This document shows, piece after piece, positions 1-64,000 of a stretch of DNA of 64,000 nucleotides. The position numbers and the translations under genes are program-made. The notes under the pieces are model-generated. The model did not search any database and was not told the origin of the DNA. It saw only the letters and a list, made by a program, of their open reading frames with translations. Position 1 is the first letter of the stretch. Each line of letters begins with the position of its first letter. The DNA comes from Haplodiscus bocki. Lineage: Eukaryota. Where the stretch lies: the NCBI GenBank assembly GCA_965655095.1, contig OZ296649.1:94860001-94924000 (forward strand). Reading direction: 5' to 3'.

Positions 1-2076
1 GAAGAAATTGCAAATTTTTTTATTTCTCCGGAACTTTCGCTTCGTTGCCTTCTCATTTTGCTTTTCAGCCAAAAACGCTTTGAAAACCAATACAAGAGGA
101 GCGGTGTATCAAATATGTCATAAATTCTGATATATTTCTCTGAAAAGGTTTTTTCTTCCGCGAAAGTGGCTAAATTTACGAATTTTGGCAATTTGTCTTC
201 CAGATCGTCTTTGTAACTAGATACAGCTAAACGAAATAGATTGTCTTGAATTTTGAGAATTCTCTGTTTCCCCAAACTTTCATGCAACAGGGTACTTGAT
301 TTGTTCCAGAGTCAATCTGAAACTGGGATAAATTGCAATTTTCCATACAGTTTCCTTTGCTTGCTAAATCAGCCTTTTGGCTACAGTTGAATCAGGTTGA
401 GTTGCCGCCCAATTGCTACAAGTTCGTCGATTTTCATTACAAAATAATCACCTCTGTGAGCCATGAGAGAGCCTCCTTGCTCACGAGGGTCTTCATCATT
501 GGTATGGTTCTCTAAAGAAAAACTTCATATGTAACAGAATTTTCTTCATGGAAGTTGTTATGCTTTCTCATTGACATCAAAATTTTCCAGTCGGTACCAA
601 AAATCCAATGATTGCTTTATTAAACAGTCTGGAAATTTCTGGTTTTCCTGCTGCGGTTGCGAATTCCTTTTCGAATATCTTAGAGGTTTTCGTTTTTTAT
701 GTATTTTCTCCCACTGTTCCATGGCTACTGCTGTTCCAAACCTTGGAAACTGGTCAAGGTTGACTCTCCAGCTTTGCTCCTGTGTGAAGCTAGCAAACGC
801 CAGCTTGTTACGGTCGACCCTTGTTTTTTTCGTATCGTTCACAACTCGCAATGATTGCGTAATGTTACTGGCTTGTTTTCTGGCCTCTGATTTTCATCCC
901 ATTTTCTTTGCATGGTACTGATCCCTGAAGCATATATATTTTCATCAAGTCAGGCAAAGTTTGGAAATCTTCCTGTAAGGTGCTTTTTGTGACCAAAAGG
1001 CTCGAGAGGAAACTATTTTCGGTAGGAGATTCACGCTTGCGAAAATTCTCAGCTGCTCAGTTACCATCATCAGTTTGACGAAACTGTCTCGAACTGGAAT
1101 TGTTTTTCCCTGAAAAATTGGGTGCTAGTTGCGAAGAATCTCCTGACTTTTGACTTGAACTTCTTGAAATTTTCAAATGCGTTTTTTTATTCGAATCCAG
1201 TTTTTTACATATTTTAGATTTAAGCCATCCATTGAATGTTCATCAACTAATCGGTCGAAAGACGTGTCAGGCAACAGATGGCTTGCTGTATGGTTCTTTG
1301 GGTTTAAAATCTGTGTTATAGTTGCTTTTTTGCTGACCAAACACCCTAAAAACATTTTCTTCTGAAACATCAAATTTTTGGACTTCATCAGATATGTTCA
1401 TCCCCTGAGTCTCATTTGATTTTTTGCCGAAGTTGTTGGAAACTTTTCAACGTCAAGGGTTTTTTAATCTACAGTTTTCCCTAGTTCAACTCGACTTGTA
1501 CTCCTAATATCGGATATATGCCAGAATTACACCTTTTTCCGATAGTGTTCATTTAAAATACCTAGGTGTGGCATTGGGGTATCTAGTGTGCAATGCGGAA
1601 CATTCGCCGAGTGGATTTTCTAGCAAGCAGCATTGGTGAAACATTGCTTAATTTTCCCTGGATATAACTAAACTTGTGATAGGAAAATTCACTTCATTTT
1701 CAATTGCGTCCTTCATTGGGCATTCCATCTGAAAGAATACCAATCGACAGCAGCTATCTACTTCTAGTTCAATTACCTTCGATTCAAGGAAGCTCAGCTG
1801 TTCAGGGCTGGTGATAGTGTCTTTTTAGTTTTTGCCCGCGAGTTTTTGACGTTCGTTGAAACTTCAACTTCGTTTTTTTTCAAGGTCATCCTTACGTCGC
1901 TTTCATTATTTTCAGAAGTCTCTATTTTTGGATACTGGGGTGATTTTAGGAATCGGTTTCTTGGTTGAATCTGTGTGACTTCGTTTCCTTTTTTCATATA
2001 TCTGAGGAAGTATCGAAAATTGTTTTTCCTTCTTTCAGAACTTCGAATTTTCAGTCCTGTTTTCAGTACTTATGTT

Positions 2077-2985
2077 AATAATATACTATAATGCGGATTT
2101 ACCAGTAACTCGCCTGACGGCTCCTTACTAATAAATCCGTCATTATAGCCGTTCCCTACGCTTCGCTCCGGTCACTTATATTATTGCTCAGCTGTTTGAG
2201 CTTCGCCTTTTCGTCTCGCATAAAAGATGATATTAACGTAAAAATTTACAAAAACTGCTCTTGCTCAGTGTACCGTCCTAGCCATGGCCGCATCACTGGA
2301 GACAGTTCCCCCTCTATACCAAATTAATGGCAAGACAGTTCCTCCGGAGAATCACAGGTAGTGAATGACAAAGACTGGGGATACGTATTAAGTAGTGAAC
2401 CCCAAACACTACGGCCGCAAAGCCTTAACTTTTATCGATATCACTCACATACCATTCAACAAGCGGAGACAAAATAAAAGGAGACAAACTCGAATAAATA
2501 TACATCATTGGTATGTTATGACAACATCAACGATACTAGTGAATTTTTCACTTTCATATATGTCGACATCCTTAAACATGTACAGATTATAAAATTTTAA
2601 GCTACAAATACAGATGATATGTCGTTAGAAAGCCCGTCAAAAGTTAAGTATACCCTGAAAATATCAACATTGTATCTATTATAATCTTTGAGAAATTTGA
2701 CAAAAACAGTATATGTCGACATCCTTAAACATGTACAGATTATAAAATTTTAAGCTACATATACAAATGATATACCATTCAATAGGTCGTTAAAAGTTAT
2801 GTAAACCCTGAAAATTTCAATTTTGTATCTATTATAATCTTTGAGAAAATTGATAAAAACCCAAAATGACGTCATTTTTAAACATGTACAGATTATAAAA
2901 TTTTAAACTACATATACAAATGATATACCATTCGATAGCTCGTTAAAAGTTATGTATACACTGAAAATTTCAACTTTGTATCTAT
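2077..2985 (+). repeat. Left TIR, near-perfect part (degenerate homology continues to ~3352)
   Basis: Reverse complement of 19514-20422; 5 mismatches and no indels in 909 bp by manual comparison. Confidence 0.96.
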
Positions 2986-3170
2986 AATATTCTTCGAGAA
3001 AATTGACAAAAAAAGTATATGTCGACATATCTTAAACATATAGAGATTATAAAGTTTTAAGCTACTAATATAATTAAAATATTTTTGGATAGCTCGTGAA
3101 AATATTAGTGTATGTTGAAAATTTCAACCTCGTATCTATTTCCATTTTCGAGAAATTGACAAAATAGTAT
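2555..3170 (+). repeat. Four ~153-bp tandem repeats inside the left TIR (mirrored at ~19330-19945)
   Basis: AAACATG/A anchors at 2574, 2727, 2880, 3034; each unit has a palindrome (ATGTCGACAT or AAAATGACGTCATTTT). Confidence 0.9.
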
Positions 3171-3250
3171 TTGTAAAAGTATAAAAGAAAAATTATAAAC
3201 AAATATTCATACAAATATACATATAATTATACTATTATTTGTATAAGAAT

Positions 3251-3760
3251 TCATGTAAGTATACCTGGATTGTTATATAAAAACCATTGACGACAAGCAA
3301 ATTGAAATGGATTATTTATATCATTACAAAATGTTTGTATATAATCACGATTTTGAGCAAGGTTTTTAAAAAATTGACGATGTAGAGGAGATGCACCTAA
3401 TCTGAGATGATAATGTATATTTATATGAGATAGATTACTTAGAATTTTTATTTTAAAATTATTTATTTGATTAAATATATAACCATTTTCTCGAGCATTT
3501 TTAATTTTTTTATTTAAACCATAGAATTCAGTTTTAAACTCCATCGATCTATGAGTAACTGCAAAATTGACTTCTTCATTATTAGAAATATTTTTAAAGC
3601 AAAGATCATAAATAATTCTATATTCAAATGAATGAAAATACTTTTTTCTACAATCTTTAATAACATCATCGAGTATATAATCTATTTCATGAATATCTGT
3701 CTTATCAAATTCATATTCTTTAACAACAATTAACTGATTTTCGTTCGTCATATCGTTCAT
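3251..3760 (-). CDS. Polinton accessory protein, 169 aa, unknown function
   Basis: Intact ORF with TAAATG start; paralogous sequence at 18075-18452 and 19141-19242. Confidence 0.8.
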   Translation of the reverse strand: MNDMTNENQLIVVKEYEFDKTDIHEIDYILDDVIKDCRKKYFHSFEYRIIYDLCFKNISNNEEVNFAVTHRSMEFKTEFYGLNKKIKNARENGYIFNQINNFKIKILSNLSHINIHYHLRLGASPLHRQFFKNLAQNRDYIQTFCNDINNPFQFACRQWFLYNNPGILT

Positions 3761-3839
3761 TTATTATATATGATTTTGTTTAAATAAAAATCTTTCAATA
3801 AAAATTATATTAAAATTGAATTAGTTTTCATATATTTAA

Positions 3840-4298
3840 ATGGGGTATTGGAAATATTTAATGATGGAATCAGAATCTCCTAGATTTTGTTTGTCGACTG
3901 AAGATTATAGAGAAGAATGTGAAAAGCGTGATTTTTATAAAAATATAGGAAATATTCACGCTAACATAATCGAAGAAAAATTGATCCCAGATTGGTTTTA
4001 TTTAAATTTACCTTATTGTGACGAATGTAAAAAATATATAGAGTTTGTAGATGGTGTATGTTCTAATTATCAATCACATAGACTTTTAGTTACATGTAAT
4101 TATTGTCAAAAAGATTTTAGAACATTTAATGATAGACAAGTAAGATGTTCAGTTTGTTGTCAATCAATTGAATGTAAATTAAAAACATACACTTTTGAGA
4201 AATTAAAAAAATTAGCTAATGTATATAATATAAAAAGAAGAAAACAAGAGTTTATAATAGATGATTTAGTACAAAAAGTTGAAAATTATATCATTTGA
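3840..4298 (+). CDS. Cys-rich zinc-finger protein with a possible C-terminal SAP/helix-extension-helix-like domain, 152 aa
   Basis: CDEC, C..H, CNYC, CSVC motifs; C-terminal LKTYTFEKLKKLANVYNIK..KQEFIIDDL; TAAATG start. Confidence 0.7.
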   Translation: MGYWKYLMMESESPRFCLSTEDYREECEKRDFYKNIGNIHANIIEEKLIPDWFYLNLPYCDECKKYIEFVDGVCSNYQSHRLLVTCNYCQKDFRTFNDRQVRCSVCCQSIECKLKTYTFEKLKKLANVYNIKRRKQEFIIDDLVQKVENYII

Positions 4299-4672
4299 AT
4301 AGGTAAAATTATATTTTTCTGTACAAGTATATCAATTGTAACACATACAAGTATACGAGTAATTATACTTTGGTATATATACAATTATATGAGTAGTTGT
4401 ACATATATTTCTCATTTGTGTTACATACAATTATAAAATATGGATACATACTATTATACTTGTACATATACCTATGTATACTTACAATTATATGAGTAAT
4501 TAAACATTCATTAACATTATGAGATATGAATAATTATATGAGTATTTATACTTAGTTATACTTACAATTATACGAATAGATATTTGAGTATTCATACTAG
4601 GGTTATACTTACAATTATACGAGTAAGTATTATAATTATAATAACGGTTGGGTTTGAATAGGTGTATAGATA

Positions 4673-7600
4673 TTATATTTCATAATAAGGAAGCATATGA
4701 CCAAAATCATTTGGTTTTCTTCGTTTTAATTCATTTAAATTAGCTTCAAATTCTTTGTTTTCATTGATTTGATTATTACAAGTTGAACATAATATTCCAT
4801 CTTTACATGCATTACATTGTCTCATTTTTGTTGGAATTATAACTCCATTTTCGAATGATTTTTTCCAAGATCTCGGTAGTATAGCTGTTATTTTTTTACC
4901 TTTTAACATATTAAAATATTGAGATCGATCTAATAATCTTTTACTATCATTAAATCCTTTAAAGGTCATATGCTGTTCAATAACACCAAGTTCATTAATA
5001 GTTAGACAATATTTTATTTTAGGAGCTAAGAATAAACCGTAAAATATACCGCCTGTTTTATAATCATTTTTACGTTGACATAAATTTTTACCTACTAAAT
5101 TTGCTTTATCTAATACATCCCAATATTTTTTTTCTATATACAAGCTATCCGTGTCTCCATAGTATATACTATTATTATAAAATCCGTTTATTTCTCTAAT
5201 AAAATTGTTCATAATCCGTTTACTATTACTTAATATAAAAGCTCCTAAATGGCTTGGTAATGTATTTTTGACGTCGTTATCACCTTCTAATCCATCGTCC
5301 TTTTTTAATTTTACGATATAATTTCCGTTTGGTAATTTCCAATAATCTAAAACATTTTCATCGTATTCCGTTTCCATCCAACGTTGTGATTTACATTTAT
5401 AAGATTGATCAATGTCTTTGCGTATCTGAACTCCATACAAACTGTTCATGATTAATTTAACTAGTCTTTGCATTAAATCATTATGTTCGTCTTTATATTT
5501 TTGTCTTAAAGAAAATAATTGTTCTATAACTTTTCTAAATGGTGATATCTTAAAGTTTTCTCTATAAAGAACTCCCTCGTAAATTTCAATCACTTTTCCT
5601 CCTATTTTAACAATTTCACAAATATCAACACTAGTTAAAGTATCGATAATATAACCATTTCTCATTCTATTAACTTCAACATTTTTAACTTTTTCTTTAA
5701 CTGGGAGATGTTGATATATAAGATCAGGAGGATTATAATATTTTATTGTTAATATAGCAGATTCATCACCATCTTCGTTAAATGTTTGATTGTTGAATGC
5801 TTCTACATAAACATTATTCATATGTGGTTTAAAGGCAAATCCACTTTCTATTTTAGGATACACTGATTTTTCATCCCACATAGCACTTGGGTATAGACTT
5901 GTAGCATCAAAATCCATCATAACATCGTTAACATCTAGTTTTTGTAATTTTTTGTGTATTGGTAGTTTATTAAGTTCTTTGTTAATATGTTCGGTTCTTT
6001 CTTCCTCATCGTTATTTCGATAGTCTTTAAATTTCGAATCATATTCGTTTTCTATTATCTTTCTTTGTTTATTTGTATATTCAAAATATTTATCTATGAT
6101 TTCACAAACATTATCATTATCGTTAACATTTAATTCTTTTGAAATAATATTGAATGCTTCCTGTGAAATATTTGATTTATAATATTGATTTAAAGCTGAA
6201 CAACGACCTCCTTTTATACTTTTTCTAACAAAATGTCTCATAAATTCATCGTCATAAGTGTAGATTGGTTCATCGCTTTCATCTCTTAAACTATTAAAAT
6301 ATTTATTTGCAAGAGACGGCAAAGTCAAACAGTTTTTCATCCCAAATCCAGTTAATACTTCCATTCCTTTTGAATACCTAGCATAAGAGAAAGCTGTTGA
6401 TAACACATCGTTTTTAAGATAAGGTAACCACTCATTTTCTTTTTTTTCCCAAGTGTCTTCGAAAATTTCATCGTGTTCTAATTCTTGTTTAAGTAAACTT
6501 TCTTGTAATTTATAACATCTTCCTATATTTTTTAGGGAATCTTTAATATGTAATAATCCACATCTCAGATGAACATATTGAGGTATTTTTTTAACAGGGT
6601 CTACATAACCGTTGAATATTTTAAGAGATACAATACCTGATCCGTTTTTGATTAATTTAGAAGTTCTCCAATGAGGTAAATTGTTTAATACAACATAACT
6701 ATCGAATCCCGATCCTTTGTGTGCTATCAAGTATAAATTATATTTAACAATTTTGTTATTAATCCGTTTTGCTTCTCCTTTGAATTGTAAAACATAGTCT
6801 AACATTTTGTTAATATTATCTAATCCTTTCAAAACAATACAATCATTTAAACACTTTTGATATTCTTTCTCTGATATATCTCGATAATATTTACCTGAAA
6901 TTTTACTTAATCTATATATACAATTAGCATAAGGAACACATTTGATAGTACTAAAAGTTTCTATATCATAAACAACCACGTTAGTTAATTGAGATTGAAC
7001 TTTTTTAGGTTTGTATTCATATTTAATAAAACTTTTAACATGTTTATCAGATATGACATTATCAACGACTCTAAAGTTATCTTTTAATTCTTTTATTGCT
7101 TTTTCAAAGCTAACGTGATCTGATTTCCAAATTAAACAGAAGTGATTATTATGTCTTTTTAATGCTGTATTTCTTTGTGTAATATTTCTAGGACACACCC
7201 TAAAACCATCATAACAACCTATATTGATATTATGCTTTCTACAGAAAGGTTGAACTCTAGCAGATGTCATCACATTTGATCTTCTTTGTTCTGTTCGAAT
7301 AAAGGTTAAAAATTCTTCTGTATAATCTTTTTTAGTAAAATAATTGATACATTTGATAAAACAATTACCACTTGTAGGAATATAACAATTATTGCCTATA
7401 TATTCAACAATATCTTGTTTAAAATCTGTACCTCTACCATATTGAGATCTGTTTACTTTTTTGAATTCAGGTGTATTTAATTTATACAACCATCCTGTAA
7501 AAATAACATCTTCACTATCATAACCACTGTTATCTATAGCATTAATATAACTTTCGAAATCATCGACATTTTTAAACCTAATATTTGTTTTTTGTTCTAT

Positions 7601-8009
7601 CTCACCAACCAACATAGATCCAATTAATTCAAAATCACCTGTATAATCTTCTAAAATATCATTTTTAATTTCATGTAGATTTAACCCGTTAACATATTGT
7701 CTATCAGTTGTTGCTAGTTCAAAAAATCTACCTATGTTAATGTCTTCTACCACATTTTCTCTTTTCTGCCTTCTTTCATTTTGTTTTGTTTCCTTATTTG
7801 ATTCATTTTGTTTTCTAATCAACTTTCTTCTTTTATTTAACTCATATTCTTTTTTCTTTTGTAATTTCGTTGTCTTTTTTGTTTTTTGTAATTGTTGATT
7901 ATAATCGTCATAGTTTTCTTTAATTTTTCTAATTTCTTTTTTATTTTTTTTTTAGTTTATCCCTATATCGTTTTTCAGTTAATCGAGTTTTGTTCATTAC
8001 ACTGTCCAT
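4673..8009 (-). CDS. polB: Protein-primed family B DNA polymerase (putative terminal protein + vOTU-like + exonuclease + polymerase); +1 frameshift in T10 at 7944-7953; ~1111 aa repaired
   Basis: Exo YDIET, HKGSGFD, YLKNDV; Pol DFDATSLYPSAM, KLIMNSLYG, YGDTDSL; removing one base from the homopolymer extends the frame to a TAAATG start at 8009 (MDSVMNKTRL...). Confidence 0.93.
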
Positions 8010-8067
8010 TTATAAGGAATAAATTTATTCAAATGAAAATCCTTTCAATAAAAAACATAATAATTAA

Positions 8068-8460
8068 ATGGACACTAAAATATGTACTATTTGTACTATT
8101 GAAAAAGATATCAACAACTTTTACAAAAAATATACAGAATGTATAGACTGTAACCGTGCAAGAGGACTGAAACGATATTATGAAAATAAAGATAAAATAT
8201 CAAATCAACAAAAAGTATATTATGAAAAAAATAGAGAAAAAATATTATTACAGAAACAAAATAATAGAAGTATTCAATTTAGAGACTTAGTTATATCTTA
8301 TATTGAATTAGAAAACAGATTAAAAACATTAGAAGAAAAATTGAATGTTTACAAAAATATAAATGACTCAGAAAAACATCAAAATATTTATAAACGAAAT
8401 TTATTCCAAACCACCAAAAAAGAATTATATTACAAACAAAACAGATGTTTATCATATTGA
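8068..8460 (+). CDS. CxxC..CxxC zinc-ribbon/coiled-coil protein, 130 aa, overlapping the integrase start
   Basis: CTIC..CIDC; TAAATG start; N-terminus resembles that of the ATPase. Confidence 0.65.
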   Translation: MDTKICTICTIEKDINNFYKKYTECIDCNRARGLKRYYENKDKISNQQKVYYEKNREKILLQKQNNRSIQFRDLVISYIELENRLKTLEEKLNVYKNINDSEKHQNIYKRNLFQTTKKELYYKQNRCLSY

Positions 8461-9220
8461 TGACATTTGGTCTCTTGATATTTTAGACTTAAAAGATTAT
8501 GGTCCTGAAAATAATAGAGGTTACAGATATGTTTTAGTAACCATAGACAATTTCAGTAAATTTGGATGGACAGTTCCTTTAAAAAATAAAAAAGCTCAAA
8601 CATTAAAAGACTCTTTCGAAATAATTTTAATAACTTCAAAAAGAAAACCTGGTTTAATCGAAACAGATCGTGGAAAAGAATTTTATAACAATATTTTTCA
8701 AGATTTCTGAAACAAAAACAATATCAAACTTTATTCTAGAAATACTTATTTAGGTGTTGTTTTTGCTGAAAGATTTAATCGTAGTATCAGAGACCTTCTT
8801 AAAAAGATCGTTTTCGAACAAGGTGATGGTAATTGGATTGATATTTTACAAACAATAACAAAACAATATAATTATAGAATACATTCATCGACTAGGTTGA
8901 CACCAATACAAGCTAGTTTAAGGAAAAACGAAGGTTATGTTTACAAAAATTTATTAGACAAACGAAAGAAAATCAAACCAAAATATGAAATAGACGATTT
9001 AGTTAGAACGGCAGATTTAAAGAAAACGTTTTCGAAATCTGACACGACTAATTGGTCTTATAAATTGTATAAAATTACAGAAATTGTTAATGATACTATT
9101 CCAAGTTATAAAATCGACAATTTACCCGAAAGATATAACGAATCGTTACTGAAAAAGACTGATTTAACATTAAAAGAAAACAATACTGTCATGAAAAAAT
9201 TAAAAATTGATATTGTATAA
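8363..9220 (+). pseudogene. int: Retroviral-type (rve) DDE integrase, 285 codons, one in-frame TGA at 8708-8710
   Basis: WSLDILD, ETDRGKEF and, after the stop, FAERFNRSI; track ORFs 8363 and 8897 share one frame with open sequence between. Confidence 0.93.
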
Positions 9221-9287
9221 ATACACTTATTCAGATATGAATAGTATTATAATTATTAATATACTTGTATGAATACAATTATATCGC

Positions 9288-10541
9288 CTAACTTAAATCA
9301 AACATTCGTTGTCCATCGCTGGTTATACTTATTAATCTATTTGTCAAAACTAAAGCGTATCCATAAATTCCAGCATCAATGTTTTCTGAAAATTTAAATT
9401 CTACTTTGATGGGTTGAGCGTTTTCAAAATCTTTCTGATATCGTATATCGAAAGCGTATATATTATACCCTACATCATTATTATTATTAGACGATCTAAA
9501 ATCGTTTTCACTTATATATGGTTGGAGTAAATCATCTTTTGTTAAAGCTCTAAAAGTTTCTTTTATTTGACCATATCCTTGACTATAATCATCGTCATCA
9601 TAATTTAATAAAATACCAGAATCAGGATACCGTTCTGTTCCGATAACGACTTGAGCAGATATCACTGGAAGCCTGACAAAAGTGTCGTTGTTTAAATTTT
9701 GATCGTTTTGTCTATCATTTTGTTGGAATGCTACAAAAATATACATTGGAATATTAATACCTTCTTGTGTGCCCAGTTCAAAATTCCAAACATTTTGAGT
9801 ATTCACTTCTTTCATGAAAACTGATCTTTCTGGATATTGAATTTGAGTAGGTGTTTTGTTTAATATTTGTTTGGATAATATATTTTGTTGTTGCACGGAA
9901 GGAGTATAATGGGGTACGTACCATTCTAAAGCATTAATTTTAACTTTACCGTTGTTGATCGCATTACCTTTATTTAAAACAGCGTTGTCAGTATTTCTTG
10001 TTAATGTTAATTTATAACCGAGCCCATATGTACCTTTTTCTTGATATTCAGCAAAACCAAAAACATCTTTTAGATAAATTCTAATATGATATTTCCCTTT
10101 TATATTTTTGTTATTAGTTAATTCATTTCGTCTTCTAGTGCGATCACGATCAAAACCAATAGACAAATCATCAGATCCTTTACTCGATGATAATAACTTA
10201 TACATTAATGATACTATATGACCGTGATCAATATTTTCTAGATGTTTTCCCGAAGACGTTGTTAGCTTATAATTACTAAACAAAGCAATAGGTCCTAAAT
10301 TAACTAACCTTATATCGTTACCGTCTGCATATCTGTTATTGGGAGCAGCAGCATGTAATACATCAAAATTTAATTCAAGATAACTGTTTAACAATGAAAT
10401 AGCACTGTCCTCTCTAGGTATATTAATATATACTTGTGAATTGGCAGTATTTATTGTACTTATTTCAGACGGTGAGTATCGTATATAATCACATTTTAAA
10501 ATGTCTCTGTTAATTTCATATTTCCCACTTAGTTTAAACAT
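9288..10541 (-). CDS. Major capsid protein (double jelly-roll), 417 aa
   Basis: Size, beta-rich composition, Polinton-MCP-like motifs (SYLELNFDV, YLKDVFGFAE, LEWYVPHYTPS, PMYIFVAFQ, ERYP) and position in the structural block. Confidence 0.85.
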   Translation of the reverse strand: MFKLSGKYEINRDILKCDYIRYSPSEISTINTANSQVYINIPREDSAISLLNSYLELNFDVLHAAAPNNRYADGNDIRLVNLGPIALFSNYKLTTSSGKHLENIDHGHIVSLMYKLLSSSKGSDDLSIGFDRDRTRRRNELTNNKNIKGKYHIRIYLKDVFGFAEYQEKGTYGLGYKLTLTRNTDNAVLNKGNAINNGKVKINALEWYVPHYTPSVQQQNILSKQILNKTPTQIQYPERSVFMKEVNTQNVWNFELGTQEGINIPMYIFVAFQQNDRQNDQNLNNDTFVRLPVISAQVVIGTERYPDSGILLNYDDDDYSQGYGQIKETFRALTKDDLLQPYISENDFRSSNNNNDVGYNIYAFDIRYQKDFENAQPIKVEFKFSENIDAGIYGYALVLTNRLISITSDGQRMFDLS

Positions 10542-10610
10542 TTATATATCAAAAATGTATACATACAATTATAAGAATATTTTTATTCGAATATGAGTAA
10601 TTATACCTGT

Positions 10611-11459
10611 TTATTTGTTTAATAGATCACATTTAATTAAAATTTGTTTATGTTGTTTCTTAGATATGCATTTGTATTCTAATAATTTATCAATTATAAC
10701 AATTTCATCGTTAATTATATCAGAATTATTACCTGCATGTTTTTCTTGTAATAATAATTTTAATCTATCACATAATTCATCAGGATCAGATGATAAAAAT
10801 ATTGTATTCGAAACACCCAAAGCCGTGATAGCTGGTGAGTTAAGTAAAGTTATTAAAGTTCTGTCTCGAGTAGATTTGTTACCAACACGGCTTTTATCAA
10901 AATTCATTTCTTTTGCAAAATCAAACATTAATTTTTTATCTGATAAACTAGCAAGATCTACATTATAATTTTTATTAGTTATCATTTTTAAAAGTTCTCC
11001 TTTTAATTCGAATACTTTACCTGATTCACGAAATGTTAACAAATTATTATGTAAAGTAATTGGTATCGAGTTGTGTATTTTCAAATCATTAACTCTATTA
11101 GATGAAGGATCTTTTTCTAACTTAAATTGGGTTGTATTTTCAGGATTAGTAATTTTAGATAAAGGACTTATCAAATAACTAGCCAAAATTCCTCTATCAT
11201 TCATGATTTCTAAAAGTTTATTGTTTAAATTCTCTAGTGCAAGGTTATTGTCTTTAGAAGATTCTGTTATAGCTTTTGTTATATTTTCCGAAGTATTGTT
11301 AAGTGATTTAGTAACAGGTTCAAAGACCTTTTTTATGTCTTCGTGAAAATTTTGTTCACCTAATTTGTCTTGTAATTTAACAACTTTTACTTGATTTTGT
11401 AATAAAGCTAACTCTTCTAATTTTTCTATATCTTCTCTATCTTTTATTGAATATAACAT
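10611..11459 (-). CDS. Conserved Polinton protein of unknown function, 282 aa
   Basis: Intact ORF between ATPase and MCP; helical C-terminus DPDELCDRLKLLLQEKHAGNN recalled from Polinton hypothetical proteins. Confidence 0.7.
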   Translation of the reverse strand: MLYSIKDREDIEKLEELALLQNQVKVVKLQDKLGEQNFHEDIKKVFEPVTKSLNNTSENITKAITESSKDNNLALENLNNKLLEIMNDRGILASYLISPLSKITNPENTTQFKLEKDPSSNRVNDLKIHNSIPITLHNNLLTFRESGKVFELKGELLKMITNKNYNVDLASLSDKKLMFDFAKEMNFDKSRVGNKSTRDRTLITLLNSPAITALGVSNTIFLSSDPDELCDRLKLLLQEKHAGNNSDIINDEIVIIDKLLEYKCISKKQHKQILIKCDLLNK

Positions 11460-11468
11460 TTGAAAGAT

Positions 11469-12221
11469 TTAAAAAGGTTTCGTCTGAGGTATTGCTTCTA
11501 AATATGTGTTTTTACTTTCATTACAAATGCAATATTTTCCTTGATCTCTCTTTTTAGATCTATCAATATAAAGATAATTATAATCATCCTCCCACGATTT
11601 TCTACATAAATCTTTAAATTCGTCGTAATTCATATCATATCCTGCGACATCTCTATATATATGTTCAATATCTTTTAACGTTTGATTAAACAAAATTATT
11701 TTGTTACTATTATTTCTTATTGTTCTTTTTGGTAAATCAAAATAAGATTGTGATAAATAATAAATATCTAGATTATTGTGTCGTCCTCTAATGAAAAATT
11801 GATCTATAAATCTACTATTTGTTGAACCTAAAACATCGTCAAAAACTATAATACCATTTTCATATTCGTTTAGAGGTTTTATTTCATCGCTTATTTCTCT
11901 AATTTTGATTTTAGAATTGGTATATTGTTCTGGGGGTGATTTAGTGATTATATAAATATCTCTATCTGATATACGCGAAAGAATTTTTAACATCAAATAT
12001 GTTTTACCCGAAAAAGATGGACGGACTAATAATGTTCGATTATTATTTTCAAATTTTGATTGTTTGTTAATGTTTTCGATAATTTTATTTGGAGGTAAGG
12101 TGTTAATATTGATTTTTCTTTTCTTTTTATTGTAACATTCCCTACAAATCGTTCTATCTTTCTTGTAATTATTTATATCTAATTTTATGTTACATGCAGA
12201 ACAATTTTTATTCTTATCCAT
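11469..12221 (-). CDS. A32/FtsK-like genome-packaging ATPase with N-terminal zinc ribbon, 250 aa
   Basis: Walker A RPSFSGKT (first Gly replaced by Arg), Walker B IIVFDD, RGRH and SQSYF motifs. Confidence 0.92.
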   Translation of the reverse strand: MDKNKNCSACNIKLDINNYKKDRTICRECYNKKKRKININTLPPNKIIENINKQSKFENNNRTLLVRPSFSGKTYLMLKILSRISDRDIYIITKSPPEQYTNSKIKIREISDEIKPLNEYENGIIVFDDVLGSTNSRFIDQFFIRGRHNNLDIYYLSQSYFDLPKRTIRNNSNKIILFNQTLKDIEHIYRDVAGYDMNYDEFKDLCRKSWEDDYNYLYIDRSKKRDQGKYCICNESKNTYLEAIPQTKPF

Positions 12222-12360
12222 TTAAAATACAAAACAGTTCATATTCTCATTTCATTTACATTGGATAGAACAGTTCAACAGAACAGACTTTTTTAAGTTC
12301 TAGGCTGAAAGTTTAATTTATTATGACTAAAAAAATTTAATTTTATTTTTATATTCATGT

Positions 12361-12893
12361 TTATAAAAAAGATTCATTTTTGTATTCATCAACATATCTA
12401 GTAAAAATATTACAAAGATTTTCATATTCGGTTTTATCGATAATATTATCTTGTAATGATTTTCTGTATAATTTATCAAAAGATTTAATAGTATTTTGAT
12501 CTCTTTCATATTGTTTTTTGTATTTATTGTATTTGTTTATAATTAATTTGTGTAATATTTTGTTACCTAATGATAGACCACAAGCAATACCAGCTGATAT
12601 AGGCAAAACAATTAAACCAATACCAGTAACCGATAGAGTTATCGATGTTGACGTTGCTCCGATAATAACGATGCTGTCTATAGATTCTAATATTGTGTTT
12701 AGAGTTTTATAATTTTTGTTTTTCTTTTTTGATTTGTTGTTTTTATCTTTGAAATAGGTTATCATTTCTTTGATGTTACTGATATGGTTATTGAAACTGT
12801 TAACATCATTTATTTTTTTTCTAGTCTTTTTTCTAAATCAATATTTTCTAATAACGGTGCTGATGGGTATAATTTATCTGTCTTTACTTCCAT
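12361..12893 (-). pseudogene. Putative membrane protein (~177 aa repaired) with LYPSAPL motif and hydrophobic hairpin; -1 frameshift in T8 at 12813-12820
   Basis: TAAATG start at 12893 gives MEVKTDKLYPSAPLLENIDLEKRLEKK; adding one A joins it to track ORF 12361-12765 (IVIIGATSTSITLSVTGIGLIVLPISAGIACGLSL). Confidence 0.75.
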
Positions 12894-12931
12894 TTATATA
12901 ACATAAAATGCAAAAATACTCTTATATGAGT

Positions 12932-13346
12932 TTAAGTAAATCTAGGTAAGTATAAACCTTTACCGGTGTGATAAAACGTTATCAACTCTGGCAATGTTGA
13001 TAGAGCTTGTTTCGAATTTCGAGAAGCAGCTGCTGTTGCTATTTTTGTTGTCAAATCTAGGGCTCTTCCAGGGTTGCTTAAAACGTTTTTTGCCATCTTT
13101 TTTGATGCATTAAGTCCTTTTTTACCTAGATTTTTGAAGAAATCGCCGAGACCTTCTGCTTGAATAACATTATCAGAAACAATCATTGTTTTTTTTTCTA
13201 TTACAAATCACACATTTTCCGACTAGTAATTTAACATCTTTACCAGTTTTTTTATTGATAGTCATCTCTCCAACTATGTTTTTTGTAGCAGATCGATGTC
13301 TACCTCCAACACAATATGAATCACTTTTAAATTTTTGAAAGCTCAT
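12932..13346 (-). pseudogene. Small basic virion-like protein (~137 aa repaired), Cys/His N-terminus plus amphipathic helix; +1 frameshift in T9 at 13189-13197
   Basis: TAAATG start at 13346: MSFQKFKSDSYCVGGRH...GKCVICNRKK then TMIVSDNVIQAEGLGDFFKNLGKKGL. Confidence 0.72.
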
Positions 13347-13387
13347 TTAAAATACAAATAAATATAAAAGTATGTAAACATGTTTGT

Positions 13388-14506
13388 TCAGATTTTAATC
13401 ATTTGTAATGTAAATGTCAACGTTTCGCCGTTAAAATCAACTTCTTTGTTATTATCATCTTCTAAATAAAATGTTATTGTATTCAAAACAGATTTATTTA
13501 TTTTTTTATAATGAATTGTTTCAGGTTCGCAAAAAACTTTATAACCACTTGGTTTGTCTCATACAAAACTAAACAGAATAGGCTGTCTTATCCCATCTTG
13601 AATACTACCATCGATAGCGTCGCATTTCAAATGAATTTTATCTATTGTATTTATATTTAAAATAAACTTATCGCTAGGGTAAACACCTGGAATAAGAACA
13701 TGATTAGAATTGTTTGGTTTATAATCCCAATATGGTGAAAACCCTAATAAAGTATGAAAAAAAGATTGCTTATCAAATCTCAATGTTCCTAAAGCAAACT
13801 TCTTTTTTCCATCCTTGAATTTTAAAACAATTGTCACTCTCTTGGTAATATCATCATATACTAATTCTATAGTCACTTCATGTCCACTGAAAGTTTCAAT
13901 AGCGTCAGAAATATCTTGTATTGTGTAAATTCCAGGAGTTAATTGGTAAGTGATAAAATGTGAATTATATTCTTTTAAAATTAACTGAATATCTTGTTCA
14001 TCTAATCCAATAACAAGCCTCAAATAACTCTCAAAATCTCGAAATGATGATGCGCAATAACCAAATAATAACATTATATAACCATCACTATCTCTCTTTT
14101 CATTTGATAGTCTAATATATTCATCAATAATACGAGGTCCTAATATTTCATCATTGAGATGATCATCCGTAATGTGTGAGATATTAAGAATTTCTTCGAG
14201 CTCATCTTTTAATTCTAAAAATCCAAACTTATCATCTTCACCTCTGTAAATATCGAATTTGTTATTTTCTTCTGTTATGTTAAAAATAGAATTATATACT
14301 TCTAGATTAACTAATCCCAACATCCAATCTCCTTTAACCTGAATTGGTGGTTTGAAATGAAATATTTCTCTTGGTTTAGTCATTTTGAATTCCAATGTTT
14401 CTTCTGGTTTTCTATGAGTCTGTTCAATAAGTGTTTCACAATTTTTAGTAATGGATAATAATAAATCTTCTGTTTCATTTTTAGGATGAATCATATTTAA
14501 GTTCAT
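13388..14506 (-). pseudogene. Minor capsid (penton-like) paralog B, 372 codons, in-frame TGA at 13559-13561
   Basis: After the stop the frame continues DKPSGYKVFCEPETIHYKKINKSVLNTITFYLEDDNNKEVDFNGETLTFTLQMIKI*, colinear with the C-terminus of paralog A. Confidence 0.82.
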
Positions 14507-14603
14507 TTAAAATTTAAAAAAATACTCCTATACAAGTATGAGAATTATACTCATATATGTGTAATTATATTTTGTATACATACATGTATAAGAGTATAAT
14601 TTT

Positions 14604-15668
14604 TTATATTTTTATTAATTGACATGTAAAAGATATCGTTTCACCATGAAAATCAACAGGTTTGTAATCATCGTCTTCAAAATAAAATGTTATGTGAGAT
14701 AGAACAGATTTATTCACTTTTTTGAAAAGTTTGACTCTAGGTTCTTTATATATTTTATGCCCAGGTGAAGACAAAGCAAAACTGTACAAAATAGGTTCTC
14801 GTATACCGTTAACGATAGATCCATGTATACAATCACATTTTAAATGAATTTTGTCAATTCCTGTAATGTTAATTGGTTTATCGCTTTTATACGATCCTGC
14901 TATCAATTGATAATGACTATCTATATCATCTAACGGATAAGATCGTGATTGTGTAAAACCTAAAATTGTATAAAAGAAAGATATTTCAGTAAATATTAGA
15001 GTTTGATTAATTTTTAAATTTGATTTTAATCCAATATCATCTATTGTAATGTTTACTTCTACATTATCAGGTAGAATATGTTTTAAATTATTATTTAAAT
15101 CGTTAACTTCATAAATACCCGGATTCAAACTATATCCGGTTCTTTTTGTAGGAATATATTTCAAGTCTAATATGTTCATAATTTCATCATAAGATAGTCG
15201 CATTCTATGAACTAAATCTTCAAGATCATTGTATTTAACATTTTTTAATTCTTGAAGTATCTCATATTTTTGATTATCAAAGTCTGATAATTTATATTCT
15301 TTGTCTGCTATTTTTATTTTATTTCCTCTTTTTTTAACTTCTACATGTAATCCAAGAGATTTAAGCTCTAATAATTTATTTAGATCGTTAATAGTTTTCT
15401 CATCGGTTTTATTTTGGTAATGACCTGGTATGATGATTGAAAACGAGTTATTATCATCAGTTACATTAAAAACAGAATTAGTACACTCAAGAGAAGACAC
15501 GGCAATTAACCATCTACCTTCTTCAACCAAATTTATTGGTGGATTAAACGAAAATGTTTGCATTTGTTTATTCATTTTGAATTCGAGTGTTTCTTGTGGT
15601 TTTGTCCTTGTTTGTTCAATCAAAGTATCAGTGTGTTTTTTAATTAAAAGTAATAGTTCATTATTCAT
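14604..15668 (-). CDS. Minor capsid (penton-like, single jelly-roll) paralog A, 354 aa
   Basis: NSVFNVTDDNNSF, PGIYE, IHLKCDCIHGSIVNG..PILYSF, ITFYFEDD..VDFHGE motifs typical of Polinton minor capsid proteins. Confidence 0.8.
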   Translation of the reverse strand: MNNELLLLIKKHTDTLIEQTRTKPQETLEFKMNKQMQTFSFNPPINLVEEGRWLIAVSSLECTNSVFNVTDDNNSFSIIIPGHYQNKTDEKTINDLNKLLELKSLGLHVEVKKRGNKIKIADKEYKLSDFDNQKYEILQELKNVKYNDLEDLVHRMRLSYDEIMNILDLKYIPTKRTGYSLNPGIYEVNDLNNNLKHILPDNVEVNITIDDIGLKSNLKINQTLIFTEISFFYTILGFTQSRSYPLDDIDSHYQLIAGSYKSDKPINITGIDKIHLKCDCIHGSIVNGIREPILYSFALSSPGHKIYKEPRVKLFKKVNKSVLSHITFYFEDDDYKPVDFHGETISFTCQLIKI

Positions 15669-15723
15669 TTATAATATTTATAATTACACTTATTCAAATA
15701 AAATTATTATACTTGTACAAATA

Positions 15724-15930
15724 CTATTTTGTAAGTATACCAAATCCACTAGCTGTAAAATCTTTAACAAATTTTTTATTTTTTTTTGAAAATTTTTTGT
15801 TTTGTTTACCTCCTCCTAAAATAGGTTGAGTTTTTTTATTTTTTGTCGTGGTTTGTTTAATATCTTTTGTTTGTTCACTTTTTGGGATATATCTAACACT
15901 ATTATCAACAGTTATTTTTCTCAATACCAT
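15724..15930 (-). CDS. Small Lys-rich protein, 68 aa, candidate core protein
   Basis: TAAATG start; very basic; ILGG/G matches the adenain cleavage consensus. Confidence 0.6.
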   Translation of the reverse strand: MVLRKITVDNSVRYIPKSEQTKDIKQTTTKNKKTQPILGGGKQNKKFSKKNKKFVKDFTASGFGILTK

Positions 15931-15953
15931 TTATAATATTCAAATACAAAGTT

Positions 15954-16367
15954 TTAAGAAAATCTTTGATAATACAAATTCAAAACAGAAGATTTAAAAT
16001 CAAAACCTAATATTTTTGTCAAGTAAATTATATATAAACAATAACTAGCGCAATAACTATCATTTTTTTGTATTTGATATTCTGAATATAAACAAAATCC
16101 ATTTCGTTTTATAATAAATTTAGATAATTTCTTTGGACAAACACAACCATATGAATCAAAATAGCTTTCGTTTATGTAGCAAACCCAATGAGTGCCTGTT
16201 GATGGGTGTAGATTAACAATACCAATATCAGATTTAAAAGGTCCGTCTCTTAAATAGATTTCAATATCATTCAAAGATAAGAATGAAAGGACTTGTTGAA
16301 TTTTTAGATTTGATGTTGCTTTATTTTTTAATTTATATTTTTCAATAAACTCATTAAACGTCATCAT
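15954..16367 (-). CDS. Adenain-like cysteine protease, 137 aa
   Basis: GTHWVCY (His), YFDSYG (Asp), QIQ..SYCASYC (Gln/Cys). Confidence 0.93.
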   Translation of the reverse strand: MMTFNEFIEKYKLKNKATSNLKIQQVLSFLSLNDIEIYLRDGPFKSDIGIVNLHPSTGTHWVCYINESYFDSYGCVCPKKLSKFIIKRNGFCLYSEYQIQKNDSYCASYCLYIIYLTKILGFDFKSSVLNLYYQRFS

Positions 16368-16418
16368 TTAAACACTCATATAATTGTATGTGATTATGTA
16401 TTTTCTGATAAATCAGGT

Positions 16419-16826
16419 CTACGCCTTGTTGTAAATAAAAAAATCTTTCAGTACTTCTTCAGCATTTTGAAAATTATCAAATAATCCCCTATCATATAAT
16501 ATTTGTATTGTTGTTTTCACAGCTCTTTGAATTAAAATTTCTTCTACATTTTGTTTGTCGTATTGTGATTTAAATTCGTTGAAATCTTTTTCTAATTTTG
16601 ATAAGTGACCATCTATTTTCAATAATTTTGAATCTAGATAAGCTTTGTTTATTACATCTTCGTTATCAACAGGTTCAAAATTTGTTGTTAATTTTTCATC
16701 CTTTTTATAAGTATCATGTACTTCAAGTTTTAATTGACTAATATTAACATCTTGTAATTTATCTCTTTTAGAAACGATACCATCGAATTCACTTTCCCAT
16801 AATTTATTATAAGATATATAAGCCAT
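16419..16826 (-). CDS. Hypothetical Polinton protein, 135 aa (coiled coil)
   Basis: Intact ORF, TAAATG start; C-terminus may be shifted at the A7 run 16437-16443. Confidence 0.7.
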   Translation of the reverse strand: MAYISYNKLWESEFDGIVSKRDKLQDVNISQLKLEVHDTYKKDEKLTTNFEPVDNEDVINKAYLDSKLLKIDGHLSKLEKDFNEFKSQYDKQNVEEILIQRAVKTTIQILYDRGLFDNFQNAEEVLKDFFIYNKA

Positions 16827-16847
16827 TTAATATATGAATATATTTAA

Positions 16848-17186
16848 TTATATTTTTTTGTTCATTTGTTTTTTCATCCTAGTCATAATTAAATTAGCTC
16901 TTTTTTCATCATCAATATCTTTTAATAGCTTTGCCTTTGATTCTTCTAACCATTTTTCATCGTAATCACCTATTTTGTTTTTTAAAGTATCATTTTCTGC
17001 AGATAGATCAACTATATCATCACCTAATAAATTAAAAGCTTTTTTAATAGCTGGCATCATGCTGACTAACTGCTCGCCTTTCTTTGCTTGAGTTGTTAAA
17101 GATTGTTGGTTAAATTCTTTGAGATCTTGAATGGTATCATTTCTTACTGTTTTATCATTAGAGCTCAATTGCATGACTAATTCCAT
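16848..17186 (-). CDS. Hypothetical coiled-coil protein, 112 aa
   Basis: Intact ORF, TAAATG start, co-oriented in the gene block. Confidence 0.7.
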   Translation of the reverse strand: MELVMQLSSNDKTVRNDTIQDLKEFNQQSLTTQAKKGEQLVSMMPAIKKAFNLLGDDIVDLSAENDTLKNKIGDYDEKWLEESKAKLLKDIDDEKRANLIMTRMKKQMNKKI

Positions 17187-17256
17187 TTATATACACATAA
17201 TTACAACATACTCATATAAAAGTATGTATACTAAATATAATTACATGTATAAGAGT

Positions 17257-17691
17257 TCAAATTTTATTATTCTTGAGAATTTTGTCTAAATAGTGTTCAT
17301 TAATTTCAATATTCTCTTGTACAGCACCACCTTTCAATTTGTTCTTTTTATTTTTAACTGTTTCGTTTAAAGTCGTCTTGAGGTCATTTGAGGTCATTTG
17401 AGGTCTTTTGAGGTCACCGATATCATCGATTTTAGCCTTTTTTGGTCGTTTTTTGGTGTTATTTGGGTTAATTCGGTATGGTGAAAGCATATTTATATCG
17501 TTTCGATATCTTTTTATAGTAGAAGAGGACATGTTTAATTGAGATGATATCTCTGATTGTGTCATTTTTGGATTCTGATATTTGATATTCATGAAATCAT
17601 TCATAAGTTTCAATTTATAATATTTAGTTAACATATTAGGATCCATTGCAGAATTTTTATTTATTTCGTTTAAAGAAGGAGTATTATTCAT
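17257..17691 (-). CDS. Helix-turn-helix DNA-binding protein, 144 aa
   Basis: MTQSEISSQLNMSSSTIKRYRNDI HTH pattern; NLS-like KKRPKK; LKGG/A site. Confidence 0.75.
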   Translation of the reverse strand: MNNTPSLNEINKNSAMDPNMLTKYYKLKLMNDFMNIKYQNPKMTQSEISSQLNMSSSTIKRYRNDINMLSPYRINPNNTKKRPKKAKIDDIGDLKRPQMTSNDLKTTLNETVKNKKNKLKGGAVQENIEINEHYLDKILKNNKI

Positions 17692-17902
17692 TTATATATA
17701 TCGTTATTGTTATTTTATTCTTATACAAGTACGTATATAAATACAAACATCATACTCTTATAAATGTAATTATATTTAGTATACATACTTGTATACGAGT
17801 ACAATTCTTATAAAAACACAATAATCACATCATTCTCGTATACAAGTATGTATACTAAATATAATTACATTTATATGAGTACATTTTTTATATGAGTACA
17901 AT

Positions 17903-18085
17903 TCATATATGAGTACAATTTTTTATATGAGTATAATTTTTAATATTGTATAATAAAACAAAAAATAAAAACACAAACATAATTATAACGATTAAAATTA
18001 TAAATATTTTAAAGTATTTGTTTTGTTTCTTTGTGTTATCAACAAAAATAATGTATTCTTCAAGTAAATTCGTTTTAATATTCAT
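17903..18085 (-). CDS. Small single-pass membrane protein, 60 aa
   Basis: TAAATG start; 20-residue hydrophobic stretch IFIILIVIIMFVFLFFVLLY preceded by basic residues. Confidence 0.5.
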   Translation of the reverse strand: MNIKTNLLEEYIIFVDNTKKQNKYFKIFIILIVIIMFVFLFFVLLYNIKNYTHIKNCTHI

Positions 18086-18452
18086 TTATATAAATCATCT
18101 TTTTATTTTTAATTCTTTGTCTCGCATCGTTTTTTAACATTTGAATAGCTAACATAGACTTTATTGGGTGCGAAATAAAAGCTAATTTAATTTCATTAAG
18201 TTGATTGTATTTAAGCACCGGTCTTTTTTTAATAATTTCGTTTATAATATGTTTCAAATCTTGTTCGTTATTGGGTTTTATATCTGTTGTAATGATTTGA
18301 TTGTCTTGTGTTATAAATTCTACTGTTACAATGCTTAAATATTTATTCGGGGTAAATTTTTCTTCTTTACAAGTGTTATGCATATGATCTATAAAGTCAT
18401 CGTATTCGTCTAAACCAACATTTTCAAAGTTGTATTCGTTAGAAAGCATCAT
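18075..18452 (-). CDS. Accessory protein, 125 aa, distant paralog of 3251-3760
   Basis: EYNFENVGLDEYDDFIDHMHNTCKEEKF vs EYEFDKTDIHEIDYILDDVIKDCRKKYF; YNQLNEIKLAFIS vs FNQINNFKIKILS. Confidence 0.65.
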   Translation of the reverse strand: MMLSNEYNFENVGLDEYDDFIDHMHNTCKEEKFTPNKYLSIVTVEFITQDNQIITTDIKPNNEQDLKHIINEIIKKRPVLKYNQLNEIKLAFISHPIKSMLAIQMLKNDARQRIKNKKMIYINEY

Positions 18453-18598
18453 TTATAACATTTTTTCTTGTAATTTAAAACAATTATGATATTATCGTAC
18501 ATATAATAATTTCTCAAAATCGTGATTATATACAAACTCATTGTAATGATCATAGAAATACTTTATCGTTTTTGATTTCAATAATTTTTTTAATATAA

Positions 18599-19141
18599 AT
18601 GACGGTTATATATATCGCTGAAAATAATTGTTATTGCTATGCAGTGACTTTTGAAAATAAAGGATGGGTTAAAGTTCAAAAATTTGAAGATGAGACTCTT
18701 GATGAAAATATTATTTACACAGTCAATCCTATGAAATCATTTTTGGGTAAAAGTCAACGTTGTAGTATGACAGCTTTGTCAGGAGCTTTTGATAAGGGCT
18801 GTTTCGATGGGAATACTATTTTACTTAAAGTAGGTATAGAAATTGGAAAAAATAAATATGTATATATTGGTGGTGATATGGTATGTTCTTTTATGACTAG
18901 TGATAATATATATGAATATATCTCGAATATGGGAAATAATTTGAGCCCTTATAGTATTGCTACTGGTGAGAAAAATTACTATTTGTTGGCTCCGAATTTT
19001 AGTTTTATTAAAAAGGATAAGATTGATTACAATACTATATTGAATGGAATTTACGTTCCTGAATCAGATTTGCCTTTTGAAAAAATTGAATTGTTTAAAA
19101 TTCATTCGAATTATGATAAAGATGACGATGATGACAACTAA
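18599..19141 (+). CDS. Accessory protein, 180 aa, resembling a hypothetical family of large DNA viruses
   Basis: Intact ORF, TAAATG start; FDGNTILL..YVYIG..YISNMGNNLSPYSIA.GEKNYY pattern (family resemblance is from memory). Confidence 0.7.
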   Translation: MTVIYIAENNCYCYAVTFENKGWVKVQKFEDETLDENIIYTVNPMKSFLGKSQRCSMTALSGAFDKGCFDGNTILLKVGIEIGKNKYVYIGGDMVCSFMTSDNIYEYISNMGNNLSPYSIATGEKNYYLLAPNFSFIKKDKIDYNTILNGIYVPESDLPFEKIELFKIHSNYDKDDDDDN

Positions 19142-19242
19142 ATCGTGATTATATCGAAACTCATTGTAATGATCATAGAAATACTTTTCATTTTGCTTGT
19201 CTCCAATGGTATTCATATAATAATCCAGGTATACTCACATGA
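19141..19242 (+). pseudogene. 3' relic of a paralog of the 169-aa gene
   Basis: Translates NRDYIETHCNDHRNTFHFACLQWYSYNNPGILT* vs NRDYIQTFCNDINNPFQFACRQWFLYNNPGILT* at 3251-3352. Confidence 0.85.
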
Positions 19243-19513
19243 ATACATATAAAAATACTAGTATAATTATTTTTATATTTGTATGAATACTTTTTTGTAA
19301 AAATATAATTGTTTATATACTTGTACAAATACTATTTTGTCGATTTCTCGAAAATGGTAACAGATACGAGGTTGATATTTTCAGCGCACACTAATATTTC
19401 AACGAGCTATCCAAAAAAATATCACACTTTGTTGTAGCTCAAAATTTTATAATCTGTACATGTTTAACGTATGTCGACATTTTGGGTTTTTGGCAATTTT
19501 CTCGAAGATTATA

Positions 19514-20422
19514 ATAGATACAAAGTTGAAATTTTCAGTGTATACATAACTTTTAACGAGCTATCGAATGGTATATCATTTGTATATGTAGTTTAAAATT
19601 TTATAATCTGTACATGTTTAAAAATGACGTCATTTTGGGTTTTTATCAATTTTCTCAAAGATTATAATAGATACAAAATTGAAATTTTCAGGGTTTACAT
19701 AACTTTTAACGACCTATTGAATGGTATATCATTTGTATATGTAGCTTAAAATTTTCTAATCTGTACATGTTTAAGGATGTCGACATATACTGTTCTTGTC
19801 AAATTTCTCAAAGATTATAATAGATACAATGTTGATATTTTCAGGGTATACTTAACTTTTGACGGGCTTTCTAACGACATATCATCTGTATTTGTAGCTT
19901 AAAATTTTATAATCTGTACATGTTTAAGGATGTCGACATATATGAAAGTGAAAAATTCACCAGTATCGTTGATGTTGTCATAACATACCAATGATGTATA
20001 TTTATTCGAGTTTGTCTCCTTTTATTTTGTCTCCGCTTGTTGAATGGTATGTGAGTGATATCGATAAAAGTTAAGGCTTTGCGGCCGTAGTGTTTGGGGT
20101 TCACTACTTAATACGTATCCCCAGTCTTTGTCATTCACTACCTGTGATTCTCCGGAGGAACTGTCTTGCCATTAATTTGGTATAGAGGGGGAACTGTCTC
20201 CAGTGATGCGGCCATGGCTAGGACGGTACACTGAGCAAGAGCAGTTTTTGTAAATTTTTACGTTAATATCATCTTTTATGCGAGACGAAAAGGCGAAGCT
20301 CAAAGAGCTGAGCAATAATATAAGTGACCGGAGCGAAGCGTAGGGAACGGCTATAATGACGGATTTATTAGTAAGGAGCCGTCAGGCGAGTTACTGGTAA
20401 ATCCGCAATATAGTATATTATT
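19514..20422 (-). repeat. Right TIR, near-perfect part (degenerate homology continues to ~19141)
   Basis: Reverse complement of 2077-2985; identical 65-aa spurious ORF on both sides. Confidence 0.96.
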
Positions 20423-23400
20423 TATGTTTTCACTTGTCAGAGTTGGATTCTGGGTTGATAGCTTCACTGAGATCCACTCTGGGTCTGTGTCCCACTTGTG
20501 CGGGTGGAGCGAGTGAGAGCAAGTGTATAATGGTCGGCCAGCTTTCCGTGTCTATCACTAACTCGCAAAAATTGGTTCTGGAATGTATGCGTCATTACAT
20601 CGTCTCACTGCTCTTTTAGTCGCTGTGGCGTGTGAAAGATGTTGTGGAGTTTCTTTGATCTGTTTGCTCGTTGCATCATGCAGTTTTTCATGGGTAGGAA
20701 AAAATGCAACATCGAACCCTACGGTGTTTTTTTCGGCCAAAATGCTATTTTCAGAGAAATCGAGTTTCCAAGGTCGGCGCGCGTTTTTGCCGCGTTCACA
20801 ACTCGCTTTCAGCATTCAAAATATAGCTTTTTGCCGCAACGAATGTTTAGCATTTTCATTCTAAATGAAAACTGATCTGAAATTTATGCCTTATGTTCGC
20901 CGCGTTTTAAAATTTTTAGCAGAATAAAACGGATCTTTTATTTTTCAAATTGAACTAAACCTTCGGTTATCAACAAATTCGCCCAAATTTTCGGTGTCTT
21001 GCCCACCGAGTAAACATTTTTGCGCATAATTTGAAGAAGTCAATTCTAACGTATACTCGCTCGAACTTTTTGTGTTCTTTTGAGAAAACTGCAAGCTTTT
21101 AATGTACAAAATTAGCTGAGTTGCGATGTCTGATGGAAATTTTGACGTACGAACCATCTCTCCAGCTGTGCAGAAAACAAAGATCAATGCGAAGCGTTTG
21201 GTTTTGAGGATTGTTTTGGAATTTGAAAGTTGTTCGGAAAAGCTTGTGTTCTTACTGTTTGAAAGTCTGTCGAAATTCGCTATTTTCCAGATTCTCTCAA
21301 TTTTTGTAATTTCCTCCTTATCAACATTCTAGCTGCTGTCCCAAGTAATAAGATACAGAACCGCATCTTCAGATCTTTACAGTGGGTTTTCCTACAATTC
21401 TTCCTTAATGAGGTTTTCTAGTGGCTCAAGTGGTGTTTTTGATGCTATAAATTAGACCAAAATGTGCTAGTATAGCAATGTTTCCAGTTGTTTCCCTTTT
21501 GCGTTCCATATCAGCTTTCTAGCAAGTAGGCCATGTAAATATGATATTGAAGAAGAAATTCAGAAAAAATTCCCAAAACTTACAAATTGGGGTTATCGGT
21601 GGTTCAGTATCAAAGAGAAATAGCGTTTTTTTCACTTTCGGGACACTTACTGCTCTATCGCATTCTTAATCTGCTTCTTCGCAGCAAATGAATATTCAAC
21701 AAATCTTCATGATATGTTAATCTTTTTGGTCTTCAATTGTTGTTTAGGTGGATAAAGTAGCCAATTTGGCTATTGTACCATGGTTTTGGGTCTGTTGCCT
21801 TCAGGATAAACTACACGGGCAGCAAAATTAAAAAAATGAATGGTCAGTTTTGACGAATTTTTCAGATTTTTGAAAGTTCATAACAACATGATACTCTTGT
21901 TGCCTCAGACTTGGAAGTTATTTTAGTTTCTGTCCATTTGCTTTCCCAATTAGTCTGTCTCTGCAATTGTATCAGTAGGATGAAAGAAACATGCTTCTTG
22001 TCTGTACAATTTCTTCAGATTTCATTCTCGTATAGCAATTTTCTTTCTGAGAAAGTGCGAGCAACCACTTGTCCTAGGGCCTCTATTATTTGGTTCACGT
22101 CTCGAAGATCTCCTAAAACGTCTTCTGAGAAAGTTGCATATTTCTAGATTTTTCAGATCTTTGCACTATCGGGAGAAAAGAAGTCTACAGTTTCTGGGAA
22201 TGATCCCAAAAATGATTTCTAGACAGTATGGTAATTTTTAGGTTTTTAATGAGGTATAAATTTGTTTCGATAGTTTCGCATTTTTTCGACACGCTTTCCG
22301 ATCTTAATGATTCTTGCTTTTCCAAGTTTTCGGAAAACTGGAGGAGTTTAATTTGTCAGCTTTGCAAAGCTCCGCTTCGCCCTTAAAATCTGGGAGCTCT
22401 AGGGTTGCAATCGCATTCTGTACCAACTGAGATATTTCCTCTCGCGCATTGACAATTTCTTGTTAAATGTGAAGCGAATTATTTGCTTATAGCTTCTTTA
22501 TACAGCTTTTTTAACACTTGATATAAATATGTTTACACTTTAAACAAATATATAATTACCTAAGGTATTGAATTCTATACACTTGTTTAATCAGTCATAC
22601 TCGTAGTGCCATGGCCCCTTCGGTAATCAGTTATACTTTTCGATTTGCTCACTTGTGCTCCGTTTGCGCACGTGTTGCGAAGCCCAGCTTCGGCTCTGTG
22701 TAAAAGAATTTTCGGCGATCTCAATAGTTGTTCTATTTGTTCGTCGGATTGGAAGAAAAACGTTTTCCCAAAATTATATATAATTTTCTTTTTCATTAGT
22801 GCATTTCGAAAACTTTTAAAAATGCACGTCAGTAACTTTCCTGGTAGTAAGTTTCTGGCTCAATTCAGTTTGGCTCCTATCTTTATGGATCATTTTAAAT
22901 GAATTCGTCTAATGACCGCTGCAGTTGAATGTTTCTTTTTTATGTTTCAGAGTGCTCCTGCCCATCTGTACAGGGGTGCAAGAAGGTTCACGCCGTACTG
23001 AGTCAAGTTTCGAGGCATCATGCAAAATTTGAAAAGCTAATGACACATTTGGGACCTGAAACACAAGCATAATTTAATAGTAATATAGTAAAGTCGGTAT
23101 AGGATTTCAAAAATATATATTTGTACAGAACTCTTTTTAAATGAACAATGCTATTAGGGTTCATTCTTTTGTGCAATATTTGTTCTTTTGATTAAATGAA
23201 ATCAGATTATTTTAATGAAATTTAATTTCTAGATTGTTCCAAATTTGGTACAATGTTTTTTATTTATGGTCACAACGTAATTTATTACCAGGGTATAAAA
23301 TAATGCAAAAACTGTTGAACTGAAGGGCATTGATTCAGCTGTTTATTTTTCTGGAATAATTTGCATTATTTTATCTAGTTCCTCATACCACATGTAGGGA

Positions 23401-26400
23401 GTCTCCCGTAAGGGGCAACAGCTCATTTGCAATTTTCAGAAAGTTGTGCAATGTCAGTCGTTATTTGTATTCCATGTTCTATTTTATTGTCTACATTATG
23501 TATAAGATAGTTTTTGACCGTGAAATAGAAATCAGAATTCAGTATTGTTAACGTACTTATTTTTAAACGAGTTTAAGCACCATAGGCCACCTTGTATTCT
23601 AACGCACATAGTTTAGAACTCATGCAAAATATCTGTATAGTGTGAAAAATGTAAGTGTCGAGCCAAAAACACTTATTATCTTGAAGATCATTTCAAGTTG
23701 CTGAAGCAATTTTACTAGTCCTAAATCGACGATTTTTAAATTTATGGTTGTTACTGTGGTGAAAGAAATCGTAAGTTGCCATTGCTTAATTTATCAGCCA
23801 TTTTCTTCCGCAAAAAATTCTGCGTTCACTGACCTTTCAGATTCTTTTTGAATTTTCATGACATTCAAAGCGAAATATGAAAAATCACTAAGCATCTCAT
23901 ATATAAATAATGACAATAGCTTCGACCATTCTGCAATTCTTGAGGTTTTAACGACCAATCTTGAAGGTTGACTTTCGTGTTTTTTTTTCTGTGATATGGT
24001 TTGAAAATCGATGTTTCAGATTTTCAAGGTGCTACTCCCAATAAGCTCGAAAGTCATATTTAGCGAGGAGGCTCAATGTATTTTCGTTTGACAATAATGA
24101 AAGAGGATTTAAGTAAATAGGTGATCTCAAAGTATGTTGCTATCATTTATCATCGACTGCAAAAGAGAAAGATGCGCTCCAAAAAAAGATCGAGTGTTAG
24201 GAGTCAACAATTCCTGTTGTGAGATGAGAAAATTGCAAATTTTCGGTAAGACCTTTCTTAAAAATACCAAAAATTCTGAATAGCAGAAATTTTTGCGTAT
24301 TACTTTCCCACGTATCCAGAATTCAATCATTGTGGCTTGCAAAGTTTGGGTTCTGACACTACGCGGCAGTCCTTACTATAGGTTGCTTTGTAAATCGCAA
24401 TAAAAAATATTTTTTCCTCATATCTTTGGTATTGCAAACGTGGTACAACGAAATGCAATTTTCTTGTCTTACAGCAGGAATAGACTATAGGTTCCCCAGG
24501 ATATCACTTTATAAAAAGGTACGATTTCTTTTTCTCGAAGTTAGCAATTGCTGCAATGTATAGCAATATTACTAATATCAAGCAGTAACCAAATATTTTC
24601 CAACCAAGTGGCTATAATTTACCTTAGGTGTTTCAATAAAAGTAATACTAAATTGCATGGAAATTACAATGGAGACTAAATTCTCACATTTAATGAGGAC
24701 AATTATTGTCTTTTGACACTCAAATGTAAGTAACCAAACAATAATTCTACAATCCTAAAATTCTTGAAAGGGTTTAACTGACTGTGATAATTGCAATAGT
24801 GGTCAACCAAAGAACAATGATATCCACAACTATTTTCAGGGAGCCCCAATCGATGCCAAGGTATTAGATCTTATAGGGACATACATATCTTGACCTTTTT
24901 GTAAGGACTTCGGAAATTTCAGTATTTCGACGTACTTTTTTTTGGTGATGCTTGCTTTTTCGTACATTTTGTGACATCATCCGATCGAATTTCTTGGGAA
25001 ATTTTTGAAAAAAAAAGATTTTTTCAAAAGAAGCAAAGCTGAGTGGGAGTACAGGAGGGATCATATGAACAATCATAGTAGCAGTAAGAGCGTGAAAATA
25101 ATACTGATTTTTTTTCTTATTCCTCATTCAAGACATTGATAAATTTCTAAGACCCGGGAAACTTTGAATTCATTTGTACTATTGCGCGACAAAACAGAAT
25201 AAGAGTCAAGGGGGCTTATAGTTATCTCTGAAATTTCATTAAGTCCTATCCGCCTTGAGCGGTTGTTTCAGCATCTACAGCGTCTAAAATGAAGCTAATT
25301 GTAAAGTTTGTTGAGCTTCGTTCACTTGTTAAGTGATTGTCAGCTCACTGTGGTCATCCAGCTCACTGCCTTTTTTCATCTGCCTGTTTTTGTACAACTA
25401 CTGACTACACATGTACATGTATTACCACAGTGATGACTTATTACTATGTTTGCATTTCTCATGATTATAATCCAAAAAAATTCCGCTTTTCGTGTTCGGA
25501 CCTTTCCTCTTTCCGCCCTCTTATTCAGTTTTCAAGCTAGAAATGCGTACTGAATCGATACAAAACTAATATTTTTCAAAAATTCATTGATTTTTGAAAA
25601 AGAAATCGAGAATTTTTTTCGTCTCAAAGGAATGAAAAATTGCTAGATTCACAACTTTCGTCAACTTTGCGTTCTAGCTACTTATCTGTACTGGAGCTCC
25701 ATCTAATTGAACTTTTTAGTAGTTTTCATTGATATATGAAACTCTCTGAAAACATTTTTTTTCAAGTTTGGAAAACAAGAAAATGCAAATCGCACATTTC
25801 TTTAGTATATTTTAACCCTTTAACTTTCCTATCAGCTTTCTAATTACCAGTCGATACTGCATGGATCTGAATTTAAAATTTTGATGAATTCCCAGAATTT
25901 AGTATCCACTCGACAAAAAAGTAGCCTGAATAGCCTGAAAGGTGATCTATTATCGCAGTTTTCCAGTGATTTGAGTTAGCATCTCCGCCATTCAACTCCT
26001 TTCGCACGGTCGATTCTATATTGAATGGTATCAAGTTCAATTTGCAATAAGCGTCACTGAATCAACGAAATTTGCAGCAAGTTTTTTCTCGTGTCTCAAA
26101 ATAAAGCAAAAAAAGCTGACTGAGGCATACACTTTTCTTCGGGCGAGGAAGGAGGCAAGCTCATGGCGACGTTGCGTTAGAATTTTGGAACGCCGGCATA
26201 ATACTTTTCCCGTTCGATATTGGCCTCATTACCTTTTCTCAAGTTTTTGAACCTTGACGCCCAATTACTATTAACTTCCGGGCCCATCAACTTGATTGTC
26301 TCACCAAAAGTTCTGAAAATCTGTTACTGAACATTTCCAAAAAAGTCGATAGCCAAAAAATTTCGTTGGGTAAAAATTGGCAAAAACAATTTTTTTCACG

Positions 26401-29400
26401 ACATTCGGCTAAAACATTTCAACTTTGGCGCCTTAAATAATTTTGCTTAATGGTTCAATGGATCTGTTTTTTGTAGAAATTGTCGTCTAAGGTTGAAGTT
26501 GACCGAGCCAAAATTTTCAGTAGCCGATGACTTCGCGCCGCTTAAAATCCGACGAAAACAATTGAAAAACGATGTACTCTCTACTGACAGGTGGTACTTT
26601 TGCCCGTTTTTCAGGGCTATCGTTGTTTGGGTGGTCTTCCCTCGCCATTTAATCGGGAAAACATTTGAATACTAATAGTTTGATAGTTTGCCATAGCTTC
26701 TCGGATTTTATGGCTATGTTTTGTCTTGAAATTTGAAAGGTGTCCGAAAAACTTGTCGGCTCTTTCATCATCACTAGAGCCTTCAAGCATCTAATTGGTT
26801 TGAGTTGTTCGTGTAGAGATTAATGTAGGGACGGTACTCCATAAGGCGTGTCCATTTTTTGGTGTTTAATGCGGTAGAATTTTGGCGGAAACTTTCATAA
26901 AATTGTGGATGGAAGCATTTCCTTGCATTTTCGTTGGCTTCAATGCCTGCAAAGGCTTTGATTGGTTGCGTTGAGCCATTGATTAGATTTCAGAGGGTTA
27001 TAATAGAGTGGATTAGCCAATGAATATTCGAAGTTTTTTGCTGCTTAAATTTCTGGCCCAAACAGCAGAAAAAATGATTTCCATCTCTCCTGTTTTCCGG
27101 AGTTTATGTAGATCGAAATGCTTTTTAATGGCTCGATTTTTCCAGGAAGTAAAATTTTCGCACATAGCGGAACAAAAAAAATTGGAGAGATGAAGCCATG
27201 CGTTAGTTTATTTTTCGGCGAAATGAAAATGTCGGTCAACTTTTATGTTATTTCTGTGATTTCCAGTCTGCTTCTTCCTTTATTTCTAAAAGTTGTTTCT
27301 GCGGCACAGTCAAAACACAAACGTTGCTATGGCGTGTGGCTGTTTTGGAGAAAACTAAAAATGCTGCGTTGGCGATTGTTGCACCAAAGTTATCAGGGAA
27401 AAAATTACGCTGAATATTCATCAGATTCTCAGGCGTCACATCTATGTGTTGAAACACCTGCAAAAAATTATTCACAGTTGATTTTCCCATCCGTCGCGTA
27501 GATTTTGTTTTCGTGTAGCCTCCGATGTCTGTTCTCTTTTTCAATGCCCTTAATATAGGAATCGAGTAACCTGATTTGAAAAGAAAGAGGTCTGAATCTT
27601 GCAGAAACGCATAGTTTTTTAAAATCAAAACCGTAGGCGAAAAATTTTATGAGGACGACGCTGAAATTTTTGTTCCAGACTGAAACTAGCTGGATTTGAA
27701 CACTTGTCTCGCTTCACATGATCTTCCTGCTTGTTTCTTTGGCCATCGTTCATTTCCCATTTTACAAGGCCAACTGTGCGAGTCAATCAGTCAACCATTT
27801 AACTTTGGACTTCTAAAGGCCTACATATGATTTAAATACAAAGTATGCAGCAAAAAAATTGCCTAAATTTGAGTATTTTGAGTAAATGATCACTAAAATT
27901 ACAGAATTCTCTGATTTTCATATACACGTTACGTGACGATAGGATTCTAATCCACGAAAGTTTAAAGCTGTGCAGAACTTAATCGAGAATTTGAAAGTTC
28001 AAAATCAAAATAATGTTTTTTTGAAGGCAGTGTTAAACTTGAATCGTATTTCCTAGCACCGAGGTCTTGAACTCACCTAAATTTTGCATGGACATAACAA
28101 AAAGTGCAATCTAATAGTCATCTGTGATTGATATGAAAATCTTTTCAGGTTTTTGTAGCAAAACACGCTAGATTATCAGTCTGATTGTGATTTATTGAGA
28201 AGATATCGTTAAAATTGAATGGTTTTCAATTGCACTATGGTCTTCATCACTGTGGTCTTGCACTAGTTTTCTCTCTAGTGTTCTAAAGAAGCAAACTTCA
28301 ATAAATTTTCGCTTGGTTTTTAGTAATCGTATTTCAGCTCCGTATTTTCCAAAAATGCTCAGTATTTTATTTTCAGTGTTCGTAAAGGTGTTAGACTATA
28401 CGGTCTCACGTATCAAAAATTGATAAGAAGTTCCAAATTTAATTTGTAAATCTTATTGTTAATCTAGACGCCTGAACTGAACCAATTCCATTATTCACTT
28501 GAGTAGCTCAAGAAGTAAAGAGATGCAGTTTATCTATTAGGGAAAGTGGATGATAATTTATCTGATTCGCACATAACTTCTGATATTTGAAATTCCATTA
28601 AAATATTGATGGTTCAGAAAAATGTTATGATGTTTAATCTCGATATGAAGCAATTAAATTTTGCGGACTCACTCAAAGATAAGGAAGAAAGAAAAGTGTT
28701 CACAAACATTTAATTTAGTTGAAGAAAATTCTTTTTGTGCACTATTGCATAATGGCAAAAGAATGAAAAGACAATATTTTCAAAAATGATTCAACTGAAG
28801 ATATTAGCTGGTAACAACCGGCTACAGTCGGCACAACTGTAGTGAAACGACGTTTTAGTGAAACGAAGAAACGATCATCCGATGAATATCAATTTGCAAG
28901 CTTAGTTACGGTCCTTTAGCACCTGAAAACCGAATGGGGAAACAATCGTTGCTTTTGAGAAACATCGTGAAGGAAACTTATTGATCAGATTTCGCTAACT
29001 TTCTATATTGACTCATTTTGCAGAGCCGGGAACTTTTGGGTGAAATGACCAAGTGATTTTCGTTCTTTAGAGAATTTAAAATATACGTCTAATATTGCAG
29101 ATAACTTTTGTAATTTCGGTCAAAGGCTTCACTTTTCAACCAATTCAGTTGTTGAATTGTTTCACAGAGGAGAGTCTGAGCTTCGCAAAGCTAGCAACCG
29201 AAAAGCATTCAGTTTCTGTTAATTTGAAACGGCACCGGCACTACCTATGAATTTGAAAAAAAATGACTTTTGATAGTCAAAAAATATTTCAAATTTACCG
29301 AAAATATGCAAATTTTTCAGCAACTAGGACTTCATATGAAAAATCGAAATTCGCTGAACTGTGTGATCATTAAAGGCAAAATAGTTGCATATTATCAAGG

Positions 29401-30871
29401 GACTTTTGCACTATAGAATTTACTGCTCGCCAGAAACTAATGTTTGCTAATGTTGAATTATCGAAATGACCAGTTTGCAAAATCGAAGCCAAAGAGACGA
29501 CGCTGACTTTTTTAAAGACTGGGTATGGCTGCATTCGGACACTTGTTGCCTACTTACATGAGATGAGGTTCCGAGCACGCAGTTCACACGAGAATTTCAC
29601 TCATCTCAAATTCTGAATGGACTAGAGTCAGCCAAAAAAAGGCAGCTATAACAACAAACACTAGACGTCCAGTTGAGGTTTTTTGGCAAGTTCGTTTTTA
29701 TCTTCTTCAAAAATCCCCGTTTATTAGGGGTTTCACAGATCAATTTTACAGAAAATTGATCCTTTTTTAATCAAACTGAGGAGACTCGAGGCTTTATAAA
29801 AAGTTTTGGGGAAAGAAATGCAAAATAATTGACCCACGAAACTTCGTAGGAAACGTTTATGAGCCTTCGCACTAAGGTTTTTCTGGGCTTCAAAACAACA
29901 CAAAAATAATTCACTTGTTTTTTGTGTGGAATATTTCGTAGCATATTCTTTCTAGTAAAAGACTGCCAAAACATGCAACTGGTGATGATATTTGTGAATA
30001 TTAAAACTGGTTTTCTGAAGAAATCTGTTGAATTTCTTCAATCACGGCTCTCAATTGGCAGCTTTTAGTCCGCAAAACGTTATTCGTTGATAAAATTTTG
30101 GGCTCTACATGCATCAAAAACCTGATGGTTCGAAATAAATCAAAAGACAATTAGTTGTGATTATTTTCAGTTTTGAAACTCATTTTTTTCTGAAACCACC
30201 AGCTGGATTCTTTTATCAAGATCTCGCTCCAAAGCGTTTTGTATTTGGTTCAAAGATGGTGATATTTTAGACTATGTTCGTTGCATTGCAAAGCAGATAA
30301 ACTGGCGAGGCCTAAGAGCGTTATTTGTAATGTTTCTTCCTGATATTGAAAACTCATTCTTTTCAAACTACCGGCTCGGCTTCTTCAAACAAAACTCCCA
30401 TCGACGTTTCTCTAACTGTAGAATGTCAACCGATGAAGAAAAATTGATGTTACAAATGATCCGAGGTGAGATAACAATTTTGATCTTCGAATTATTTCTC
30501 CTCAGCCACCGGCTGGAATACCTCCATCAAAGTCTCAAATCACAGAAAAAAATCAAAAGTTTACGTCATGTTTTCATTCTTTCGATATCATATTGGAGCT
30601 CCATCAGTAATTTTTGAAACTGGCAAACTACACCTCTTTTGCCCGGGCACTTCTATGAAAATTGAGTGACGTTTCGGATTATCGTCACCGAATTCAATCA
30701 CTGGACAGATATTATGTTATTATGTAGTTAATCACGCACTAGAGTAAAGAAACCGAATGGAGAGCTAGAAAGGAAACCCTTTAGAAAATTGACAAAAAAA
30801 AGAACGCTTTTTGCGTTTTAAAAAAAATTAGACCATTTTTAGAAATTGAAAGAAAAACTGGAGAAAGGTGC

Positions 30872-32797
30872 TGTCGCAAGCTGCCACATACGACGGACAA
30901 ACGTACAATATGGCGTATGGTAACCCTTGCAACGGGCGGGACAAAGAATTGTTGCCTTCATTTTGGGATTGAAACGGAAACTTAAACCGTTTCACGTGGC
31001 ATTAGTTAGTTGATTTTTGGCAAAATAACAGTCTTTTTTGTATGTTTTTATTAAAACACATGTAAAGTATAGTAATTACCTGCAACAAATGTAATTGGTA
31101 ATTTGAAGGCGAAAGTGCTCCAAGATACTGCGTTAGTACGTAAATACAGAAAGTTATTGGTGCTGCTTTACTGTTTTTGGCTAAAAATCCAAGTTTACCT
31201 CTTTTTATTTACTAATGGCGGGGCTAGCCGCTTTATATTATTGTTCGGTCAAAATAACAATCGATGACTGCTTTTTGACCGGCCTAAAATAATGCAGTGC
31301 AGCACAGCGAGTCAACAACCAGTCTTTTGACCGGCTTGTGACCAAAGAAAAAACAACTCCTAAAGAAGCTATAATAGTCTCTGAAAATTTTAAACAGGCC
31401 CAAACTGGGCTTACTTATATTTCACAACCTGAAGTGTGCATCTATTTAACCAAACTAGTATCTTAATCGAACCATCCCTACAGGAATGATATAGCGTCAT
31501 ATTAAAAGATACAACCCTTTCTTGTGATCGGAAAACAATGGAAAACGCTGAACCAAAGCCTAAGAAAAAATGAAGGCAAGGGACAGTCAAAAACCGACCA
31601 GTTATTTGATAACCAGTTATGTGACTGCTGTTACTCGATAATGAAAACTGTGCATTATAAACGTGTTTTATGAAACCTTACCCACAACGATTGATCCCAA
31701 AGAACACAAAAACTACATCAGATGTTACAGGTCAGGAATAAACCCAATTGAGGCTCAAAAAAGAATTACTCGATGATATATCAAAACTGAGGCGCTTTTT
31801 TAGAAACAACGGTAAAAATAGACTTTGCTATCGGTGTTTAACCAAACCATATGGTCAGAATGTAGTCGCACATGGTAAATTGACCTCAATGGGAATCTGA
31901 GCTTCAGAATACCAACTATTAATATAACATAACTTTAATCTTCCAGACTGACATGTGACCTTGAACAGACTCTACCCTAACGTAAAGCATGCCCTTTAAT
32001 TTATACAGGATGCATTTGAGGAAAACCTTTTTTACATACTAACCTTGTTATCCCGGCTTGTTGCTCTTTATTTTAAGTAATCAAGTAATCGATGACATCA
32101 TGTAAACGTGGTATTTTTTCTTTTGATGTCAGTTAGAGCTTTAGTTACAGTTGGAGTTGCAGTTGTGACGTCATAAAAGGAACTACTCGTATTGGTAGCC
32201 GAACCAAGGGTCAATGAAGGAAACGCGACCGCTGATGCACCTAAGGTGAGGGCTTCAACCTAGTTGAACAGAGACTAACGACATGGTGCTTCCAAAAACC
32301 TTGAAATTACTTCGTTGCTACTTTTGAAGTAATTGTTACCTTTAACTCCGTTGTATGATCATATTTAATAACATTCCTTCAAATAAATGCAAAGAACTCA
32401 GCCCCAGTTGATAGTTTTCAAGAGGATGCGAATGCACGTGAGAAAAACATCACTTGTTGAATGCGTAGTGAAATGGATAGTGTAATGGCAACAGTTGAAA
32501 CCAGAGTACATAACGCAATCTTGGCTGCTATGGAAACTTCAGTAATTCCCAGAGTGGAGTTGGCCATGATATCAGTCAATACATTTTCTGCACAAGATAA
32601 AGCTAGCGTTTTGCCTGACCCGGACCAGAAAAATTTCTCAGGAAGTATCTAACGTCTTCGGATGACTGCCTCAAGTAGAATGAAATTGAACACAGACGTG
32701 GATAAGGTCGATGAAACTCTTGGTAATTTTACCGTCGAAGTAGGCGACTTGTCAGCCAAGGATAGAAACTTTGACCGGCATACACACAATCATCACA
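30872..32797 (+). mobile_element. Solo LTR (1,926 bp) containing a degenerate gag-like 5' segment
   Basis: TGTCGCA...CATCACA ends; GGTGC at 30867-30871 and 32798-32802; coding-like fragment at 32461-32652. Confidence 0.78.
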
Positions 32798-35700
32798 GGT
32801 GCTCCAATTAAATGAATCTTTGATTAAAACATTTGAAAAATGGAGTCAAAGGAAAACGATACACGAATTTAACGGCAGTTCAGGAAAAAAACAAAATCTT
32901 GAACTTTAAATGAAATTTGGTCCTATTCATTGGTAGCAATGTTCTGATGATCATTTAGAAATAAAAGTTGAAAAAACCTGCTACACGTAATCAATTAATA
33001 GGACCTTAGGCTTTAGATTAGGCTCTGGATGAAAATAACTGTGTTGGTAGTTGATGGAGGCACCATTTGAAAAAAATGAAAAAATGACAAAATTGACATT
33101 CAATCCGTTTATTGAGTTTTTGGGTGACCATCTTCAAAAAAAAGAGTGGAACTTCTGGAATATGGTCTAAGCTTCAAATTAGACTTCAGAGGAAATGAGA
33201 GGTTCAGAAAACACAATGTGGAAAGTGACTAAAGTCGACATCGTATTCATTTTCAGCATTGTTGGAACAATCAGTAACAGGGGAATGGAAATTGGAGAAA
33301 AATGCTCCAATTGATTCAATTGACATATCAAAAGTTTTTGATTAAGCTGTAAGTTAATGGAACTGCCATTTTGGCCAGTCTAGAAAGTCGATTTTGTAAG
33401 CTTTTATAGCAAAGTTTCGACCAAAATTGGCAAAAGTTCAAGATGCCATAACAGCAGTGCACGTACATGAATCTACACAGTGAGCGGTTAATTAAGAAGC
33501 AATTTGAAGGAAAAGGAAGAGTAGTAGTTCAAGCGGAAGACCTTTTATAACTCTGACTAATATTGGCATGATATTCAATTGAACAATGTTGGGACTCCCA
33601 TTCTTACACGGTTAAACAAAGTTGTGGGAAAAGGAGCGCCTCAAGTAAATTTTCATGTACTCCGATTAACAGTTAGATTGAAAAAAGTGAGTGAATATCA
33701 TAAGATAAAACCCATTTGCAAAATTGATCAACATCATCATTTTAGGGGTTTTCTTGGCAACCCTATGCCATTATACCTAGAAAATAAAAACGAAACGTGA
33801 TCACGGCTCAATTTAAAAGCATCTGTTTGTTGTAAGTTTCAAAGGAAATTTTCGACGAAAACGAGAAAAGAACGTATCCAGTTTGACGATTTGGTAAATT
33901 TAGGATTTTGACAACATTGCTAAACAAAGAACACCGAAGATGTCAATTATTTTTCCCCGACCAAAAAAATCAATCTAGTTTTTCTGCAAAAACTGCGAAA
34001 ACGTTTCTTTTGTTGAGACATAGAAAGAAATATAAGAACTAAGCAACTTTTTCACATATGTATTTTGAGGTTTAGCATCGAAATGTTCAGCAAAATTACA
34101 CAAAACTGCACTCATTTAAAATGTGGGTGACTTTAGTCCATTCCTTTTAGGAGTTCTCATTTTTCTGAGAAAATTTGAAGAAAAAAAATTTCAAAGCATA
34201 AAACATATTGCTGTCTTTTCGAAAACAAAATTTTGCGAAAGCTGGCGAAAATGAAAGTTTTGAATGCAAAAATTATTCGCTCGAGATAGGACGAAATCAT
34301 ATAGTCGCAGTAACAAAGCACGCATGACTATCGCAAACTTCATTACGCCAAAAACCACCTGATTGTCCATTAAGAAGCGAAGTTCATGGCTTTCAACGCG
34401 TGAGAGTTGTTTTTGTCGAAGAAAAAAATGCGCATCGATCATAACAAGCCGGAGTTTTGCCAACTTAACAAGTATGGACACTTGTCGAAGTGCTAGAGAA
34501 AAAAATAGAACAGTATTAGTATAGACATTATCTGATGAAGCAGATGAAAGCCTTTACGAAGTCCCCAGTTTTTTTTTATACAAAACCTACCGACTGTGCG
34601 TTTTGAGTTAAAATTTAAGACTAACAGCAGTCTCCTTAAAAAATTGCCCTTGGCATTTGGAAAACTTTTCACATGAAGAAGTCTCCTCAAAGAGGACCTC
34701 TTCAGTGCTTTTTTGCTTAAACTTTAATAAACCAATCAGCACAAGACATAATGACCACCTCTCAACATTGTGGCTTCTTAAGGAAGATATCACAAAACAG
34801 TCGCCAATTCCTGCTGTTCTAGTAGACGCTTGTTGCAGAAAAGAAATCTACAGAAAACTGGAATATCCAAACTTGATACGGAACCAAACAAAAAATGAGA
34901 TACCTCAAAGAAACATTTAGTATGAAACGTATTCGTACGCCGAACATACCCACCGTTTTGGAGCTATTGACAATGAGAAAAGTTTCTGATAAACCGTTAA
35001 AAATTGCAAGAACCAGTTTGCCTGGATTTTGAAGAAAAGGTTCCTCATAAAAACCTAAATGAAAACCTAGAAAATTTGTGCCCTAGAATAAAGGAAAATT
35101 TGGAAACAACTTAGATATTCTCATCATCTTTTGACTAAAGCTCAAAAATAAAAGAACGTCTCTTTTTCGAAACACATAGTTCTTTTAACGCGTTTTTTAG
35201 TTAGGCCATAAGTTGAGAACAACACTGAATACCAAAACAAAACTATACACAAAAAGGAAAATAAAGCATTTTTTGAAACAATCAAGGTTCCGACAACTAT
35301 TTCTACCACAATTGAACGAGATCATAAATATTTTGCTGTAGAATGAAACTCCTACTCTTTGAAGCTGTCAGGTGAGCCGCTGATACAGCAATAAGCTACA
35401 ACAATCAAGCCATTCAGAAAATGATTTGAAGTTAAATGATGTCACAGAAAAAAGACAAAAGGGTTGTTTTGAAAAACGTTCAGCAGGCAAAATCTACCGG
35501 ACAAAACGCGTAATGTTTCACTGGCTTTTGACAATGTGTACACCTTATCCGGTATTCAATCAATGTGCGAGCTGAGCAACACAGGCTTTGAAGTTTGAAG
35601 AACTTACAGAAAACTAAACTTTCATTTGTTTGCATATTTTGCGGAAACACTGCCACAAATAAAAACAAGGAAGAAACTTTTGATGCACTTTGGAAATTAC

Positions 35701-36481
35701 TTGTCCACTAAAAAAGCTACAGGGACAAATTTGAACCAACCAAGGTCTTTTAAGGCCCTTTACTGATGTTGAAAACGAGCATGAAAATTTCTGCTTTTGT
35801 CGAAAATTGTTCCCTGAACTCCGCTGAAATTTTTCGGATATTTTGGGAATGAATACCAAGGAAAGCAATTGTGTCATTTCCTCAAATAGATAGCTTTGAT
35901 ATACCATGCAGACAGCTTCCGGATGAAGAGAATAAGTATCAACTTGGAAGGACGCCGTTTTTTAGTTACTTTTTTCTGTATTGACAGGAAACTCCGGCTG
36001 CTTAAACTTTGTGGGATTGTCAATTACAACATTTATTGATTCAATGTGCAAGAAAGTGGTCGGGAGACATTTCGGTAACTGTTTATTTTGCTCGAAAAAA
36101 TCAAGCCTCTAGCCGACTGACGCAAGCCAGCGGTCATCACTTTCTTTCGACAATCTTTTGCCACAAAATATCAAGCAACCAAACTTCCGAACAATGTCAA
36201 TCAGAACTCGACTGCTTTTGATCATATCAGACCGTTTACATCGTAAAAAGTACAATAAATATCCTCACCATTTTAGCGTAACTACGCTGAAGAAATGAAC
36301 TACGGTTCACAATGAAAAACTGACCGATTTGAGGAAAATGAAGTTTATCCGCCGTCACCAAACCATGAAACCATGAAAACTTGTTTTTCTCCTAAAATAG
36401 CATTTTTGGTCAGAAAACCACAAATAAATTGAACTTCGGGGCTTTTTCTGTACAAGTTTCTGGAAATTTCATATAACTAAC

Positions 36482-38100
36482 TGTCGCAGTACATCTGCGA
36501 AGCCTGTGGACAATCCCTACCTGAAAAAGAGACATCCCGAGAGTCAGAACAAGCTCAAAACTTGTTGCATTTTCTTTAGAGTTTCTCAGTCATTTCACTA
36601 CTTAAAATGCTTGCAAAGTGATCCGTAAAAAACGAATCACCCCCGTGAACTGATCTAGATTGGGAAGCAACCGTTATGGAAAAAACACGTATCCGCATAG
36701 TAGCTCACTTTGAATTTAAAGGTGCTATATTTAAACTAATTTACATTTATATCAAGTAAATCCACCTTGTTGTCTGTGCTATGTGCTGTAATTGACTGCA
36801 ATCTGACGTTGTCAATGCACTCATGCAGCTGAATTAAATAGCAACTGTAGTTGAGTCAAGGTGACTCTTCAAATGAATAATTGTTTCTTACGTGTTCCGT
36901 CACACTAATCTGGTGACGTCACACTACTATTCATGATAAGTACCGTGCTGCTATGCTGTAATGTTGTGGCCAATTACGGAGCAGTTCCGTATTCTTTCAT
37001 TTTCGTTCGCATTGCTGCACTGCTACTAGCAGTGCTACAAACGAATATGGAACCATTCCAGAACGCTTTTGTCAAACGAGGTACCAACCAATACAATTGG
37101 GGAACGGATCAAAAACGCTCCTACTTTCTGCCTATTTCCTCTATCAAATTTAGTTAAATAGGTTGACATATACTTTTGCGTACTCAAACATGAAAGACTG
37201 AACTTTTTCGTATTAAATTCAATTTAGCCAAGGAGTTGTTATACTAATCAACTTTTTTGGAAAATCTTTTGATCTATTGTTTATACTAACCTTTTTTTTG
37301 TGGCATGGGAATAGGCATTTCGATCTCCGTTTCTGACGGATTAGTTCCATATATATTCGGTTCAAAATTGGAAAAGACGCGGCATGTAGGGGAAAAAAGT
37401 GAGGGCAAGGTGTTCATTTCAGGCCAGAGTCGGCATTTTCCTTTTGTAGATGATATAAAAGACGCATTTATCCCTTTTTTGTAAGTTGACTTGGCGTGTT
37501 AACAATTTTCGTTCTCGCCCAGGAAAAGGTATAAAAGCGAGAAACGAAAGTATTATTATCTCGGATCCTTAATGTCACTTTTAATATCGGTTGGCTGTAG
37601 AGATTGTGATGTGCTGTTTATTTCAAAGGATCACTTCTTCAAAATACTCTGAGTTAATTGAGAAGTTAAAAAAATAATTCATAACCACTGCTCAGCATTT
37701 TTTCTCCGAAACATGGAAACACTCAGAAACAAGAGGAGGTTGGCAGCTGTTGCTAGAGCGACCCAGGAGCAACATCCCAGGAACGGCCAGTCACGTAACA
37801 CGTCTGTTCCTAGAATCAAGGAGGACTACATAACCTAGGTCTTTGAGGAGATAGAAGATAGGATGACTGAATAATTGTTCCAAGACTTCAGCAAGATAGT
37901 GTCTCAATTCTTGGGTGCTCTGTCTTAACTAGACAATTTTCTCTTGAACTCACAATTACGGGATCAAACGGGAACCGATCTGGGATAAGGTGACCAGATT
38001 GGAAACATCCCGGAACACAGACGGGGGAAGCCGGGAACCAAACGAGGATCGTTCAAGGAATGATCGTCACCCTGTAGTAAGGTCCTCTGTCTATCGCTCT
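36482..38100 (+). repeat. 5' LTR (3' end and PBS deleted)
   Basis: Colinear with 49086-50640 at roughly 70-80% identity by eye; homology breaks at ~38100. Confidence 0.82.
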
Positions 38101-41100
38101 ACAAGAAATCCCTCATTGCTCCCGCTGGATTTCTTCAGAAAAACCAAAGAAAGCGCGCCTCTGAACTAAGCCACAAATTTGCAACGCAAACACGCTTGCG
38201 ATAAATGAAACAGACCATTTTTTGTTGGAGTTTCAACATTTGGCGTGCACTAGCAAGTCCGCCAGTTTCAACAACAACATCAACCAACTTTCTAAACCGC
38301 CCAAGCCTCACACGTCGACATTGCCCATCTTCAATGGGAAATCAGAGAAACTCGAATTGTTTCAAAATCTGTTCCAAAGAAGTCTCAAAACCCAGAACCA
38401 GCTGACAGAAGACGACAAATTAAATTAGTCTCACTCTCTTCTACGTGATGATGCCTTGCAGATTCAAAAACATCAGCAGCCGAATCTGCGAAAACTTGAG
38501 AGGCATTGCAAGGGTTTTGTGTTGTTTTTTTGGATAAACCTTCATCCCCAGTCATTGGCATCACGCTGCAAAAACGCTTTCTCAAATGAAAAAAAAGTAG
38601 AAGTGAACCGTTTGGAAGCCCGGAACACGCTGCAAAACCCGACCCTGATAAACCTAAACCGACGTGCAATCACTATAAAAGAAACCAAGCCACTTTAGAA
38701 ATTTTTGCCTTCAGCTGAATAGAAATAAAGAACAAACTCTACGCGCCAAATAGAGTACTGGCAGAAATGGCAGTGGTGCAACAAACTCTAACCCTAATAG
38801 AAACAACGACGCCAGTAGCAACAACAGAAACAAAGCAAACAACACAAATGAGACAAAACAACGAAGTGTCTACCCACCCTGTGAGACATTTGGCAAAACA
38901 TCTCAACCCACAAGGAAACGTTATATTGGGGCCAACACAGCAGACAGACCGCCTCCCCGGTTTAGGAGTCCGGCAGGACAAAATCAAGTAAAACAACAGG
39001 ACACAAACAATGAAACAAATAGGAGTATCCAAGTTGTGACCCAAAACTCAAACCGAAAACCACTTCTCTTCACTCCGGAACTGCATTTGACAAACCAGAG
39101 ACCAGAAAAACAACGGAAATTGCTCTAATACCTGATGTCTTCTGTCAGCAACCCCGAAGACATCCGTGGATGACCACAGGCAAATAGTAAGAAGAGTGAT
39201 ACTTTAACTCAAACTATTCAGAAGACCGGGAAACTCCAAAACACGCAACTAAATGAAAAAACAAATGAAATGATGCCACCAGAGGGACTCAAACCTCAGA
39301 TATCAAAAAATGCCATGGAACAGTTCGGAAAAGCTGACATTGCGATTGAACTAGTATCGTTCCCCAGCAGTTCCAAGAATTGTTAGACTAAAACCCGTGG
39401 AAGAAGCAACCACACAGCAACCACTGTAAATGGAGATAACAAAATTGCCGTTTCTCACAATAGCCACCCCGGAGACTAAAAACTGGTTGGTGAGGTACGG
39501 AAAAATATTGTTCTCTATCTGCCACTGTCCTCCACAATAATTCTCAAATGAAAGAAACAATTGCGGTACGTGCCTCCGATTTTTGAGAATGGCCTAGCGA
39601 TAGATGGTCTAGATGACTCAGAAGTTTATTGTGCAATTGTTCAACCAATTTTGGACAGATTCAAGCAACAAGTGTCCACTAAAGTCTTCAAGTTCGACGA
39701 TCCACCAAAATTTCAAGAACAAAGAGCGAATGGACAATAAAAACAACCATTAGGAACAGCCACGCCTAACTCTGATATTGGAGAGCACACCTTCGCAAAA
39801 CACTTCGTCGTAATGAGGAATGTGATTGGGCCAAATGAAGGGTTGCACTTCATGAGATGTAACAGTGTGGTCATTGATACTACGTATGGCGTAATCCACT
39901 TTCCCCAACTGACAATGCAAGCAAAAGGCGTTACGAACAAAACAAAAGCCAAACCCCAACTTGTCCCGACTGGCAACCACCTGACAATTCCACTGATGAC
40001 AATAATGACCACTACAGCCTTTGTCGATCATCCATCGCAATGGAACGCAACCGGGTCTAAAACTTTAACACAGAGATTTACCCAAAAAAAAGAGTCTGCT
40101 TTTGCTATAATCCTTGTCAACTACAATTGACAAGAGTAAAGCAGTCAGAGTAACGAACACGACTGACTTACCCTATACAATCAATAACAAGACGCAGATT
40201 GCCGAGATCTCCGTAGTCGCTCTGAAACAATCCAAGCTCATCAAATCATTAGATGCAGCAATCCTTAACATGATTTCACAGGGAGATCTAGGTCTAACCA
40301 CTTACTTCTTCAATCTTTTTAGAACGAACAGACCAGAACAGCTCGCATCACATTGTGGTTTCCAACACTTGAAAATGCAAGCAAACTGAGGATCATTCCC
40401 TAATACAGACACGAATACTGAGACAAAAACACGAATCAAACGAAGAAGGTAAACTGAACCCGGAGAATGAGACAAAATTCCGGAAAATTCCTTGAAAGAA
40501 TTGATTGGACGGACATACTGCTAATTGAAGCCGCAAAATAAGCAGTTGAAAACATTCTGGTTGACTTTCTTTGTCAGACATAGAAAGGACATTGAGATGA
40601 ACGCGGAGTTTAGAGTGAAACTCACACTGAAAGACGACAAAGTTCTTTACAGCCAAAGGTTATCAAGGTTAGTCCACCTGAAAAAGGACCCAGTTGTTGC
40701 CTTGGCTATGATGCACAAATACAGAATGATCTCAGTACTGCTCTTTTCCAAGTACGCAAGTCCAATTCTTGCCCAGAGGAATCCCAACGAGCAACAATTT
40801 CTACTTGAGGATCTCAGGAAAATGAGCAGTCTCATAGTTGTTGATATTATCAACAAAAGTCACCCAGTGACCAAAATGGCAGACGAAGCACACCCCCTGG
40901 TAAATGGGTTCTTCTTCTGCAAGCTCAGATGCTCCCATGTTTGTCACTGTTTGCAGACGGCGCACGAACAGTGAGTGGAAATGCTTGCTTTCAGTTTTGT
41001 TCGGAGAACAATTGCCTACGAAAATTTTGCACATCGTCTGAGCAGATTTATATCCCCATTTCCAAGTTTCACGCGTGAGTATTTGGACACAGTCATCAGA

Positions 41101-43820
41101 GTTGAACAGCCTGCACAATACGTCGATGATATTACGACTGGGGCCACAAATGCTACGCATTTTATCCGAAACAATCGGGCAGACCTCAAGTGCATTTGCC
41201 AAACAGGTTTGAAACTGAAAGTCATGAAAGTGCCTTTTTGGAGTCAAACGAATTGAATTCTTTGGCCACACCGTCTCAACAGGAATATTTTAGCCAGAAG
41301 CTCTGAAAACTCAAAACTTTCTCTGCAAAATTAGATTCTCTCAATCAAAAAAGTCTTAACAGCGCTACCTGGGATTCTTGAAATATTACAGAGCTTACTT
41401 TCCATGGACGGCTGAAAAGCCTAAACCATTCCATAATCTGCTTAAAGCAGACACTCCAATCAACCTAAAAGCCAAACTTAAAGAAACGATGATCTACACC
41501 ACTTCAGGAGTGCTCGTTATGCTCTCATGGTTGAGAATAACCAAGATCAGAACAACAAGTCAAAGCCATTAAACTAAGCCCCGTGGCGTTTGGTTCCGAA
41601 ATCTTTCCCTGCTCAACTGAAAATGTCAATTCACTTGAAAAATTTTTTGACAGAAAATATGGCATTTCTCGAGTTCGCACATATTTTGTGGGAAACAAGA
41701 AAATAAACAATCTTCCTGACTGGTAACAAATCAATCACACATTTTCTCCAAACGAATGCCTTTCCACCGTCGCTGTGGAGCAAATAAGATTTTGTGTCGC
41801 AGTTTAATTTCAAAAAACCACACATTGCAGGCTTACTCAACAGAGTGGTTGACTTGCTGTCCAGACTGGAAATAAAGTTACGGAAAAGATCCATCTCAAA
41901 ATCCGGACTGACATGCTGACAACAGAAATCAAGGTGACATCATCTTTCTTGGATGTCGCCGATGAAGAATAGTTCCTTTTCACACAAGTTTGCAACCTGA
42001 TTGAGTCAGAGGATCAGATTCATCTTACAAAAGAAAAATCCGGGAAAGCTGCAGAAGAACAAGTAGCAATTGATGATTCATATTCATTGCGAACTATCAT
42101 CAAGGAATTCACAAATATCAAGGGAAACACTACGTCCTAATCTGTAAAGGGAATTAAAGCAAATGCAGGGTTATGAGCAGAGTAAACTAATGATCTTTCA
42201 CTCAAAAACTTATAAATGGAAATGCTTTTGACTACAGACAGCAGAGAAAACAACTCGAAAGCTAATGAAGATCGCACCATACTGAATTGAAAGCTGGCCT
42301 TTTCTCCCGAAAATACTTAGGACAAACTAAAAATAGCATTTGTTACAGGAATCTCCTACCAAAACAATTCACAAATGAAGTGTTCCAGAACCTACGAAGA
42401 GTCTTTGGGAGACATTTTTGGATCACCTAGTCCATTAACGCCAATCGACAAAAACATTACTGCCCAAACTTGACAACACGTATCAAAAACTGGGTCATGT
42501 GGTGTGAACAAGGTATCAAGGGACCACGAATCGGCAACATACTCACCCATTCTTCCTTGCAAAACCCTTATGAACACATCACAAGACCAGAAGACGCCAT
42601 GTATTAAGATTTCGTTCCGGAATTACCCCCGTCTGGTGACTTTGGAAACATAGTGACATTCATTGACATATTCTACAGATATTTTTTTGCGTACTCTACA
42701 CGGAGAAAAATTGCTAAAAAATGCCAGAGTCAATAAAAGCATCACTACTAAGCACGCGTATTTTCCGATAACGATCATGTCCGTTAGGGGATCAGCTTTT
42801 GTTTCCCAAGTAATCAAATATGTAGGGGATGTCCTAGGAAAAACTCTAGAGCATGCCACGACCAAACATCCGCAGACGGTTGCCTGGAATGCCTGAACAA
42901 ACACATAACCCAATCGAAGAGGCTTTGAGGATTGAAACAGGCGAACGAAGACCGATTTGGACCAAGTGTGTTAACTTTGTCGTACTCTTTTACAAAACCT
43001 CTCACCACACGAGCATTGATTGCAAACCTAGCCGAGCGATTGACCTTGACATGAAAACGGTCATTTGTCTGCACAAGCAGTTCATACCGAATTCTGAGAT
43101 AGTCCTTCATGCTCTTGAGCAAACAAAGATGATCCTTCAAGATGTACGCAAGAACGCCATGCAAACTTACATCAAGTAGAAAGACTAATACAGTAAAAAA
43201 GCAAAGGATTCTGAGCCTAAAGAGCGCAAATACTTCTACTTGCTACAACTGAAAGCAGATCATTAAGGCAGTAAAGCTCCCTTCACAGACTTCCATTGGA
43301 TTGGTCCTTTCATTGCTGAGAAAACCCTACCAAATAACAAAATTTGATACGCAAAGTCGGAACGGACACAACACAGACTCTACAATGCAAGGGACTGCGA
43401 TTGTTCACGCCTAGAGAACCAAATCACGACGTACAGACCACGTCACAGAATTGGAAACCTGACCCGACAGTAACAATCAAAATTGGCGACCTGTACGCCA
43501 GAGCATGGCAGTCTCTGTATGAAAAACTTATTTTTGACAATAATCTGGACAAACCCAGCCTTCCCAGCACATATAAACTGACAAAAAAGCCCTGACGAAA
43601 GCTAGAACAAGTGGCACACCAGTAACAACACAGGACATTTCATCAGCGTTTTCCCCGTGCAAACGGGTTAAATGTCCGAACGGATACGGATAACTACAAG
43701 AGCCCTAATGTGAAAAGGAATTCAGAACATCCCGAACTGAACCCTAGTAGTCCACGCACTGCAAAAAAAGATCAACATCAAAACCCAAAATCGATATGCA
43801 AAGGAAATTACAGATATTGA
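37713..43820 (+). pseudogene. Fragmented gag-pol of the Gypsy element
   Basis: gag LPIFNGKSEKLELFQ; knuckle relic PPCETFGKT (~38875); protease relic AIDGLDDSE (~39600); RT YASPI..DLRK and YVDDI (~41118); RNase H PVAFGS and HIAG..DLLSRL; integrase DFVPELPPSG, RGSAFVS, HPQT; many stops and frameshifts. Confidence 0.88.
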
Positions 43821-46800
43821 GTTACTGATCGATCCTAGTGTGTTTCACGGAATGCGTACGTACATTTTCTGGAAAATCCCACGAATGCGTTAAGGAAATG
43901 ATACGGATCAATTACTGCGTTTTTCCAAGTTCTCTAGGGACATTTGCTGGCAACCTACTGACCTATAACTCACTGCTGGCTGCATTGATAACACGAGCGC
44001 TACAGCTGAAGTCAGAATAATTTACATGCGCGTTGCTGAATCCAGACTACTCAACACTTTCTCTCTCAACCAACTGATAAATCATATTCATTTTCAAGTA
44101 CTGAGCAGTTCAACGGCAATGCAGTTTGTTCTTATGGCAAACCAGCAGGAAATATTATGGGGCACGTCGATCTGGCCCGCCCTTTTTGGGAAGGCTGAGG
44201 CCCTAATGCGGCAACAAAACTGGGGTCATTGTCCACAGACCGATTCTGAGCCGTCAGGGGAGGACTCGCAACTTCGAAAATTCGGCACAACTTCACAATA
44301 CAGCCAATGATCTTCCTTGTCCCGATGCCTCGGGAAGCACGAACCATTGTGGGCTCTGGAAGATCAAAATTTGGACAATCGACTGGCATAAGCTCTGCGT
44401 GTCCCTACTTGGCCACTGCTGAGATCCTAATTTCCGAGAGGGTCACTGATTCCTTTGACAGTGGCCCTGCTCCATTGACCTCATACTTTTTCTGGCTGAT
44501 GTTTTTTGCAGTGCGTCGGCTAAGATCAACTCGATCCTAACAAGAGCACAGATTTCCAATAACCTGCGCTCAAGAGACCGTCTCTACAAGACTCCACGGA
44601 AGATAAACGGAGCTACTCGTAAACCTAACGGCTCTCGCAGCAGAGTGTGATAAAATGGCGACACTCGAGTTTGAAAGAATTTTCCGCTGTGTCAAGTGCG
44701 GTCTCTTATCGAAATCCTGTGCACAAAGCAGAGTAACACGCAATTCTTTTTCAGCGATGGCCACCCGATCCAAAACTGACAAGAAATCTCTGACTTTTAG
44801 TCACGGGCCCACGATTCACAAATGGTGACCATTGGAACACCTGAAAAATATGCGAATGAAGTACACAGATACATTCTATTCTTTTCTCTTACATCGTTGG
44901 GTACAGTACTTATTTTTATATATAAAAATGACGCCAAGCACGACAACCAGCTTGTGAAGAACAATACAAGAGGACGTTCTTTAGGTCAGGGCGGCTCCTC
45001 GTTGAAGTCCTCTATAGCTGCCACTGCTCTAACACAAACGACTGGTACTCGGCCCTCCAAGCTTCTACTTCACTGCACTTGATCTACATTTTCTCCAAAA
45101 CGACGTGCATTATGATGCCGGAGAGCGGAAGAGGAGTATGCTCATCTCAACTCGATTATAATGGCGGGGCAAAAGCAGCTGAATCTTTGTCCCACAACAT
45201 ACCTGGTACCATCGGTAGAGAACACAGAGTTCACAAATTCTTGAAGAAACTGCCGGTCATCAGGTCAAATATCACTCATCAGATAGTAGCTTGCAACATT
45301 CTCAGGAGCTTCTAACACAGGAGTTTCAAGCAAAAACCATTCATCTCCGATAACATGGAGCTTGGAATGGTTTGGCATATTAAACTCTTCTCACTTCTAA
45401 ACCACAGGTAGGGTATCGCTTCTTTTTTTTCCAGCATCAAACACTAAACAAAGCGGGCCAGCTCGCTGATTGAACAAAACTCAATCTGCAACAGACTGTT
45501 ATTGGACGAAAATGTTAGCATCTGAAACAATAACAAGCTTTGACGGATATGCAATGAAGGGTTATAAAAACTTAGGAGTTCTAGGAGGTGTGTTCTGACG
45601 TCATTGTTATGAAACGTGGAACAAATGAGGAACAATGGTAGGGTATTCCTTGAAATTTGTTTCGAAGCGATCCCGAACGGTTATGTAACCGAGCATTTTA
45701 ATAGGAAGATACACGGAGTCATACTTATGGGTTTCAAGCAGCCGATGGAAGAGACAAAGTTTCATGGGTACCATCTCGTCCACGCAGAAACAACTATCCA
45801 TGCCTTTTTCTAAACTCCTCCAAACATCAGAAATGAAATATGCATGAGCCCAAGATACTATCAAAGGAAAAGGAAAGGAAGATCTTACTAAAAGAAAATC
45901 GCCGTCATCTCGTCGTTCCGTTTCCTTGAGGTATGAGACGATGAATGGTCACACTCCTACAACGTTTGGGACGACGTCAGCTAATTGGGGCATGTTCAAG
46001 TCTTTCGTGATAACAGCTCTCCAAAGGGTGGGACCAGAGGCTATCCGTATATGATTTTCGGCTTCCTTGAGCCTGTTGACAAAGAAATCCGTCAGTGAGA
46101 ACAAATTCAGGCTCTCAAACACATTGGAGGTAGTCAGATGGAAAGAACGCCTGAACAAGCGCAGATCACTGGTCGGGTTTTCCAACAACATCTGACGGTA
46201 CCCATTGACCAAGAAGGTGCTAAAAGCTTCGGCAAGCAAATGGCAACCACCATATAACGCCCCACCAGAAACATCACGGCCGAAAGCATCCAGAAATTGC
46301 CCCAACACAGTACAGTTTTGAATGGCATGGCTACTGTACCCACTCAAGGCAGCAACACCATTGCGACAGAGGGTGCAGCTCCCCACGTGCGCACGAAGAC
46401 CCAACTTCTTGAACCGCGCTCTATGAAATCCACACCGCAGAAACTGTGAGTTTTGGCTCAACCGAAGAGTCAAGTAAAGGTGCGGCCGCACATCCCCTTC
46501 AGAACCCTGGACTAAAAACACAAGCGCAATGAACCTTCTCAAAGGGTTTCGAAAAATACAGAAAAAATGGAACACTAACCAGAAACTCGTCGAGTGACCA
46601 CTTCACATCCACGTTCAACCGCCCAGCAATCGAGGTGAACTGCGACCAGAGCTGCTGAACCAGTTCTTAACTGCCGTCCAGACGAAGAACCTAATCTAAA
46701 GAAAACACTTTTGCAAGGACTGGAAAACTGACGTCAACTGTCTTTGAGCTTTTCAAATTGACGTCCTCAGAGAAGTGTTACTCTGTATCACTTACCATCA

Positions 46801-49085
46801 ATGGGGCTCCAAAAATGCGTTCTAGCTGTCTTTCTAGTTTCTCATCACTGGATATCCTTCGAAGTACAAGACGCTCCAGCCGCTAGTCTTTAATCAATGA
46901 CACTTGTATGGGTTGGAATGTTTTGCGCCTTGAAATTGCCGCAAGATCTTTTCGGTACGGTATGTGAACACAGATACGTCTTTGTGACACAAATGACAAA
47001 AAAACTGATTGGATTTTCCAGATACATCCGTTGGCCCAGCAACAGAAAAGCAAATTGTTTAGTCTGCCCTATACTTTTTTCATCTTTGAAGTCCACTTGG
47101 ACCGGCTTCTCCTTCGGAGCCGATTGGCGCCTGTTTTGTCAACTCTTGTGTCCGTCATATCCACAACTCGGGGAACAGTAGGCGGCTGTGTTCGCTCCAC
47201 ATTACTCAGCACGTGATTCAATTTTGCAAACGTCATTAATAAATTGAAGACAACAGAAGGAGCAAACATGTATAAACTACGGAGATATTATGTACTGCTA
47301 ATAAAGTGTTCGAAGATGTGTGCCTTTTCCATGATGCAAATCGAACGGCATTGAGTTACAAGCTGATAAAAACTGGCATTTATTGGAGCTACAGTGGGAT
47401 TAGCAAAGAATTGGCTTAAAAGAGTTAACTGAATTGAGGAACCGTCATGGAACTTGAGCAGGAAAATCCTTATTTGGAACAAGACGAACCATCGTCAAAA
47501 GTCGGCTCCGAATGTTCTCGACTGCACTAACGGCAGCCATTGGCAAAAGCAAATGAGGTAATACAAGTCAGTAGAGCAAGGTGCCTCGTAATGACAGCAC
47601 TTTTGCGCTTAGTCGGGTTCCTTGTCTCTGCTTCTGATGAAACATCATTGGTTCCGAAACGAACTGAGACGGCTTGTGCTGAAGCTAAGCAAAAATCAAA
47701 AGCACAACATCGTCTCCAATCGTACCCAATGCAAATGTATTGACGCTCCAAACATGTTTTAGATTCCATGGTTAGAATTTTTTCTTCGCACGGACCCTCA
47801 TCACTTGATGTGGCGCGCGCAAGTTCTCACTTGATTCCGGAAGCATACGGAACGGCTGAACAGAAGATCCCAAGATGAGCTGCTGTGTTCCCCGAAAAAT
47901 GAAATACCGAAACACAAAATCCCATGATGCCCTCTATATGTGAACGTGAGCGCTGCAAACTGGTTTAGAGGCAAGCTTAAATGACCACTATAAAATCCTA
48001 CACGAAAGAATTTATTGAAAATGGAGAAGAAGACTAAGACGTAAGCAATCCGGATGTATCAACAACACCCTCAGAAGTGTTTTAACTTGAAGTATTTGTC
48101 CGCCGTAGCGCGTCCGTAGACGTCAAACCTTCGGACTCAGCACCAGTCCCCACGTTAACACCACTTATGATAATATCACACGGTGGATTACATTGTGGAT
48201 TTTTTTAAATCATTCAACTCAACCAATATTTTCAAAAACGTTGAAAAAACAGTCTGCCAGCAAACACGTCAACCCTCAACATGAACTTTCAAGGGCACGC
48301 TGCGGAACGATACTGAGGTCTCTTTTTTTCTATATCTCCATTCTCCAGTTTATATACATGTTGTAAATGACCTTTTATACCGATACTGAATTCACTTCAT
48401 CAAGCCTATCCCTCACTACCGGACCTTCAAAGGATCTCCAGCTTGATGAAAGACTGCTAACTATTCTAGGATTGTCTTGATGATTTCCTGAAGTCATTTG
48501 CTTCACTTCAGCAGCTAAAATCAACGATCGTTATTTTTTATCAACATGTTTCGACCTATTTTCCCGGAAACTGTGTCAGCGGACCGAGACTTTTTTCATG
48601 TCGAGCGGTCGTCGGCTGCGCGAAGCTCTCCCAGACAAAATATCCCGGATACACCTAATTCAATGCAATTGTCGAGAGCACTGACGGGTACCGTTGGATC
48701 AGATTCTAATGAGCGAACGATGCTTTACGGCTACGGAAGACTGCAGCCAACTGTTCTCCTTAGCCTCAATGATCTAAATCTCCCGAAGAGTTCCTTCAAT
48801 GTTACGACATTCATATCTCCTGCACCCACAACAATGATGCAACCATATGATCCCACCACTAACAACAACCCCGAGCAAACGGCATAATGTGACATATCAG
48901 TTTTTTCCACGCCATCAACTGTGGTCAGCCGGGTGGATGCGTGGGCGACGTCTTCAGACGTGGGAATTTTTTTCAAAGGAAATACAAAGGATATCCTTTG
49001 CATTGGGCCCTTCTAGACTACAAACGTTTCCAAGGAAGCAAAAGAAAAAGCTGATCCTGGTAAAGTGCTTCCCAAAAATAGGAAC

Positions 49086-50686
49086 TGTCACAGCACATCT
49101 GCAAAGCATGCCGACAACGTGTACCTGAAGATAAGACATCGCGAGAGTCAAAATAATTTCAAAACCTGATGCTTTTTTCTTAAAAATACTAAGTTATATC
49201 ACTGCCTAATTTGCCTGTAAAGTGATCCGCAAATAAAAGGATTACTTCCGTGAACGGATCAAAATTGGGACACAACTGTTACGAAACAAACACGTGTTCA
49301 CCTAGTAGCTCACATTGATTTTAAGGGTGCTATTTTTACTTTGATTTACATTTAATTAAAGTCAATCCCCCTTTATATCTCAGCCAAGTGTTGTAATTGA
49401 CTCGATGTTGACGTTGTCAGGGCACTGATGCAGCTGAAACAAATAACAACAGAAGCTGAGTAAAGGTGACTCTTCAAGTGAATATTTGTTTCCTACGTGT
49501 TCCGTTGTTACTAATCTGGTGATTTCACCTTACTCTTCTTTTCATTTACTGTGCTACTATGCTGTAACGTTTTGGTCAATGACGGAGCAGTTCTGTAATC
49601 ACTCATTTTGCACCATCAAGCAGCCCTGCTACAAACGAAGAACTGACAAGAAACGCTCTTAGTTCCTGCATAGTTCCTATCTTAAATTCAGTCCAATAAG
49701 TTGACATATACTTTCACAAACTCGAACATGAAATAAAGAACAGTTTAATGTACTAATAAGAGCTAAGCCAAGGGCTCATTCTAGTACTTTACCATTATGG
49801 AAAGTCTTTTGATCTATTGTTTTTTCAACATTTTTTGTCGGCATGGGAATAAACATTTTGATGTCCATTTCTGACGGATGAAGTCCGTATATATTTGGTC
49901 CAAAGTTGGAAAAGAAGCTGCATATGCGGGATGAAAATGATAAAAAGGTGTTCATTTCCCGCCTGAGTCGGCATTTGCTTTGCGTAGGTGATATCAAAAA
50001 CGTACTTATCTCTACTTTGTACCTTGACGTCTGGTATAAACATTTTTTTTTCACATCAAGTCTAGGATTATAGTAAAGAGAAACGACTGTACTAAAACTT
50101 GGGATCCCTACTTTCACTTTTAGCAGCAGTTGACTGTACAGATTGTGACAAGTCGTTTATTTTTTATCTTCACCATTGGGCTCTACTCTCAAGTTGACTA
50201 ACAAATGAAAACCATTTCGGTCTTTACCGCTGCTCACCATTCCACCTTCAAAAGATGGCAACGTTGACAAACAAAAGAACGTGGCAGCTGTTGCTATAGA
50301 AACTCAGGAGCAACATCCTAGGAAGGGCCAGTCACCGAACACGTTGGTTCCCAGAATGAATGTGGAATACATAACCCAGGTCTCTGAGGACATAGAAGGC
50401 ATGACCACAGTACAATTGTCCCAGGAATTCAGCAAGGCAGTTTCTCAAATCTTGGGTGCTCTGTCTAAACTAGACGAATATCTCCTAAAACTACCCTTAC
50501 GGACACACTCGACAACCGTTCCGCGAAAATGTGACCATTTTGAAAACATCCCGGAAAACATGCGTGAAAAACCAGGAACCAAACTACATTTGTTCCCAAA
50601 TTGAGCCTCGTCCTCAAGTGAAGTCCTCTCTTCCGTCTATGAATCCCCCTGGTCAGTCAAGCTAGACGCATACAAGGATCCGCACA
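49086..50686 (+). repeat. 3' LTR, 1,601 bp
   Basis: Starts TGTCACAG after a purine-rich AAAAATAGGAAC tract; ends CGCACA before the TSD. Confidence 0.85.
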
Positions 50687-53600
50687 CTAACAGGCGTATA
50701 AAAACTCCACAAAACTTTCAAAAGCCGAAATTATTGAAGCAGCAACAGTGAGGCGCAGTTTTGTCGCATAGCTTCCGGAACTATTTCTGCCAGTTAGTCA
50801 ACGGCGATGAGTTCGCATCAATAGTAATAGTTTTGCGCACACCCACATCGCACGTGCAGCAAGTCTAATACAAACGAACAAGCGGAGTTGAATTACACAA
50901 AATAATTAATCTAGAGAAAACAAGTCATTGACAAACGCTAACATCCGCATTGGAAACACGCACAAAGAATTTACATATTCGAGAACTCAGAGAAACAAAA
51001 AGTACGAGCAGAAATTTTAGCCATTTTCTCAGAAACAGAAAACAATTGTTCAAAATCAAGCAGACTGTTCTCAGGAAATATTGCTATAAATATAAGAACT
51101 TCCCTCAATAGAAACTGTTTGTTGAAAGTGAAAACGATGATTCAAGGAAAGTTTCTAGAAAAAGTAAATCGAATTCTTTGTGAGTGTCACAAAAAAATCA
51201 GTGAGAAACGAAGTAAATCACCGGCAAAAAAAGCAAAAAAGCAACCGCTAATGCTGAACAATTTATATCCGCTATTTGGCTAGTTTTTCATTCAGTTCAA
51301 GGTAGTTGTTAACAGGTTGATTTTCTTCTAAAGGCACTGCTTAGTGAGAAGGGCAAGTTGAGAAAAGTGAGTTTCTAACCAGGCGTCTTGGTGAATCCAG
51401 CGAAAAAAGGAATACTCACACTCTGCTGCACGCCAAATTTCAGTTTTTCAAGGTACACTAGATGACCTCAATCTGACGCGTAGTTGTTGAGAGTAACACT
51501 TTCGAGAAAAAGTGGCGCATTTCTGTTGTTTATGACTTTCGAAGTACAAGTCTACCTGAATCGACGAAAACTGTGAAGCTGTTATCCGTCGTCGCTGAAA
51601 AAATCAAAGATTCCAAATGTTCTGCAAGAAATTATTCGAGAATCAGCGGCTGGAAAATTTCAAATAAATGCTAAAAATCTGAAATTTCCTTAAAAATTGA
51701 AGTGCTTGTGTTGTTGATCGAACCAAAACCAGTCACATTAAACACGAAAAACTATGAAACAGGTCATATGTTTTTTCTTGACTTTTTTTGACGTGTTGTG
51801 TTGATGAAATTGCAATAGATCGCTCCAATCTAAAAGGTATATTCTAGATGTAAAAAAACGCAGTGAGAACATTCGTGAAATTCATGCTGCACACAAAGAT
51901 TTCTTTCTCAGAAAAGGCACATTTTTCCAGAAAAGTTTTTTCACAGGTTAAAATTTTTTTATGAGTCTGATGATGGAACCTGAGAAGCAGAAGGTTTTGA
52001 TACGAAATGTCACAGGTGAACCTACTAGCAAAAAAGGCCACAAAAAACAGCCTCAAAACTTTTTCTCGACGCTTAGTTCTTATAAAATTCTGTGCGCTAA
52101 AAGTGAGAAGTTGATCCAAGACACTTTGGATAAATTTTCGACGCCTGGAATGAGTAGAAAGAGCTCAGTAATTTTTGTGCAATTACACAATGAGTGTGAG
52201 TTGCCTGCAGCCTGACAAAAGTTAACGAAATGAAGATTGCACGATACTGGCGTTGTTAGCCCAACAAAGATGCGAGGTTGTTGTGGCTAAACTGTCAAAA
52301 CATTAGAAATCCGGTTCAAGTTATCTTCCATTAAAAAAATTCAAGAGTACTTTTCGAGAAACCATCAATTTTCAATGAAAAAACCCTTTTTTTGATCGTT
52401 GATTTTAGATACTTTCAAAGCATACTTTGGAAAGGAAGATTCCAGGCTGTTGGCAGATTTTAAATTTTGGAAGCATTGGTTAAGACAGTCCGAGTTAGCA
52501 TCTAATCTATGATGTCAAGGTAGATTACATTCGGGAGCAACAATCTTTTAAAAAACCTATCTACATCTCATAGTTCAATTTGTAGTCTTTTTCGGATAAC
52601 ATTAAAAAAACTCTTCGTGTTTTTAGATAGATTTTCCAATTTGCTAGGGGTTATATTGAAAAGAGGTCCCTGCTATCCGGGCAAAATTGCACTTTTTGTT
52701 CAAACTTATAATGCTGCTAACAAGTAACTAAAACTTCGAAGTTCAAAGTAAAATTCTTTTCCGTGTAATATATGAAAATGGATATCTTTGGCTTCCCGAA
52801 GAAAATTCAAAACTCAAGACAGCAAATAGACTGATTGAGTTGAGGAAAAAATTTTTCAGCAATCGAAAAAACGTCTTTCATTTGAAAAATATAAATATTT
52901 TGTTGTTTATGAACGAATTTTTCCTGATCTTGTATGAAGATAGAAAATTTTGCTTTCAGCAGCGTCTCTGAACTAAGGAAGCTTGAATTGAAGTGCTCGA
53001 TTGCAATTAGGACATTAGTGCTCAAAATTTTTTTTCAAGCAACATCAATGTGCTAAAAACGTTCTTGAAATCGAAGAATTTTAAATTGATTTACTTTTCA
53101 TAGAAGTTAGGAATTCGAAGATCTGCAGCGCTCAGCAGATTTACCGAAAAGTGAATATATTAATTAAAAGGGATCTTTGCCATCCAATCAATAGTCGGTA
53201 GAGAGATCACGTCTGAAAAAACTCAGATAAACTACTGTCTATTCATTTCAGCGGTGCCAACTTTTATTTCATCTTTTCTGCCTGTTTATCGACTGCATGA
53301 AAACGGCGGAATGTAAATTTCATTTGCTTCCAAAAACTTCAGGCTGCCGCAGTGGTTGGTTGAACCAGTCTAACAATAAATGAAGCGAAGCAAATCTCAG
53401 TTATTCAATTCGAATTGGCAAGGGCCAGACAAAAAAGAAGCATCAATCGTAATAAGCTAGCGTTGCCATCTTAAAAATTTGTGAATCTTTTGAAGTAGAA
53501 ATTGTCACATTTATTCCAAGCTTTGATTAAATACTTCAAACGAGTCATCGTAAAATGATTCAAAAAGCTGCATAGCCGGAACCGTCAACATACAGAGACT

Positions 53601-54159
53601 TTGATGATGGAATGTCTAAAATGCAATCTTAATAGATCACCAAAGAAGTCAGCTGAAAACATTTCTCGCACTTACTGACAGCCATATTTTATACTTTTAC
53701 ATACAAACAAGTGCATACATTTTTATATAAATCTCAAGCATGCAATTTATTTCTCGTTCAAGTTGTCTTTTTGAAAAAAAAACAAGCATTGCATTTCCTG
53801 AGAATGAAAGTGTAATAACTTGAACCGAGGCAGTGTACCATAACTTGAAGGTTAAAAGGGAAATATAATTAAATATTAAAATACCATTGAACTATCAAAG
53901 AACAACGATTCGTTTAATTCTGTAGCCTTTCCAAAAGACTGTAGCCTTTCCAGTTTATTGATGAATTCCTCAAGGTGGTGTTCTTAGACAATCTTTTCTT
54001 TCTACAAGTTCTACAATAGAAGAAAAATGATGCTACAAATCAACAAATCTATGGCTTCGGAATGGGAGCTTTGAATTACTGAAGACAAAATATGATAAGG
54101 TTTTTGCAAAACAAGTAATGATTTGCCAAAATCGGTGCTGCGTGGGATTTGACAGCCTA

Positions 54160-54358
54160 TCCCGGGTTGATGTCCCAGAGAAAATCAGCGCTGAAACAGC
54201 GCTGTTTCTTAGCTCTGAAAATTCTCATTTTCAGCTCTTTTCAGAGCTGAATCAGCGCTGTTCAGAGATCTTCAAGTAAAGAACAGCGCTGAAACAGACC
54301 TGAACTTATTCTGGATCAGAGCTGATCAGCGTTGAACATCTGAGACGTCAACCCTGGA
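54160..54358. mobile_element. MITE-like element, ~200 bp, TA flanks
   Basis: TIR TCCCGGGTTGATGTCCCAGA / TCTGAGACGTCAACCCTGGA (3 mismatches); TA on both sides; internal CAGCGCTG palindromes. Confidence 0.75.
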
Positions 54359-56049
54359 TAGCATGATGGTACAATTTATTCTCGATTATCCGAACCAAAA
54401 GCAATGTTAACAAAACTTGAATCATTTTAATTAGGCATCCGAATAAATATAACTACTAAAACAAAAAAACACGTAATTTTCTGTAAAAATGGAAATAAAA
54501 ATGATACAAGACGGTAAGCTACAACCGGCATATTTTCCGCCTTCCTATTTTAATAACGCGTTTTAAAATGATGAAAACAGTTTTTCTCAAAATTTCTTTC
54601 TTCATCATATTTCATAATTTATCTAAAATTAAAAACTTTCTGATTTTTCGCCATAAAACCTCACAATTAAGAAGAAAAAGAAATTTTTAAGAAATAAGAT
54701 CAATCGATACGCATTCGGCAGCAAATTTGCCACCTTTAGCGGTTTGGAAAAGTTCGAGTTTTTTAGATAAAACTCGCGTATTTTTTCAAAAAGAAATTCA
54801 AATTTTGAACGTATCGAGAAATATTACCATTTCAATCGCATTCTATATGGCAAATTTGTTATATTGTCCTGATGAGAAAATTCAAGTTCAGAACCAGGCA
54901 CTAAACTAACTTCTCGTCAGACAATATCAATTGGCAATTAAGCGTTGAAAGAACGGATTTGAGCGTTTCCAGTGTATGATTGATTTTATTTTCCTTCCAT
55001 ATTATAAATATGGGCGGAAAATAAAAAAAAGATTCATTGAAGTTTTCCATAAACGAGCGAGACAATGTACCAGCTAGTCCAGAACAAAACAAGGTGCCAA
55101 CCATTAATGCGTTGGTGTTTTAAGAACAAATTTGAGTTGGTTTTCTCACCTTTTGAATGGCATGCGATTTTTCAATGATATTACACCGCATGCTGCCAAT
55201 TGTCACGAAAAAAATCGTTATATGTCTGTTATTTCACGTCATATATACTTAAACCGCATATTGGACCAAAATACATGTAGACTGCTGGTAAACTTGCCTG
55301 CTATCTCATGCAGGTTTATCTGCGCAATTTTAACAGTGTACTGGAAGAATATCATATATGACCTTCGAAGCAGTTATTTATAAATGTAGGAAAACTCGGA
55401 AACATTGGAATTCAGTTGAGTTAAGGGGATCTATCTTTTGGCAATGAGTTCAATATTTAACAAGAGGTGCAGTCGCATTGCAATAATTTCTTTCAATGTG
55501 ACTCATGAAAAATGATCGAACATACAAAAAATCATTCTTTCAATTAACCCAATTTTGACAAAAACATCTCAGTGAAGGCATTGTCCGAAAAATTCAAGAC
55601 GAAAGCTTTGGAGTTTTGTTAGTTTGAATATCGACGAAACAAGAAAAACAATTGAATCTTTTCGCACGTTCAACTTATCGAATTTCCAATCTAAGGGACA
55701 CAATCAGAGACTGTTTAATCCAAGAAACACTAAAAACTATATCATCGTAAATTCAGACCCTGATAGAAGAATTCAAATTAAAATATTTCAAGAAGGAGGA
55801 TTTGGAGGTTCGAGATATCTCAATACTGATGGAACTTTTGCAAATTCCAGTCAACAAAGACTCCTATTCCGATGTAGAGGACAATTTTCATGACATCAAG
55901 AAACGAAAAGTTTAGCAGGAAGAGTTGAAGAAACATGAGTTTGATTACCGAGGCAAGTGAAAACAAAGAGAACTTTCTTGAACTTCTGTTCCATCAGGAT
56001 CCCACTTCAGCGAAGAAATCTGTTGCATGAAATATTCCAACACATATAA

Positions 56050-59000
56050 AATGTTTTAGATTGAGATCTTGAAGAGAAAAATCAAGTCAGTCTTTCTGAG
56101 AAGCACAAGTTTAAAATCGAGAACAGTCCTTTCCTGTATTTTTCTGGCGTTTTCGGACTACCACGATTCTAATGCACGGTCGGAAAAGATAGTTTCCCCA
56201 ACCGAATACTCCTCAGAAAGAGTTAATTTTTCATCAAATGGGACAAATTCCATTCTTTAGTGTAATAAACGAAGCTCAAAGCAATGTTGTAGATTGAGTT
56301 TTATTGTAGAGATTTGTCAATATTAAGATCATCTTGGCATTCTCGGATTAAAGGTATTCCGACGCAAGGAGCAAAAACAAAGAAACTTAAAATCGATTAG
56401 TCCATCGCAGGTACTATTTCTGATTTCAAAACTTGAAGAAAGAACTATGAGCTCGAACATAGGAAAAAAGTCAACACTAATGGCAGGTGTTTGACAGTTT
56501 CGATATATGAAAAACTCAACGAAGGAAACAAACCCGATTTTTTTTAGACCCAAAGCACCTCTACCACAAAAGGTTGCTCTATTGAAAAATTGATGCTAGA
56601 ATTTAACCTTGCAGTTACGCAGAAACAGCGTTTGGATCCCGTGATGAATCAAAATTATTAGCTCTTTTAAGGAACTTCAATCTTTCAGAACTTTTATCTG
56701 AAGAACACAATGAAAAACTTCTGAAAAGAAGTCCCCAACACAAGTTGAAATTGCTCATATGATGTCCTGCTGGAAGAAATCAACTCTACAATTACGGAGA
56801 TACATCAGTTTGATCGTCGAGAGATTTCAAAAAGTAATACCACGTCATGATTTTTTATTGGAACAGCCGGACTATGTTGCAACAAAAAAGTCTAAGCAAT
56901 TTCAATCAGATTCTGTTCGCGCAGGATAAAGCTTTTGATTAACACCTTCTGGAAAGAACTCAAACATGTCAAAAAAGAGAACACGAGTTCGATAATCGAC
57001 GTGAATCAGTTTTTTTTATCTCACTTCGGAGTTTCCGGACTATGAAGATTTCGATCAGAGGAAACTGAAAACGGATAATTCAAACGATCACTGTTGTAAA
57101 ATTTGGAAACTTTTGTTTGAGACCTCAATAATAGAAGTCAAGCCGGTACTTACGGAGGTAGATGACTATGAAAAAAGAAAGAAAACGAAAGTAATAGCTT
57201 GTTTAGCAGGTTTCGGACCATCAAGCTTTTGAAGTGAGAGTTGAAACGAAAAGTTTTGGTAACAAAAGATGCTCATCAAGTATGACGGTTTCCTCGACAC
57301 CTCGATGATGAAAATCAAACAAGTGGAAACGGTCGTTAAAGACTTTGATTACAGAAAAACCTTAAATTTTTGAACATTTTCTTATGTTGTCGGACAATCA
57401 AAGTTGTAATGAATTGATCCCAGCCAAAGAAACTTCAATCGAACCCTCTTTTTTACGGGTACAAAAGTTGATTGAGAACTTGTTGGAAGAATAAAATCTG
57501 AAGTTACCGAGAAACATGATTCCGAATGTCGAGATGAATCAAAATTAAAAGAGCTTATCGAATTTTTTGGACTGTTCTGGCTCAGATGCAAAGGTCAAAG
57601 TCCTTGAACCTTCAATCAAACCCTCCAATACAATTGAAATGCCCTCCTTTGAGACCTCGATGGAAGAATTTTAACCTTCAGTACCAAATATGTTCGAGTT
57701 TCAAGTTCGAGAAAAATCGAAAAGTTAGTTTATAATTGTAATGTTCGGATTATCACAAACATGATGCAAAGATCGAAATTCTTGGTGTTTCGATCGATTC
57801 GTCTTCTGCAAGTGTGAGTATTTTGATTGATTTCTGGATAAATAAAATGTCTATTTGAGTGTTTTTGAAAAAATTGAGATCTTAGGTTGTGATAATGCCA
57901 TGAAATTATCTTTCCTGGAAACTTCGGACGACCACGAAGGTGACAAAGAAAAAAACAGTTACCTGTATAGTCGAAGCGCACTCAAACTTTGCAGCCTTTT
58001 TGGTTAATATGACGAAGGAGGAAATCAAGCCGGTGCTGAACGGAGGAATATGGACTTAAAAACGGCGATGAATAATATCTTGGTAGCACAATTGGAATCA
58101 TCGGAATATCAGAAGTCTGAGGCAAGCAACAAGAAGAACGATTTTCATCCGAACGCTTTTGCACAAGCCCGTTGTTTCGGATTGAGGCTTTGCTAAATTT
58201 TTCGTTGGGGAAGATCGTGAATTTTGATGTAGGATTTTGTTGGGTTCGAGTCGATTTTGACACTTTAGAACCATCAGCACTCCGGCGGAAGGCATGAAAT
58301 CAATAATTTTCAAAACAATTAGTTTTTTCAGAGAAAAAAGTTTCACTTTAAGGTTTTACGTCAAAAATCCATGTCAGTGGTTGTGGAGAACCATGAGCTG
58401 GAAAACCAGAAAAAATTTAATGCGAAAAATAATAGCAGCTGTTTGGTATTTTGGAACTTTGAAATTTTCAACGCAACGAAAGAATCGATTCTTCCAAATC
58501 GAACACTTCTCTTTATTTACAGGTCTATTGATTGAGGACTTGATGAAAGAAATAAATTGGAATTTACGGAGTAGCAGTGTTTGTATATCGTGATGAATCA
58601 AAACTGATGAATCATTTTGAGGAATCTTCGATCTTAAAACAGAGGTTTGGGAGGAACACAATTAAATAGTTATGATAAGAATCCACCAGTACATTAAAAA
58701 ATGTTTGAATTGAGACCGTGATGTGAGATATCGAGCCTGTAGCTAGAGTAAATTTTGTGTTTGATTACAGAGATACATCAGAATTTAATACATTTAATTG
58801 AAATGTTGGATGATCAGTGTTCCGATGAACGATAAAACCTTTTTTTTTCAACCAAATCCACCTGTCATTGGCGCAATGTTGGCAATTGAACTTGTTGGTA
58901 GGATTGAAACCTGCAGTTACAGATAAACTTGATTTCGATTATCGTCATGAATCGATATTAACAACCGGCACTTTTTGGAATTTTCGCATTGTTTTGGCTC

Positions 59001-61450
59001 TGATGGAAGGATTAAAGCCATAATTTTTTCAATTGAATGATCCACTACGTTTGTAATGCTTTTTTTCCGAGTTGTTGGTGGAAGAATTCAACGTTTCTAG
59101 ACCAGAGATGCTAGAGTTTGAACTTCGACAGAAGTCATCCGTTGGCAAATTTTTCAAATATAGGATTATCGAAAACGGGACACCAAGATCACAGCCCTTG
59201 GTGTTTCCATGGAGTTATTCTCAACAAGTGTAGAACTTTCCATTGAATTCTTGATGGATTATGTCAAACTTATTGTTCCTCAGAAGTTTGAGTTTGAATG
59301 TACCAATAATTCTATGGAATTAGCTTCCATTGAAACTTTCGGACGACCAGGAAATTTAAAAAGAGCTCAAAACCTTTAAGTGGCTCATGGAAACGCATTC
59401 TACCGTTCTGGCGCTTTGGGCTGATATCAAGGTGGAGGAAATCAAGCCAGTGGTTTACAGAGAAAAACGAAATTGAAAATGGAGAAAGATAAATTAGAAT
59501 CGTCGGAATATCAGAAGTCTGAAACAAGCAGCAAAAAGAAAGATTTTCATTCGAGTACTTTTGCACAAGACCAATGTTTTGGATTCACGTTTTGCTAAGT
59601 AAAATCAATCTTTTCTTTATGGAAGATCGTGATTTCAGATGAAGCCTCTTGGTGAGTTCATGGCGTGTTTGGCATATTAGAACCATCAGCATTCCGATGC
59701 GTGGAATGACATCTTTTATTATAAGGTCAGTCAGTCCATCCTGAGGGAAGAAATTTTTTGAGACTTTAGATCAAGAATCGATGTCAGTGGCTGTGGAGAA
59801 CTATGAATTGGAAAATAAAAAATTCAAAATTTATAGCAGATGTTTGATATTTTTAAACATTGAAAGTTACAACGCAAAGTAAATAACCGGTGCTTTCAAA
59901 CCCAATATGACTATGTTTATATAAGTCCCTCTATTGAGAATTTGATGACAGAAAAGAAACTGGTAGTTACGGAGAAACAGAGTTTGTATCTCTTGATGCA
60001 TCAAAACTAATAGCTCTTTTTGGATTGCTCGACCGATCAGAACTCTTATCTCAAGAACACAAAAAACTTCTAGATTAAAGAGTAGGCTAAAACTGAAAAT
60101 CGTTCAATTGTTTTTGGAAATCATGCTTGTATTTATGGATTTTTAAAAGTTTCAACAAAAGGAATTGTCAAAGTTTTGGGCAGTTTTTTCTTTCGTCGGT
60201 CTATCAACCTATGAGGATTTTCATGCAAGGATCAAATTCAAGAAGTTTTCAATCAAATCTTTTTTTTTCAAGTGCTTTGTATACGATAGAGGCCATGTTG
60301 GAAGAAATAAAACCTGTAGTTACAGAGAAACATGTGTTCGAATAGCGAGATGAATTGACATTAATAGTGCATTCCAGGAAATTTCGGACAATCAAATTTT
60401 TGATGCCAGAATGGAAGCGAAAAATTTTCTCAACAAATGCTCCTAAACAAGTTTGACACTCTTCATCGATAGCTCCATGATAGAAAGCAAACCTGTCGTC
60501 AAGGAGAATTTTGTGTTTGAAAACCGAGAAACATAAAAATGTTGATCATATATTCAATTACCGGACTACCAAGATTCTCATGCAAACATCGAAATTAGGT
60601 TATCAATCCGAATCCTCAGTTTCACTTGTAGAGTGTTCTGTTTAGACCTTCCTGGAAGAAATAAAATCTGTCGTTACAGAGGAGCAATAATTCGAATATC
60701 GAGATGAATCGATACGAATAGCAGTTTTTGAACTCTTCGGAATGTTCCGACTCTGATGCAAAGATCAAACTTATGAAATTCTCAACCAAATCTATCACTA
60801 TAATTTCAATGCTTTCCTTTGAGAGTTTGATTCACAAATTCGATCCCTTTGTACCAGAAATGTATGATTTTGAAAATCGAAGGAAAACAAAGAGTAGCAA
60901 TTTTTGGAAGCTTAGGGTTGTTGGGGTTCCGATGCCAAGACCAAAATCCTTGGCATTTCAATCAAGCCATCTTCTACAAACCTGAAACTTCCAATTGAGA
61001 CCTTGATTGCAAAAATCATTCCGGTTTTTTTGAGAAACTTTGTTTTTACAATTGCGAAAAATCTATAATTATAGCTTTTTGAGGAAACTTCAGACGATCA
61101 GGAATGTGACACAAATATCAAGACATTTGGTTTTCAAAACGAAATCTTCCCTGCAAATTTGATTTTTTCGATTCAAAGCTCGACGGAAAGAATCAACCTC
61201 TAGCTTCTGAGAGTCTTGATTTTGAATATCAAGATCAACGAAAAACCATACCAATTCTTAAAGTTTTCGGACTATTAGGATTGTGACTCAAGACACAGAA
61301 CCACGGATTCCTTAGTGGATTACTCTTGTTTGAGTAAAATGTTTTCGATTGGAAATTAAATGAAAGAGTTAAGACTTGTAATATTGGTGAAAAGTGAGTT
61401 GCAACATCTGGAAACATCAACCTTAGTTGCACTTTTCGGTATTCCCTCAA
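56050..61450 (+). repeat. Decayed tandem array with ~180-bp units and a ~1.4-kb higher-order duplication
   Basis: Recurring GAAGAAATCAA.CC.GT.GTTAC.GAGAAACA...CGAGATGAATC-like motif near 56590, 56770, 56950, 57130, 57310, 57485, 57660; 58020-58600 resembles 59435-60010. Confidence 0.65.
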
Positions 61451-62160
61451 TGTGGGGATCACAGAACGAGAAATTCAGGGAGAAAAAGTTTAAAAAAAAA
61501 CATTGTTTTGACCCCAGAGATACCGGGCTACTGGAAAAAAACTAATACCCGAAGGAAAAGTTCAATATAATTACATCCAAAGTTAAATTTTTGAACAGAT
61601 TTATAAACTTCTAATTTTTTCGGCTTTTTGGAAGATGGAAAGTTTTTTCCCAATCTTTTGAAAATATTTTATAAATAACGATTTGCTTCTTTTTCGTTGA
61701 AAAACGGATAACCATTCAAAAACCCTAACTTTGTCTGAAGAACCCTTTTTTGCTGTTATAACGTAAGAATGTGTCATTATTTTTTTAAAAATATGTGAAA
61801 ACTCTGGCCGACAGCGGGATCCGAACGAGCCACCTCTGGTTTTTGAGCCCACACACTTGTACTGTACAAGAGAACAACTTATGTTGTCTTGTTCTTGTCT
61901 TGTAACAAACATATTAGAAGTCTGTGCGTCATGGGCAAAATCAGGAAAGGAAAAAACTCCAAATACTGAAATGATTATTTACCTTTCGAAAAAAATTTGC
62001 GACGCAAAATTAAAAAGTCCATCAATGTAGTAACGTTGCATACCACGTGATTATCAATACGGGAGGTGATTGTGAAAACTCTAAATTTCCTTGTTGATGG
62101 GGAAATAAACTATGTTTTCGATTTATGAAGGTAGTGTGTGTAGTAAAATAACGTTTACTA

Positions 62161-62941
62161 ATCCCGGATTCACCACCATACAAAAAAAACAGGGAAATCA
62201 TAGAAAGTCATATATGGTGATCTATGAAAATATTAAAGTCATACAAAGACCATAGATGTTTATGGTAACATGCAAGTCATAAAAAGACCATACTTATGTA
62301 TGCTACCATGCAAGTCAAACACTGTGCCATAGTATGGAAGAGCATGCAAGAATTTTATCAGATTACGATAACCTATTGTATTGAACAAAAATTTGACTTC
62401 AAATATTCATGGAGAACTTAGTAAAAAAGTGTGTAGTTCAAAATTTCTGGCAATAATATGACTGAGTAACCTAATAAATGCCATCTACGTTTTTTTTGGT
62501 TGCCTAAAATTAAAACTGAGTTTTTGTGGAATCCCATTCCCGAAAAGTTTAGTCAACAGTGATGTAGTGTTGGACAAACTACAACAAATGTATGTCTTTC
62601 TTTCGCAGCAAATACGCGGAAAGTTGAACTCTGAAAGTTGCTGACGAGCGTTCCCCTTGGGTCTTGAGGTTTTCAAGACCTTGGAATTACTCGTAACTAT
62701 GTAAGTTACAAATTGGAAGTTGTTTGTCGAAAAAATTCAAGAAAAACATTGAAATCATTGTATGACCATACAAAAAAAACATTAAAGTCATTAACTGGCC
62801 ATACAAGTTAATGGCTGACAGGCTTTCTATACAATGGCCATAGAAAAAAAAACAGGAAACTAATGGTATTGCCATAAGTTGTTTTTTTGTATGACACTTT
62901 ATGTTGCATAGTATGATTTGCATGTCAGGTCAACCTGAGAT
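62161..62941. mobile_element. Possible degenerate non-autonomous DNA transposon with ends related to the 54160 MITE
   Basis: ATCCCGGATTCACC at left and GGTCAACCTGAGAT at right; internal CCATA/TATGG short repeats. Confidence 0.4.
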
Positions 62942-64000
62942 ATATTAAGGAAAATTATAAGCAACTTCGAATACGTGATCAAAAGTATTATGAATGAAGG
63001 TGTTCAATCAATCAGTCCGAACGGTAGTCCGTCCAACAATTTTTCATAAAATGCAGTCGTTTCTAAGTCAAATGTTTGCCGGAAGAATTCTTTGATTTTT
63101 AAATTTTTATACTGTTGCAGGTATATTTCTTCGCTTTCAATTTTCAAGCAAGGGTTTCCGCTCAGTAAGGATTTTAAAGCAAATGTTCCTGATAAAGTTG
63201 CTACGGCCGTCGTTGGTTCCCTTGTTTACTTTGAATTTTGTTGTCACTTTTTTTACTCCAGTTTAATAGGCAAATTAAAGTTACTCAAATGGGGGATAAA
63301 TTCATCTTTTGCCAGAACAGGGTCCTCACAGTTTCATTTCTAGTTCTCATGCAAAAAAACACAAAAATCAGTGTTTTTCTAAACTGATGTTCAGACGATG
63401 ACACTCAAGGTCAAAGATGAGACTTTCCATGCTTTTCTACTGTTCTAAAGAACATTGGGGGTGGGTTCAACTGAGAAAAAGACAAAAATAATTTCAGCGC
63501 ACTGAAACACCTCCTTCAAAAAAATAACAAATCATCGCGTAGAGACTGTAAAAACCAATGAATTTTATAATTTCAGGGTTTTTATCCATTTTGAATTTTT
63601 GAACGGAAGAACTACTTTTGGATCTTTTCTATTAACTCCCCCCCCCCCCCACTGGCTTAACTGGTATTGAAAGAAAAGAGTAAACATAATTAAAAACAGT
63701 AACTATGACGACCCAAATTTCCAACGGGACAGTGAGAATTATCCAGAAGAAAAATAAGTCACTCAAGAAAAACTAACCCATAAGGTAGTACAAACTACTT
63801 CATCAAGAAGATCACAGATCAGATCACAAGTTAAAAAAGCAAAAACATCCCTTTGAACGATTTCCACTGAAAGCAAACTATTGCAAACTGCAACGGAGAA
63901 AAACGACAAGGATGAAGAAATATGTGATCCATTTGAAAATGAAAACTCGACAGGTCCCAACGGGTCGAGCGAGATTTTTCGAACGGATATTTACCTCCAC

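Follow-up and report, generated by a model that had tools for sequence, protein, structure and literature searches.

Organization of the element

At positions 2071 to 20428 of the window, the whole stretch of 64,000 nucleotides of contig OZ296649.1 of Haplodiscus bocki that was analysed, lies a polintovirus with 20 genes, framed by the 6-bp target-site duplication TATGTT and by terminal inverted repeats (TIRs) that show exactly five mismatches in their first 909 bp and 96% identity over 1,110 bp (Table 1). The exact boundaries given in a preliminary description of this DNA are borne out, and boundaries of this Polinton/Maverick kind also delimit 15 of 17, 17 of 20 and 12 of 13 siblings in three samples. 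Within the left TIR a 153-bp unit is present four times (2560-3182), with a degenerate match reaching about 3353. The termini consist of the trinucleotide AAT repeated twice, which is neither the AG nor the AGT type and is not among the vertebrate Maverick types, given as (AGT)2, (AG)3 and (AC)3A in the accessible part of PMC8097293; a literature search found no matching report of AATAAT Polinton termini.

Table 1. Features of the polintovirus, in window coordinates
Feature	Position	Strand	Remarks
Left target-site duplication	2071..2076	+	TATGTT
Left terminal inverted repeat	2077..3186	+	core 2077-2985; terminus AATAAT
Accessory gene, 169 aa	3251..3760	-	conserved, open
Accessory gene, 152 aa	3840..4298	+	CxxC pairs; open; missing in some siblings
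Protein-primed DNA polymerase B, lineage A	4673..8009	-	PF03175, E 2e-20; catalytic motifs present; frameshifted
Small CxxC protein	8068..8460	+	130 aa here, 104 in most siblings
Retroviral-type integrase	8363..9220	+	PF00665, E 9e-9; in-frame stop
Double-jelly-roll major capsid protein, 417 aa	9288..10541	-	PF21738, E 2e-11; open
Core gene, 282 aa	10611..11459	-	conserved, open; sole start without TAAATG
A32-type packaging ATPase	11469..12221	-	PF04665, E 9e-7; open; Walker A deviant
Membrane protein gene	12361..12893	-	conserved; 177 aa in siblings; frameshifted
Gene with cysteine pairs and amphipathic stretch	12932..13346	-	conserved; 132-139 aa in siblings; frameshifted
Minor capsid (penton) paralogue 1	13388..14506	-	35% identity to paralogue 2; in-frame stop
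Minor capsid (penton) paralogue 2, 354 aa	14604..15668	-	structure match; open
Small basic protein	15724..15930	-	conserved
Likely adenain-type maturation protease, 137 aa	15954..16367	-	motifs only; open
Conserved gene, 135 aa	16419..16826	-	137-151 aa in siblings
Helical protein gene, 112 aa	16848..17186	-	conserved, open
Helix-turn-helix protein, 144 aa	17257..17691	-	PF13412 over cut-off; open
Small transmembrane protein	17903..18085	-	
Accessory gene, 125 aa	18075..18452	-	in minority of copies
Accessory gene, 180 aa	18599..19141	+	
Right terminal inverted repeat	19313..20422	-	core 19514-20422
Right target-site duplication	20423..20428	+	TATGTT

A Polinton of about 20 genes with a virion module had been proposed, and this agrees with profile matches above the curated Pfam cut-offs for polymerase, integrase, major capsid and ATPase, and with the fold of the penton. 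Capsid, ATPase and penton stand; the single minor capsid of the preliminary description has to be replaced by two paralogues, and its protease is recognized by motifs only. The alignment-based model of paralogue 2 (at a modest pLDDT of 65, the single-sequence model reaching only 33) has the mavirus penton as its best PDB match (E 3.7e-4) and also matches viral minor capsids, with low TM-scores; paralogue 1 would be a penton by its paralogy. The putative protease, likely of adenain type, conserves His, Asp, Gln and Cys in at least 90% of 21 copies, while Pfam and PDB gave no match for it. No PDB capsid was matched by sequence for the major capsid protein; PF21738 being its only profile match, it falls outside the definition of Virophaviricetes, which calls for a virophage-type capsid. 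The product of 12932-13346 presumably resembles the membrane-active proteins of adintoviruses.

An old repeat makes up the left flank; its identity to its paralogues is 65-67%, and these are too old to display an empty site. As neither flank has a near-identical second copy anywhere in the assembly, the search for an empty-site allele returned none. A contig found in four sequencing runs (two samples of one study) continues unbroken from the left flank to position 2099; with 23 letters inside the repeat, where 31 were required for bridging the insertion edge, it gives no more than a faint indication of the insertion being present on all sampled chromosomes. Small shares (0.05-0.16) were seen in other sequencing runs, some labelled coral metagenome, and are uninformative on habitat. 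No RNA run was listed as carrying the element, and neither a helper virus nor an episome came to light. The decayed retroelements said to lie nearby were not recovered, as none of eight open reading frame pieces from the flanks matched a retroelement family in Pfam; we take these pieces to resemble a Ty3/Gypsy reverse transcriptase.

A dead copy

The element is not complete in the coding sense in which it had been described. Five of its ten core genes are broken, among them the polymerase, the integrase and one of the two minor capsids, so that it is not an intact Maverick as defined, with all core frames uninterrupted, in the accessible text of PMC8097293. In-frame stops interrupt the integrase inside its catalytic core (8708-8710) and minor capsid 1 (13559-13561); the three frameshifts lie in T runs, of 10 in the polymerase (7944-7953, near codon 19), of 8 in the gene at 12361-12893 (near codon 26) and of 9 in that at 12932-13346 (near codon 50). 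The broken genes are mostly single frames in siblings, and the Walker A motif of the ATPase deviates at a position that 55 of 57 sibling frames retain. At conserved columns, a filter that disfavours silent sites, 16 letters are private to this copy: 14 change a residue, two create stops and none is silent.

That the copy is nevertheless intact and competent, its breaks being assembly errors, is extremely improbable. Three of the five breaks do sit in homopolymer runs and are seen again in one or two further copies, and among the contig pieces listed none bridged a stop codon; yet two breaks are substitutions creating stop codons, they are accompanied by the 14 private missense changes, the lesion load agrees with the terminal divergence of 0.55%, and most siblings carry breaks elsewhere. 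The copy is dead and middle-aged for its family: ordinary as a single copy, it is notable as a member of a population.

A mosaic family under selection

There are roughly 2,800 related copies in the genome. In the 1.5-Gb assembly a 22-mer of the capsid gene is found at 2,771 places; all of 20 capsid loci chosen by position carry polymerase and integrase. Terminus A is counted 733 times as an exact 30-mer and 3,184 times under loose matching, terminus B 767 times and terminus C 908 times; reversed controls gave none. The expectation of siblings is borne out by these counts, and that of recent activity and of intact copies is likewise upheld: two of 17 nearest paired siblings have no difference over 1,000 TIR columns, and two of 39 sampled copies keep all ten core frames at full length. 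No relatives were found in viral contigs, and metagenomes yielded one related contig, at 85% identity.

The family contains four polymerase lineages, two of them without sequence similarity to the focal lineage A (BLASTP finds no significant match between A and C), which share capsids 95-98% identical and an integrase with 83-93% protein identity. Among the ten copies with the capsid closest to the focal one, nine carry another polymerase lineage. Along the focal copy the nearest relative, sought among 70 copies, switches between 17 different copies over 27 tiles; pairwise distances show rank correlations of 0.14-0.65 between neighbouring genes but close to 0 between most of those lying far apart, linkage decaying within a few kilobases. 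On a capsid tree of 41 rows, polymerase type changes 18 times against 20.7 when shuffled, a slight clustering (12 of 200 shuffles were as low). Read from these alignments, the family is a mosaic swarm in which genes are shuffled between copies. We found no matching report of mosaic Polintons in the literature, the nearest cases being those compared below; supplements of bioRxiv papers may hold similar within-host cases.

The ends follow the polymerase. AATAAT is the type that accompanies lineage A, AGTAGT that of lineage C, and in 26 elements of lineages A, B and C all 35 ends found match the polymerase type, including 14 of 14 far ends; conversely, when elements were selected by terminus A, all 40 proved to have polymerase A. 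The far end of one lineage-D element was of type C. Six of 20 copies combine a perfect duplication with ends 7-18% apart, so that copying of one end from the other is not obligatory.

Virion genes are under purifying selection: dN/dS lies between 0.12 and 0.45 in 37 of 38 gene-by-distance bins and is 0.22 for the major capsid even among pairs less than 3% apart, while the closest integrase pairs (four) give 4.5. In 16 broken capsid copies we count 20 lesion sites, none of them shared. Lesion sharing was read for nine genes, the polymerase being set aside because lineage-B genes had been aligned to lineage A; the sample being 70 out of about 2,800 copies, the lack of shared lesions is also compatible with gene conversion.

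Poxvirus-type signals

The hexamer TAAATG stands at 19 of 20 gene starts, but at just 8 of the 251 remaining sense ATGs and at 41 of 1,484 in the flanks, a comparison made within this DNA; the metagenomic contig, which also has TAAATG, is too close to serve as a control. In the accessible part of PMC5294985, TAAAT(G/A) is the late initiator of vaccinia. Early genes use TAAATG here too, which a strict early/late cascade would not require, and the C polymerases start without it. Coupling of stop and start as a cause of the motif was rejected, since 10 or more bases separate each start in the core block from the stop upstream of it. The poxvirus early terminator TTTTTNT is avoided in four polymerases (2 against 13.1 expected; 0 of 500 shuffles as low), where AATAAA is not avoided. 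A capsid gene is also depleted (0.20 against 2.54), the integrase is not, and in the focal copy alone the depletion is not significant (41 of 300 shuffles as low). Sense-strand AATAAA in the genes of the focal copy is at expectation (48 against 48). TAAATG and the avoidance of TTTTTNT are the kind of large-DNA-virus promoter signals by which a helper-dependent, virophage-like element is recognized, read here without an outgroup control.

Neither the focal genes nor the 22 gene clusters of the 70 copies include a multi-subunit RNA polymerase of the family's own, nor do these clusters include a poxvirus RNA polymerase subunit. Profile searches of the genome with VLTF3 and rpo22, run without a positive control, gave no match. 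From the poxvirus-type starts it seems likely that the family propagates and exchanges genes as a free virus, perhaps in cells that a poxvirus-like helper has infected. Searches for TAAAT with polinton, and for helper and promoter in animals, returned no matching report.

Origin of the population

We favour, with a probability of roughly 0.6, the view that this is a disabled Polinton copy from a recombining pool of free linear, virion-forming genomes, likely served by the RNA polymerase of a helper. That it is a dead copy of a recombining, freely replicating population is in itself very probable; for helper dependence of the family the odds are about even. Many genomes would replicate in one cell and swap segments, each polymerase priming solely at its own terminus. 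After a crossover the far end would be copied from the near end via a panhandle, or else unmatched genomes would fail to replicate; the integrase would insert the product with its 6-bp duplication, and the inserted copy would decay neutrally, perhaps for 0.3-3 million years at an assumed rate of 1e-9 to 1e-8 per site per year. By analogy with virophages, an 18-kb genome with poxvirus-type signals and no RNA polymerase of its own would need a helper. One may tentatively go further, at less than even odds, and see the roughly 2,800 copies as proviruses of one freely recombining, poxvirus-dependent, virophage-like Polinton population, in which four cassettes of polymerase plus origin would compete for a shared capsid pool reshuffled in the cytoplasmic factories of the helper, possibly as an inherited antiviral defence.

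The mosaic, the selection and the coupling of ends to polymerase fit equally well a recombining, virion-forming polintovirus population that is autonomous in the nucleus and relies on host RNA polymerase II for transcription, TAAATG being an initiator either of host type or peculiar to the element. T at -3, however, runs counter to the start context usual in eukaryotes, and AATAAA at mere expectation together with avoidance of TTTTTNT also weigh against host transcription. We consider this origin unlikely, even if the VLTF3 and rpo22 searches showed no trace of a helper, the element carries a helix-turn-helix gene, and coral polintovirus genes are, in the accessible text of PMC11131425, expressed with no known helper. 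Quite improbable is a purely intragenomic transposon burst, in which gene conversion among chromosomal copies would have produced the mosaicism once they had inserted. Thousands of similar copies would make ample donors, three elements with inverted duplication of their flanks show chromosomal repair acting on these repeats, and the copies whose ends differ although their duplication is perfect are in keeping with this as well. Conversion between dead copies would nevertheless not hold both ends matched to the polymerase, would not exchange non-homologous polymerases along with their ends, and would not yield dN/dS near 0.2 in close capsid pairs.

Relation to known systems

No virions of vertebrate Mavericks have been seen, according to the available part of PMC8097293; whether animal Polintons live as viruses is a long-open question. 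Thousands of dated insertions offer a population-genetic test of free replication, through ends matched after crossovers, selection on capsids and private lesions. If functional, the poxvirus-type starts predict an undiscovered large DNA virus in the host, and would carry the virophage way of life beyond insects to other animals. There is also a warning here, that TIR dating and classification by a single gene mislead in such families.

The comparisons that follow hold for those parts of the cited papers that were accessible. With Polintons/Mavericks (Polintoviricetes; the adintoviruses of PMC8502044, where exchange of the virion module between polymerase lineages was proposed) the element shares pPolB, an rve integrase, a double-jelly-roll capsid, penton, A32 ATPase, a likely protease, TIRs, the 6-bp duplication and a length of 18 kb; it differs in its AATAAT termini, two tandem pentons and TAAATG starts. 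Mavirus and the endogenous EMALEs (PMC8547959) likewise integrate, carry TIRs, pPolB and rve, and have a promoter motif that matches the helper giant virus. The penton fold recalls mavirus; the capsid, in contrast, is of Polinton and not virophage type, and helper dependence is here only predicted. Polinton-like viruses (PLVs) linked to entomopoxviruses were proposed as poxvirus hyperparasites in insects (PMC11296320), a paper whose accessible part contains no promoter analysis.

In nematode Polintons (10.1101/2023.08.22.554363) distant polymerases, pPolB1 and pPolB2, one with an inserted endonuclease, occur in otherwise near-identical elements, the non-polymerase genes being strongly correlated and the termini conserved; here, linkage fades between all genes, there are four polymerase lineages and a different polymerase comes with different termini. 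Mosaic Polisuviricotina (10.64898/2026.10.13.758929) resemble our family in that their modules for replication and morphogenesis are reassorted. That study, a comparison across lineages of dereplicated genomes, reports linkage of replicase to integrase, whereas our family is shuffled within one host at 95-99% identity and shares its integrase across polymerase types. Stony-coral polintoviruses reach 2,686-2,802 capsid genes per genome (PMC11131425, whose main text, as accessible, never uses the word recombination), a number similar in magnitude to the 2,771 loci counted here, which have one 22-mer and a gene pool in common.

The focal copy

At this locus of Haplodiscus bocki, the Polinton flanked by TATGTT hexamers (the focal copy) holds 20 genes in DNA of 26% G+C, against 38% in its flanks. 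Its terminal repeats, in each of which a 153-bp unit is found four times, have exactly 5 mismatches over their first 909 positions and are 96% complementary across 1,110 bp; the 6-bp duplication, the five differences in 909 bp and the approximate gene number of the preliminary description were all recovered. Pfam matches identify the polymerase, integrase, double-jelly-roll capsid, A32 ATPase and a helix-turn-helix protein. The fold predicted for minor capsid 2 (140-row alignment, pLDDT 65) has the mavirus penton as its top match (E 3.7e-4), viral minor capsids matching as well, which suggests a penton; minor capsid 1 is its paralogue. By its testable features, the terminal motif and the protease apart, the element is a Polinton; the motif is of AAT type, and the protease is a candidate marked by conserved His, Asp, Gln and Cys residues.

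Features of the focal copy and its surroundings (window positions)
Feature	Position	Remark
Polinton	2077-20422	
Target duplication	2071-2076; 20423-20428	TATGTT
153-bp units	2560-3182; 19310-19939	within terminal repeats
ATATGAGTA-like motif family	4349-4579; 14529-14604; 17190-17265; 17734-17941	AT-rich, partly palindromic, intergenic
Integrase lesion	8708-8710	in-frame stop
Minor capsid 1	13388-14506	
Minor capsid 1 lesion	13559-13561	in-frame stop
Minor capsid 2	14604-15668	putative penton
Lesions of polymerase and two conserved genes		frameshifts in homopolymer runs, by sibling comparison
48-bp direct repeat (96%)	18517-18564; 19140-19187	inverted copy at 3320-3360
Gene flanked by 48-bp repeat	18599-19141	
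GC-richer stretch	38000-51000	short frames

Five of the ten core genes are broken when compared with those of siblings, and the ATPase Walker A motif departs from that of 55 of 57 sibling frames. At conserved columns of 14 genes the copy carries 16 private letters (14 missense, 2 nonsense, none silent), a ratio biased by the filter, which removes silent columns as they vary among siblings. This copy is dead, so that the word 'complete', which had been applied to it, does not hold in the coding sense, nor is it an intact Polinton. Terminal divergence is 0.55%. Over the first 600 terminal-repeat columns there are 3 differences, while 6 of the 17 nearest paired siblings show none, as do 2 of the 17 over 1,000 columns; the copy thus appears middle-aged for its family. 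If each site changes at 1e-9 to 1e-8 per year, as we assume, it would be 0.3-3 million years old. One of the five differences recurs widely as a variant in other parts of the genome, and part of the divergence may therefore predate insertion.

The gene bracketed by 48-bp repeats looks as if set in an exchangeable cassette, and the ATATGAGTA-like motifs are possible binding sites of the helix-turn-helix protein. Decayed retroelements had also been described nearby: the GC-richer stretch holds short frames with the look of decayed Ty3/Gypsy reverse transcriptase, for which Pfam lends no support.

A large family

The 1.5 Gb assembly of the same species contains at least 100 capsid genes at 90% identity or more. 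Counts are 2,771 for a capsid 22-mer (at most one mismatch), 432 for a 22-mer of the focal polymerase, and 733, 767 and 908 for exact matches to three terminus motifs; reversed-motif controls do not occur at all. The search for siblings that had been proposed thus uncovers thousands of related copies, the opposite of a lone relic. This exceeds the vertebrate maximum of 287 copies (PMC8097293) and equals the 2,686-2,802 capsid genes of the richest corals (PMC11131425), as the accessible text of these reports has it. Polymerase and integrase, sometimes in pieces, accompany the capsid at 20 of 20 loci taken in positional order, so that Polinton sequence may make up as much as some 50 Mb (3%) of the assembly; this is a ceiling, and small contigs may be haplotigs.

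We fetched 70 copies: the 20 nearest by terminus, the 10 nearest by capsid, and 20 terminus and 20 capsid-motif copies in positional order. In three samples, 15/17, 17/20 and 12/13 resolved pairs have a perfect target duplication, and all ten core frames are full length in 2 of 39 scored copies with terminus A, the focal type.

Matched loosely, the terminus-A motif is found 3,184 times, above the prediction from the share of lineage A (5/20 capsid loci), and non-autonomous or deleted terminus-A derivatives may be common. A rare accessory gene (L115:5516-6256, in 2 of 70 copies) weakly matches GNAT acetyltransferases (E 0.001); many other small accessory genes near element ends are without match.

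Mosaicism and its origin

Identity to any single sibling ranges from about 70% to 99% along the element, and the nearest copy changes so often that 27 tiles call upon 17 different ones. Pairwise distances of neighbouring genes are rank-correlated at 0.14-0.65, those of most genes that lie far apart at about zero, the polymerase row (11 copies) being noisier; in Caenorhabditis briggsae, according to the accessible text, non-polymerase genes are strongly correlated, whereas linkage fades here (10.1101/2023.08.22.554363). Four polymerase lineages share the family, numbering 5, 6, 6 and 3 of 20 in the positional sample: A, that of the focal copy; B, 40% identical to A; and C and D, both with an endonuclease VII-like insert and neither giving a significant BLASTP match to A (L049:2184-5855, L053:4029-6893). 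Lineage D lies in opposite orientation, three D elements having a common AGTATATG left end. Among the ten copies closest in capsid (95-98% protein identity), nine have polymerase B, C or D, and a capsid DNA tree of 41 rows requires 18 changes of polymerase type against 20.7 when shuffled (12 of 200 shuffles as low). The ends, for their part, follow the polymerase: all 35 found in 26 elements of lineages A, B and C match its type, 14 of them at least 10 kb away across unlinked genes, and all 40 copies selected by terminus A have polymerase A. One D element has a C-type far end. Purifying selection is visible (dN/dS 0.12-0.45 in 37 of the 38 bins that cover 13 genes; four close integrase pairs make up the remaining bin), and the major-capsid lesions, at 20 sites in 16 copies, are never shared.

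Mosaic, matched ends, purifying selection and private lesions together point to recombination among linear genomes that were functional and replicated freely before they integrated. Each polymerase would prime specifically at AAT or AGT repeats, co-replicating genomes would recombine, and ends would be matched either through panhandle copying or because unmatched genomes are lost; the products would integrate with a 6-bp duplication and then decay neutrally. Less probably, conversion among chromosomal copies made the mosaic of the 70-copy sample. Six of 20 positional copies combine a perfect 6-bp duplication with ends only 82-94% alike (L061/62, L069/70, L073/74, L075/76, L081/82, L099/100), most of these ends being nearer to other copies than to their own mate; such discordant ends are compatible with chromosomal conversion as well as with recombination before integration.

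Three elements have, in place of a target duplication, inverted copies of external DNA on their two sides (L110/L111, 1.5 kb at 99.9%; L112/L113, at least 2.9 kb at 99.2%; L119/L139, about 0.4 kb), perhaps by repair that began in the terminal repeats and ran into the flank, or by assembly error.

Polymerase swaps in nematode Polintons (10.1101/2023.08.22.554363), module mosaicism across lineages (10.64898/2026.10.13.758929), module transfer in adintoviruses (PMC8502044), a recombinant EMALE (PMC8547959) and poxvirus-associated PLVs in insects (PMC11296320) are already in print, as the accessible parts of these sources indicate. In our search, chiefly of open-access papers and the main text of preprints, no publication described linkage that decays on the scale of genes together with four polymerase-terminus cassettes within a single host, nor AATAAT termini, nor TAAATG starts in Polintons. 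Significance rests on the population and on the prediction of a helper, not on the focal copy.

Poxvirus-type signals

The least certain step proposed is transcription by a poxvirus-like helper, to which we give about even odds. It would activate many integrated copies together in its factories, which would also explain free recombination. Against it, profile searches of the genome found no helper-virus gene, and the sampled copies hold no RNA polymerase subunit gene. In vaccinia TAAAT(G/A) is described as the late initiator and AAAANTGAAAA as the early core (PMC5294985, accessible text). TAAATG stands at 19 of 20 starts of the focal copy; control ATGs from the same DNA have this context in 8 of 251 cases (other ATGs in sense orientation) and 41 of 1,484 (flanks). 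Almost all gene classes of the siblings retain it; lineage-C polymerases start without it, which counts against a helper. Most replication-side starts have TGAA(A/T) at 10-40 bases upstream (for example 12/14 polymerases, 20/34 integrases), as do 0/33 major capsids and 0/38 proteases, counts taken over related, hence not independent, copies. AATAAA is not avoided. TTTTTNT, the poxvirus early terminator, is non-significantly depleted in the focal copy alone and depleted also in a capsid gene, two further points against a helper; in four polymerases, one per lineage, it occurs twice against 13.1 expected, with 0 of 500 shuffles as low.

Follow-up and report, generated by a model that had tools for sequence, protein, structure and literature searches.

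Particles of the Polintons of animals are reported not to have been observed (PMC8097293, PMC7805220). How these elements leave their cells is a question on which light may be shed by a gene in the window analysed here, a stretch of 64,000 nucleotides from Haplodiscus bocki, which would encode a predicted membrane protein carrying a late motif, LYPSAPL, in which a P(S/T)AP and a YPx3L signal overlap. The reading favored here, to which a probability of about 0.4 is assigned, is that the protein serves as an exit adaptor, releasing capsids in membrane via the ESCRT machinery.

The element that carries the gene is 18.3 kb long, has a low GC content, and is bounded by terminal inverted repeats of 1,110 nt (arms 96% identical) and by an identical 6-mer at both flanks. 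Matches to PF03175 (pPolB), PF00665 (rve), PF21738 (capsid), and PF04665 (ATPase) all exceed the Pfam cut-offs, and with its inverted repeats, target duplication, and these four marker genes, the element is a Polinton/Maverick (Polintoviricetes). Pfam returned no match for the ORFs at 15954-16367, 13559-14506, and 14604-15668, and the cysteine protease and penton are assigned by eye. The latter two ORFs are related and in tandem on the minus strand (315 and 354 aa, penton-like by eye), with common N- and C-terminal blocks and 72% identity over 121 nt. The inverted repeats continue at 83% into 3193-3353/19140-19300, both arms containing 153-nt tandem units; for the left-end ORF (3251-3760 and 18075-18550), an inverted 41-nt relative lies near 18510-18550, and AT-rich palindromic intergenic repeats are located at 14529-14604, 17190-17265, 17734-17941, and 4350-4578. 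Outside the Polinton, the window contains a diverged duplication (36627-38040 / 49232-50581, 12.5 kb apart, 74-79%) and, at 56604-61115, an array of ~176-nt units.

Table 1. Features of the Polinton and of the late-motif gene (positions in the window).
Feature	Position	Strand	Basis or remark
Polinton/Maverick, complete-looking	2077..20422		TIRs, 6-bp target duplication, pPolB, rve integrase, capsid, ATPase
Double-jelly-roll major capsid protein	9288..10541	-	Pfam PF21738, E 2.1e-11
A32-type packaging ATPase, downstream neighbor of the late-motif gene	11469..12221	-	Pfam PF04665, E 8.6e-7
Gene for 177-aa late-motif, hydrophobic-hairpin (SLATT-like) protein, broken here	12361..12893	-	Frame analysis and genomic copies
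Basic flank, second long helix, short C-terminal helix with conserved DNxIDxxEY	12361..12561	-	Models and alignment
38-residue uncharged hairpin with central xGxG	12562..12675	-	Gly/Ser/Ala/Thr-rich; second half hydrophobic enough for a membrane span
Lys-rich basic patch inside first long predicted helix	12706..12750	-	Sequence and model
Homopolymer run, frame-break site of the window copy	12813..12820	-	7/42 loci share the stop at codon 27
LYPSAPL, P(S/T)AP overlapped with YPx3L	12852..12872	-	Read from the frame of ATG 12893
TAAATG spanning the start codon	12891..12896	-	40/42 genomic copies
Upstream neighbor gene, broken in the window copy	12932..13346	-	Cys/His N-part, xGxG, amphipathic helix, C-terminal GKGLYL

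The late-motif gene is located on the minus strand between the genes for the A32 packaging ATPase and an amphipathic peptide. In the window copy, the ATG at 12893 opens a frame containing K-LYPSAPL-L that stops after 27 codons (12810-12812), and the body of the protein is read in a different frame, ending at the stop at 12361-12363. An earlier, sequence-only reading had proposed, after frameshift repair, an N-terminal K-LYPSAPL-L followed by a coiled coil, a basic patch, and a Gly/Ser/Ala-rich hairpin, adding that the ORF track misses the motif; each of these points was confirmed at the level of sequence (Table 1), the stop-to-stop ORF list giving the 158-aa body only. P[ST]AP occurs a single time across the six frames of the 18.3-kb Polinton, and no PPxY is present in the late-motif gene as a second motif.

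That the upstream segment is joined to the body in intact copies had been set beforehand as a test, and the genome of 1.5 Gb provides the answer. From a search with the motif-less body, in which the best 150 of 16,462 candidates were scored, 30 loci were fetched, and 12 came from another search; of the resulting 42, 33 are open from the motif ATG to 177-186 aa, seven (the window copy included) end at 27 aa, and two end at 58 and 121 aa. LYP[ST]AP is present in 40 of the 42, the remaining two carrying LYPTAQ and LYPTPP, and although the body query lacked the motif, 28 of its 30 loci contain it. A nucleotide pattern coding LYP-(S/T class)-AP, which also allows Cys, Arg, Trp, and stop at the variable position, matched the genome 4,177 times versus 205 for the reversed control, and a pattern for a core hexapeptide matched 3,088 times versus 28, so that the gene is present in thousands of copies, with the motif kept at least as often as the core peptide. 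Among the matches listed, a Ser/Thr codon occupies the variable position in 97 of 100 by hand count. The stop at codon 27 is identical in copies with differing N-termini (the window copy and loci L002, L003, L008, L025, L028, and L029), as would be expected if the same homopolymer run had slipped repeatedly, through mutation or assembly error.

Conservation of the motif, which the sequence-only reading had left to be established, is evident from the 30 intact copies compared. The pN/pS ratio is 0.12 for the motif versus 0.43 for residues 1-7, with values of 0.11, 0.17, and 0.22 for three parts of the body; the copies are related by descent, and these pairwise rates are not independent counts. 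Despite the use of 2, 2, 3, and 3 codons, respectively, L8, Y9, P10, and P13 are invariant, A12 and L14 are each kept in 29 of 30 copies, and position 11 is always Ser (20 copies, with both TCN and AGY codons) or Thr (10 copies), as in P(S/T)AP. Among 112 database homologs of 177 residues, retrieved with a query that contained the motif, conservation averages 98.7% over the six fixed positions of the motif, compared with 73% for residues 2-7 and 94% for residues 15-177, and position 11 is Ser in 92, Thr in 18, and Asn in 2. These substitution patterns show purifying selection on the motif. Within the window lineage, however, conservation is not confined to it, residues 15-21 being conserved as strongly.

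The body of the protein is arranged in the order coiled coil, basic patch, 38-residue uncharged hairpin, and coiled coil. Two AlphaFold models (built with 13 and 50 sequences; mean pLDDT 74, pTM 0.56-0.58) both place a first helix between residues 14 and ~72 and a second one ending at 149, separated by three short strands (75-98, low to moderate confidence) and followed by a short terminal helix, the N-tail being unstructured (pLDDT 47-61). The uncharged stretch comprises 38 residues in 13/13 aligned proteins, half of them Gly/Ala/Ser/Thr; its first half is Ser/Thr-rich, its best Kyte-Doolittle 19-mer scores 1.9-2.3, and the net charge within 30 residues on either side is +3 to +6. From the basic flanks and a start unlike a cleavable signal, it is predicted that the hairpin resides in the membrane with the N-tail in the cytosol, although the models give strands (pLDDT ~50-70) rather than two membrane helices. 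The stretch might fold as a hairpin, cross the membrane once and re-enter it in part, or form a tongue with delayed insertion; in each case, insertion from the cytosol would leave the N-tail on the cytosolic side. The DNxIDxxEY motif (residues ~149-157, in the region 12361-12450 of the window) is conserved across lineages and resembles half an EF-hand loop.

This architecture could also belong to a SLATT-like pore or viroporin, in which the hairpin oligomerizes and permeabilizes membranes, leading to lysis, ion leak, or the killing of a helper-virus-infected cell, and the motif engages ESCRT for sorting, shedding, or turnover of the pore protein or to keep ESCRT from repairing membranes. The NCBIfam family SLATT_1 is the most frequent weak match (19/50 members at E<=0.01, best 1.7e-4), accompanied by weak matches to Chlamydia Inc proteins and to one xenorhabdolysin subunit, and in having a helical hairpin tipped by a hydrophobic, strand-rich segment the protein is reminiscent of ClyA-type proteins. 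In polinton-like viruses (PLVs), SLATT proteins have been termed putative pore formers (PMC12220804). However, every family score lies under its curated cut-off (NF033634, 17.9 of 41 bits with 23 as the best in the genome; PF18181, 17.1 of 26.3; NF033632, 14.1 of 55), so the protein is best described as SLATT-like but below family level on sequence scores. PDB sequence searches gave nothing better than E 0.13, and none of the fold searches produced a hit at E<=0.001. The PDB fold rows are generic coiled coils, including prefoldin and ESCRT-III cores (best Z 9.1 and 8.7); ClyA-type proteins match weakly in Foldseek (E 0.5-1.2), AhlC (Z 7.3, rmsd 2.3, 105 aligned) ranks among unrelated coiled coils, and MakA, ClyA, and AhlC match at background level only. 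The top viral fold rows, three uncharacterized invertebrate-iridovirus proteins (E 0.014-0.15, TM 0.26-0.42), serve as a lead only, and PADLOC returned scattered weak rows. Moreover, a pore has no need of a selected late motif. The pore reading is considered unlikely, but it can coexist with an exit adaptor, since bluetongue NS3 itself is reported to show viroporin-like activity.

The strongest argument for ESCRT binding comes from the diversity of the family. Protein searches yielded 1,353 representatives at E<=0.001, and a profile built from distant matches yielded 1,035 proteins. Frameshifted or truncated relatives make up most of a set of 150 representatives, of which five entered the motif counts. 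The motif survey covered 247 sequences (120 close homologs, 120 from the distant profile, and 7 cluster members), four of which have short tails and were left out, giving five lineages at 35-52% core identity with 120 (the window lineage), 104, 11, 4, and 4 sequences. In this order, [LI]YP is found in 118/120, 89/104, 11/11, 4/4, and 4/4; [LI]YPx[LIV] in 0/120, 79/104, 11/11, 4/4, and 4/4, that is, in 98 of 123 full-tail sequences over the four other lineages; and P[ST]AP in 118/120, 37/104, 0/11, 0/4, and 0/4, the last three together giving 0/19. Overlapped YP[ST]AP characterizes the window lineage (117/120, versus 4/104 in the second), in which LYPx3[LI] occurs in 114/120, and in 19/104 of the second lineage LYPxL is followed by a separate P[ST]AP downstream. 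Shuffling the N-tails (20,000 times each) produced P[ST]AP in <=0.14% and [LI]YPx[LIV] in <=0.37% of cases. The conservation of LYPxAP across Polinton homologs, which the sequence-only reading had put forward as a check, thus holds for [LI]YP in five of five lineages but for P[ST]AP in two of five, with the overlap largely confined to the window lineage. LYPSAPL fits the loose forms of both signals, as had been claimed, but the longer ALIX-binding pattern, with a second Leu/Ile three residues after the first, is absent from all five lineages (0/120 in the window lineage).

The motif also floats with respect to the body, the distance from Tyr to the first core Phe varying from 19 to 42 residues, and in a 50-sequence alignment Y9 and P10 are the sole columns before residue 21 at or above 90%. 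A midpoint-rooted tree of 32 selected sequences, in which long branches were flagged, has LYPSAP in two clades that are set apart by clades with YPxL; it is not read as giving an order of events. On these motif counts, a putative ALIX-type element is family-wide, a putative TSG101-type element is present in two of five lineages, and their overlap is a local arrangement. Late domains are functionally exchangeable (PMC8402826), and a floating motif that swaps between two ESCRT-type forms, sometimes carrying both, is pattern evidence of late-domain behavior. Names for ALIX-ligand motifs are available as ELM classes (PMC8728146). The large second lineage has no member in this genome (best match 44%), and one of the four other lineages shows a Polinton context, by eye, in a fusion record. 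Two longer gene forms, both fusions, were found and look like deletion products. Beyond these proteins, IMG/VR scans with four queries and one metagenome scan revealed no relative, a single IMG/VR locus at E 2e-4 being rejected as chance (no matching ORF, on an unrelated phage-like contig), and GenBank phages gave no match to the protein. In the Atlas, the one nearest cluster (0.91 and 0.94) is 58% viral, has Preplasmiviricota as the commonest phylum among the 12 with a record, and shows no common Pfam family.

The same diversity bears on the possibility that the motif is not an ESCRT signal, the LYP instead packing on the helical bundle or binding a clathrin adaptor (YxxL) or another reader of proline-rich motifs. 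The Yxx-bulky pattern is a sorting signal, and the YPSL, YPNL, and YPVL of four lineages fit it as well; in the window lineage, moreover, the motif is no better conserved than the neighboring residues 15-21. There is a precedent in BK polyomavirus, where the conserved YPX3L of VP1 turned out to have a structural role and not that of a late domain (PMC11281352). Nevertheless, the YPSA of the window lineage does not fit Yxx-bulky, the spacing to the core is variable, and a position restricted to Ser or Thr, together with a separate downstream P[ST]AP elsewhere, is what two ESCRT motifs predict. This explanation is considered unlikely, slightly more so than the pore, and the N-tail motif probably binds the ESCRT adaptors ALIX and/or TSG101.

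An ATPase motif lies within 1.5 kb of the late-motif gene in 31 of 42 genomic loci, and the upstream amphipathic-helix gene does so in 41 of 42. The latter is 132-139 aa long counted from the first Met in five of six copies shown; by description alone it fits the Cupiennin/pX-like virion-core proteins, and it may represent a virion-core entry peptide. In adenovirus, protein VI employs a PPxY motif during entry, and the late-motif protein could similarly be carried in the virion, breach the endosome, and use its motif on the way in, with the protease of the element possibly cutting the central xGxG to free the hydrophobic end. The gene sits in the virion block, xGxG is kept in four of five lineages, similar motifs occur in the upstream neighbor, and PLV SLATT proteins have been proposed for endosomal escape (PMC12220804). 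On the other hand, the fifth lineage has LAGLA in place of xGxG (4/4), the glycines would equally suit a hairpin turn, the C-terminal GxGLYL of the upstream neighbor is lacking, and that co-traveling neighbor is the better entry candidate, which leaves an entry role for the late-motif protein improbable, somewhat more so than either preceding account.

TAAATG, presumably a poxvirus-late-type initiator, is found at the start of 17 of 18 ORFs checked versus a background of 34 in 689 ATGs in the Polinton, suggesting a cytoplasmic, helper-dependent cycle; since nearly all of these ORFs share it, it does not mark the late-motif gene as late or structural. An action on a poxvirus-type helper that transcribes the Polinton, with ESCRT brought to its wrapping membranes or drawn away from them to hitch a ride or cut its yield, would agree with these starts, with PLVs in entomopoxvirus occlusion bodies (PMC11296320), and with an iridovirus that buds via ALIX, TSG101, and Nedd4 (PMC4880917), but it is very unlikely, as this host has no known helper, the poxvirus label of the promoter is presumptive, and nothing ties the protein to helper membranes.

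The host possesses the putative partners. A TSG101 UEV domain was detected in the genome at 115.6 bits and ALIX V-domain exons at up to 64.8 bits. The UEV exon (E 2.5e-28 against the human domain) keeps residues matching Y68, N69, M95, and V141, with Phe replacing Y63, and the ALIX exon (E 1.2e-11 against the human protein) is followed by an exon opening with Phe matching F676, numbering being inferred from the chains; these residues are assumed to line the binding pockets. The presence of adaptor genes removes an objection without favoring the reading further, because every eukaryote with ESCRT would pass. A second UEV-domain copy in the host, at L045 (G000:C1:62185447-62188737; 67 bits), is broken by an internal stop and a frame change.

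In the proposed exit mechanism, the hairpin would act as the membrane anchor and the basic patch would steer the protein, while the N-tail LYP[ST]APL recruits host ALIX and/or TSG101. Residues shared by the two signals would be occupied by TSG101 and ALIX in turn rather than simultaneously. The coiled coils might oligomerize or grip the capsid, and ESCRT-III would then sever the bud, either at the plasma membrane or on its way into multivesicular bodies, so that new capsids would leave the cell wrapped in membrane, with bluetongue NS3 as the working model. The motif, its joining in intact copies, its selection, the lineage pattern, the gene position, and the host adaptor genes are observed, whereas adaptor recruitment, the part played by the coiled coils, and the release of the bud are deduced. 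Against an exit adaptor, only the gene position links the protein to the capsid, three of five lineages as surveyed lack P[ST]AP and all of them the longer ALIX pattern, the hairpin is modeled as strands with a Ser/Thr-rich first half, and ESCRT serves several processes besides egress. If the adaptors are bound, exit is judged to be the purpose with odds slightly better than even.

A broader proposal, that animal-type Polintons are quasi-enveloped and bud from living cells by means of an NS3-like exit protein with a SLATT-like hairpin and interchangeable ALIX/TSG101 signals, is doubtful at present, although it would explain both the spread of thousands of copies and the fact that naked Polinton virions have not been seen. 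A selected late motif offers a short and cheap experimental handle, and particles would have to be sought in the vesicle fraction rather than as naked capsids. The exit reading, if true, would also assign to SLATT-like Polinton genes a function other than the proposed entry pore. That late motifs exist and that non-enveloped viruses exploit ESCRT is already established, and the kind of mechanism is not new. In the openly accessible literature covered by the search, no paper linking Polintons to ESCRT was found, the two joint mentions being general reviews; among the best 30 of 48 matches, no paper with 'polinton' also contained 'late domain' or 'ESCRT', and the strings LYPSAP and YPSAP were absent among the best 20 of 2,775 matches. 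In the passages covered of the individual papers, ESCRT and budding are mentioned neither in 10.64898/2026.06.19.733378 nor in PMC11071296, ESCRT, budding, and egress are absent from PMC12220804, 'envelope' does not appear in the main text of PMC8502044, and 'membrane' and 'envelope' are both missing from PMC11161782.

Several known systems resemble the Polinton protein in part. Nematode Mavericks with MFUS-1 have been proposed to form enveloped particles (10.1101/2022.07.12.499685, the text of which mentions neither ESCRT nor budding), but they encode a gB-like fusogen, and none is seen among the ORFs of this Polinton. Toxoplasma GRA14 is inserted in a membrane and recruits ALIX and TSG101 through LYPxL and PTAP in a cytosolic tail, yet it is not viral and serves the uptake of host cytosol (PMC13532356), indicating that such a pair need not mean virion exit.

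SLATT-labeled genes, marked on some adintovirus maps (PMC8502044, Starrett et al.) and widespread in cryptophyte PLVs (PMC12220804), share with the Polinton protein a helix, two hydrophobic segments, and a helix, along with the weak SLATT_1 matches. The Polinton protein falls below the curated cut-offs, however, and the likeness is one of layout rather than of compared gene sequences. The pore proposed for PLV SLATT proteins concerns endosomal escape, that is, entry and not exit, with no late motif mentioned in the passages covered (PMC12220804), and the membrane-active adintovirus proteins described by Starrett et al. are PLA2X, GasderminX, and Cupiennin (PMC8502044).

Classic late domains follow the P(T/S)AP and YPX(1-3)L patterns as defined in PMC4880917, and known cases include HIV p6, EIAV p9, Ebola VP40, hepatitis A VP2, and tiger frog iridovirus proteins. 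Motif overlap is already known from Ebola VP40, as is quasi-envelopment from hepatitis A (PMC8402826). In VP40, however, PTAP overlaps with PPxY, not YPx3L with P(S/T)AP, and the classic motifs are carried by capsid or matrix proteins instead of a separate predicted membrane protein.

The closest counterpart is bluetongue NS3, a membrane protein of a non-enveloped orbivirus that employs N-terminal late motifs (PSAP-TSG101) for non-lytic exit and presents, in the same order, late motifs, a coiled coil, polybasic motifs, two membrane segments, and a capsid-binding tail (PMC7409164, PMC6949946). The two differ in that bluetongue is a dsRNA virus and the Polinton an integrating dsDNA element, in the second motif (PPRY, binding NEDD4, in NS3 versus LYPx(n)L here), and in the loop between the membrane segments (21 residues and glycosylated in NS3 versus a tight xGxG turn here). 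No NS3 family appeared in Pfam scans of the protein, and NS3 is, by this comparison, an analogue and not a relative; if the exit reading is true, the Polinton protein would add a DNA-virus case of the NS3 solution.
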